Source: Ascidiella aspersa
Lineage: Eukaryota
Assembly (NCBI GenBank): GCA_963924565.1
Contig: OZ004612.1
Location: forward strand, 25,358,001-25,422,000
Length of the DNA stretch: 64,000 bases
Direction of reading: 5' to 3'
A program made the position numbers and the translations under genes. Below are positions 1 to 64,000 of the stretch, piece by piece (the first letter of the stretch is position 1; the number at the start of each line of letters is the position of its first letter). The notes beneath the pieces were generated by a model. That model had not been told where the DNA came from and ran no database searches. It saw only the letters and a program-made list of their open reading frames with translations.

Positions 1-53
1 AAAGAAGCCACATATATAAAATACATATTAAGATGTAACAAGTTTCAACAAAC

Positions 54-333
54 CTGGCTGCGTCGCACAAACTCGAGGAACTGGTTGTTGAGCGTTTCGT
101 CATCAATTCCGTGATCCGTCGAGATGGCAACATTGAGGATGTGGATTGGTTCATCACTAGCGCTGCTCAGGGATGTCGTGTCCTCATCTTTGGAGGAGGA
201 TGTCGATCCGAGACGGAAGGAGTTGGAGTGAGCGAGCGTGGAGGAGGTGGAAGTGGAGGAGTGAGCCTCGAAGGAGATGGGCGAGTCGGGAGGTGAAGCG
301 TTGCTGAAGCAGGTTAGGATTGACTGGAAGTGC
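54..333 (-). CDS. ACACA: ACC exon (HFQSIL...[10 protein letters not shown]...RRSQ)
   Basis: [10 protein letters not shown] motif; Ser-rich insert; splice sites. Confidence 0.92.
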
Positions 334-3300
334 CTGGTTGGAAGAGTAGGTTAAGTTTAGTGGCGGAATACAATGCTCTAAGCCCGTGGTTCCCAAACTT
401 TTTTGGCTCGCGGCACACTAAAAAATCTTAAATATTTCGCGGCACACTTTTAACTGAACAACAATAAAGTAATTTTACAATTGCCCTTGAAACAAGACAA
501 ACTTTATGTAAATGTCCCAATATTAATACCTGGTAATGGATAGTCCATGTTTCAGTCTATTTCCGAAATTACCAAAAGTCTCGAGGCACACTAGTGTGTC
601 AAGACACACATTTCGTGAAAAACATATTTCGTCCCTGGTATGAATTCAAGGTTCGGTTTACTGAATGAACTTAGTTTAAGTGGTGATTAGGGATATTAGA
701 TATTTGAATATTTCAAGTTGATAGCGATTCCCGATATTTTGGGTTTACTGGCGGAATACAATGCACTAAGCTCTAATGCTAAGCAGCAATTGTGACTTGG
801 GAGTAATTTTGTCAGTTTTCTAAGCGCAAAACATATTTTGTTGCTGTTGTGAATTTAAGGTTGGGTTTATTGAAGGAATTGAGACTTTTAGATTAACAAA
901 GATATCGAACGGCTCTTACTCCTTGAAGGAGGGGAAATCTGTGAACGCGGCCATGATGCCCATGCGTTGGCAGGGGGGTAACAAGGAGGGGTCGAAACTG
1001 TTGAGCCCCTCACCCACGCTTGCAACCTTGGGTAGCGAGGAAGTGCTCGGGATCTGGTATTCGCGCTGGTGCATTCTGAAACATTAAAATGGTATTCATT
1101 GCTAGTTGTGTTGCTTTAAAGGTAAATGCTATGTTACCGACACCCTTATCGTTTCGCTGTTGATGTTTTTCTTGCTCTATTTTCACAAATAACAAACCGA
1201 TTTAGCAGGTTTTAAAGGAATCTAGAGTGCTGTTTTAAAAAGAGTAACTTATTCGATTTACTTATAATTACTTAAAACATAGCGAAAAAGGCTGTTATAA
1301 AATAATAGAGAATCCCATGAAACAGTTTTACTTGGCTTTATGCAAACAAAAAGTGCCGAAAATACCAACAAGCACACGGAGATCCTTGACAACGTTTTTT
1401 TTGCTAGGCAAAATATTTTTAAATATCCTATACCTTTTTACAATAAAATATTAAAGCAAATTACCATTTAAATAGCTAAACCGTTTTCTCATCAAAAAAC
1501 ATGCAAAACTACTATTCAAACAAATTATTTTTAACAGGGGAATCGTAAAACCTAATGAAATTTAAATTGCTTACCTGTTTGGATGGCTTGTGGGCAGCAT
1601 GAACTGGAACTCCAGCACACAGTTGCTGTTACCGATCTCATGATGCTGAACACTGTTTAGTTCGTACGCGATATAAGATCGTCTCACGTACACCTGAAAG
1701 TACAATAACGTTGGGCTTACGCATTTACTGGACCTGTTTGATGTATATTTGGGTTTAGATACAAGTTAGAGTGAAAAACTTTTCAAAATCACTCTAAAGC
1801 TTAGGTAGTTATTACAGTATTTCTGTAATATTATGCGTCAAAATATGTTTTACAGTTGATTGTTAGTAGGCGCATTGCAATGACGTTCGGCTTACGCATT
1901 TACTGGGCCTATTTGATGTAGATTTGGGTTTTACATACAAGTTACAGCGAAAATCGCTCTAAAATACCTAGTAAAATTTGGCAGTTGTGGCATTTTTTCA
2001 TACTATGCGTCAAAATCTGTTTTAAAGGTGAGCGCTAGCGTCACATTGGGTGAGATGGAACAATACGACTCTTTCGCAAGATGGTAAAATTACTGACCCC
2101 AAAGTAATGTATTAATTCCTTTTGCTTTTCTACACAGAACCCAAAAAATTACTATAGGTAACAATTGCACGGCTTAACAAATGGCTTACAACTCACAACG
2201 CATGCGGTGATATTTAAAATATTAAAGCAAGTAAGGTTTATCGATTTTACCTCGAAGGCTGCCATCCTGACGACCGGGTTTTTGTGGTAGAAGAAATCAG
2301 GGAGGACGTCGAAGATTGTCGTCTCAGAGAAGATCAGCTTCTTGAGATTCTCCGGGCAGAACTCGGTGCCGTAAGATCCGATTGAAGAGAGGAAGATTGA
2401 CTCAACCTGGAGAAAAAAAAAACTTATTAACTGATTTTTGTTAATTTGGACAAAAATTACAATTTTCTTGCAAATAACAGAATATGCCTGAAGCCAAATG
2501 TTTTTAAACAAACGATTCTAGTTGTACAAAAAACTTGAATTAGACATTTATTTGATTTTTAGCAAGTCGTAAACGATAAAGTGCTTTAAATCCACGATTT
2601 TAAAACAATATGCCACCAACTAAACCCTTTAAAACTTTCTAGTTTCTTCCCAAATTATTTTCTTGATTTTAAAATCTTTATAATAAATGTATAATTTTAT
2701 GCATCTTTATCTGTATTTATTATAATGTTGATAGTTTGGGCAAATCCTAATTCAAACCAAATTGGTATATAGATGTTTGTTACAACAAGGCAACATACCA
2801 GGCCAGACGCTTGCCTGATATGATAAACATTGTTAAAAAAGCAATACGAATCATGGCAGTTTATAAATAATTTAAAACAAAAAGCACCTGGCTATGCCTC
2901 ATCTCGTATGGTGGCTGATGGGCGACGATGAGCACTTGTCTGGCGCGCAAGGCCACCTTCGAGTTGTCGTGCTTGCTCAGCTTGGCAAGCTGCTCCAGCA
3001 CCTCGCTTACATCATCAGGAAGGGAGTGGTCACGACCGGACACTGAGTTCTAAATGAGAAGTGTCGGGTTATACATGGCTGATATTTTACCCCTTGGGGG
3101 TCCGTGAACTAGATTTAGGGGGTCCATGAGGGCCTAATTCAAATGTTAGTGTATATTTAGGAAGTAATCATTTTTTTTTAGAAAAAAAGTTTAATCAAAA
3201 ACAAAACGTTTTATCACTAATAAGGATTTCGACTCCGTTCCACTCACACATTTTTAGATCAAGGTGAGCAGCAGATTTCTGTAGTTTATTTGTATTTTGA

Positions 3301-6300
3301 CGTCAATTTATGTCGTCATGTATCATCGCTTGAAACTTTTCTTGCCTACCGTGGTCCACGCGAAGCAAAAATTAAATTAGGGGCCAGCGGTAACAAAAGT
3401 TTAAGAAACCCTGTTCTAGATGAAGCAGGACGACCACGTATAACTACCCGATTTCCGAGTCCAACGTGCGTATGCGCAGTACCAAATATCGAAACTGAAA
3501 GTGCCGCAATTTATAAATTGTTGTGGTGGAATAATAATAATTTTTCAACCATATATTGTTGGTGGATGAATTATATGACACCTTTATGAGTGGAATGCTG
3601 TATATCCACCTTAACTAAGTTACGTAAATGGGTAAAATACAGGCTGTAGAGTCGGACTAGACAAAATCGCACATTTGGCCGGACTCGGGTTTATTTTTTT
3701 CACCGGAATCGGGCTCGGGTTATTTTTAACCCAATCCGCAGCCCTGGTTTAAACCGAAACAAGCCTAACCGCTAAACACATTCGCCCCCTGCACTTACAA
3801 TAAGCTGAATGACGAGAAGGTTCTTCTTGTGTACGCTGGCGTGCGAAAGGACGTCGTCGACCAACTGCTTCGTTCGTTCTTTGCTCTTGTCGCGCAGTGC
3901 GATCACGCATTTGTCGAATGATCCGTGCTGGAATTGCGCCTCGACGCGACCGTACTCGAGAATGAGAGAGAGGATGACGGACTTCAAATGGCCGCGAATA
4001 CCGCTGCTGAAGCTGAACGGGAAAAATGGGTAAGGTTTTTAAGCGGACCCTGGTGGAAATGGGGCCTTGTTTAAAGGTGGTAAATGGTGTATTGGAGGAA
4101 TTATTTTAGAATTAGCGAGATAAAGAAAGACTTTTGGTGGGCGCGGAATACGCTGTTAACGATTGGAAAGAAAAATACGAACCTGGATGTTGATTAAATG
4201 TTGGAAGTTTGTTCGGAATATTCAGAAAAAAAGGGAAGAACAAGCATATTTAAACATTTAAAATATTTTTTGTTTTTATTAAAAATTGTTCTGTGTTCCT
4301 ACTTACCCCTAAAATATCGTTGTTACAAAATAAACAAATGGTTCTTTTAATTTTCTAACATTTTTTAACTTCTTTGGGTGTAAAAGTTCGATTTTTTTTA
4401 CGTTTTTTATGAGTTTTGCTTCTAAAGCCTTACCGGTTGACAATCTGCAGAATGGGCTGGGAAACAAAGTATTCGAAATTGTAATTTTTGTTTTAAACTG
4501 GTTAAAGTTCATGCGCAACCTAACTTTACATTTTTCTCCACCTGAGCGGTTGACATTCTACAGAGTGGCTGCGCCTAAAATATATATATATATATAACTA
4601 TACCGGGCACCTGCAGAATCTACTGTGCTAAAATATGTCCAAAAACATACATTTCTTAAGCCTTACCGGTTGACGATTTGCAGAATAGGCTGGGTGCTGA
4701 CGAAGAAGACGTCCTGCTCTGCCTTGCTGCGCATCACAGCCGCAAACGAGTCGATCATGCGTCGTATCTTGGCTCCGGGAAACTGCGACATCATCGATGT
4801 AATGTTGGACGCGTAGCTGGACATCTCGCGACGGATCAGCTGTTCGAGTTTGGGCGGAAGTCGGCCCGAAAGGTTCGTCATCACTTCCTGTTGGTGACGT
4901 CACGAAAAAAGGGGTAACGGGCGTTCGATAGAAAGAAGGGTACCAATAGTGATTGACACGGGAAAGTTATTAGCCGAATTAAACTGGAGCAATTATTGCC
5001 TCTAAGTGTTTCTTTATTGACGCCACATTTTATCTAAAGACAATATTTTTAATATTTTTTGTTTTATTTTAGGTAGACCTTTTGAACGATAAACTGCAAT
5101 CTCTTTTACGTTTTTTTGCCGAAAAACAACCTTTGTAGAAGTAAAAAGTTTACAAGAAATGAAAAATGGCACAACGGACAGAAAATATTTAAGTAATTCT
5201 GTTAATCGTTATGACCCATATTGATTTATTTAGTGGCAACTTTTATTTTTGTATTGAAGTTTCCCTTACTTGAAGCTTTCAACAAACTCAAAAAACAGGA
5301 ATTATATGATTTTTGAAATAATGCTAGTGTAGTCACGATGCTGCATTTTTTGAACGCAATTTAATTAGTATTCGTTTGGAGTTGAAGTACCAAGAGTTGA
5401 AGTATGAAGAACCGCATTCCCCAAAATTTCGCATACAATTTCACAACATTTTCGCTCGATTACCTGTAGTTCGAGTAGCGGCAAGGACGGGTCTTTGAGC
5501 GAGTTGATGAGCATGTTGACCGACTCCTTCATTTTGTCAACGAAGATATCGTCGGGGTGACAGAGACCTTTCATGGTGCACATCAGACGCTTGTGCGCAA
5601 CGCTGAACACCTGCACAATTAACAGAATGTAGCAAGCATTTGCGCATGGTTGTTTCTCGACTTGTGATATCCAAAACGCTTACACTGATTTAGTATCTCA
5701 TAAGCACCCATAAAAAAACCGTTTAAGAAAAGCATTTCACTGCTATATCCAGTGTTAAAAATACCAATTGTTTATGCCAACTATAAGGACTTACCTTGTG
5801 TGACTTCTCGCTGTCAGAAAGGACGTCGGCGCCTTGTACTTGATCCAGCTGTCCTTGAAAGAGGGTTGCTCGCTTAACGCACGTCAAATCGTCAGGCTCA
5901 AGTCTGTCCAAATAAATTAAATGAGAAATTTTGTCTGGCCGCAATCTTGGGGGTTTAAACAGCGAAAAACAGTGTAGGTGATCATTTGTCTTTTCTTTGT
6001 ATAGTGCCAATTGCGTTTAAAATATGTCGGTTTACTGATTTGTTTATATTGCCATTTTTTATTGCATAACAAACCACCACGAAAAAAACAAAATCGTTAA
6101 ATAACTGTAAGTCGACCCTTCTAAAGGCTAAATTCGAAAAGTTAAAATATTTTGGTTTTAGAAGAAGTTAAATCTTTTGGTGAAATGACGTTATCTTTTT
6201 ATCTGACGCTTTTTAATACAAATTGGTCTTAGGTCAGATGGTGGATTTTTTTTCATTACGTCACCTTGCAACGGCGGTTCCGGCCTCCAAAACCGCCCCT

Positions 6301-9300
6301 GGCCTCTTGACGTAGTTGACGGTGCCGCTCTCCGATGCGGTTAGCGACATTACCATCTTCATCACCTCGATTTCAGCGTAGGTTTGACCTGCAATGAAAA
6401 ACGCAACTTTCCTAATATCACCGCAACGTGATCTGTTGTTTTAACATTTGTTTCGACGAGTTGGCTTCTAAAACCTTTTGAGTTTCATTACCTCTGACTG
6501 ACGAATCTTAATACAGTTTCCTTTCCCTTTAGGAACATTATAAAGTTATATGATGTGCAATCAATAAAATAATAAAACTAAAATTTTGCATTTAAATAGG
6601 GTTGGCAAGCCTGTCAATTGACCGGTCAAATACGGTCAATTGACCGGACAATTGACCGCAGTTTATTTAACCGGTCAAATACTAACATTCGATTCAAATA
6701 GAGTAAATTTTTTAAGGGTTGTTTTGTGATTTGAGTTGTTAATAATCTTGATTGTAACTTTTTTAAAGAATTCAAATATAAAATTGTAGGGTTTACCTGC
6801 AAACACATATTCTGTGGTAATAACAAAGTGTTTATAAAAGTAAAGTAGATTTATTTTGTTTAGAACTTTAGAATAAATGCACGTATATGATGAATCGCGT
6901 TTGTCATAAAAGGAAACACTAGTTGGGGTATACCACAATCTTAGGCTACTTAAAAATTTAGAAGAACCAAATACCTTGTCTTTAGTGAATCCTGGTGTTG
7001 ATTTAAAAAAATCAGATAGTGACAAAAGTTGTGACGAGGAGTAATAATACTTTTTTACCTGATGCATTTACTTGTTGTTAAATTTCGTTAATAAACTTGG
7101 TGGTTCTAGTAGTGGTAAAAATTGCTACTGTAACTGCTACAGTATTGCTATAAGATGGGCATGGTTTTGCAAAAATTATTATTGATAGTCAAAAATAAAT
7201 TGTTTTTGTTTTACAAACCATTGTATCTGAGCCAAAACGTTCATATATTTATTTAAAGTTATAAAATCAAGGTTTATTTTTAACTTCAATTGCATTATGA
7301 TAGTGTTTATAGTATTTGACCAATATTTGACCTATTTGACGAGTATTTGACCGGTCAATTGACTGGATTTTATTTGACTGGTCAAATGCCCAACCCTACA
7401 TTTAAATATAAAAAAATTAACATTTAACTGATTGTAAAGCTCGACAAATGCTTTCATGAATTACATATATTATATAAATTATTACAAAATCACCCCCATA
7501 AAATAAGCAAACAACCCCTTGGGGGTAATTACCAAAAACTAGGGACCGCCGGTTAAGAATGGAAGCACCAGTTTATATATTTGAGCTTCATTAATATAAT
7601 TCGAAAAATACAGTATAAATGCCATAGTCAACAAAAACATAAAATAAGAATGTAGTTAATGTTTTCTTAGGTGCACATAAAATAAGTCCAAACAGTAGTT
7701 AAAAATAGTTTTCTTTTGGGATTTTTCAATATATAAGTCAAAGTAAAGACTTCGTAGCAGCCCTGTAAGTTGTATATATTTACATTAAAAAAAATAACCT
7801 ATAACATCCCTAAAGTTTAGGATGCATATTACATTTAAGAGCAACTCAAGTATTTCTTTCAGCTAGCCTAACTAACCGGCCAGGATGTGTGCTCCGTCGG
7901 CCACCAAGAAGTTGATCAACTTGCCAGCAGAGGGCGCTCGCAGCACCGACGGGTCGTTTTCTTTCTCGAATTCGCTCGTCTGGTTGTTGATCGTGATCCT
8001 GTACCTGTTCGGTTTCGAAACAATGCGCCATTGTTTACGCTAGCGAGAGTTGTTGTTGTTTGAATTTGCACGTTTATCTATAGCCAGCCCGGAATTGCGT
8101 TAAACCACTTTAATCTCTGTTATGATGTTAAGACTGTTTATCAAAAACTGGTATAAAACATCAAATAATTTCTTGAATATTTTTTACAGAAATTTTATTT
8201 CGCCTTACGAATAGGTATCATAAGTTGCTTAATTTCGAATGACTTTTATCTCTTTTAGAATTTTTTTAAATGTTGAAAAGCGTTTTTGACATAATACTCG
8301 CATTGGTTTTGCTGTGAAATTATTTTTCTAAATAAGGAGAAGTGACTGAGCTAAGGATTTTACACGAGGTCTAGGACTGATATGCTACAAATTACCGACC
8401 ATTACGGCATACCCGTTTATTGCGATAATATCCATTCGGTATTAGTAGAAGTGGTTATGGGATATACTAAAATGCCAATTTAGGTATTTTCTTAAATATA
8501 GTTGTCGTTTAGCTCAAAACGGTGTTTACTATAACGCAAAACTTCCTGTTATGTGTTTCTGTGGTTACGTACTTTCAGTTCATATACGAGGTGTAGTAAG
8601 CGGCGGCGCCTAATGAATCGAATTATCTCAAACAACATTCTCGGGATTTCCTATCTTTGTTTTTGAACATTAAAAGTCGACGACGTTATTAGCATTCAGG
8701 TTTTACGTCAGACTATTGCGAAAGCGAAACGCAAGACAAAGCGGCTTTATTAATTATAAAAATACCAAAGGTTGAACCCTTTTCTGTACAATACGACAAG
8801 GTGAATTTATCCGTTACGACAGGCTGGGATCAAGTTTCGTGCGTGGCGACATACCAGTAATGCCACCAATGGGGTGGGCTGTTCAATACGCGCCCCGGGG
8901 TTACTACGGGTCATTCTGGGCGAAAAGCTACTACAGTTCACGCGTAACACATGTACGGCAATAGCTTTTCCACGACAAGTGTTAGACAAAATACCACGAT
9001 TTTGAGTGTCTTCGAAAAGTAAATGGTGTGCTTTGGTAATACAAAAAACACAGAGAAAAAACACTGCTTTTTATTGCATATTACCGCGTCACATTTTAAT
9101 ATAAATTTTAAGCAGATGAAAAACTCTGCATTAAACTTACTTGTCGACCTCTTCTTTAAGGTATGTGGTTCGACTGATGCCATCCAATGAAAGGAGCAGC
9201 CCTCCATCCGACAACCTGCAAAATAAACAAAAAATACTTTTAAGTTGCAATGATAAATGGTGAAAAGGAAATAGATTAATTTCAGCGAGTCATTTCAAGC

Positions 9301-12300
9301 TCCGTTTCAAATATTGTACGAGAACGCATGAAAAGTCAATAAATCCTTTGTAAAAAGCCTTTTACTAGCTATTAGTTAGTAATTTTAAAATTTTCTCTAT
9401 TAGAATATTTTATTTCAAATTACACCCACTTAAATTAGACCCACTAAAAAAACAAAGAGAAATAATGGACCCCTGAAATTTTGAACAAATTATTTCTGCA
9501 CTGCGTGTGGGCAAAAAGCGTTGATCCAGCAAAGCGGAACAAAAATGCCATTCAAGGGCAGAACACCGATTCAACATAAACCGACAACATTGGATGAGCA
9601 TTACAGCGTTGTGCGGATGACAAAAAACAAGCCGAAAGGCAAAACCTTCCGTTGTATTGCGACTTCCTTCCTTTGCCGTATGCACGGCCAGTTGCAGCTG
9701 TGTTTTGCAATGGAAAAAATTAGGCGTCCGACAGCGGTTTAGGTAGCGGTCTATAATAACGCCGGCAGTTGAGAACCTTGCACTAATGATACTGGATAAA
9801 CAAGGTTTTCACACACTTTTATGGGAAAAAAATCTAAGACATTTAAATTGGTCAAAAGAAATTTCGAAGGTTTTCAAAGACGTAAAATAATTGAACTACT
9901 TGACATGATATTCGATAAAATCGACGTTTCGCCATTTACAGACGTTTCAGCAATAACTCATGCCATCATTGGTGTAAAAATCCAACTGGATTTTTACTTG
10001 GATTTTTATTTTATTTTAACACAGATGATGGCATGAGTTATTGCTGAAACGTCTGTAAATTGCAAACTAGTTTTTGAAATAATTCGAAAATAAAGCAGTT
10101 CAAATGCCGTGGTCAACAAAATAACCATTCGTTTCAAAAAATGTTTTTACAGCGGAACTTTCTTAACACCTAGTTCGAGCAACAAATACAAGACTTCTGG
10201 AAAACGTAAGACCTTTCCATCTGCGAGTCAATTCACAGACGATTCACAGACTCGCAACCCTTAAAAAAACGACACAGGATGATTAACAGACCCAAACTAA
10301 GTTTATCATGGGGTAGGTATTAAAAGCGTTGCGTTTCAACACTGCTATAGTTAATAATATTATCGACATATCCTTAAATACTTATTTATCTAAGCTTTCT
10401 TTTCAGATGTTGTGACTGCGGTTGTGACTGCGGTATTATTCCATGTTAAATAAACTAGGGTTCAGTTTTAAAACCATCGTTCAACTTATTTGACCCTTTT
10501 GTGGTTTGCAAGCCCCTAAAAATGCGCCAGTGATCCCAAAATGGATAAAAAAACTCAAAGAACTTCAACCAGGCTAGTTGTTTTTCTAGCCAGCCTTGCT
10601 TGCATCATTAATCGACAGATTCGTTGAGTATGCGGTGGCTATTTGGTGTTCAAGCATCCTTATAGTAGTATAAGCTTGAATCCTACCTGTAAACGTCCAC
10701 CTCCATACTCCAGTCGTTACACTGGATGAAGTAAGCCGTCTCTGAAGTCTTGGTGGCCTCTAGCACGTACTTGACGCCTTCCGATATCAGCTCCACCGTT
10801 TCACTCGTCTTCAGACTGGCAGGGGTCAGCACTTGACCTCTGCGAGTGGACAGAGGTCGTTTGTTTGGTCAAACACGTGCAAGGGATAATTCGTAACCTC
10901 AAGATTTCTACTAATGCTATGTATTAAAAATACTTGAAGAAGATTAATGCTTATTTACTAACAAAAAATCAGCCAGAGTGATAAGAGGTCGTTTATTTCG
11001 TCAGGGCAAGGTCAAATTGTGTGCGGTTTGACTTTGGAAATTATCTTCTAGAAAATTTTATGATAAATTTATTTTTAAACTTTATTGCTTTTAGAGTTAA
11101 TTTTATTGTGGTGGGCAGAAAAAGTGGGCCACGTTTTCGAATGTTAACCCTAAAGTTTAGCAAGGGAATTTCCAGAAATTTTTTCATCCTGTAGCATTGC
11201 AAACAATTTACTTTAAGAACAGTTGGGTTTAATAAGTGAAATTTTCCGGAATGATCTAACGAAATGACATCTGCGGCAGGTTTTTTCAGAAATCAGGACG
11301 CAATTAATAGGAATTTCAGAAATGTTTCAACAATTTTACCGCAATTTTAAATCACTTGACTACTTTGATCTTTTGCAATTTCTGTGACGGCAACATATTA
11401 GTTGAAAAGCTTACCGTTCAAGCGAATTGAGGTAAAAGTCGAATCTTGCTTGATATTTTGAGTCAGCGATGTGAAGGGTGGTACACACCAGACCCACAGC
11501 AGTACAAGGACGCTCCGACTGAAATCGCAAATGGCATTGATTAAATTATTGACAAAAGCAATCACGGCCATCTATTTTTATGAAATCAATGAGAATGACA
11601 TTCGACAACTTTTTAAATACATTTTTTCAGTTTTTAAAAGATTTACATTTTTTTTAATTTGACTTGTTTTGAATATAGTTCGAAAATAAAACGGTGTAAA
11701 TGCCATGCTCACAAAATGTTTGCCAAACGCATAACTTAAGTTGCGCATAAAACCAATTTAAAAATATCCAGCGACTTGAGAAAATCACAGGGTTTTTAAA
11801 GACATTTAAAAAACCTGAAAAAAAACGTGAAACTGTGAAAACAAAAGAGAGGGGCAGTTATTTGTTCGGAATTAAATTCTATTGATTTTTAACATTGAGC
11901 AACATTTCCTTATAAATTTGCATTTTTTTAGTTTGCACAATTCGTTCAATGTAAGTTTTAAAATAACGACGCATCACAAGAAAATACGCTTTGAAGTTGC
12001 TGCTTTTTCACTATTGCTTTCAACAAAAGGCAGGAAATGGGGTGTTCCTAAAGTTGTGATTTGAAAGCTAATGTTTCGCGTGTGGATAAATCATTATGCT
12101 TGATTTGAGGTAATTTATTTTTTCGTGATTTTTTCGTGGCAACCCTGATCAAGTCGATAGATGAACAATTTGGGGTGCACTCCAATATATTTATTATTAA
12201 ACAATTTATTTATTACGTGTATAGAACAAAGAGTCCCATTTTTTGCGTACAAACGTTAGGAGTGATTTTTTTGAACTGGCCCCGGGTTAGAAGTAATTTT

Positions 12301-15300
12301 ATTTGAAGTTTGGCCCCGGGACAAATTAATCAATATTGATTTTTTTACCAAACGACCTGGTGTCCTATATATGGCCTTCGGTGAAAACGGGACGTAAAAT
12401 ATAGGCCAGAGCTAACCACACAAATCTGAAGTGTGCATATACTTGAGTTAAAATGCTGACTCCGGTTCGCATCACGCAAACGCAATCTGCTTACGCGTTT
12501 AAGATTTTTGCGGAATCGCCCTTTGCACAAATTGTGTTAGTTACATTTGCTGAAAATTTCGCCTATGCGACTTGTACGACCTTTTATGTTTTATATATGT
12601 TCCATAATACAAGTGTTGGTAAATTAAAACTTTAACGAAATAAAAACGTGTACGATTAATTTGGACAAAAAAAGGAAAAACGTTTGCAACCTTTGAATAG
12701 GAAACACGACAAACAGAATACGTTGAAGTGGTGATAACATAATACTTTGTAAAAACGTTGCCCTTTACATGAATGATTTTTGGCATAAATACCAGTAGTG
12801 TAAAACTGCTTAATGTTGCCAAAGCTCTAGCGAGTATTTTTTTCCAGAATTTGATTTCGGAGAATGCAGCAAAGCAACCAGACAGAAGCCTAAGCGAAGT
12901 TACGCGAAACGAACCGCAAATTTGCGTGGAGTGGCGAGCAAATTTGCCCAACCAACAAAAAGGGGTCAGTTTGTTTGCGCGCGGTTTCAAATCAGCCGTT
13001 TACCCAAGGCCCCTCTAGTCTCGAATACGCCCAAAATAGAGGTAGCGGAGGTGTTGTTTGCTTGTGTGGGCGGTTGCAGCTGCAAACGTATGGCGTGACA
13101 GAAGCCAAGGTACAAACTCTCGGGTGCCGACGGTGCAAGAAAATAAGGATAGGAGATAAAGTTTGCTTTAAAAATTGGGTGGTTTACTTTGCACGCTAAA
13201 CACTGATGTAGAGTTTTAAAGTGGCAAAATTTTGTTAAAATTTTTAGGTCAGGGGCCGCTAAATTACGACCCGCGAGACAGATTTATCGCGTTACAGTTT
13301 AGTTCCTTCGGCCTGTGAAATACTTTCTTATTGTTATCAAAAATACGACTATTTAAATCTTTGTTAACGAAAATGTTCGCCGGGTGCAAATCTAAGTTGA
13401 ATTTTTACAGAATTTTAGATTAAACAACCTTTTCATAAAGCTCACTATATATCTTATCAAATACTTTTCAACGTTTTTTTCGTATAACATTAGAGTCAAA
13501 AATAAGTTTGACAAAAGTGTTACACCAAGCACGTCAATCTTGATTCACTTATGCGATCACCAGTCCTTTCAGTTATCCGGACGTTTATGAAAAAAAGTAC
13601 GGTGAATCCTGTTCTCGACGTACAAAATTTGTATTTTTAAGGGCTTTTCGATTTTGTCAATAAGATGCTCACGAACGGACAGGAACAGTCGTTTAACGCC
13701 GTCGGTTTTCATAAAAAATCATGTACGAAAACTGAAAGTTTAAATACACCAGCGCAAATCACAAGTTCAAGTTTATGAAAAAGTCGCCCTTTCTCTCTTT
13801 ACGCGATAAAAAACCTAAAAATTAACCTATTCCAATTGCAACAGGTTGAAGTTAAAAAACGATACAATAATTCAGAGGTTTAGCGTTAGACAAGACAATT
13901 CAGCCGAGGCCTCGATTTTATGTAGTTATGAGCCGCAAATGCGTCAAAGCGCAAACACCGGTCGCTGTGGCGGAACTTTTCCCGAAAGTCTTCGTTACAT
14001 TCAAGGACAGTTCGCATAACGCCGCGTGACACTGTGACCTTTTGGGAAGGCTATTTGCTCTGCATGGAATTCTACTGGCAAGGTCGTTTTCCAGAAAAAA
14101 AACATCACCAAGCCAATATTCCTGTAGGCCTTGAGATCGGGAGGTTTGCAAACCGATATACGGTTTTCCATAAAGCTGTTTTAGTTAATCGTGTGACGGT
14201 TTTTGGAAATATGTACTGAACGCTAGATTTTCGCTACAATTACAGTTGTGTTTTTGGAAAGTATATTATGGAAGTTTAACGGACCGCCAAACACATCAAA
14301 ACCACAAAAAATTACCAAATTTATAATAGACTGAAATTGCTGCATTTTAGCTTTAGCTTTACATTACGGGAGTGTATAAAGAGTCAGGGTTTTTTGCAGA
14401 CGCTAAATTAAAAAAATGTAGATTTTCGCTACAATTGCAGAGTTATGTTTTTGGAAAGCAGTATGAAAGTTTAACGGACCGCTTGGGCACCAAAACGCAA
14501 ATAAAGTCTAAAAAAGCTTTAATAGAGTAAAGTTGCTGTATTTTAGGCTTTAGCTTTGCATTAAGGGCGTTTATTAAGAGTCTGTTTTTTTTTAAACTCG
14601 GTTAAAAAATGTTGTTTCTTTAATCCTTACCTTTAAAATCAGTTAAAAAATGTTGTTTCTTTAATCCTTACCTTGACTTTCTCGGCAATAAGCACGTCCA
14701 ACCAGGCGGTGTCGATCTGGTTGTGCTGGAAGCTTGGATCTTCGAGCAAACGGCCCAAGTACTCGACCGTGGTGCGGAAATCACCTCGGATCGAGAGCTC
14801 CTTCAGCGCCATCACCATGTTGCTGTAAGTAAATACCAAAAAGGCGATTAAAAATACAAGCCAAGTGTTCACGAAACTTGTTTCGGTTATGTCGGTATGG
14901 ATCTCATTTCGTTGCGATTTCGACACTGCCGATTTACCTGTGGCGTCCAACTGGAAATTTAAAGCAAACTGAAGTAAATACATTATAATAAAACGTTTTA
15001 CTTTAAGAACGGAATTGGGCAGAATTTGGAAATAGCGGAACCTATTCTACGTTTCGAGAACCAAAGCACTCAAAAAACGTCCAAAGCACTTACGATATGG
15101 CGTATTCCCGGTTTTCTCCCCATGCAAAGCAATGGCCGAACTGTGAGTCGGCATATTCGTGCAGACCACCGGCTGCTCCAACGCTGAAGTATCCCCACAC
15201 GTTCTTGCTGCTGCGGAAGTTAAGCTCCTGTACCGTACCTGCGTTTAAATGTGTAGATGTTATAGCTGTTTTGGAGCACACCGCTGTTTACTTTGTCAAA

Positions 15301-18300
15301 CAGCTAAAAGTGTTAATATTACACGAGCCTTTTAAGCTATATGTTAAACACAGACATTTGTTTATATTTTTTTCCGGTTAAGATTTGTCATTACCAAACA
15401 ACAAAAAAAAATCTTTAAAACAAATCAATATTTTATTAATATTGAGCTGCAAACTTTTACATAAGTACAAACAACGGTTAACACATGCGTAATAACGTAT
15501 ATAATATGCTAAAAATGCGAACTTTGAAGATGTTAATTCCCTTACGTGTGCAAAAAACATCCCAATTGGACGCCATCATTATAGCTTTTTGCAATATTTG
15601 GGACTTCACTTCAAAATTTATTATTTTTATACATTGATATACTTGAGATAGTGGACAGCAATGTTCCACACTTGGGCAAAATGCCGAGGAGTTCAAAAAC
15701 AGTGCACAAATATTTTCATAGCTAAGCTATGCCGACGCGCGAAAAACCAGGTGTTAGCATTTTTGGAGACAAGCAAAGGTCAAACACCGTCGACTTCGCC
15801 GTTTTTAAAGCCAAACATTGCAAGCCCCAAGGTTATTTCGTGTGACCTTGAACATTGCCGTGCATTGCAGGCCAAAGAGAATAACACGGCAATTGTGCAT
15901 TCAACAAAGCAAGCACTAATCTCTTACCGGCGCTCGGCTTGAAACCTTCGTCGGGATTTTCACTGGTGATTCTGGCAGCTATCACGTGACCGTGTGGCTC
16001 TGGGTCGTTACGTGGTCTGCAAAAAATGTGTGAATAAATTTTAAGTAATAAAAGCGATAAGGCTTAACATGGGCCTATTAAACTAGAAAAGCGCGACTTT
16101 TGTGATACTCGCAATATAAGCGTTTCGGTATTACTAGATTTAAAGTAATACAACTTTTGTTTCGTGGCTTTTAAGAAAACAATAATAACAAGTTTGAAAA
16201 CCCCCAAAAAATCAGGTCGGCAACGATTGAAAGCATTGAATTACAGGGAAAAAAATTCGGCATCTGTTATTTTAACACTATTGTGGTCGTGGACACAAAC
16301 AAATGCGGAAGTTGTTGTTTTAATAGGCGGCCTTTATAAAAACAATGAGTCAAAACGGAATGATCCTGAAAAATAGTTTTATCAGGCCATTATTATTAAT
16401 AATAACATTAATACGGCGCCCGTCGAGACAGTTATCCGGTATATGACTAGATCAACGCCTCGCAAAAGATCAGTCTCTCGTTCTATCAATTAAAAAAAGA
16501 AAAAAACGAAAAGGAGAGATAGAGAGAGAGAACGAGAAAAAATTTAAAAGAGAAAAAGAGTGAGAGAGGAAGAAAAAGAGTAGGAGAAAAAAAATGAGAG
16601 GGAAAGACAGAGAGAGAGAGCCAGTTTTCGGCTCGGTCACTCACGTTATAAAGTCGATGGGCGTGTCGGAGGCGGGGTCTTCCTGGTATAGGATGCGGAT
16701 GTCGCGGATTCGATGCAGGGGAATCCCCATGGCAACTTGCAGTTGTGCGGCGGGCAAGTTTACGTCGGCGATCATTTCGGTGCAAGGGTGCTCGACCTAA
16801 ATGGAAAGGACGGGTCAAAATATGCGTAGAAGTAGATATTATGAGCGTGGCAAATTTAAAAATGCCCTGGCTGGGTTATGACGTCGTAAATTGTGTTTTG
16901 AGGGTTGTTTATATTGTCCTTTTTTTTGTACCATAGCGACTTAAATTCCAGTTTTTAATACGTAAGTAAATGTTATAAAATACTAGTTAAAAAAAACGAA
17001 TTCCTGTAAACTTTTAAAGGTAAATTAATTATCAGTGATCGAAAAGCTTGGCGCATAACCAAATAAAAACACATTAAAAGCATTGAGCTTTAACGCCTAA
17101 GGCCTAAGTTGTATAAAATTCTACTCCAGACAATGTTGTACTTATATAAAAAAAACACATACGTTGATTCTTTACTCCCCAAAAAACCGTTATTACTTTG
17201 CTGCCCACAATTTACGCACAGAAAAATTAATTACGTCGCAATTTAAATTTAGCGACAATTCAAAACAAGAGTTGACAAATAAAACACAGGTAGGGAAAAA
17301 ACTTGCCAGTCGCAGCATCACAAACCTGTAATCGCGGGTTCAGTTCCAGAAAGGCGTAAGTTCCGTCTTCGCTGTACAAATACTCCACGGTTCCCGCACT
17401 CACGTAGCCAACCATCTTGGCCAGAGCAACCGCGTCCTGATGATGAAAAATATGAACCCTTTTTGCAGGTGCTTGACGTTTGACCCGAAGGCGGCGCGGT
17501 CAAAGTTCGGTGAGCACACGAAATGCGGTCAAGCCGGCGAGACGCCAGAAAATGGGAAATATTAAGGTCAGAAATACCGCATTTTTTATGTTTTGGCCAC
17601 AAATGACGTTTGGTAATCAGTAACCGTGAGATATACGAGCACAACCTCGTGATTTTTACGAACCGTTGTTTTATTGCTTTTTAACGCGCAAGTTCTTTAT
17701 CAAAGGCTACAAATGTCAATGTGCAATACACTAGCCCTACAAGCCTATTGCAAGGTTTGATTGCAGAACTTAAATTTACGCTGTCTATACGTAGAAGTTT
17801 ATGAAACCGTTTTGAATGCAGATAAGACCTAATCAATCTACGAATAGTGCTCAACAAGTAGGACACGAAAAATACCAATTTCAGATTCTTTACCTTTCAG
17901 CAACAGACAAAAAAATACAGGCGGCTTTTAATATTCCCGCACATGCCCTAAACAACATTTTCATTCGATTCCGCTAAATCTGAGTAAAGGTTTACGTGTA
18001 CGTAAAAATCGAGTACAAACATGCGAAGGAAAACATCCGAGTGTCTTTCCCAGCCAAATAGTACCCAATGGCAATTTTTCAGGCAGCAACGAATTTTTCA
18101 GGTCGTCTTGTTTGTACAGCAGTGGTCGGACGACCGGGCGCCGTAATTCGTACAGCGTGCGTATAATGGGACGGATGCGGTTTTAAGTTACACAAAACTT
18201 CTGCTGCCTGCGAAAACAGCAGGTTAACGGGATACGGATTTTAATGTGGCTGAAATGGCCGGTTTATATCGACAATTGTGAGCTGTCCTTTTAGCGGATA

Positions 18301-21300
18301 CATATGGGCTCGATTTTTGATCGAATGGCGACTTTTTCGGATTTTTTACGGCAACGTTAGTTTCGGATTCCAAAAACAATAGTTAAAAGGTGGGTGGAAT
18401 AATCGAGTCGAAAAAGTTTTTCGTGCAGACGGAGTTTATTTACAATGGAAAAATACTTTTCAAATCGCTTGTTAGCTTAAAAATCACAAATATATATATA
18501 TCCTAAAATTAACAAACTAGCTGGACATACATGGCAAAAAACACGCTGAATTACCCAAAATCTAAAATAGAATTCCTAAAAAAGAATGACCAACCTGGTA
18601 GGCATTAATCACCCAATAAACCAGGTCCACAAACCACAAAAACAGCATATTTTACCTCCACAGAACAAAACCCATTCGCCACAGGATACATTGTTAAAAT
18701 TTAACAGGAAACGTGAAAAAACAATAACAACTCTAAAATTGTTCTTGGCGATTTTTTTCATTGAATCTTACAATTGATACAATGACTGGCAGTCTGGCAG
18801 CAACGGTATCTTGGCAGTAAACTAACCTTCTCCATTTTGGTCCATACGTCGCGGCTTGCCACCGTGGTGGGAGCCTCTTCGATAATCTTCTGGTGACGGC
18901 GCTGAATGGAACAGTCGCGTCCAAACAGCGATATGGCGTTGCCGTACTGATCGGCGAGCACTTGCACTTCGAGATGGCGCGATCTGAGAAGAAAGTTTGA
19001 TTGTGAGCAGGTTTAAAGCGCCGACGAAAAATAAAAACTTAAAATTTGCAAGACCCTCGATTTTTTATGTTTTCTTTTTTCAATGTTTGCTAACTGCGTT
19101 TTGGTTAGTTTGAAGTGGATTAATAACGTATTTTTTTAAAAACGTTTTTTAATTTTCCGTAATAAATTAAAAAACAACTCTCTCGTTTAAAATCCGATTA
19201 ATATAAAAAAACGTTGGAAAAGCCACAATTTTTTTTAGAAAATCAGATTTCAAAATACACTGACCATTGAAGATGCACTGTCAATTTAGTAAACGTTCGT
19301 TGATGATTTTAAACCAAACTTTATTGTGATTCTCGTTAATTTTTAACGGCACAAAAAGTGTAAACTTACTGCGTTGCAAGCTTCATAATGAAGACTGGGG
19401 AACCAGGAACTTCGGACTGAACTTGACGCAAGGCTGCCGGAAAGTCCTCAGGACAATTGACCTTGCGGATGCCCTTGCCACCACCGCCCTCCGAAGCCTT
19501 GATCATCACAGGGTAGCCGATTTTCATGGCGCTCTGACGAGGAAAAACAGGGGTAGTGGTAAGATTTTAAACCGGCGTTTTTCAACCTTTTTTTCATGAT
19601 GCGCCAAATATTAATCTTGGGTGTTTACACGTTTTCACTTCTTCTATAAACTTATTTAACTACTTTTTTAATTGAAAACTTACTAAGAAATTGTTAAGCA
19701 AAATTGTCAAAAAACCACGCTGTGATCAATTTTTTTCGGCTGGGCGGGGCTTGAGTTTAGCGAAGCGTGGCAGCTCGACACAATGTAATTAAATGCAAAT
19801 TACGCTTTTCCCAGCTCGTCTCAGCTGTAGTGCAAACGGGTCTTTATAGTGAAGCTTTGGCGACCCAACCCTCTTCGCTGAACTTTTTGTATGAGACATT
19901 ATCATAACAAAAAAATTATTTTATCGCATGGTTTTACCTTTTAAAATGAGAAATTTAAGTCAGGTTAAAAAAGGTTGTTCTATAGTATATCTTATTGACT
20001 TTGCTTTTTAATATCGGCCAGCGAATAAGACAAAGGGCGGTTGGTTATATTAATGCATAATTTATGGCTCTGTGTTTGCCAACTTCAATCGTCAAATGGT
20101 GGATTGTTTAATGTTTACGGTCAGTCAACTTTGAAGCGGCCCACGTCTAAAGGTTTAGAAAAGCTAAATAGCTTTATTTTAATCGATTAATCAATAACGC
20201 CCTTGTGGGACATTTCTTCGGCTGATAATAAGACTGCCTGTCAAATAGTTTAGAGTTATCCAAAGATATATATAGATATATATTCAAATGTTTTCTATGA
20301 CCGCAGTGTTGTAAATAAGCTAATTCATCACTGAAGTCCCAGTCAAGTAATTTGCAAAAATCTCAAGTCAAGTCCATGTTTTTACTTCCCAAGAAAAGTC
20401 ATTAGCATTAAAAGTAAATGTTTTAAACCATTTACATTGGCATTGCTAACCTTACTACATATAACTAAACACAAAAACTTGGGTGAAGACAAGACAAGAC
20501 ATTCGCAAACAATGACTTTAGCACATCGACGTATTACAGTTACTACAACGAGGTTTCTATAATAGAAACAGGTTCCTTAAGATTTCTTGCGCTGTTTAAA
20601 GTTTAAACTAACTGGTGGTGCCGCTGTTTGAAAAACATTATATTTTCGGGTAAATTGGGAATTGTTTGTCAAACTGACCAAACAAGAGGGGATCAAAAGT
20701 AAGCAAAGAAGCGACGTCCGTCAACAGAAAAACACACACATTATTATCGCAGATGCACCGAAGCACTCGAAAAGCAGTCGGAGCAGGCAGCTTGAAATAG
20801 AGCTGACCATTACTTCCTAGAAGCTGGCCTTATCGCAATGCTTTACGGTAAAAAAGCAGGTAATTGAGCCGCCATGGAGCAAAACGCTAAAGGCGAGTGG
20901 CTACGGTATTTGCAACGAAGCTGTTATCGCATTGCAGACAAACAACCAAGTGCCGGCGACGAAGAGCGAAATTATGGCTTGCTGCTCGGCTTACGAAACG
21001 CGAGGGGATTAGCGGGTGTAAGTTTGATCAGATAAGTAATAGGGCATCTGTTGTTGGAAAAAATGGGAAACGGTCGATTTGAAAAGTCAGCGAGAAAAGC
21101 AAAATGCGTGTTGTTCCCCTTAAATGATTTAATTGCATTCACACCGGGAAATTCCAAGAAAAACAAGTTATGTTTGTACAAATTTTGGTTACAATCAAAT
21201 GGGTGTCTTTTTACCGTCTTTTAATCAATCTATAAGATATTATTTTGTCGAAAACAAAAAACCCAAAAAACATCCTCAATCAATTTATTTTGTAAAAAAA

Positions 21301-24300
21301 ACAAAACAAAAATCATCAATTAAATTATTTTGCCGAAAAAAATAAATAAATAAACATCATCAGGCTATTAGACATTATTTTGTCGAAAAAAACATCATCA
21401 ATCAATTATATATTATTTTGTAAAAAAAGCATCATCAATTAAATTATTTTGTCAAAAAGACAAACAAAATATTGCCAGACTGTCAGACATTATTTTGTCG
21501 AAAAACATGGTCAGTATATCTACCTTCAAGGCGTCTTCCACGTTGTCCACACATCCCTTGCTATAAAGCTCATCAGGAACACTGTGGATGCAGAACCCCG
21601 GTTCGCCATTGCTTCGCTTGGCGCCGTTGCTTTCAATACTGACGTACTGGTTGTCCAAGCCGTTCCTAAGGTCCTCAGCCATAGAAAGGCCGGAACCGCT
21701 CCAGGGAAGGGTTGGAACCCCGGCCGTCTGGGCCACGATCGACGAGGCGATCTTGTCACCTAGGGGTCAAGGTTAAATGGAGGGGTCAAATCGGGGCAAG
21801 AATTCTCCAAAGGGGTTGTGAGAATAAGCAGGTTTGAACATTGTTTGCTGCTGTTTTTTACGTCTATTTAACATTTCTTTATAATATTGACAGGTTTTTT
21901 CAAGGTTGTTGTCGTTTGTTGTGGGATTCCAAAATAAATTTAGAGGAACTAAACTATTTCATCTAGAGACCGTTTCGGACCCTCGAAACACATTAAAAAA
22001 TCATTGAACAGAATATCATAATTTTTCCAATTTTCAAGTATGACTTTGTGCGGGTTGAGCAATACGAAATCATGACAAATTCTTATTACATTTTGAAAGT
22101 TATCTGTGCTTTTAAAATAGATTGTTTGAAGTACTTTGCATTGAATCAAACAGAAATATATTTTTAAAAGTATGATGTTTTTTAAAAAAGTCATAAAAAA
22201 AATTATTTAAAAAAATGAACGGTTATTTAGTCGTGCATCCTAATATAGCCAAGTGTTTTACTGCGCCGCTTTACCTCTCAATGTTGGTAAAATAATAATA
22301 CAAATCAAAATCGCTAGTTGAAAAAGTAACAACGGCATGTCTTGACAAACTGTCCTACATAGACCAAGTTAGTTTAAAAGCACCGAATAAGAATGTAGAA
22401 GTGGAATACTCACCAAGAGCCCACATTGCAGAGGCTGAAGGCCCTAGGAAGGCGATGTCGAGCTTACTCAGTTTTTCCGGCAGCTTCGGGTTTTCGCTGG
22501 CGTGTCCCCAGCCCGCCCACACACCCTATATAAGAAAGCAAAAAAGTGTTGGCGCTGTATCTGCCTAAGCGTTATGTTGTACAATGCCATCAACAACCTA
22601 CGACTAGCCGGCCAAATACAGAGGGTGCAAATATGGAGCAATATTTTTATGATATAAACTAAATAACAATTTAATAAATCTCACTATTAGTAAATTATTT
22701 TTTTGTTTTCTTATTTCAATAATATAATTAGGCAATACAAAGTTCAAAATTAGCCCGCGGTTGTCAGTCTTTCAAATTTATCGAGCGATGAAATTTATCT
22801 CGGGTTCTTACAGCTCTTGTGGTTCTCCCGTCATTCATAAAACGTTGGTTGACTCCTGTACTTAATCATATGCAAAGAACTGCCGTATATATGAGACGCT
22901 GTTTAAAGCGCTGCCGTAATGTTAAGATATACCAGGTACGCTACTTTTTAGTAGAGCTAAAACGAGAGAGCATTAGTTCTTAAAAGACTTAAAAATTGAC
23001 GCGAAACTTTCTGTGAGTTTTTTAAAATATTCAAATCACAACAAAAATGCAGCCAAGCACACAATGCGTCACGTTTGTTTTTCTTATTCAAAAAAAAAAA
23101 ACGCAAGCTAAAACAAATTGAAAACCACTGCTTTAATGTCTGGTTTTAAATACAGCTATTTTGACTTTCGTAGATTGGTTAGAAGGCCCTAGCCCACAAA
23201 AGCAACAGTTAAAAGCTTGTGTTGCTTGGGTGTAACAAAAGTGAACCGCTAGTAATTTTATGACTTTGTAAATAAATTATTAAGATTTACAATTAAAACA
23301 TGTGTTGACAGGAGATTGATTAGTCAATAATATATTAATCTTAACAAAAACGAGTTAAAGTTTTGAAACGCTGCACTATTTTTTGCAAATACATTTTGTT
23401 GGTAAAGGCATTCGGGCGCACCACCAGACACATCACGGCTTGAGGCTGCCCTATTATTTTGCAACAATAAGAAACAACAGACGCCCAGTCAGGCCATGAC
23501 GCGCGTCATACTCGAGACCCTGGGGTTGTTCTCAAAGAACAGTGCCTGGCGTCATTGGCGGGTTACTGTCGATCACGCAGTCTCGAGCGGGGTTACTGTC
23601 GGTCAACACGTGATCGCCGGCTGTTTTGCGTGCGTTACAAATGTTGTTTTTCGGTGAAACAAGTTTAATGTGTATGTACGATTGGCTGGCGCGTGGTTGG
23701 CAATTTCAGACAGCACGCAACTTACTGGCTTCCTTTGCGAAAGGCTTATTGTGGCGTGGTTAATTATCACGGGTTCGTGGCGTGTTTCTCACACGCACTT
23801 CACTCCACCACAAGTGCGCTTTGTACGCTGAGCACTGTTAGATCTATACCATTTAAATTGATTTTAACATGACGCAGTGATAATATCAAAGCGCATACAC
23901 AAGTTGGTATCATTTTGAACCTTTCGAATAACGATGTTAAAAATGAACAGTTATTCGAAACGTTCAAAATGATACCTACTTGTGTATGCGCTTTGCTATT
24001 CTTACTACAATCTCCAAGCTTTATGCTCCAAAGATTTGACATGATTTGGACGATCAACTGTTTACGGTTTATTACTTTCCAGTTAGCTTTAAACTATAAG
24101 GGTATCCAAAAGGCAGGGAAACAGTTATATTTCACACAGGCGACTTGCAGAATATTGCGTTTAAAGGGAACTTGAAATCAAAACCTAGTGAAATAAACGA
24201 TCCGCTTGTCTGGCAGCAAAATGCATGTAGCGTTATTTTTTAATTTAGCGGCTGTAGGAATTCTCGCCAAAACCACGCTAATGTGTCGATCGCCTAATTG

Positions 24301-27300
24301 CTGCATGTCCACAAAAATGGCCATGGAAACTGGCTAAAATGCTTTAATCTAAGGCAAAACGTGGCTATAAAGTAGTCAATCTAAAGAATATAAAATCTCC
24401 AACGGAGTAGTAACGGTAAAAATTGTTTACTCGCCAACTTAAAAGCGGTTGTCTCATTTTTTATACAACAGGTCTAGAGTCAACAGAAAAAATTCGATTT
24501 ACCTTGCAAGACATTCAAAGACTTTTCGCAGAATTTTTTTAGGTTTTTTTTTTTTAAGAAATAATTCGAAAAGAAAGAAGTTATTTGTGTTTTTTTAACG
24601 GCACTTTTTACACACATAGCTGAAGCTAATCATATAACAAAAACCTAAAAAATCAGGGTTTTTAAGACGCTTCAATACGCAAATCAATCCAAAGACTTTT
24701 TAAGACCAACACTGTTGTTGTGCTTGCCACAAACTGAAGTGAACAAATAATACAGAATTCAAACCGACCTGAACGTTGGTGCGTTTGGCCAGGTCGACTA
24801 TGAGCTCGACATTTGCATAGTTGTTGTTGTTGGCGCCGCCCGGTACATGTACGTAGCTGTCCGCCATCTTAATGTACTCGGCGTTGGCGTTAAGGTCTTC
24901 GGGTGTTACCATTGCCACGAAGTGGATGGCCTTCTCGTTTCTGAACATCTCGTAGGCCCAGCGCCGCACTGAGCGCATGCATTTCACTGCCGCGATGCCG
25001 TTGTTGGCGATCAGCACCTGTGTAAAGCATTGAGTGTGATTTTTCATGAACTACAGGCATCCGTCTCGTAAGTGTATAATGATAATGGCTGTCAAGCTTT
25101 GTCTATTCGGCGAGCCCTTTTCTCATATTTAACATTGAAAAATAGGAAGGATACTTGAAGTTTAGTTTAGATTAGAGATAGACCGATATATCGGTTTACC
25201 GATAACGGTTATATCGGTTTTGTTAAATTTTGGCCGATATTTTACTACGAACATATGATATAGTTTTTCCTCAAAAAACAAGCAACATGCAAAATAAGTT
25301 TAATTAATATAGGAAGATAAACTAAAATATTATTTGGATTTTATTTTAAATTAATTCAACTTTTTTTTGAAAAAATCAGGTTGGCAAAAACGTAAAAAAA
25401 ATAAACGTAAAACTAAATAAGAGTTTAATAAATTGGGTTGGCGAAAACGTAAGAAAATCGGCCGATAAAAGTGATATCTGTCGATCTCTAGTTTTTTAAT
25501 GTTTTAATGTCGTATTTTCTAAAAAAAAATCGTTTGAAGTGAGACCTCCCTGCGTTGGATCACTTAACAAGGTCAAAATACAGAAATTAAATTGGCATTT
25601 GATCGGCACCGCTATCACAGCTTTGCATCGAATATCGGCGCCTATTCCATACCATGGGACATCCATGTTTCGTTTCCTGCTTCTGCACGCAATTCGTAAA
25701 ACTACTAGCAACTCAGCTGCGAATTATGTTTTGCACAAGTCATTCATTTCATATCGAAAGCCCAAACACTAACAAATTCGCGTATAAACTTTAAACAAAG
25801 GTTTCGCAGTCGATACAGGTTAAACTTAGCGATCAGGATTATTGTTGGCTATTAGTAAGACCCGATCGTATGGTAGGATTAGTTAGTTGTCACCTAGTCT
25901 TATTGATCTGACACTAAATATATACGTAACAAAAAGGATACAATGTTGTGGATAGTCGATTTAAATGTTAGTCAAAACTGATCATCATTTATCTCTACTC
26001 TATGTAAAAATTAATAATACTAAAAATGCCATAGAATTAGATCGTTTTTGGCGGTACATTAAATTGACATTTAATAACTTAATACAATGGGGGCCTTTAT
26101 TCTGCAACCATTCAGCACCTACGTCGATTGATGGATTACTTGAAAATCAATAATCACCATCTGCTGACATTTTTTTACGAAAAAAAAACACAGCTATTGA
26201 ATTAATATAGCCATTGAAATAATATTGGTACGTCGATACCTTACATTTAGTCATTGGTTAGATTAATAGTCTTCAATTGGCTCCCCGCTGTAAATGGTAC
26301 ATGAGAAATATATCAATAAATCAAAATAAGTTATGTTACTATTGGATGTATTAACAATCAAAAGCTCGGCCAGTCACATACATTTTGATTTATCCTAAGA
26401 TCTACTGAAATAAAAACTGTCGTTCGACAATATACAGCCGAGCGGACAATTTTTCCATTTTGATTCACCAAAGCGATAAAATTCGATTTACACGGCTTTC
26501 CGAGGGTTCGTTTTTCGCTTTGGCCGGAATACAACATTTCAAGTCGTAAATTATTGATGGTGCCCATGAAAACCGACTGTCAGCAATTAAATCCGCAGCT
26601 CGGCTTTGTAGCCTGCCAGAGATAATAACAGCTTGTCGTCGGTTGTGTTAAAAGGGACGACGTTTTACAGCCCAATAAACCAAGATTGAACGAAACCCTA
26701 CATATGCGCAAACAAAACAACTGATGGTTGGATATAGCTCAAAATGAATGAAAAGCCTTGCTCTAATAAGCTTAAATATAACCGTTTTACGATGCTCAAA
26801 CAAGCTTTCTTAGTAATGGTGGATTACACCGTGAACCGTATCCTAGCAGGCCACTTCCGTGAATTTACCACACTTTAAATAAACCTAATGAGTTAAAGCA
26901 GGGTTGTTTAACAAACGAAAACTATCCAAAACCATGCGGAAAATACGCTCAAAGTTGAACAATAAACTCATAAAGGCAATAATGCTATCTTGATTAGTAG
27001 AGCCTGTTTTCTACTTGTATCACTAAATGCATTGCGTGCCAAAATTCGGGCAAGATTTTGTAATGAGCGTCTCGTTTAGACAAAGTGCAACCCCAGCAGT
27101 GTATGAATAAATAAGGCAACTATACAGGCCCGTTGGTCGAGAACCTTGAAAAAATATTCCAGTTATTCTCATTAAATAAAAGGTAATATTTATTTGAATT
27201 AAGGTATCATTTTTATAAACTAAATCTAAAACTTGTTTTTCTTTACCCTTGTGTTTTTACAAACTTCAGTTGGAAGTTTAAAAAAGGTGGTGCAAATCTA

Positions 27301-30300
27301 TTGCAAGCGTTATTTAAATTTGTGTTAATTTTTAACCCAGTTATAATATTTTGCAAATAACAACATACTTCGAACAGTAGAACCTAGCATAGCGGAATTA
27401 CAGTTTTCTGCATGCATACACAGGATGCACTTAATGCGAGTATATCTAATTTCGCGAATTCGATATAAAACGGTTTCAAGAAATTGTCTTTCGGCGATTT
27501 CCGATGTAGGTTAGAAACACCTAATAGCAAATTTGAGTGGCTAACAATTTCAGTGGTTAAGTCATTTCCCCACAAACAAACCGAATAAAAACTACAGGAC
27601 TAATACTGGCTAGTGTCATGTTAGCTGTATATATTTATCCACAGTTTATAAGTTACTGAATTGTAACATGAAAAAACTCCCGGGGGCCAATGGTTCATAA
27701 AACCGGGGGCCAATGGTTCATAGTGAAGTACCAAAATAGTCCACAGATAAAACGTATATCTAGGATTATGCATTTTACTATGTCTGCTAGGCGTACAGGG
27801 TGTTATCTAAATAGTCATGGCTGTCTACGGACGAAAACTAGTTAACAAGCCTTGGTACATACAAGCACCTTTACATATGTGCTGTTGGTACGAGGTAAAG
27901 TACATAAAAAAAGCTCTTTCGGTACTTGCTTATTTTAACGTTTTGGGCTACCTTTAAAGGATGCCTTTATCAGGGAATGCAACAACACCACGCTCAACAC
28001 CACGCAAAAAAATTGTTCGTTTGCAATCGCATTTTTTTAAGTCGTTTTACTAGGTGTTGTTGCATTCCCTGATAAAGGCATAGTTCTTGTAAAAGTTGGA
28101 TAAAATAAAAAAGTGCCGGAAGAGATTTTTTTGGAACCCCACCTACATTATCATTTTTATTCAACTGATAGCACCTTATTTTTACCCAAAAATAGGAAAA
28201 AGGGTGTTATCTATATAGTGGCTTTTAAATCGTCCACAAGTAAGATCTTACCTGAAAACCAAAGACTTTTAAAGGAGATAATAGAATGTTGTTCTTTAAA
28301 GCAGTAAACAAACAGTTTCCTATCCACCTTCAAAATTTTAAGTCAAATAAACTAAAAAACATGCGCTATTTTTCGGCAAGGAGCAACGGTTTACAGAACA
28401 GGTCACTGCAAATCTCCAACGGGTAAAAAAAATAACAAATCTCACCTTCTCGATCGAGCGTTTGCCGCCCAAGATCTTTACCAGCTCCGGTACTGTGGCG
28501 GCCAAACACCTGCCGGAGTTCTTTTTGCTTGACTGCTTGCGCATCTGGTTCTTGCTGCCTGAAGACGTAGCAGCGCCACTAGGGGCGCTCGAGACGCCGT
28601 TCTCCTGCTGAGGAGCGCTCGTCTGGCTTCTAAACGAAAAACAGGCGGTTAGACGTATTGGATCTCCTTTGGAGATCTTGTGGGCTTTAGATTGCAGGCA
28701 AGACGCATTTATTCAAAGGACAAGAGGTTTCAGCAAAGTGTTTTTCCTATTTAGGGTTAACTACCACGATTATCCAACATTTATTCAAGGCACGAAAAAA
28801 AAAATATATATATATATATCCATATCAAGTAATAAGCGTACACAACCGGCCGTAAAAGGGCGAGTTAAAGCCAACCCAGCCAATGCAAGCAAGTGTAGCC
28901 GGTTGATCACAATCTGCGGCAAAGTCTAGTCAGCGGCACGCGGCGATAGATCGGGTCTAAAGGGCGACTTTTCGGGCGCGATTGCTGAACACAAACAAGA
29001 GCGAACTGTGCCCGGGGCGCTTTGAGAGAGCCAAGTGTTATTGCTGCTGCTACCAGGTCCAAAGTGGAAAGGTGGTTGCCTGGACCTCCGGTACGGTCGC
29101 TAGAGGCCTACAGTCGCTTTGCAAGCCTGATTTGTCTGGCTAAACGTGTACACCAGGGGTTCTTAAACGTTTTTTTACCCCGGAGCCCTAATTTTTTTTT
29201 TGCTTCGCGTGCACCACGGTACGGTAGGCAAGAAATTTTATATAAATTGACGTCACGATACAAATAGACTTCATAAATGTTGATTTTGATGCAAAAAATG
29301 TGAAAGTGAAATGGAGTCCAATACAGTCAATGCATTAACAGTTTATTTTGAATAAAACTGTTTTCTTTGAAAACTTGATTATTTCTTAAATGTCCACTAA
29401 TATTTAAATTAAACCTTCATGTACCCACTAAAACTAGTTGTCGGACACCCAAGGGGTCCATGGACCCCAGTTTATGAACCCCTGGTGTACAAAAAGGCTT
29501 GGGTCAATTTGCAAACTTGCCAACGAGGCAGTTTGCGGGTTTGCAGGATTTAAAGTATTGCGTTGTGTATATTGACCTTTAAAGGTGACAGGCGGACGCT
29601 CCGCTTCTAAAAACGGCCGCAAGTGTTGGCGTAAAGCACGAAGTTAAACATTAACGGTAAATGCGCCGATATTTTTATTTAAAAGGGTACATTTGGAAAA
29701 CTTTTAAACCAGTTTGAACCTGCTAAGAGGAACAAAATTGAGCTGACAACAAATCAAAAATAACCCCTATAAATCGCACTAGCAATCCTAACGGCTTAAA
29801 ACAGACCAAAACAGCCAAAAAGGGGGGAATTTGTTCCAGGAACCTACAAAACTCTCTACAAGAGTACAGACCCTTAAATCACACAATCTTCCTAGCCAGA
29901 AAAAAGCGTTAAACAGCCCTAACAACCCACTGAGAGTCGTCGCCCTCCTGCCCAGCCGCGTCCTCGAACACCAAAAGAGCTGGTTCATGTTCCTCCGCAA
30001 TGGACTCCATGGGCAAAGGCCAGGTGATGCTTCGTCTGACGCCGTTGACGCGTCGCGCGTAGTAAGAGCGCTTACGAAGGCGCTTAGCCAGGGTCAAGTC
30101 GCTATAGCGCTTGCCGCATTTCTGGCACTTGAAGACTGGGCGCGTTTCGGCCGCGGCGGCTGCTGCCTTTTTGGCGCTCACTTGCGGCCAAGAGCGACTT
30201 CGCATGAGGCCGTCGCGAACTTTATCGGCCACTGTGAGCGGCGCGCCGCAGCGTAGACAGTCGTACTGCTTGCGCTGCTTGTTACAGCGCTTAATGTAGC

Positions 30301-33300
30301 CGGTCAGGCCAGAGCAAGGGTCGCTGGTGGCGTCTGGGGCTCGGCTTGCGGCTTCAGCGCGTTTCACGCCAGCGGCGGCGGGCTTTTGGTGCCCAAAAAC
30401 CGGCGAAAATTTGTCGTCGTTTTTCTTCTGGGCGTCTTTCACCCGCTGAAGCCTCTCTTCAAATCCGGGCTTAAACAGGTCGCCGACTCCGTTTTTCAAC
30501 GGTGGAATTGTCGCGTAGCCGTTGCTTTTGGTCATTCCGGTCAGATGCGACAACACAGTGGTGGCGGCCGCGTGGTCAAAGGGAAAGCACCGACCGTTAT
30601 CCGGCGCCGAATCGTCCATGATGAGCCAGGAGAAGGGCGGGAAGGCGCCGTGGTTTTCTGGCATGACAAAGGCAGTCATCTTGTCAGTGGAATTGTAGGT
30701 TTAATCAGCAAAAAGTCTTCTTTCTTCTTAAAGGCTTGAATTCATTGCGTTTTTTAGGTAAAAATAACTCGTCCTATTGTGAGTTAACCATGTAATTACG
30801 CTAACCAATTAATATAGTGAGCTGTCGATGCAACATAAGTACAGCGTCAGAAGGTGGTTGGCCGCGCATTTCCCGGTAGCTTGACCCAAATTAGGCTATA
30901 TAGCAGTGGTTCTCAACCTTTTTTTTCACCGCGTACCACCTCGAGGTTCTATGATCTTGTTGCGTACCAACAAATTATCGAAAAACACAACTTTACTCAA
31001 AATGTATATAGGATTATTAACAGGGGCGGATTAGCTAATTAGTTAGGCCGGAAATTTCAAAACAAATGCGGCCCACTAATCTTGAAAAAGTTTCCCTTTT
31101 TTAACTTGCAAGATACCGATAGTCAAGTTTTGTGATTCTTTGTTGTTTTTCTATGATGTCATAAAATAAATTTGCATAGATGTTCCGGAAAGATAATAAT
31201 TCTTATCCTTGATGAAGCATAAAATATTTAACTATGTATAGTTTATTACAATAGAAAAAATAATAAACTTTTTCGTAAAACTGTAATTTTAAACATACTG
31301 TGTACCCACCCAAAATTACTTCACGTACCACAGGTTGAAAACCACTGCTATATAGGCTAGGTGACTGTTTTCTGCGCAGAGCACATTGCAGCAAGGCCTT
31401 GTTTTTTTAACGGTTGGCCAGCTCACACAGCTAAAGTGACGTCAGATCACGCTACGCCATCCGCACCGAGCCTGGCTCTACGCACAAAAACGCACCTTTT
31501 AAGATAGCAAGGTATGCAAATTTCGTGTAAACAACCCATTTCCCATTCAGAAGTAGGTAGCACTTTGAATGTTCGCACAACTCTTTATTCAATGCAACAT
31601 CATGTTGAGTTATTCGAGAGTTAAGAGTTATTTGAAACGTTCAAAATTCTACCTACTTATGTATGGGTCTTTGATATTCTTATTACGTCTTACTACAACC
31701 TCCAACCATTATGCTCCAAAGTCCAAACCCATTTCCCATACAAATAATTAACAAATAGGGGCAGGCTAACAAATTGTGTTCAAAACTCCAGTTTTAGCCT
31801 TGTCAGCGAAATAAAGACGTAAACATTCGTACAACTTTGGAACTCCAAAACACTAAGTTTGAACAAGAATAATTTAAAACCGTTTTCCGATGTTTTAACT
31901 TTCGATGGCCGCAGCAAAGTGGACACCGCATGTTAATTAGCAAGCATTAACAAAGGAAATGAAGTAAGCGTGGGTGAAACGGGGTCGCCTGGGTAGCGGC
32001 GCTTTCGATAAAACAGCGACAAAAACGTTGACTCCCAACACAGATGCTTACAGTGAAACGCGAAAGGTAATAAAATTATCTAGCCCAGTAACCTAAGACG
32101 TGATAATAAAGAAACACCGGACAAAACGCGCTTTGTTGTTGAACAACGAACGCCTACTAGGCGTGTAGCGTCCCCTTGACGAATCGTACGGTGTTATATA
32201 CAACGGCTTACAAAATCGCAAAACCTGCCCAACTAACGAAGACTGGTATAAAACGGTTGGACATATGATTAACGGGGTTCATACCGACTTTGTTGGGGGG
32301 TGCTTAAAAAAAAGGGATGCTTAAAATTTTCGATAAATTTAACGTTACAAAATGACCGCTGTTTATATGCGGAGTGGTGAGAGAGTTAAAATGTGACTTA
32401 TTGGAAATGATTGACTAGCTGTCGAAATTTATGTGGAAATGGGGCCAAAAATTGTATGTATCAACAGAAATGTAATGATTTTGCATGTAGATTTATTTTA
32501 GTTTTATGGTGAATGAGCACCCTAAGCAACTTGGTTCCAAGATAGGGAAATTAATTGACATTGACAAGATTCAAAACACTGCCAATGAGGCGAGCTTATA
32601 AACAAGTAAGGTCGAGGTTTACAATTTCAAAGTCAAATCTTTCTGATCCTGAATGAACTGCCGTATTTCTAATTTTAAAATACATGGTGTAAAACCTATG
32701 ATAATAATTTGTGATCACCAGCACAGGCACACACTATCACGAAAAGAACGCGTGGTCTCATCAGCAAAAAGCAAACAACTGACCACAGCGCTAAGGTCTG
32801 GTGGGCACGCTATACGGGGGACTGAAGTGCAAATCGCTAAATCACCTCGCGCTTAAGCCGCCTGTCGTCAATTATGACGGGCCGTCGGTATCGCGACACG
32901 AGGCTCCGGCTTGTGTTTACGCTACAGGACTCTGCTGAATGGCAAACCTGGCTAAACCGCGATTCACCAATGAAATCTAGGCGCTGTGCATGACTTTTAG
33001 TGGATCTCATAGTTTTTATGCCTTTTTTGCTGTAAACCAAACTTTTCTTGGCCTTTCATTAACTACAGGGTTTTTTAAGCCGCGAAAATGCTGTTGCACA
33101 AAAAACACCGTGTTTTTCCAAAGTCCTGATTGGTATCGCTATTGATACGACAGAATTGGCCGACGCTGACAAAATTCATTGAGCGCGAAAGCCTTTATTT
33201 TCTCTTGACAAGTTCGCTTTGCACAATTTCCGAATTAAAAGCGCGAAGTTGTTACATAGAACACAACCTAACTCTAGGTAATTGCTGTACTGCATTAACT

Positions 33301-36300
33301 GGTGCTTCTTGCAATCTAAGAGCTGCAGCGGTTTGCCTGTAGGTTTCACGACAGGTGGCAACTGGTCATTCAATTGGTCATTCACTCAGCGTTCTCCGCA
33401 TGGACGTTTAGCGTTGTTCGTCACGGATAAATAAGCCGGCGTATGACGCAACACCGACTAGCAGTTGCATGAGCAACAAACTAAACCTCAAGCTTTAAAA
33501 CCAGGGCTACCCAACTAGTTTTAGCAAAGGTCCAGATACGAAAATACACAATTTGGCCAAATTGATTTAGTATTTAAAATAGTAGGAATGCAACATATAT
33601 GGGAAACATAAGGGCGTTTATTGTTCTGCTATAGTCGGCCTGTTGATGATTTTTTTGCCTTAACGGTTTTTGAAAACGTCACCTAATCATAACAGAAAAG
33701 TAGTTTATCAATTTTTTCAAAAATTGGATACAGGTACTCTTTGCACGGATCTGTAATGTAGCTTGAAAAGGAATCTTAAAGTGAAAAAGGTCGACTAAAT
33801 ATGCATTATCTTTATTAAGTAAATCGACATCTTCTTTATTTTTTAGATTTTGACTTGAAATTTGTTGGTGTTCACATTCAACCCTTTTAAGAGGAAAAAA
33901 GGTCGCGGTTCTAGAAAAGGCCGCGGTTGAGTAGCCCTGCTGTAAAGGTTACGCGTCTCCTAAATGGCACAACAAAGTGCGGTTTGCAGAACGGATAAAT
34001 ACTTCGAGGCAACAACATGCGGCTTAGGTTGCGTAACGCGTAGTTTTCTTTGCTGACGCGAAAGGTCCACCGTTATCACTATCATCTAAAAGCTAGATGT
34101 TTTTAAGAATTAAGGCATATTAAACTTTTCGAAATTTTGTTCTAAAAACATCACTACTTTTTCTATTATTTCTAATTGCCATCTCATAAATTTTCTTTAT
34201 TTTAATCATCTGAAAATCATCGTCTTGGTTGGGTATGCGTTTCAATAAAATTTCGCTCTCCTGTTCTTAACCAATTGCTGGTTACTGCCTCTCTCGTAGC
34301 CTTAACGATTGAACTGATAGGTTGAATTGAGGCCACGCTATAGCTTGGACGCAGCGGTGCGTGCAAAGCAAAACACCAAGGGCGTTTTTCTATGTTTTCT
34401 CATTCACTCTCTCTCGCTCGCTCTTTCTCTCTCGCTCTTACTCAATTTCACACCTTTTCTCAAAAACAAGCACCACTTCGAAACCACTCGGCTTGGGAAA
34501 AACGCAATCGAATAGGGAGAGCGGTAGTAATGACGGTCCAACTAAGCCCTGCGTTATGCATTATTCAAAAGGCTTTTTTTTAAAGAAAAATAAAATTTAA
34601 GGCATCAAAGAAAAAACTTCGAACAAGTTATAAGATTTCTTTCATTTTGCAAAAAAGAAATATGCGTTTTTTTTTGGCAAAAATATTAGGATAATAACCT
34701 AACGTTTCAAACACTTTTGCCAACCGCTCCTTCAACCAAAAAAGTCCTCTCAAATTTCTTATCAAGTCGTATGCCCGATCACGTTTTCTAAAAACGAATT
34801 TCACCATCACCACCCTTGCGGAAGCGGCCCTGCCAGTTTATTGTAAGCAGAGTGCAACTAAAATAACCTCGCCCAGTCGATTACACATCATCTGCTGGCC
34901 ATGCGCCGGCTACACGGCATTTATTTACTAACTATCCACCACCGTGCGTTGCGCCATTCAACTGAACCTAAACTGAACCCAAACTTGAGGTTAAGTGAGT
35001 AAGTGGCGATATTAATGCAAAACTCTAGGGATTGATGGGACTGCGCAAGCTACAACGCACATTCTACTGAATGAAGAAGCCTCCGGATTAATAAAACCAC
35101 TTTACGTTTAGATTGAGTAGGGCGAACACTATGAAATAGGGCGTCTATTTTTGTACTAAAAAATAAACCTTTAAAATTCAACTTTTGACAAATTTTGACC
35201 TAATTTTTTTTTGACAAAATTTTGACCTATTAGGAATACATTAATTTAATCAAGGCATTGCTGTACGAAGTACTGCAGTAGTGAAATAATTTCGATAACT
35301 TTTGACATAAGTTTGCCTTTTAGTCACGTCAAGGCAACAGACCCGGCGCTGCAATGGTCGTTTTTCGCAATCGGCCTAATTAGAAGCGACAGTCGTGCTT
35401 GCTAATTGCCAAACGAAGGGACGAGCAGACACTTTTATACGCCACGAACACGCAGACTGATCAACAGAAAAACATTACACACGGAGACTACGCAAACACA
35501 GTTTTATTACTCGACTTCTGCATTTTAGGTAAGAAACTCAACGGGTCGTAAAGGTTACTTAAACAAAGAGAACAACCAATTGATCCAAAATTCTAGGCTA
35601 CCGATAACTTCAAGTCATTTAGAAGAAGGCCGCCAGTTACTGTTCAAAGTTTACCTGGTTAATCGTTCGACAAATATAGATCTTTGACCTGGTCTGAGCC
35701 AATGTAGTCAAAAACAAACTTGTCAAAAACATACGGCTACGCACAGCCCTACTGATGCAGTGACATGTATCTAACTGTAACCTGCCAAAGGCCATCCGTT
35801 TAACGTAAGCCTACATCACAACAACTAAACTGTGACATCCCACTTTAGAAAGCGTTTGCTCACCGCAAAATACGTACAGCAGTAATCGTACATAAACTGG
35901 CTCTATGTCAATCAAGCACTTTGGGTTGAAGATTCGTCAGAAGCGACCGACACATCTTAAAACGATTTTGTCATTTGTATGCTGCTTTGACGCATATGAT
36001 AAAGCAGTGCATGCTCTTCCCTCAATTCCCGGCCATTTAACAGCTTTTAAATTATTTAATGGATTGCGTTAACAGACGCTCTTTGGCACTGCAACAAATA
36101 GGTAAAAATGGTGCGAATTTAGCCCACAACTCTTGCAGTTGTTGGTACAGGCCAATTTTAAACCCAAATCAATTTTTTTTAAAGAAACGATTAAAGTTTG
36201 AAGTAATTTTAAATAAGGCTGCGGAGTCGAAGTATGACTCATGACTTGACGGAGTTGGTCTATTTTGCTGAACTGGGGACTCAAGCACGACTCCGTTTCC

Positions 36301-39300
36301 CGAATTTCGCAACTGATGGGCAAAAACAATTTTAATTTTTTAAGGTGGGATAGAACGTGGTTGAATATTTTCAAACCATGTATTGTAGGTGGATAAAGTA
36401 TTTGACACCTCTAGGAGCGGGTAGCTGAACACTTCCCTGACTTAGTTACGTAAATGGCTGAAATATAGGCTGTGGAGTCGCAGCCGGACTTGAAAGTCAA
36501 ACTATAGTTTTCTTTAATCGACTCCGCAGAGCTAATTTCACCCAAATAAAATTTGACAACAATGCACTAAAAAAATTATAATTTACGCAATTTTTTTCAG
36601 AACGTAGAAAAAACAATATTACGTTTTATGAGTTATGGCCAATTTAAAGTTACGGCAGGCCGCAGCTATACGTAATACAAAAAGTGGCGTGCCATCGTTT
36701 AGGCAAGAGACTGATAAATGGGTTTTCACTTCGCTGATTGTAGTAAACAAAACAAAAACGAACAGCGGCGACGCTAAATTTACTTGGCTCGTGCGACCTG
36801 CTACAGGAAAATGCTAGTTCATCATAGAACGCCTTGCCTTTGGTATACAATTGACGTTGAAAAACATGTTTTTATTCGCGTATTAAGAACACATTAAAAA
36901 AGCTGATTAGATAATTGAAGATATCCCGGTTATCAATGCCGCTATTTTTTATCACCGCGTCATGCTAGAAAAATCATGTGACCGTTAGTATTCAGACCAC
37001 TGTTACTCGTATATGGCCCTACGGGTATATAGGCCGGCCTTGGGAGAAAGTGGGTTTTAGGGTTTTACAAACAATGACCTCGCCTTCTACGCTAGAGTCA
37101 CAAACAATAGCGGGCCGTTTGCCAAGGCTAAGGCAACCATTTTTTTGCTTGCCATTGATTCAAATTCGTATAGCCGGTAAATTTTCGGAAGAGCAAATAT
37201 TTTTGCCGGGCGTAACACGTTTTTTGGTCATTTAATGTGATTCATTTTCCTGTTACGTAATCTAGCTGTTTGGGTAAGGCAAGACGTGTTATAACTTAGT
37301 CCTGCATACCTAAGTAGTTTTTTTACATTTGCAAAATATGCTATTTCATTATTTCTTCATGCAAAACAAAATCATCAAATAGGCGAAAACAATTTATCAG
37401 TGTTGCATGAAATAGTAACACTAAAACGGGAAAAAATATCTTCAGACAATCTATTACCGTTTGACACCACCGAATGCAACAGGCTGATTGCCAAAGTATT
37501 CAAAAGGCAATTAGACATCTGGGAAACCAACTTCAGGTCAATAACACATCGCCAGCCGAACTAAAGACACGATTGAAAAGATTACACAATCAATATACTA
37601 CTCGGCACTGGTCTAGAATCCTACCACATTTATTTTAACAGTAACGAAACGAGTTGTCAAAGTTGAAATTGCAAGAAAGGCATAAATATGTAAGAATAAA
37701 TATAATAATAACGTAACCCACCTAAACCCAAACGATAACTCTCACCCTAACCAAAATAAAGTTAGCAATATAAACACTCAGACGAAAATGTGGTAGGATT
37801 CTAGACCAGCGCCCAATACTCATTTTTAAATAACCAAATACGAGCAACTAAATGAGAAAAAGTCTGTTTTTAAATCGAATAAATCAAACTTATTATTCCA
37901 GGGACAATGTAACTGGCAATAAGCTAAGCTTCTAGTCACACAATAAATGTGTAGGTTTCAAAATGCAAAATAATAAACGGAGTAGTTTAATGCATTTTAC
38001 AATGTAGCATTAACATTTTTAGTCGATTTATTGCCTAATAAAAAAACAATAAAAACATCCGTTTCTATAGTTACTGGTGATACTGTCAAACAACAATTTC
38101 CGAAAACGTTTGCTAGCAACACAAAGATAACGTCAAAAAAACTGACAAAACATCCAACAGAGAAATAGCAATACTTCCAAATGCACCAATTTTAGGAGCC
38201 AATCAATCAGCAAAAACAAGCAGTCTTACCCGCGTGCCTTTACAGGCAGTCGCATCGTAACAGATAACGTAAACTGAACGGCTCACTACTACTTCCTACG
38301 CTGAGCCAGGCTGGCCGATTATATCAATAGCAAATCGGCCGCCGTTCAAATTCAGTTTGGGCGCCGGCTGCGGTGTGACCTGGAGTTACCCCATCGCGTG
38401 GTTGGTCACGCATGGGTGGCGGCTTGTACAACAGCCCGGAGTTACTTCGGGTGACTGGCTCGTGCGATTGTTACCTCATAGATGCCGTGATATGCGGTGA
38501 CTATTGTGTCACAATGCCCATGGACAGACGTTACTGGTAGTCTGGTACAGTCTCTTACTTCGTAAGTTTAATTTACTTTTCAAGTCAATTTGCGTAAAAC
38601 TAGGCGAACCCTGGGTGAACAAAATGAGCGGTAATCACGGGACGGCCGTGCCCTTTCGACAAACATGTGGATTGGGGGCGGGACAAAAGTCACAGACGCT
38701 TTTCTATTAAGAGAATTTCCCTGCGATTGGCAGTTCAGCTAATTATGGAAAGCCGGCGATATATTGAACAGTTAACATGTAAAAAGATTTTTCTAAGATC
38801 TCCAAAGAATCATAAAAGGTAAAAAGCTTTAAAATGACTTAAAAAAAGTTCAAAAACAACCTTTGTTTGCAAATTGAATAGCAAAATATTCCATTAAATC
38901 TTTTATCTTCAGTACCCATTTCAGCTATAACCTTTTTGTTTTTCGAAGTCGAAAACTTTTTGATGCCGAACGAAAATACAAAAACAGTTCTGGAATAAAA
39001 GTTGGCTGCGAACTCAGATTTTTCTCTGCCAAAACAGCATATTACAACGACTGAAGATAGTGTTTTACGGTTCAAAATGAAGGTTCCACAATTGTAACAG
39101 CAACAATAAAATTTCACACTACTATAAGTCGAGTTTAAATGGAGAAAAAATGTACTGACTGCAAGAAAGTTTAACGCATCAGAGATAACTAGCAGCTTTG
39201 GGTTGTATCGGCTTTAAACCCAGACACTATTTGTGGATAAACAAGTATAGCGAGCTAATAGCGCTATACAGCATAAAAATACATAATAGAAAAGCTGTGA

Positions 39301-40630
39301 CAAATTTCAGACCAGAAATGAGGCCAATTGAGCAAAGCGTTTCCAAGAACAAAAGTGTATTTATTGAAATGCAAACAAACGTTATGCTGCCTGGTAGACA
39401 AACACTTGTAATAATTTATTAATAAACACAGAGCAGTAGAAAAGGGGGCTATGGTAAGGCTCCAAACAGTTGAGACCTGCACTTTAGTTCAGCAGGCAAC
39501 AACGCTATGAAGTGCTTTCGAGTTTTCAGGGTCACGTCATTTTGGACCGGCGCCCGTGGGTTGGGGTTACAACAGGTCAATGACCTTGCCTAAGGCTTAA
39601 TATCGCGCCATCCGCTGACCATGAATTTCAAAAGAGGGCGGTAATTTTGTAAAATAAGGTGTTCAGGCGAATTTTCTTTAACAAAAATTACCTGCTGTCG
39701 AAATAAAAAGGATATTTGGATCGGCGCCCGTTGGGGTTACTATAGGTCAAAAATCGGCGAACGGCTGAATATCGCGCCATGAGTTGACCATGAATCACGG
39801 AGCCACTTTGTGTATAATGGGTAGTTTAAAGTAAAAGGTGAATTTTGTAAAATGGAGGCAACAAAAATAAAGGGTATTCTTTAAACCAAATAACAATTTT
39901 GCGTCATAGCACGCCTTGCCCTTTGGCACACCCGCGTGGTGAACGCCGTAACTTTATCTATTTTATGTTGGCTTGGCGATAAGGAGCAAACAGATAGCAA
40001 AAAATACACACATCCATTTCACAAATGTCTGATTTAGTTTGTGACACATAATAAAGACCATTTTGATCTTTATTCTAAGTCCTCCCTATAACAATTCGCT
40101 ATATATTTGTTATCTGTTGGTTGCAAAATGTCTGACTGAATATAGAGGCTGGGAACATTTACATTTTTTATTGTGGTTCGGAGAAATTTATTTGTATGTA
40201 AAAACAAATTTAAGTTATGTTTCATAGTGTCCTATAGATAAACAACTAAAAAGGTCAGTAAAACAAAATAGCTGTCTATTTCAGTCTAAGATAAAATTTA
40301 ATGATTTTTTTTCAAACCTGATTTACACAAAGTTTAATTAAAAAACATCTACCTAATAATTTTTAGTCTAAAATTATGTAAAAATACATGTGTACAAGAT
40401 TTAAATGTATAACTGTAAAAAATTTATGAAAAATAAATCACATAAAATGTAAACATGTTGATTTTTGATTACCTGGCGTCTGCTCCAGAAGTTGTCTTCT
40501 GTTCGGAATTTTGTTTTGCCAAATTTTGGATTTGTTCAGAATTCTGCTGCATGTCAACTTCAGTTATTGAATCTTCGGAGGAGTTAGATGAAACGGAACC
40601 AACATGAAATGATACTTGTCTATCTTCCAT
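54..40630 (-). CDS. ACACA: Acetyl-CoA carboxylase, 5' part (26 coding exons, 1352 codons; gene continues past window start)
   Basis: Spliced exons with GT-AG borders and consistent phases. Hallmark motifs: [71 protein letters not shown] (biotin Lys), [26 protein letters not shown] vs ACACB cannot be resolved; this may be the single invertebrate ACC. Confidence 0.97.
920..1075 (-). CDS. ACACA: ACC exon (MHQREY...KVASV...PPCQRMG...)
   Basis: Regulatory loop and PPCQRMG motif. Confidence 0.93.
1575..1693 (-). CDS. ACACA: ACC exon ([12 protein letters not shown]...PTSHPNR)
   Basis: Conserved central domain motif. Confidence 0.95.
2251..2406 (-). CDS. ACACA: ACC exon (VESIFLS...RMAAFE)
   Basis: [10 protein letters not shown] motif. 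Confidence 0.95.
2888..3049 (-). CDS. ACACA: ACC exon (NSVSGRD...[11 protein letters not shown]...HSQ)
   Basis: [11 protein letters not shown] motif. Confidence 0.95.
3799..4012 (-). CDS. ACACA: ACC exon ([10 protein letters not shown]...IQLI)
   Basis: GIRGH motif, splice sites. Confidence 0.94.
4667..4887 (-). CDS. ACACA: ACC exon ([11 protein letters not shown]...QIVNR)
   Basis: Central domain motif YASNITS..QFP. Confidence 0.94.
5464..5610 (-). CDS. ACACA: ACC exon (VFSVAH...[12 protein letters not shown])
   Basis: Central domain motif [10 protein letters not shown]. Confidence 0.94.
5795..5903 (-). CDS. ACACA: ACC exon (LEPDD...KSHK)
   Basis: Phase-consistent splice sites. Confidence 0.9.
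6265..6388 (-). CDS. ACACA: ACC exon, BCCP with biotinylated Lys (YAEIEVMKM)
   Basis: MKM at 6362-6354. Confidence 0.97.
6597..7398 (+). mobile_element. Non-autonomous hAT element with transposase C-terminal relic
   Basis: TIR TAGGGTTGG(G)CA, perfect 8-bp TSD CATTTAAA, subterminal TTGACCGGTCAA repeats; 6877-7044 reads [18 protein letters not shown]. Confidence 0.8.
7877..8004 (-). CDS. ACACA: ACC exon (YRITI...[18 protein letters not shown])
   Basis: BT-BCCP junction motif. Confidence 0.95.
8866..8913. promoter_or_regulatory. Intronic DR4 with CCAAT and SRE-like motif
   Basis: GGGTTActacGGGTCA (8898-8913), CCAAT (8866), ATGGGGTGGG (8869). Confidence 0.5.
9141..9215 (-). CDS. ACACA: ACC exon (LSDGGLLLS...KEEVDK)
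   Basis: Conserved LSDGGLL motif. Confidence 0.94.
10687..10839 (-). CDS. ACACA: ACC exon (GQVLTPASL...VDVYR)
   Basis: BT domain, phase-consistent. Confidence 0.92.
11415..11518 (-). CDS. ACACA: ACC exon (SERPCTAV...NSLER)
   Basis: BT domain start, phase-consistent. Confidence 0.92.
14672..14822 (-). CDS. ACACA: ACC exon ([22 protein letters not shown]...EKVK)
   Basis: BC C-terminal motif, splice sites. Confidence 0.96.
15094..15238 (-). CDS. ACACA: ACC exon ([20 protein letters not shown]...)
   Basis: Conserved BC motif, splice sites. Confidence 0.96.
15928..16016 (-). CDS. ACACA: ACC exon ([19 protein letters not shown])
   Basis: Conserved BC motif, splice sites. Confidence 0.96.
16645..16796 (-). 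CDS. ACACA: ACC exon (VEHPCTEM...PIDFI)
   Basis: Conserved BC motif, splice sites. Confidence 0.96.
17326..17436 (-). CDS. ACACA: ACC exon (DAVALAK...FLELNPRLQ)
   Basis: Conserved BC motif, splice sites. Confidence 0.96.
18827..18983 (-). CDS. ACACA: ACC exon (SRHLEVQ...[11 protein letters not shown]...MEK)
   Basis: Conserved BC motif, splice sites. Confidence 0.96.
19370..19533 (-). CDS. ACACA: ACC exon ([24 protein letters not shown]...)
   Basis: ATP-grasp glycine loop, splice sites. Confidence 0.96.
21240..21510. repeat. AT-rich minisatellite (ATTATTTTGTCGAAAAA...CATCATCAAT)
   Basis: Six to seven imperfect tandem copies. Confidence 0.75.
21524..21759 (-). CDS. ACACA: ACC exon ([11 protein letters not shown]...DALK)
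   Basis: Conserved BC motif, splice sites. Confidence 0.96.
22414..22525 (-). CDS. ACACA: ACC exon ([13 protein letters not shown]...MWAL)
   Basis: Conserved BC motif, splice sites. Confidence 0.96.
23554..23786. promoter_or_regulatory. Intronic lipogenic enhancer candidate: two DR4, E-box, SRE-like, CCAAT
   Basis: GGGTTActgtCGATCA (23560), GGGTTActgtCGGTCA (23590), CACGTG (23607), ATTGG (23554, 23681), GTGGCGTG (23751, 23777). Confidence 0.55.
23882..24000. repeat. Long palindrome (~51-bp arms)
   Basis: Arms are near-perfect reverse complements; degenerate copy at ~31550-31720. Confidence 0.8.
24769..25017 (-). CDS. ACACA: ACC exon, BC domain start (VLIANNG...TNVQ)
   Basis: Conserved BC motif, splice sites. 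Confidence 0.96.
25173..25490. mobile_element. hAT-like MITE
   Basis: TIR TAGAGAT(A/C)GAC(C/A)GATA with subterminal CCGAT repeats; TSD degenerate. Confidence 0.6.
28446..28629 (-). CDS. ACACA: ACC exon (SQTSAPQQ...GGKRSIEK)
   Basis: AG/GT borders; [14 protein letters not shown] precedes the BC domain. Confidence 0.9.
29154..29484. mobile_element. hAT (Buster-type) MITE
   Basis: TIR CAGGGGTTC; TSD GTGTACAC/GTGTACAA. Confidence 0.75.
29909..30679 (-). CDS. Intronless orphan ORF (256 aa) nested in ACC intron, two CxxC motifs
   Basis: Longest ungapped ORF in the window, GC-rich like true exons, AAGATG start context, AATAAA ~230 nt after the stop (29679-29674). No recognisable family. Confidence 0.7.
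   Translation of the reverse strand: MTAFVMPENHGAFPPFSWLIMDDSAPDNGRCFPFDHAAATTVLSHLTGMTKSNGYATIPPLKNGVGDLFKPGFEERLQRVKDAQKKNDDKFSPVFGHQKPAAAGVKRAEAASRAPDATSDPCSGLTGYIKRCNKQRKQYDCLRCGAPLTVADKVRDGLMRSRSWPQVSAKKAAAAAAETRPVFKCQKCGKRYSDLTLAKRLRKRSYYARRVNGVRRSITWPLPMESIAEEHEPALLVFEDAAGQEGDDSQWVVRAV
30904..31347. mobile_element. hAT (Buster-type) MITE
   Basis: TIR CAGTGGTT(C/T)TCAACCT; perfect TSD CTATATAG. Confidence 0.8.
33502..33939. mobile_element. hAT-like MITE
   Basis: TIR CAGGGCTAC(C/T)CAAC; TSD not conserved. Confidence 0.55.
37604..37813. mobile_element. Small MITE with ~28-bp TIR
   Basis: GGC(A/G)CTGGTCTAGAATCCTACCACATTT inverted repeat; partial copy at ~41565-41675. Confidence 0.7.
38230..38255 (-). 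CDS. ACACA: Candidate alternative first coding exon of ACC (MRLPVKARG)
   Basis: ATG plus 26 nt, GTAAGA donor in phase 2, same phase as the 28629 acceptor; GC-rich promoter-like region immediately upstream. Confidence 0.5.
38256..38480 (-). promoter_or_regulatory. Candidate internal ACC promoter with DR4 elements
   Basis: GC-rich island upstream of the MRLPVKARG exon; TGACCTggagTTACCC (38376-38391), GAGTTActtcGGGTGA (38439-38454). Confidence 0.45.
39564..39749. promoter_or_regulatory. Duplicated DR4 (LXRE-type) elements, the first overlapping a perfect IR1
   Basis: GGGTTAcaacAGGTCAaTGACCT (39564-39586); GGGTTActatAGGTCA (39734-39749). Confidence 0.6.
40473..40630 (-). CDS. ACACA: ACC first coding exon ([20 protein letters not shown]...ADAR)
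   Basis: ATG at 40630; 158 nt ending in phase 2 at a GTAATC donor, matching the 28629 acceptor. [13 protein letters not shown] resembles vertebrate ACC1 FIIGSVSEDNSED. Confidence 0.8.
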
Positions 40631-43600
40631 TGTAATTTAGATTCTGTTTATAAATACCTAAACTGGGTTTCTGGTTTAAAACAAAAAATTATGTTAAACC
40701 CATAAAATAACATTTAAATTTAAAATGTAGTCTGGAGTTTATACATGCAATCCCCAGTTTTAGTTTATTCCTAATGGTTTATTAACAGCCAAAACATCAC
40801 TATTTTTTTCCTGATAGCAAATAGCTAAATTGTCTAATTATCTGTTGGCTTGTGAATTTATTTTGTTTGTTTTTATTGGTTAAATTACTAGAATGAAAAC
40901 AAGCTGTTACCTTCTGCACAGTTGCGTGAAACACTAAGAGCAATAATTTGTCTGCCAAAAATAAAGCCTGTTAAGTACAAATTAAATAAATGTGTCAACT
41001 AAGCTATAGACTATTTATTATGCCCTTTATTCTTTTACTTTTAAACAATGACTTGTTTTGATTAGACAAAAGCTTTTCTATTACACAAAAAATATTATTT
41101 ATAACATAAAATACCTAGAGTGGCGGATACTATCCAAAATCTTAAGTTTGCCAATTATGCAAATAACAGCAGTTAAGTTGAAAGTCTAAAAAAAAGATAA
41201 ATAACAAGCGGATCAAGTTAAATTTGACACGTTATTATAACTTGTTAAATTCAAACTTCACAGTGAGCTCTAACATTCTTTAGATGCGAAGTTTTATTAA
41301 TTACATTTGTGTGCACAACTGGATATGGAAATATTGCACCCTTCGGTTTATGAAAATTATCGTTTTATATGTTGTGGAACCTCCTTAGTTTTGGGTTGTG
41401 AAACATCCTTGTTTATATTGGGTTGTGGAACATCCTTAATCACAGTCCACATAAACCTTAGTTTTACGCTGCACTTTAACATCGGGGGAGATGTTTAGGC
41501 AGCCCAAAATTGACGGCTTTAATAAAGATAAGGCTAAGATTTGCGCGGCTGTAATAAGACTGCGGCGTTGGTCTAGAATCCTACAACTTTTTTGCACAGT
41601 AACGAAACGAGTTGTCAAAATTTAAATTACAAGGAAGACATAAATATAACTACAAGATGTTAAATATAATAATAATACTTCCAAAATTTGGCTGAACAAA
41701 AGTCTACTAATCAAGGTGTGCATACAAATTGCTTTATAAAATATCTGGTGTGCATTTGACACAATTTCTTATCGGTAATTTCAGTGACATAATCCAACAA
41801 AACTTAATAGACATCTAGAAGTCAGCTATTTATTAGGTTTTACTAGATTTGTTCAAATGAAGGTCAAACAATATAGCGCTTAAATTAAAGTAATTTTAAA
41901 CTTCAACAAATTGTGCAGTAACGGTTTCTCTTTTGTATTTTTTCATTATTAATAAACAGTCTATAAAAGCACCAACATTATCTAATAGTGTATACAAAAG
42001 TAACTCTACATCACAGTCATCACATCCATTTCTGCAACGTATGGTTCAGGGAAATGTGGTAACATCAGTCAAAATGTCCAAACCGGACTTTGAACAACGT
42101 CCGCTGCAACATACGTCAAATGTCTGTGGAGTTAATGCAACGTGATTTAAAAGTCTGCATAAACTATTTGGACTAAAGTTTTATAAAGATCCTTTTATCA
42201 GAGACAAGCTGCTATAAGCGGCGTAACCGAATTATTTACAGAAAAATAAATCTATTTATAAATTTGCAACACAAATAAAATTAAAATTGCCTGGAAGACT
42301 TGCTACACTCTTTTGTCTTGACGTAATATTACTAACAGAAAGTCTGAAGTCTGCGGGAATAATTTAGGGGAAAACCCTAATATATTTAAGTGTTAAATTT
42401 AGTTAACACCATGACGATGCATAAGAATTGTAGCCTATAGACGATTTTAATCTTTTCGCGGAATCTCTTTATAAAATGTTGATTTTTCAAATTTCATTTC
42501 TATCGAGAAAACACGTATGTCCCTTTTATTACATTTAATGTTAAAATGAAACACGACAGCAAGAACCTCTATTTTTTTCTAATTCGCACACGTTTTAGTT
42601 TAAAAGAAATAAACCAAGCCGATAACATTCTGCGGTCTGTGTGATCACTTATCTACTTAACCTAAAAATATATTGCTATTCCTTTACATATCTAGCAGGT
42701 AGCCTGGCGCTTTTGTTTTTTACACCGCGACGCAGGCCTATAGAATTAAAAGGAAACATCACTTTTATTACCCCATTTCTTCGTTTCCTGAGTTGTTTCT
42801 AGAATATCACAATGACTCAATATTTAGAATATCGTTGTCTCCCATTAAAATATTATGTACTGTAATTCTATTGCTAAGTGCGATTCTACACTCAAGCGTT
42901 TAGCAGCCGTTGTTGCACTTTGTAGGTATTTTCTATAATAGGCTATACAGCTCGAATATAGACATTTTCCACTAGTGCCCAATTTGTGTGACTTTGCCAT
43001 CCATGGTAAACAATGGTTCAACGAATTCGTTACAGTGTGAACCAGGGCTGCGGAGTCGGTTTGTTTTGTTGGAGTCGGTCTCGGGACTCGGGACTCGAGT
43101 AAGACCACGCAAAACTACCCCAGTCCCGACTCCGACATGCGCATGCGCAGTACTAAATTTCAAAACTGATATGGCTGCTAATTAAAAATTGTAAAGGTGG
43201 AATAGAATATGATGGAATTTTATCAAACCATATGTTAATTGTGGGTAAATGAATTATATATGACTCCCCTATAAGTCGATTGCTGAATATCCACGTTATT
43301 TTAATTACATAAGTGTGCGGAATACAGGCCTAGAGACAGTGCCAGACGCGGGACTCGACGAAATCGCACATTTGACACGAGTCGGACTCGGGATTCGGAC
43401 TCGGGTTTATATTGTTGGCCGAAGTCGGACTCGGTTTATTTTTAACAGACTCGGTTCTAAGTTTCGCATCGGATCGGCACCGATATTACCCTATAGGATC
43501 GGACGAGTACCGATAGTACCACTTGACATCGGTATCGACTCAAAACCGATATTAGTGTGCATTGCTATAGCCACGACCATATAATTAAAAGTTTTTTAGT

Positions 43601-45300
43601 TTAACACTAATTTGGTGTTTCTGTTATCACTTAGAAGACCTTTCTTATGACATTCTAATACACAAGTTAATATTAACTTGTGTATTGACGACGGGACACC
43701 AAGTCCAACTAACACTACCGCCAAATTACAATACACACTACATACAAAATTTAACTAAAGTTTCTAGCGATTTTAGAGGGCGAGTCTTTTTTGTAGGGTG
43801 CTTGTTTTGTCTATAGCCAGGAACTTATACAAGGCATAGGTCCACAGACCTGCGTACCCGGTTTTGTGACGTGTAAAAATGACTCTATATGACATGTTAG
43901 AATTATAATCAACTTATAATAATTCAGTTAATATACGTAGCGTAAAAATATGTTGTAAAATACGCTAAACTATCCGACCGGCAAAGTTGATTCTATCCGG
44001 CCCGCGATAACCAGTTCGTTATCCGTTCCTCTGTGAAGAGTTTTGACTCGTATGCTATAGGGTTGTGCTAAAGAGAGATCCACACACATGTACAAACTGC
44101 GACGCATCGAAAATCCGGTGTTAACTCCATTAGTCAACCGCTCTATAAAGAAGAACAATCAAGCACTCCGCGTCTTTTCGACGGCCGGATGTCGTCGATG
44201 TACCGGGTGATACATGTGCGGAAATGTTTGTTGTTTCGCAATGATCAGCGGACCGCCTTTTCAGTTGCTCACGTAGTGTGTGTTAGGTGGGCACAAGGCT
44301 GCATTTACCGGAGCGTTCGAAGTCGCGAGGATTTAACTACCTACTTGAGTATAACAATATACATTATTATGACGAAAAATCTATAGCGAATGACCATAAT
44401 CTTCTCATACAAAAATACTGATTTGTTGATTTCTGATTCAAAAATCGTTGTTCGTCAAAAGTTCACTAAAACCTTCATAAGTTCGAAATAAGTTGGCCTA
44501 ATTAGAACTAGGATGCGAGGCAAGGCAAGTTGAGGCCGACCTACGAGCTTTACTGATAGACTGTGTTCGTGTAGATTTTTTTACAGATACAGCCTATAGG
44601 CTGAGTTGTAGGTGAGCAAAAGTGTTGTAAACAAGTCATTTTGAAATGACTCAAGTCCAAGTCAAGTAATTTGTAAAATAACTTAAGTTCGATGCATGAA
44701 ATCGAAATGTAGCTCGACAATGACATGCAAAGGCAAAAAGGTCGAGTAAATCGACATAATCTTGATAACAAATTGTTTTATGTCCGTGAATTGAAAAACA
44801 AATAACCTAATTTTGCCAAAAAAATGCCCAATGAAATCATTTCAATCAAGGTCATTTGTCCAAAAGACTTAAGTCACATCAAAGACCAAGACATTTTGCC
44901 CAACATACTTAAGTCAAGTTCAAAAACAGTGACTAAAATGCGCTAAAGTCAAGCTATACGACTTAAGTCATTACAACACTGCTACCCTTATTAAATTTAC
45001 GTCTACCCCTTCCAACAGATGGGCACAATAATACTTATCTGGCGACTTGAGACCAACAACAACTAAAATACGTTTTTTTTTTCTGTGACATTTATTCAAA
45101 ATCAGATTTAAGTTGGGAAACCGAGTTCCAAATCGAAAAGGCCTGTTTTAAATTTAGAAAAAATAATTTCTTGTTTATTTACAATTCTAATATTTTCTCT
45201 GAATGCCATTTCTAGAAAATCTTGACCAGTAAGTTTAACACGAAGATTGTCGATTCATCGTGTAATTGTGACTTTTACTGAAAACCAACCGGCACGAAAA

Positions 45301-45364
45301 ATGAAGTTCGAACTCTCGCTGGTCCTATTGGTTTTCTGTAGCGTTTGGCGCAGTGGCACGACAT
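45301..45364 (+). CDS. ZP protein exon 1 (signal peptide)
   Basis: MKFELSLVLLVFCSVWRSGTT, GTAAGT donor. Confidence 0.8.
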
Positions 45365-48300
45365 GTAAGTTACAAAACGAATTGGCGTAAATGTACAAAT
45401 ATACCGTATCGTAAAATTTGGCGGACCATCTAAAATAATAAGGACACAAAGATTTACTAAATACACATTATGTTTAACGTGTATATGCTTTAAATTTAGC
45501 TTGATTCAAATCCTGAGGGCGGTTTAACATTCCATAGGCGTAGAAATTTTCTATGCATTCTGTTGAACGATTAAGGACAGCAATCTAATGCTCCTGTGGT
45601 GTAGCAACCAGCATTTCAATTCAATTTGAACCTTAAATTAAAAGGTCCCAACTCAAAGCATGTAGCGCATTGCCATCCTTACAATTTATGTTTTCTTAAT
45701 CTATAGATAATCTCACCTGCGGCACTCAGATCACGTTAAGGTAAGTGGAACACTGTTTTTGCGTTTACTTGGCCAGGACAAAACTGCCAGAATATCGCTA
45801 CAAGCGCATTAAACCAGGGGTGAGCAACCTACGGCCCGCGAGCCAGATTCGCCCCGTCAACGCAAATCATTCTGCCGGCGACCTATTTTACGTACTGAGA
45901 ACGAGGCCATTACTTAGATTTTTTTGCCTAATTTGCACTTTGTGCAAGTCTTGTTCTTGTATAGAATGTAACATGTAGATATGCCCGTTTTAAATTTCGA
46001 AATACCCTAGTTTTAGCAGTGGATGCGGTTGTTATAATAAGATGCGTAAAGTCTGTTAAAAAATAACGGCCAGCAGAGGAACAGGGGATGTGGTGTTGTT
46101 TTGCACAATGTGTGATGGGCACAATAATACTTATGTGCAAAAATGCGCACGCCTCAATGTGCTAAAAATGTGCGCACATTGTGTAAAAGTGCTCACATTT
46201 TTAAAAGGCCTTTTTTTTTGCAAATTTTTGCATGCAAATTTTGCGCACATTGTGCAAAAATGTTCGCATCCCCGTCTCCCGCAGAGACCATTCTGAGTTT
46301 GGTTTTGGTTCGCGACCAGAAAAAGGTTGCCGACCCCTGCATTAAATGGTTTTATCGGAATTACTTTCGCGCTATTAGCATTCTTAGAGTGAAAGCTCTT
46401 TTTTATCAAAGGAATATTTCCGCCCTGATAAGAGTATTGCTTAATTGAACAAAACGACTTGTATTTCATGGGTTTTAACTTTCCTTGTTTAAAATTCGCT
46501 AGTGCATATTGTTTAAACGCCTGAATAATTTGCCGTTAGGCAATATGTAAATGGCGGTTGTTTATCAGCAACATATACCAAAACGCTTTTTAAGCTAAAA
46601 TACGCATATTAGAATAGAAATAGATGAGTGTCCTCTTAAGTTGAATTCCGGGTCAATTAAACACTAAACTTATCAAATTGAACTAAATTTTGCATAAGTG
46701 TTAGAAAGGAGCTGATGAAAATAAATTTGAGTCGATGCATTTTAATTTCGCACTTGATTAACTGCAATGATTTTTGTTTTAAATGAAGTTGCGGTTTTAA
46801 CATTTTGTGTTTTTTTTTTTTTGTAGTTTTTGATATAGAAAAGTTCGACAATTCTGCAGCGATGCACAAAGCATAGATCGTGAAGTAACTTGTCTTTCTA
46901 ACACTTATGCAACACAAAGCATAACATTTAAATAGTTTTTTCGTCATTATATAATATTTATTACTGATTAGGTTCAGTTTGCCTGATTATTGAGGACGTT
47001 GTAACCACCAAACTGATACAATCGACACAATGTACAATATTTTCTTCAGCTCCTATAGGATTGCTTTATCCTACACCTAGAGTAGCAGTTCTATTGAAAA
47101 TCTTTCCACAAATTCTCCAGTTTTGCTTCGAAATGCTTACATTAATTCATATGTTTTAACGTATAGCTTTGTTCTCCCACCAACTGACCTGTAACGTTTG
47201 CTGCAGTAAATTCTCTGGTCTAGTGGGGCCCGAGAAATTGCTAAATGAGCAGCGATCATTTTCTAAATTTAAAAGATAAACTATTTATATTACTCATATG
47301 CGAGATATGGTTTTGTACTATTCTTAAGATCAGTATTTCTTGAACTGTGAAATCGCTCTCCCTAGGGCAGTGGTTCCCAAACTGTGGGACTGAGACTACT
47401 TTAAGTGGGCCATAGCGCTATTTTATTGCAACTACACTTTTTGTTTTAATAAAATAGCTGGTGGCATAAACTGTACGTGCGAGTTGTTTAATTTCAAATG
47501 AGTAATCAGAAACTTAATAAAGTTACATTTGTTGTTAGACGAATGGTATCAAGGAATAAAAATGTTTATGCGTTAGTCATAAACAGAGGTGAAAAAACAA
47601 TCGGCCACCATCTGTATTGCAAAAAAAATTGGGCACGGAATAAAATAGTTTGGGAACCACTGTCCTAGGGCCGACAGGTATATCGACTTTTTGCAAGGAT
47701 GAATCAATAGACAGGGGTGAATGAAGGGTGAATGAGTTGTTTTAACTTACTGCATTAGTGTCTTGGCGTATTTAGTCAATTGTTTTTTTATGTTTAACTG
47801 ATGAACGGTGGAACACAAATCGATTAATATTTCGGGTTGATGAAAAACTTTTAAACAGCTCAGTTAATATTTTAGGCATATCAAAAAGATAAACAACTAT
47901 TAAAAGGCAAAGCCTGCCAAGGCGCTAGCAATTCAAGAAATTGTTGTGCGGCAGCTGAAGCCGTAATACCAATCCAATTCTGTTTCAGTTTGGAACCGGC
48001 GGATTTGGCCAATCTGGAGGTGAATGCCAATCTTTTCGTAGTGTCCGCCGCACCCATCGACGGCGAAACATTAGACCCAAGCAATCCATGTCACACAGAC
48101 ACCACCTCTATTACCTTTAACGTCACCGACTGCTCACCAAACATCGTGGTAAGAAGCTGTTGTGGCAATGGTTTTTAACCTGTGGGTGAAGAAATTTGAC
48201 ATTTCTTTGGTTAACTTAGATTAACTATCGGTTTTGGGTAAGCTATATTTCAAGAAATTTCAGTATTTTGCAGTGATTTGAACAAGTCATTTTAAAATCT

Positions 48301-51300
48301 TTTTGAATGAATAACAAGTCAAGTCCCTGTGAAGTCCTATTTCAAGCCAGTCAGCTTCAAGTCGTATCCTTTTCATAAAAAAACTGTGAACTATTGGAAT
48401 TGTTAAGTCCCAGTCAAGTTATTTGTAAAATAACTTAAGTCAAAGTCTAGTCTTTTTGAATAAATAGCAAGACAAGTCCCAGTAAAGTCATATTTGAGCA
48501 AGTCAACCTCAAGTCACTTCCTTGTCATGAAAAAAACGGTAAACTATTGGAATTGTTAAACTCGTACGATTATAAACAATAATTAAACTAAAATTAAGAA
48601 AAACGCAACATATAGCAAGCAAATTGTTTTACGTGCAAAAATGTTGTAAGGTGTTAATTACTGTTTTAACACCTTTCAAGAGTGCTTATCAAAACAACAA
48701 TGCGGCATTTAATAAACTATTAAACAACGAAAGTATAGAATTGTTTATGCTTGAATTAGAACAACTGAACTATTTTCCGGTTATACGTAAGGCAAGCTTA
48801 TATATGTGTTTTTATCCTTTTATTTCACTTATGGTATAGGCATTCATAAACGAATATAGCATAATAATTAACGACAGACTATTATCAGATTCATTACCCT
48901 ATCTGACGTGGACTAAAATTTCTGCCCTGAAACAGCTAAGGAATGGGGATTTACCTTTAAAAAATACAAAACTGTGCCCTGGTGTTTCCCCCCGTTCCCG
49001 AAGATCGCCATCTTACCGTTTGAAGTTAATATTTGTTTTTATTTTAGCGTTCTGGATCGCTCGTTGTCTTTAACTACAAGCTGTTCAAGGTTGTTAGGTC
49101 GGGCTTGTTCCAAGGAGGCATTGCCAGATATAGAACTGCCTGTGTTGACTTCTCTTGTTCTTTCAATGAGCAGGACACTTTACTGATCACAATGGCTCCA
49201 GAAATCACGTAAGTGTTTACGATGATTGGCTTATGTGTTTATCAACCTATAGGTAGCGACTCAAACAGGGCGGCCGTTTTTAATTTGGTTGGGTCGCCGA
49301 CCGAAAAAAATTTTCTGTTTGGATTTATTGAGTTTGGTTCTGAGCAAGATTACAACATCTTTATACCAATGTATGTTTTTTGCTAATGAATTGCAAAGCC
49401 AAAAAGGTCGAGTAGATCGACATCATCTTGATTAAGACGTTTCGATACGAGCTTGTATCATCTTCAGTTAATGTAATGATGTTAAGAATGATGTCGATCT
49501 TGTCGACCGACGACTAAACAGGTGGTCCGTGGCGATATGACAGGAAATTAAAAAGTTAAACATATATTTTGTACATCAGGTGTCGATAACCTACGGCCCG
49601 CGGGCCGGCCCGGGAATGTAATTTATCTTTTGACACACTAGACACTAGTCCATTTCTCATACTTTTTGACTATTTTAACTGTGTAAGTGCAAACAATTTT
49701 TGCGCTTTGCGTTAACGATCTTTATACATCAGGTTTGTTTACTTTATGATGCTGTCATTTGAACTAGATTAGCGCTTCTTGCGCTGTGGAAGACTGACAA
49801 GTGCCAAAGTGCGTCGCGTACAAACGGAAAACGTGTTCAGAAATATGAACATACATTTTTAATTTTAATTTTTGAAATGTAATAAAAACTTGCGAGAAAT
49901 TTGAAAAAAATGTCGGTATACCCCCAAAAAATTCGCGCTCGCTCCGCTCGCCAGGTACGCCCGGACTTAATTGCAGTACGTTAACAAACACTGAACTAGA
50001 TTAACCATTAAGGTTATCGCGTTTTCGCAAAGTGGTTTTGTTACACTTTTCAATATGAATAACGACGTGTAGTTTCGAATTTTGAACCTAACAAACGCTT
50101 TTTGTCCCGCTTTGCGCCAACATTTTACTGCCTCCTTAAATGTAACTAAACACGATTTTAAGTGCAAAAACATATCCAAAGCCGGCCTGATTAACAGTTG
50201 TTCTAACATTTTAATAACATAATTCGTAGTTAATATTTTGTGCGCCCCGCAGATACCTTTCAGAGTTTGGTTTTAGCCGGCGACTAGAAAAAGTTTGCCG
50301 ACCCCTGTTGTACAGTATGCGTACTCTTTAAAAATAATTAAATTGCCGCAGGTATTCACAGCTTATTGATTTCGAAATCTTTTGCTATCCAGTATCGTAA
50401 ATCTTACTAGTTGCGCTTTGAATTTATAATGAATTAATGATTTAAGCAGAGGGAAGCAATCCCATCCGTCCCATTGATGTTGTCAGTTTTGTAAATATAT
50501 AAAATTTGGTTTTATTTATTTTTTGCTTTGCATTGCGGTCCGCAAAAAAAAAAACAGATTTAAAAATAGTGGTCCGAGTTTGGGAAACCCTGCCTTAGGC
50601 AACACCTTTGGAGCTGTAGCAAAATTAGTGCCAAGTTGCAATATCCCTAACTCGCTGTTATACTTACGTTAGACGTAATCTATAATTCCAAATCAAAAAG
50701 AATAGCCATGAACGGCTAATTGATGTTGCAAAGGTTCAACAGGCACGAATGTTTCATTTCAAACCACGTTTTTTCCTCGTCAGGAAAATCACAGACGAGG
50801 TGACGGCCCATGGTGATTTCGTCTTTACAATTGGAATGTACGCTAGCTCTTCGTTTGTCATCCTGCTAAACTCGCCAGTTACTGTTACCATACCCGATGA
50901 CGTATTCGTTCAGATTTCTCTGCAGAACGCGGAAAACACAGCTCTTCGGCTCCGGGTAAGTCTGTAGCAATTATTGGGTATATTCAAAATTTTCTTTCAA
51001 ATTACAGAATCTGTTTGAATCCGAATGGTGAAAGTAAACGATTCTGGTTGCACATCGATGATAAATATTAAACTAAGTACAGAATTGAGTAAACCAAAAA
51101 TCAGTTTGTTTCGATGTTATATGATAAATATAATTCGCTACTAGAAGCATCATCAGTATCTTCGTTGAATGGAATCAAAATTATTGGATATTGTTGTAAA
51201 TAATCAAGGATACACTTTTCTTGATACTCAAGACATGAAATGCGTCAAGCGCAAAAGCCCTTACATTGGCTTACACGACTCGACTGTTTACGTTATAATT

Positions 51301-54300
51301 CAACACTTTTAACTTGTCTCGCTTAAAGGCACATATAGGCTACTAGTTCTGCAATCTTTTAGCTGAGTTAGACAAATATCAGGCTAGTTACTTACACGGA
51401 TGAAGGGTGTTTTTCTAGCCTCCATGCGTGACCAAGGATCTCAGAAAAATCACAACAATCAGTCAGCAATATCTTAAACTTTTATTACCTGCATTTTGCC
51501 ATATAAATGACTCGGAGTTTATCTATATAAATAAATAGTAAAAAATATTAAAATTGTAGAATAAAAAAACGAATTACATCCAAGAATAACATGGACAAAG
51601 ACAAGCGGTTTTCTTTTTTCAAAAGGTTTTGCAACACGATACAATGAGCACGGTGCAAAAACACTTTGCACAACTTAGATTTCAATCAAATTTACCAGAT
51701 TGATTTGATCAGAAACACCAAAAAACACTAATCCTATGGCATAAATAAAACAAACTGATTCTATAATGAGTTAAATTTTATGGTATATAGCCCGCGAGCC
51801 CCGCCAAGACACCGCTTAAGCAAAATCCATTGGTTTTAACGGCCACAACTAAATCGCTTTGTTTTCGTTAGCTTGTTACAGAAAATAATTGTTACTGACA
51901 AGGCGAAGGGAGAATCTAACGCAGTGTTTATCAACCTATGGGTAGCGACCCGAAATAGTAACAGGGGACGTGGCGTTATTTTGCACAATGTGCGCAAAAA
52001 TGTGCACGCCAAAATGTGCAAAAAATGTGCGCACATTTTAAACTGCCTTCAAAAATGNNNNNNNNNNNNNNNNNNNNNNNNNNNNNNNNNNNNNNNNNNN
52101 NNNNNNNNNNNNNNNNNNNNNNNNNNNNNNNNNNNNNNNNNNNNNNNNNNNNNNNNNNNNNNNNNNNNNNNNNNNNNNNNNNNNNNNNNNNNNNNNNNNN
52201 NNNNNNNNNNNNNNNNNNNNNNNNNNNNNNNNNNNNNNNNNNNNNNNNNNNNNNNNNNNNNNNNNNNNNNNNNNNNNNNNNNNNNNNNNNNNNNNNNNNN
52301 NNNNNNNNNNNNNNNNNNNNNNNNNNNNNNNNNNNNNNNNNNNNNNNNNNNNNNNNNNNNNNNNNNNNNNNNNNNNNNNNNNNNNNNNNNNNNNNNNNNN
52401 NNNNNNNNNNNNNNNNNNNNNNNNNNNNNNNNNNNNNNNNNNNNNNNNNNNNNNNNNNNNNNNNNNNNNNNNNNNNNNNNNNNNNNNNNNNNNNNNNNNN
52501 NNNNNNNNNNNNNNNNNNNNNNNNNNNNNNNNNNNNNNNNNNNNNNNNNNNNNNNNNNNNNNNNNNNNNNNNNNNNNNNNNNNNTCACATTTTGAAGGTG
52601 TTTTAAATTGTGCGCACATTGTTAAAAAAGTGCGCACATTTCTGAAGGCAGTTTAAAATGTGAGCACATTGTTAAAAAAAGTGCGTGCACATTTTTGCGC
52701 ACATTGTGCAAAAAATGTTCGCATCCCCGTCTCCAAACTAGGGTGGCCGTTTGATTTGGTTGGGTCGCCGTCTGCAGCAGTTGTATATGGTTAGATTTAT
52801 TGAGATAGGTTCTGAGCAACTTTGATAACATTGCAGAACCAGTACGAAGACGTGGCTCTCATTTTATAAACTGCAACTTTTTTATTCCGATGTCTTTTGT
52901 TTTGTTCGCTTCCAAAAGTTCAGTAGATATAAATAGGTCGCCAAAGGTTCGCTGTTATACCTACGCTTAGTTTTGGGGTTGCCGTGAAAGAAGGCTGAGA
53001 AACACTGCCGTTGGATTTCCACCTCGGTTAGATTTTAACGGAATGTGTTTATCAATAACAACAGATTCGGTGAGTCTGCGATGGCTTTCGGTGTACTAAT
53101 TATACGTAAGCCGTAATCGTTGGTCAAAAAGCAGCTTTAGAAGGGCTAGATCTCAGTTGTTAACACACATATGTGTGCAACTGTGCATGTTTCATTGAAT
53201 AAATGATGTGGATCCCCTTCAATTGAATTGCTTGTACTAACAAATTGAGCAAGCATTGGCGCATGGTTGTTTCTCGACTCACTCCTGTATGAGCCTGCAT
53301 AGCTCATTTGGTAGAGCGACAGTCCCGGCTTGACCGGAGGTCGTGAGTTCGAACCTCACTGCAGGCTAGTTGTTTTTCTAGTAGACCTGCCCTGCTTGCA
53401 TCATAGATCACAGATTTGGTGAGTCTGTGCAATGGCTTTCGGTGTACTGTGTTTATCAAGATTACAATTTGCCAATATATAGTATACGATTTGTCTTTAT
53501 ATTGTGTCAGCTGATTGCCCTATTCACGAAGAGTTACGGTGATATCGTTTTGCAAACTTGTTAACTTTTATTTTAAGGCGCAAAGTTGTCAAGTCGTCAA
53601 GGATCCAATGACTGCCATGCCAAGTTACGAGATCATAAGCAACTAGTAGGTGGAAATGTGATTTTTTAACATACCGGTTCTGTTGTCCTTTTGCAAACAA
53701 GTTATTTTAGAATGCAAGTCAAGTGAGGTGTGAAAAAACAGCACGACAATTGCTAAAAACACAAAACGTTGAATCAATCCGTTTAAAGATTGAAGATGCC
53801 AAGTCACAATGAATATTGCAAATTTGAGCTTAACTGGCCAATGATTTACATCGTCAGTTGGTTGTTTGTAATATCACGAGAGGGAAACTAACTAAAATGG
53901 GCACCAGAACCAGTGTTGTAATGACTTAAGTCAATGACTTCATTTAAGTGCACCTAAGTCACTGTTTTCAAATGACTTAAATTGACTCAAGATATTTGGC
54001 CAAAACAACTTGACTTAAGTCTTTCGGACAAATAACTTGACTGGACTTAAGTCATTTGGACAAATGGGTTGGGTTGAAATGAAGTATTTTCTTTCAGTTT
54101 TGTTTTATAACATGGAGCTATTTATCCAAATATTTGCACATAAAGCAAATAGCTTGCTAAATGTAGCGTTTGTCATATTTTTTAGTTCATTTTTTTCATA
54201 ATTGTACCGGTAGTAGTTTATAAATTATAATAGTTTAACGTTTTATTTTTATCACAAGGACGTGACCTGAAGTTGACTTGCTCTAATTATGACATGACTG

Positions 54301-56240
54301 GGACTTGACTTGCGCAATTGATGACTTGGACTGGGACTTGACTTTGTTATTTATTTAAAAAGACTTGACACGGACTTAAGTTATTTTACAAATGACTTGA
54401 CTAAGTCTCAAGTCATTTTAAACTGACTTGTTTACAACACTGACCAAAACATAGATTTGCGGCTCGTGGTTAGGATAAAATACAGCTCTTGGTCTTGAAA
54501 AATATTGGCCACCACCTGTTGTAGCCTATAGGCTCGGTATACAAACTTTGAAATTGCCTTTGCAGTTGCGAAAGTACACCGTTCGCCAACGAAGCACAAG
54601 GCGTGGAACGACTGGTCATAATGAACGAGGACAGCACCGACGTTCAGTTTAGGTTCAGGTCGTTCGTGTTTTTTGAGGACATCGTCGGCGGCCCCACCCA
54701 AGAGTATTACATTAAGTGTGTCGTCGAAGTTTGCGATTTCGATACTGGCGACTGCACAGCGGTAAGTGCGTTAAGGCTTCTATTTTAACAAAAACAGCTT
54801 GAAGAAGAGACTCCGAATCAGTGTTGTAATGACTCAAAGTTATTGTTTTTAACTGACTTGACTTGACATAAGTCTTTTGAACAAATTACTTGAATTGACT
54901 TGAGCCTTTTTAACAAATTGTTTTAGTTTTAATTTTATCTATTTTCCATGTTTTACCATAATAATGACGTCATTTGGTACGTATCAGAACGCGATACTTT
55001 TTGTTCAAAATGTTGGGTATAATAACAGTACGGATAACCCTAGTTCACAGGTAGTTTTTTCAGTTTTTGACGCCAAATTCGCTTTAGCGCTGAGACGTTC
55101 AGTAACCATCAGTATTTTTTTTCTAAAAGCTCGTATATAGCTGCTCGAATACACCAGGTAAACTCTCGTTAACAAGTTCTTCATGAATCTTCTAGACGCC
55201 CTATTGCAGACCGAATCGTTTGCAACTTGTTTGCAACACTGCCAGGTACCATTTGTGGTCTGGGGAAGTTTGTTGTACCTATACGCAATGCAATTATTGA
55301 GAACGCCCTACTGACGACCACAAAAACTCCAAACTTAATATATGAGCCCAACTGGCAGTATTTATAACCAGGGAGCCGAACCGGAACCGAACCGGAACTT
55401 TATGAAACGGTTTTGGGTCAATTTTGTCCGAACTGTAACCGAACTTGAATCGGGTTTTGTAAGATTTTAAGGAGCCGAACCGGAACTGAACCGAATAATT
55501 TGAAAGTACCTCAACCTTAACCGAACCCGAACCTGTAAACAAAAGCGGTTCACTCCAGCATGACGTCACAACCTCTTTTTACAGAGTCAAGTAACGCCAT
55601 GTTCGAAATTATAATTATATTATATTTTAGATATTTCAGTAATGAGTGCTGTTTTTTTAATACGTCACGTAACTTAGATTAAATGACTTACAATTCAAAG
55701 ATTATTCTCTACATTTATCGACCCACATTTTTAGATTTAACGCAACTTATATTGTATCCGAACCGGAACTTTATGAACCGGTTTTGAAATAGCGATGGTC
55801 GAACCGGAGCTGAACCGGAACTTTTAAATTGCTTGAAACCGAAACCGGAACTGAACCGGATTCCGAAAAAATCTTTAAACCCGAACCGAACCTGAACCGG
55901 AAAAGTCAAACGGTTAGACTCCTTGTTTATAACCGAGAGTTGCTCATCCTGCAGTATTAATCAATCGAATGAAGACGTTCTGCATAGGACGTCGAAACGT
56001 CGATTGATTAATACTGCTGGATGAGTAACACTCGGTTATTATGCCTGGCAGAAAAGGTTTATTTCATACAGCATTTGTTCAAGTTCTTCACGAATATACT
56101 AGACTCCTTTTTGTTGCCAACAGACCGACTCGTGCGGAAGTAGAAGGAAAAGAAGCGCCAAGTTGTTGACGGCCAACTCCAACCTGGCTGAACAGCATAG
56201 CGTCACACTTGGACCTCTGACATTCGTCAATCCAAAGTAG
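45301..56240 (+). CDS. Secreted ZP (zona pellucida) domain protein, 323 aa, 8 exons
   Basis: Exons 45301-45364, 45707-45740, 47989-48148, 49048-49208, 50784-50955, 53578-53645, 54566-54761 and 56124-56240 join in frame (972 nt). Signal peptide MKFELSLVLLVFC; ZP Cys pattern; FRFRSFVF and YIKCVVEVC motifs; furin site RRKR; EHP VTLGPLTF; AATAAA just after the stop. Confidence 0.88.
45707..45740 (+). CDS. ZP protein exon 2 (NLTCGTQITL)
   Basis: 34-nt exon, AG/GTAAGT, bridges phases 1 and 2. Confidence 0.78.
45815..46339. mobile_element. hAT (Buster-type) MITE with internal TGTGCGCACA repeats
   Basis: TIR CAGGGGT..GCAACC; TSD CATTAAAC/CATTAAAT. Confidence 0.75.
47368..47662. mobile_element. hAT (Buster-type) MITE
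   Basis: TIR CAGTGGTTCCCAAACT; TSD CCCTAGGG/TCCTAGGG. Confidence 0.8.
47989..48148 (+). CDS. ZP protein exon 3 (ZP-N)
   Basis: AG/GTAAG, Cys2 and Cys3. Confidence 0.85.
49048..49208 (+). CDS. ZP protein exon 4 (ZP-N end, TACVDFSCSF)
   Basis: AG/GTAAGT, in phase. Confidence 0.85.
49431..49472 (-). ncRNA. Minimal type I hammerhead ribozyme motif (Penelope-like element type)
   Basis: AUUAA-CUGAAGA-U-GAUAC(AAGCUC)GUAUC-GAAA-CG-UC-UUAAU: intact core, stems I and II, palindromic ACGU in place of stem III. Confidence 0.7.
49577..50307. mobile_element. hAT (Buster-type) MITE
   Basis: Ends CAGGTGTCG.../...CGACCCCTG; TSD TTGTACAT/TTGTACAG. Confidence 0.7.
50784..50955 (+). CDS. ZP protein exon 5 (GDFVFTIGMY, IHP region)
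   Basis: AG/GTAAGT, in phase. Confidence 0.87.
51922..53007. mobile_element. hAT-like MITE spanning the assembly gap, with TGTGCGCACA minisatellite
   Basis: TIR CAGTGTTT(A/C)TCA; internal repeat shared with 46100-46270; related copy starts at 49234. Confidence 0.6.
52058..52585. other. Assembly gap (N run)
   Basis: Run of N flanked on both sides by the same TGTGCGCACA repeat. Confidence 0.99.
53293..53450 (+). mobile_element. tRNA-derived SINE
   Basis: GCCTGCA/TGCAGGC acceptor-like stem, A box TAGCTCATTTGG, B box GTTCGAACC, aberrant anticodon arm; body also found at 10570-10650 and 53061-53097. Confidence 0.75.
53578..53645 (+). CDS. ZP protein exon 6 (AQSCQV...YEIISN)
   Basis: AG/GTAGG, in phase; ZP-C Cys5. 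Confidence 0.8.
53911..54442. mobile_element. hAT-like MITE, GACTT/AAGTC family
   Basis: TIR CAGTGTTGTAA; TSD ACCAGAAC/ACCAAAAC; other copies at ~44620-44981, ~57894-58210 and 60717-61087, partials at ~20304, ~48270 and ~54820. Confidence 0.78.
54566..54761 (+). CDS. ZP protein exon 7 (ZP-C)
   Basis: FRFRSFVF, YIKCVVEVC. Confidence 0.9.
55369..55925. mobile_element. hAT (Ac-type) MITE with AACCG subterminal repeats
   Basis: Ends CAGGGAGCCGAACCG/CGGTTAGACTCCTTG; perfect TSD TTTATAAC. Confidence 0.8.
56124..56240 (+). CDS. ZP protein last exon (CGSRRKR...VTLGPLTFVNPK*)
   Basis: Furin site, EHP, stop and polyA signal. Confidence 0.88.
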   Translation, partial: TDSCGSRRKRSAKLLTANSNLAEQHSVTLGPLTFVNPK

Positions 56241-58433
56241 ACGTAAGTTAATGTTGATAAAATAAAAAGAATATTGCTATTTTTATTGTTTACATTGGGA
56301 TAAAAGCCTGTTCCAAAACTTCTAGTTTGTTGGTCTTTTAACCGTATAGTAAGATCCAAACAAAACCATAGGTGTTATAAAACATATCTAAAACAATTCG
56401 AATTGAGAATTTAAGTAGGACTGATGGTGCATTTTGCGTAATATAGTATTCTGGTCTTTTGAATAAAAAAGTTGTTTCGTAACCTTTGTGATTCTGTTTG
56501 GATCTAGACGTAAGTTAACGTCGAAATTCGGAGACTGATGATGCCTTATTTCATAGCGAACTTATTTCTCTTATGAACTCAAAAATGACTGAGTTTAATA
56601 AGGACAGGAAATCTTAAAGAATATTTGCTCTCATTTAAAGTCATTGTCTTTGTTTACATGTAAGGGCGTGAAGATTTATTTTTATGTTACACAATCAGTT
56701 TGCCATAGATGTACGGTTGGCGTCACATAATTTGGAAATAAGCTATAACGCATTTAGAAGTATAGGTAACCATGTTTGTACATTCGCATAACTCTTCAAT
56801 CATTTTCAACCTTAAGTGTGAAATTTTTTTAACTTAGATAGTACGTCTAGCCACAGTGGTGAAAGTAAGCCTAAACGGCATTCCGGTCGAATGATTTTTG
56901 CAGATACACCGCGTTTCGAAAAATTTTTATTTTTTACCGGGCTATGTTAACTTTTTATCAGACTATTCCGCCATATCCTTGATTGAATTTAAACTAAGAT
57001 TTCAGTTCATATATGCGCACCACATCGAACTGTAGCTTAAGGTTTCGCAAGATTAGTTGTTTTAGAAGTCTCGTTATGACGTAAATTTATGACGTCATGT
57101 CGAAAAACTTTTATGCGTTCCGTGAAGAAAACTATTCTACCTCTACCACTGCGTCTGACTAAAATCCCCAACCATAATGCTGCCGAGTAAACTGAAAGTG
57201 AACATTACGGGTAAAATGCAGGATTATACGTTGATTTAAAAACAGTGATGTTCTTAATAGGTTTACCAGACCCTTTTGCTTCAGTTTGAAATAATGCGAA
57301 AAAGAAAAATTGAAACATAGCGGTACAATAAATTCACTCAATTTTACCCTTGTATAAAATCATACTTACTATATGCAAGGGTGTCGAATTATATTATCAA
57401 AATTTAATGAGATGAAATCCAGCTAACGAAATATTTAGTTGCTGATTTTGAAAATTTATGGTATGTTTTCAAAGAACAAATAAGAGTTTAATAGCCTTAT
57501 TGTTATAAACCAGGGGAGTGGAGTCGGACTCACAACTCGGGACTCGAGTAAGACTACGTACCCGAGTCCCGAGTCTGACGTTCGCATGCGCAGTGCCAAA
57601 TTTCGAAATTGATAAGGCCACCAACTGTAAATAGTAAAGGTGAAATAGCAGATGGTGGAATATTTTCAAAAATGCATTTAGGATAGATGAATAATATGAC
57701 ACGCCTATAAATGGAACGCTAAATATCCTCCTTATTTTAGTTAGTAATTGGTGAAATGCGGGCTGAACATTTGGAGCCGAACTCGAGACTCGACGAAGTT
57801 ACACGTTTGGTCGGAGTCGGAGTCGGAGTCGGGTTGGTTTTAACCTACGTCGCAATGTAGCCTACTGCTTTTCAATCCACTAAACTTCTAACCTGTGTTG
57901 TAAACAAGTCATTTTGGGAAGTTCCAGTCAAATAAATTGTAAGTAACTGAAGTCCAAGTCAAATTCTTTTGAATAAGTAAATTCCCAACTCGAATCATTA
58001 GTTGCCAAAGTCAAGTCCCCATCAAGTTATAATTAAAACAAGTCAATTTCAAGTCACGTCCTTGTAATTAAAAATGAAACGTTAACTATATAAGAATTGT
58101 TAAACTGAAAGACTTAAGTAAGGCCAAAAAATTTTGCCCAAAATGCTTTATTCAAGTTAAGTTGTTTGAAAACAGTGATATCTGACTTAAGTGAACTTAA
58201 GTCAAGTCATGTACAGTTACATTCAATTGTGATATCTGGAAAATTCATTGGTAAAAGCACAACAACATGTCGTATTGTTTTAATTTGTTGTTTATTTCTG
58301 AAACTATAGGAAAAGGTTATAGGCTATTAATGACAACTTCGGAATCCATAAGGGATTATAGGTTTCGTGCAAACATTACACCCATAAACTCTAAAAACAG
58401 TTCGTATAACCTAAAACGGTTTGTGGGACATAC

Positions 58434-59051
58434 TTGTGAGATGCTTTAACATATCCTCTTCCATTCTTTCGATAGCTTGTTCACTGCTAAAAAAGGTATG
58501 AATAAAGTCATTTTTAGTTCATAGTTGGAGCAAGTCAGACACGTCATGTATCCAAAAGACTCAGACAATTCAAGTCACTTTACCCGAAAAATGTAAATCA
58601 TGTTAGCATAAGTCATCACAACATTGCCGAAATCCATAATAATGCGTCCAATTAAGCTCTTAAGGCCCATTTACACACTACAGCTGCGCTCCAAGGGTAA
58701 TTTGCATTTGATTTCTATTGTGGCGAGCGTTTGACACGTTGCTTAACTCAAACCCCGTGCAGCTAGCAAAAAGTTACGCTTTGGAGCGATTTTCACGCTT
58801 TGCTCGACTGACATCGAAGCGTGAAAGTAATTTGCCTAGTCTGTTACAGCCATAGTACAAACGAAATTTCACCCTCAGCTTAGTTCAGTTGTAATGTAAA
58901 TAAATTCACGCCCTCAGCTCAGCGCAACTGTAGGGTAAACAGACTTTTATACTTACTCACCAGTAACACCACGACGCCTTCTCCAACCGGCCGTGGTTTC
59001 TACTAAGAGTAGAACAGCGAACAGAAGGACAAAAAATTTCAACTTGTTCAT
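58434..59051 (-). CDS. Small secreted prepropeptide (signal + GWRRRR + acidic segment), at least 2 exons: 58957-59051 and 58434-58486
   Basis: MNKLKFFVLLFAVLLLVETTAG signal peptide followed by WRRRRGVTG. A GTAAGT donor splices in frame to DSEQAIERMEEDMLKHLT. A possible third exon lies at 58245-58297. Confidence 0.55.
58663..58945. mobile_element. Harbinger-like MITE
   Basis: Imperfect TIR GGCCCATTTACACACTACAGCTGCGCT / AGCGCAACTGTAGGGTAAACAGAC with TAA/TTA flanks. Confidence 0.5.
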
Positions 59052-59753
59052 AATTTTACTTTCTGCGTCTACAAAAGATAAAACGTTCAGTTTATTGCCA
59101 GCGATAAAAAAGAAAAGAATAAAGAAAAACAGATATGAAGTGAAGCAACGAGCTACCACCGATCGTTATAGGAACTTATGATTTTTTATCAAATCATTGA
59201 GTTGGCTGACAGGCAGGGCTACGTGTTGACAATAACCCAGTCCGACTTCGGCCTAAAAATTCACTCGACCTTCGGCCTGGAAATTTCACTTTTTGCCGCA
59301 GACCCAAAAATAAGCGTGGTTCCAGGATTTTTTAGAGATGACGTCACAACATGATGTCACAAAGTTGCATACAAGCGTCACGTCATAAAAAGTAACTTTC
59401 GGATCAGTACACATCCGTTTTTTGTTTTGTTAAAGTTTTAAAAAAAGTTGTAGGTGTTACTTTCAATACGAAAGCTGTATACGTTGCAAATGTGTTATTG
59501 ATTCGCGCAAAGCGAAAAACCTCTCTATGTTGTTTAGAATGGCAAAACTTTCATTTTGGAGGTTGCAATGAGACGCAAAAACGACTTTATCTAACTTGGC
59601 TAAGACCGGCCGAAACGTAATTCAGAAAATTTTGCTTTTTCGTCGTTAAAATCCGTCCCTAATTGCAACTACCATGCATTGATAGCAAAATAGCTAAACC
59701 TAAACAATGCTTTTCCATAAAGCTCTTGTTTCAAAGACTTTCGCAGACTTTCG

Positions 59754-60250
59754 CAGACTTGGACAACTAGGTAATTCTAGTTTTCTAATTCAATAAATTA
59801 GAGCAAAATGCAGCTAATTCTAATTCTAATCTAATTCGTGAATTGCTTGTGTGCTCTAATTCTAGTTCTAATCTAATTCGGATTTTACCAAAAATCCTAC
59901 TTTGTCCAACGACATTTTTAGTCTCTTACGTTTCAACTAAAGAATTTGAATTCAAACTCTTTAGTTGAAACGTAATTTTCACGGACTAAAATCATAATAT
60001 GCTATGCTAAAATGCTTAAAAATTAGCACACACATAATTGACATGCACATTCCTATTAAAACACTTCTCGATTTTAATGTAATTGATTGTGAACAATAAA
60101 ATGTAATTTTAGTTAAAATTCTAGTTCAAATTCGTTTTTTTAAGAATTCGGTAATTTTAATTCTAATTTAATTTGGAAAAAATGAAATGCTCTAATTTAA
60201 ATTCTAATCTAATTTTAAAAAGCTAAAATAAATCTAGTTGTCCAAGTCTG
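59754..60250. mobile_element. MITE with 17-bp TIR
   Basis: Perfect TIR CAGACTTGGACAACTAG, subterminal AATTCTAAT repeats, internal palindrome at 59928-59973; no clear TSD. Confidence 0.65.
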
Positions 60251-61687
60251 GCCTGTAGCGTTTAGCCTTAGTCGTGTCTAAATGAGACGTTAATGTCAGT
60301 GTCACACAGTTTTAATTCGGTGCTTGGAAATTTGTTTTCGAACGATTCGTTACCCTTCCTAAACAGAACTTTTTAAAAACGTTCGCACAATTGTGCGCGA
60401 TGGAAAACGGGTAAAGGCCAATGGAATTCGCGTTGTTTCAAATCAGCGGAAATGGTTTAGCGCGTGAGAACGAACTTTAGTAGATTTTTCCATAGTCACC
60501 AACATAAGGTTTACAAGACGCACTCGCGATTGTAAATGACTGTGCAAATTCAATGCGGCTTCGATTTAATTTGAACGGATATTTCCAGCAAAACATTTAA
60601 TACAGATTTCGTATGGTACAAAATCGCATGTTTTAACGCCGTGAATGATTTTAACTGTTTCTCACGCTATTTGTATCACAGTGGTTCGCAACCTTTTCTG
60701 GTCGCCCACCACTTAGCAGTGTTGTAATGACGTGAGTCTATGACTTCAATGCACTGAAGTAATGTTTTCAAATGACTTGACTTAACATGCGGTTACATTA
60801 CTTATATATCTTAATTTTTGTACATAAAACAATTTGCTTGCAAAATTGATGCGTTTTGGTTATTTTTTATTTGGGTTATTGCTCGTAATCCAGCTAGTTT
60901 ATTAAGTTTAGTAGCTTAACAATGATTTTTTATAACAAGAACTTGATTGACTTGCTATACTTAGCCTATGCCTTTTTGCTATGACTTGACTTGTGATTTC
61001 TTTAAAATGACTTGAATTGACTTAGGTTATTTATAATAGAGTTCACTTGGACTCGAGTCATTTTTAAATGATTTGTTTACAGCACTGTCAATATTATAAC
61101 AGTGGCTCCAAGTCACCATAGAAAAAACAACATTTTAATCAACGACATTCATAATAATTAGAGAAACCGAAAAAAATAAAAAAAAATCGCTGCAAGCCTA
61201 CAGCAGTAGAATTACGTTAATTTACAACATTGGTCTGTTACGGCGTAAAGAGAATACAACTTATTGCAGTCGCAATAATATTAGCTAACGATAATTTTCC
61301 TGCGCATAAGACATGGAAGCCATTGCTAATTACTATACTGGTACGAGGTTCATGAACTATATGGTCTGTGGACCTCTTAGTGACATGTCGACTATTTTTT
61401 TTGGGTTCCAAGAGCTCCTAATTAAAGTATTGGCGTATGGCCAAACGGAAAGGGAACATAGTTTAATAAAAAACGTTAAGGCGCCTTGTCCTTGAAATTA
61501 TTAAGGCTCAATTTCATATTACGTTCGTTAAACCGAAAACAGTTGGTCTTTTTGTTTCAGCTTCGCTAAAACCTTTTTTAAACATCATGTAAAACTTAAT
61601 GCCGATCATCTTCGACGCAAACAACAATTGTTTTAAGCGTCTTTATTAAAAAAGTGTCACGTTGACTTCAGATAAAGGATCACTTAG

Positions 61688-62047
61688 CAAGGCTGCAAAG
61701 ACGATTAAAAATAACCCGAGTCCGACTCCGGCCAAGAAATAAACCCGAATCCCGAGTCTGACTTCGGCCAAATGTCTGACTTCTTCGAGTACCCAGCTCG
61801 TCTCCGACTCTACAGCTTGTATTTTACCCATTTAAGTATCTAAATAAGGGTGGATTGTCAGGAATCCCGTATAGGGGTGTCATATCATGAATCCACTTAC
61901 AATGTGTGGTTGGGATAATCCAGTATATGCTATTCCACCTTTACAACAGTTGGCGGCCGTGTCAGTTACAAAATTTGCTACTGCGCATGCGGTCTTACTC
62001 GAGTTCCGAGTCTGACCTCAGCAAAACAAACCGACTCCGCAGCCCTG
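61688..62047 (-). mobile_element. hAT-like MITE, CAGGGCTGCGGAGTCGG family
   Basis: Terminal CCGACTCCGCAGCCCTG and internal GCATGCGCAGTA motif; other copies at ~3430-3746, 36214-36534, 43043-43455 and 57511-57840. Confidence 0.72.
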
Positions 62048-64000
62048 CCACTCAGTTAGACTATGTTTAACACACGTTGTCTGTCAATGGTTTTAATTGA
62101 TTGAAGTTTGTCCACTGTGTTGAACTCTGCTTCACATTTTGGATAGCGGTCAGTTGTTGCTTTTTTGTGCGTTTTTAACTATTTAACCTTTTGTTTTTCT
62201 AGGTCCGGTGAACGATAAAAGGCGAAGATTGCAAAGTTTTACCCTTTTGCAAAATCAACGCATATCTACATTTAATATAATAAGTTAATTCAACGTTTCA
62301 CGCTTCTATTCTTACTAAGTGCTGATTAGCGTTATTTGATGCTTGACATTTTATTCCAAAGCACAAACTTTCAAAAATTTATCGCAATCCGTAATAAATC
62401 TCGTCACAACTATGCTCACAAAAGCAAAAACTTAAGACGTCCTAAGGCAATTGATGGGTTTAAATGCCAATAAAACTATAGGAAGTTAAATTACTTCTAG
62501 TTGTTTACCTACTGTTTTTGATTAGTTTGCCTTTCAAGGTATAGAATCGCTATGTTGGATCGCAAATCATGGCTTAATTTTTTTACTAACTTGGAATCGG
62601 ATTGCTACCGATACAACCATAGTATCGGACGTGTACCGATACTAACACCTTGTATCGGCCGCGATCCGATATATTACCGGACATCCCTAGGCCTGATGAA
62701 GCACGGTTGTAAACTGACAGTCTTATATTCCAATTTTGTCCGTTAATAGTGCCACTGACAACAAAGACTATTTAGTATCTATACACATAGCTGATGTGTT
62801 ACTTTTTACAATGACCGTCGTTTTTGTATTTATCAAATCCCAATAAACACCAAAACCTGTTTTGACTAACCTTGAATAAATTTAAGGCTTTTTTTGCTTC
62901 GTTGTTCGCCGACTGCAAATATATTGTGGCTTGGTATGTGTACATCTACTGGTTTTTATTTTCGCTTCTGTCGTTATACTTATATTCGTTATATTGAACG
63001 CGATTAAATTACATACACACAGAGAAAAGGTTTTACTTTTCGTGAAGTCAGAAAGAGCAATATTGGAGAACGTAAATTAAAAAAACACTTGAAATCACAA
63101 GCGCTGACAGACGAAACCATTTTCACAAAATACACAAACAGTTTAAAGGTGCATAGAAACTTTTGCATCGGTAAAAGTGGCAGACAGAAAGAACAATGGA
63201 AAAATTAAGGGCAATTAGCATTATAATACTTTCAAGGCGCGGTGGTAGGTGGTACGCTGTGTTCTAACAATTTAAATACCATGTGTTGGTGAGCAAAAAG
63301 CCTTTAGATTACCTCGGTCCAAGACTTTGGCGCGCCATATTTGCTCCACAGCCAAAATATGAACGCCATTTTTTGGCTGGGGAGCCACAGCAAAACAGCA
63401 TTTGCTCCGGCTCCAGTCCTGGACGTCATTACTATGGCCAAATGAGCGAAATAAAAGTTAATCGTACTAACATAGAAAAATGAGCTATTGGCATCAATCT
63501 TGATTTAAAAATAACCTAAAAGTAAACCTAGCTTTAACTTTGACATAATTTATTGGTGCAACCACTTTCCTTTAAAATCCATTATGGCCAAGTTTAAACC
63601 AAGTTATACGACGACTGAAAAGGTTTCACTGCGTTGTTAGAGACGGGAAGAGGTAGTGAGAAAATCTTCCAAAACCTTATTAAATCGTTCAGGAAAGCGG
63701 AGATGCAGATTGTGTTTTGCGTCATCCCAAACTTCCAATCTGAACGTAATGTAAACGAACTATAGTCTTATAAAAAAATTTACCGAATAAAATGCTTTAA
63801 TTTTTAAAGAATAATTATTTTAACATTAGGGTAGCATTTAATGGGTTACATAAAACCTTTTGGAAATTTGGAATTTTATAGCTTTATCTTTTTCAAGAAA
63901 GAGGTCACTCGTTTACATCGTGCATCAGAGTGTATAAATACAAACTGTCACGATTTGGTTTAAATTAAAAATTTTGTTTGAGGCAAAAATGAAAAATAAG

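What the first reader, a model, noticed from the sequence alone, without database searches (positions are those of the whole stretch)
8898..39749. At least six LXR-type DR4 elements spread through the ACC locus
Seen: GGGTTA-cNNN-(A/C/G)G(G/A)TCA at 8898, 23560, 23590, 39564 and 39734, plus a reverse GGGTAActccAGGTCA at 38376. All sit in non-repeat GC-richer intronic patches, and I noticed none in the ZP-gene half of the window. Established: RGGTTActnnMGGTCA is the LXR/RXR response element of vertebrate lipogenic genes. Inference: sterol/LXR control of lipogenesis is hard-wired here in an invertebrate, implying the circuit is older than vertebrates.
Basis: partly seen in the sequence, partly recalled or inferred. 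Interest (0 to 1): 0.7.

Follow-up and report, generated by a model that had tools for sequence, protein, structure and literature searches.

The report
Sea-squirt fat-synthesis genes carry LXR switches
A sea squirt's acetyl-CoA carboxylase gene holds six DNA motifs shaped like the vertebrate LXR receptor's binding site, and the same motif sits beside fatty acid synthase and desaturase genes, so LXR control of fat synthesis likely exists outside vertebrates, although binding is untested and the motif also occurs near many unrelated genes.

Summary
All six DR4 motifs are present as reported, in introns of a spliced ACC gene. The animal is an ascidian with an intact LXR and an RXR. Six sites in 41.3 kb compare with 2 in 400 kb of random tiles, and other spacings give none. 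No repeat homology was found in their flanks. The CT spacer, and an LXR N-terminal extension matching vertebrate LXR, point to LXR rather than TR. Prechosen targets partly agree: one FASN pair (about 130 bp before the start codon), one SCD cluster, one elongase and LXR itself carry the motif. 18 of 22 lipid loci do not, including SREBP and four ABCA genes. Genome-wide the strict motif occurs 1224 times against 3 for the reversed control; 726 have the flank of one hAT-type transposon, and only 2 of 32 sampled sites lie near lipid genes. Best reading: real LXR/RXR elements working with SREBP on fat-synthesis genes. Sterol sensing and inheritance from the vertebrate-tunicate ancestor are not shown.

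The parts
8898..8913 (+). DR4 site 1, exact match to the LXRE-type consensus, intronic
   Evidence: intron between an exon read by eye at about 9141-9217 and the exon at 7875-8009
8870..8876 (-). SRE-like core beside site 1
   Evidence: SRE core pattern recalled
23560..23575 (+). DR4 site 2, one mismatch in the second half-site; paired 30 bp from site 3
23590..23605 (+). DR4 site 3, exact match, followed by an E-box; intron after the third coding exon
23752..23784 (-). two SRE-like cores near sites 2 and 3
38376..38391 (-). DR4 site 4, one mismatch in the first half-site
39564..39579 (+). DR4 site 5, one mismatch in the spacer
39734..39749 (+). DR4 site 6, exact match
39530..39810 (+). old 170-bp-period duplication holding sites 5 and 6; motif blocks kept, linkers diverged; SRE-like variant cores at 39604 and 39773
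40473..40630 (-). ACC first coding exon; the transcription start was not located
28446..28629 (-). ACC second coding exon
24769..25017 (-). ACC third coding exon (biotin carboxylase N-terminus)
   Evidence: 77-87% identity to animal ACC
54..22525 (-). further ACC coding exons; the gene runs off the left edge of the window
29909..30700 (-). 263-aa open frame nested in ACC intron 1, with same-strand RNA; a possible second target of sites 4-6
   Evidence: no Pfam or Atlas hit

Best explanation
The six intronic DR4 motifs are likely binding sites for the sea squirt's LXR/RXR heterodimer, and would act in four enhancer clusters, probably together with SREBP, to raise ACC transcription as part of a fat-synthesis gene set that also includes one FASN pair, one SCD cluster and possibly one elongase. 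Shown: the motifs, their excess over background, DR4-specific spacing, intronic position in a spliced ACC gene, an LXR gene with DNA- and ligand-binding exons, an RXR DNA-binding domain, the same motif at FASN and SCD, and SRE-like cores beside three of the four ACC clusters. From established knowledge: RXR/LXR binds DR4 and prefers a CTNN spacer read by the LXR N-terminal extension. Inferred: binding, activation, ACC as the target gene, and SREBP cooperation. The ligand is unknown.
For: Excess and spacing. Receptor: DBD exon best hits are tunicate proteins (Clavelina 81%, Phallusia LXR 74%, Ciona LXR 72%); ligand-binding exons match Phallusia LXR at 86-96% in four segments. The KRKKGPAPK stretch before the DBD is the same in this LXR, three tunicate LXRs, coelacanth and platypus LXR. 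PMC7406977 (passages) says the LXR N-terminal extension binds a CTNN spacer while TR prefers NN(T/C)N; PMC3295715 (passages) found the CT spacer de novo in human LXR ChIP-seq. With the spacer left free, 43 of the first 100 listed sites (of 508) have CT (counted by eye, tandem copies included; about 6 expected from base composition). Spacer position 3 is a pyrimidine in 24 of 45 site families and 1 of 6 ACC sites, so no TR preference. Prechosen targets: exact site about 130 bp before the start codon of both C1 FASN genes (one duplicated promoter), chance about 8e-4 per 500 bp; four sites upstream of the C2 SCD cluster; a pair about 11 kb before one elongase; one intronic non-repeat site in LXR. 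SRE core within 250 bp: 3 of 10 lipogenic clusters against 1 of 33 other DR4 clusters and 1.5-2.4% of random windows (Fisher p 0.034); 5 of 10 with a pattern widened after seeing ACC (p 0.0014). Mouse Acaca, Fasn and Scd1 are classical LXR-induced genes (PMC8851562, passages).
Against: No binding, reporter or chromatin data. No cross-species test. 18 of 22 lipid loci scanned lack a non-repeat site: SREBP (60 kb), four ABCA genes (200 kb), the second FASN-like pair (60 kb), the second SCD, 8 of 9 elongase loci, FADS, DEGS and OXSM. Pooled lipid tiles hold 12 sites in 810 kb against 2 in 400 kb of random tiles, a weak difference (p about 0.1, by hand). The motif is common genome-wide (1224 exact; 726 with the transposon flank), and only 2 of 32 sites sampled without regard to gene lie near a lipid or sterol gene. 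Vertebrate RXR heterodimers bind DR elements promiscuously in vitro (PMC6555819, passages). FASN A and B, and ACC sites 5 and 6, are duplicates and not independent in the SRE count.
Confidence: 0.62

Rival explanations
1. The motif is a general-purpose element of this genome, spread by a transposon and by local tandem duplication, bound or not by LXR/RXR but with no special tie to lipid synthesis; ACC is one of many loci that collected copies.
For: 726 of 1224 exact matches carry the flank of one roughly 970-bp TIR element. Unrelated minisatellites near chromosome ends have the DR4 as their core. 63 of 101 non-transposon sites have a same-strand partner within 200 bp (arrays included). Sampled sites lie in or by BRCT, PDZ, kinesin, RICTOR, Reelin, MAP1 and permease genes.
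Against: ACC flanks show no similarity to the transposon or to other sites. Four dispersed clusters in one gene, a proximal-promoter site at FASN and SRE-like cores at ACC and FASN but at only 1 of 33 other clusters (the one is a lipase) are hard to get by chance.
Confidence: 0.17
2. The sites are real response elements but are read mainly by another RXR partner, TR or the VDR/PXR-like receptor, or shared among them.
For: TR, VDR/PXR-like and FXR-like DBDs are in this genome (names assigned by recall of family sequences). DR4 is the canonical TR element as well (PMC8851562 and PMC6555819, passages). The transposon copy contains TAAGGTCA, recalled as an optimal TR half-site.
Against: CT spacer bias and no NN(T/C)N bias (PMC7406977). 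The N-terminal extension said to read the spacer is kept in this LXR.
Confidence: 0.13
3. The sites are functional LXR/RXR elements but sites 4-6 control another transcript, such as the nested 263-aa frame in intron 1 or a neighbouring gene, and not ACC.
For: The nested frame has same-strand RNA. The ACC transcription start was not located, and site 1 is over 30 kb from the first coding exon.
Against: All four clusters lie inside ACC, three have SRE-like cores, and FASN and SCD show the same motif.
Confidence: 0.08

Closest known systems
Vertebrate LXR response element (RXR/LXR DR4; JASPAR MA0494.1 is named in PMC6555819)
   Same: Direct repeat with a 4-nt spacer, CT at spacer positions 1-2, presence at Acaca/Fasn/Scd-type genes, several sites per target gene.
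   Different: Found in a tunicate; binding untested; none at SREBP or four ABCA genes, which are core vertebrate targets; near-perfect copies are far more frequent than chance genome-wide.
Chicken ACC-alpha promoter LXR/TR element beside an SREBP site (recalled; not retrieved)
   Same: ACC gene with a DR4 next to an SRE-like site.
   Different: Here four intronic clusters and no located promoter site.
Thyroid hormone response element (RXR/TR DR4)
   Same: DR4 geometry; TR is present in the genome.
   Different: TR prefers an NN(T/C)N spacer (PMC7406977), which these sites do not show.
Repeat-borne nuclear receptor elements, such as DR4 in Alu repeats (PMC5159539, search listing only)
   Same: A dispersed repeat supplies most genomic copies of the motif.
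   Different: The carrier is a non-autonomous hAT-type DNA transposon, and the ACC sites are not in it.

Membership tests
LXR response element (RXR/LXR DR4) | Two RGKTCA-like half-sites in direct repeat with a 4-nt spacer | tested here: met
   spacers 2, 3, 5, 6 give none
LXR response element (RXR/LXR DR4) | CTNN spacer preference | tested here: met
   5 of 6 ACC sites; 43 of the first 100 listed free-spacer sites (counted by eye); PMC7406977, PMC3295715
LXR response element (RXR/LXR DR4) | LXR and RXR encoded in the genome, with the LXR N-terminal extension | tested here: met
   for RXR only the DBD exons were seen
LXR response element (RXR/LXR DR4) | Binding by the LXR/RXR heterodimer | not testable with these tools
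   needs EMSA, SELEX or CUT&RUN
LXR response element (RXR/LXR DR4) | Ligand-dependent activation of the linked gene | not testable with these tools
   tunicate LXR responds to some oxysterols and other steroids, not to synthetic agonists (PMC5381633, passages)
Vertebrate LXR regulon | Elements at lipogenic enzyme genes (ACC, FASN, SCD) | tested here: met
   ACC; 1 of 2 FASN pairs; 1 of 2 SCD loci
Vertebrate LXR regulon | Elements at SREBP (feed-forward arm) | tested here: not met
   none with at most one mismatch in 60 kb around the bHLH exon; the 5' end of the gene was not mapped
Vertebrate LXR regulon | Elements at ABCA1-type sterol efflux genes | tested here: not met
   none in 200 kb covering the first coding exons of four ABCA genes; ABCG genes and three further ABCA copies not scanned
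Vertebrate LXR regulon | Sites conserved across species (common descent) | not testable with these tools
   no relatives held; laid runs differed by only about 2%; one metagenome FASN contig of an unidentified animal had no site
Thyroid hormone response element (DR4) | NN(T/C)N spacer preference | tested here: not met
   pyrimidine at spacer position 3 in 24 of 45 families and 1 of 6 ACC sites
Copies of the DR4-bearing dispersed repeat | Flank homology to the TIR element | tested here: not met
   nhmmer of 11 copies against the window: best E 1.9; no masked-flank BLAST hits

The most novel reading that the evidence does not exclude
LXR's job in the common ancestor of tunicates and vertebrates was direct control of the fatty-acid synthesis chain (ACC, FASN, elongase, SCD) alongside SREBP, and the cholesterol-efflux and SREBP-1c feed-forward arms were added in vertebrates; in this ascidian the same element has been multiplied to over a thousand perfect copies by a hAT transposon and by minisatellites, giving an unusually readable nuclear-receptor regulon.
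Probability: 0.3. Interest if true: 0.78.

Novelty: new member of a known kind. Interest (0 to 1): 0.57.

Why it matters
[quoted passage not shown] Native target sites in a tunicate, the sister group of vertebrates, would date the LXR DNA code and its lipogenic output, and would let one ask which arm came first, fat synthesis or sterol efflux. The sites are short and testable by EMSA and embryo reporter assays.

Tried and rejected
Telomere-repeat origin of the first half-site: a separate repeat with a GG spacer start exists (12 of 100 listed), but all six ACC sites continue with C. Transposon origin of the ACC sites: no homology. Footprinting with other runs: no RNA holder was listed as indexed; the laid DNA runs, including the one labelled organism B, differed by about 2% in unique pieces, and the variant table was dominated by repeats, so constraint on the sites could not be judged. 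An alternative first exon near site 4, suggested by a donor-like sequence at about 38229: no joint seen at about 1-2x RNA depth, neither shown nor excluded. Cross-species search in metagenome contigs with a FASN first-exon alignment: one contig, unidentified animal, no site within one mismatch; no weight given. Pfam HLH and desaturase searches missed SREBP by name and SCD, which were then found with degenerate codon patterns. CCAAT, CRE and GC-box counts near the sites were not clearly different from controls, and the E-box count was not enriched. Reschly 2008 was not held and is cited only through PMC5381633. Paper searches listed no report of LXR elements at ascidian lipogenic genes; the library lacks most subscription papers, and a Halocynthia LXR paper that I recall was not among the hits and may bear on novelty.

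Full report
Observation. The six 16-mers are at the stated places. Scored against RGGTTACTNNVGGTCA, three are exact and three carry one mismatch, and they are the only hits at that level in the 64 kb; a two-mismatch site lies at 38439. ACC is on the minus strand (tblastn with four animal ACC proteins). Four RNA reads join 40473 to 28629, which fixes the first coding intron, 11.8 kb long, holding sites 38376, 39564 and 39734. Sites 23560 and 23590 follow the third coding exon and 8898 lies near the biotin-carrier exon. The six form four clusters: 39564 and 39734 are an old duplication in which the motif blocks are kept and the linkers diverged, and 23560 and 23590 are a 30-bp pair with unrelated flanks.

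Chance. Forty evenly chosen 10-kb tiles held 2 sites with at most one mismatch, against 6 in the 41.3 kb of ACC; the same half-sites at spacers 2, 3, 5 and 6 gave none in either set; 60 third-order Markov simulations averaged 0.017. Three exact sites at the genome-wide rate have P 6.5e-4, and four clusters at the upper 95% bound of the random rate have P 0.007. These values ignore that the locus was noticed because of the motifs. The remaining 30 kb of ACC beyond the window held none. The sites lie in GC- and CpG-richer patches. The stretch 39480-39860 has one match in the genome, and masked flanks of all six match none of 109 other sites.

Organism and receptors. The genome is 308.6 Mb in 75 contigs. 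Its zinc-finger C4 matches resolve into about 17-18 nuclear receptor genes (names assigned by recall), in line with the 17 of Ciona (PMC7827873, passages). One DBD exon has tunicate best hits, two of them named LXR, and tunicate LXR proteins align along a full gene with ligand-binding exons at C8:12.90-12.92 Mb. In PDB, that DBD exon alone scores FXR and EcR slightly above LXR-beta, so the assignment rests on the N-terminal extension and the ligand-binding exons; a separate FXR-like gene exists on C8. RXR, TR and VDR/PXR-like DBDs are present. The KRKKGPAPK stretch before the DBD is shared with coelacanth and platypus LXR. PMC7406977 (passages) states that the LXR N-terminal extension binds a preferred CTNN spacer, whereas TR prefers NN(T/C)N; PMC3295715 (passages) recovered the CT spacer from human LXR ChIP-seq. 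With the spacer free, the genome has 508 matches against 26 reversed controls, and 43 of the first 100 listed have CT (counted by eye, tandem copies included). Spacer position 3 shows no pyrimidine bias (24 of 45 families).

Other lipid genes, chosen before their DNA was scanned. Two divergent FASN genes on C1 each have an exact site about 130 bp before the start codon, one with a second site 34 bp away; the promoters are duplicates and count once. Four sites lie upstream of the first gene of a six- or seven-gene SCD cluster on C2. A pair lies about 11 kb before one of nine elongase loci; I read that gene as ELOVL6-like from recall, and did not exclude a gene in between. LXR has one non-repeat intronic site and one transposon-borne site. 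Against this, nothing was found at SREBP (60 kb), four ABCA genes (200 kb; 4 of the 7 found), the second FASN-like pair (60 kb; also FASN-like), the second SCD, eight elongase loci, FADS, DEGS and OXSM: 4 of 22 loci positive, and 12 sites in 810 kb pooled against 2 in 400 kb. An SRE core lies within 250 bp of 3 of 10 lipogenic clusters against 1 of 33 other clusters and 1.5-2.4% of random windows; a wider pattern, set after seeing ACC, gives 5 of 10, including three of four ACC clusters. The ten clusters include duplicates.

Genome-wide background. The strict motif occurs 1224 times against 3 for its reversed form. 726 are followed by the flank of one element, about 970 bp long with 22-24-bp terminal inverted repeats and 8-bp target duplications in the four copies inspected, which I read as a non-autonomous hAT-type transposon from recall of hAT ends. 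The other 498 include older variants of it, minisatellites with 25- to 47-bp units near chromosome ends, and unique sites. Of 32 sites or clusters fetched without regard to gene, 4 were transposon-like, many had no identifiable gene in the 6-20 kb fetched, most identified neighbours were non-lipid genes, and 2 were a lipase and a 3-beta-HSD family gene (66 candidate frames were scanned against Pfam, not all of those listed). The motif is therefore not specific to lipid genes.

Mechanism. Most likely RXR/LXR binds these sites, the conserved extension reads the CT spacer, and paired sites with nearby SREBP sites form intronic enhancers of ACC (0.62). Binding, activation, target and ligand are inferred. 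Tunicate LXR is not activated by synthetic agonists but by some oxysterols and other steroids, and its physiological ligand is thought to differ from the vertebrate one (PMC5381633, passages), so sterol control is not established. Rivals: a generic motif spread by repeats (0.17), another RXR partner (0.13), another target transcript (0.08). Even if the mechanism holds, independent gain in this lineage remains open, since no second tunicate genome could be scanned.

Literature seen. Passages only of PMC5381633, PMC3295715, PMC12922443, PMC8851562, PMC6555819, PMC7406977 and PMC7827873; search listings only for the rest; no supplements read. Searches listed no report of LXR elements at ascidian lipogenic genes. 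The chicken ACC element and a Halocynthia LXR study are recalled, not seen. The scan's own index had no note on this motif.

Verdict. Observation confirmed; interpretation partly supported; a new member of a known kind, with a testable evolutionary lead. Interest 0.57.

Noticed in passing
L007, L016, L018, L022 and at least 726 places genome-wide; one copy at G000:C8:12913713 inside the LXR gene: A roughly 970-bp non-autonomous TIR element with 8-bp target duplications (hAT-like) carries a perfect LXRE-type DR4; a possible transposon-spread receptor site.
   Followed up: partly
G000:C1:105.2k, C1:139.8k, C1:144.6k, C1:1.291M, C2:38.349M, C2:39.605M, C3:3.292M: Several minisatellites with 25-47-bp units, mostly near chromosome ends and inside introns, each have the DR4 as the core of the unit.
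   Followed up: partly
window 23560/23590; L128 5360/5394; L178; L179; L281; L194: Non-duplicated same-strand DR4 pairs recur at 26-34-bp spacing at ACC, FASN, SCD, one elongase and RICTOR, against a 0.6% chance of any partner within 200 bp.
   Followed up: partly
window 29909-30700, minus strand: A 263-aa, GC-rich open frame with cysteine pairs nested in ACC intron 1, with same-strand RNA reads and no Pfam or Atlas match.
   Followed up: partly
G000:C1:7.48-7.55M, C3:10.98-11.06M, C2:4.26-4.32M, C8:22.13-22.15M: Lipogenic genes are expanded: two divergent pairs of FASN-like genes, a tandem SCD cluster and a cluster of intronless elongases.
   Followed up: no
L195 (G000:C2:17.273-17.283M) and L194 (C2:3.66-3.67M): A lipase locus holds six DR4-like sites and an SRE core, and RICTOR holds five in three clusters.
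   Followed up: partly
L103 about 7398-7413 (G000:C8:12902398): An intronic DR4 in the LXR gene, set inside a short inverted repeat, could mean autoregulation.
   Followed up: no
window about 45300-54800, plus strand: Neighbouring multi-exon gene with a ZP-C domain (Pfam hit at 54552-54785), divergent from ACC.
   Followed up: no
L038 and L041 (G000:C7:20.79M and 20.96M): Two near-identical NR2E-like DBD genes (named by recall), although PMC7827873 says tunicates lost TLX/PNR.
   Followed up: no
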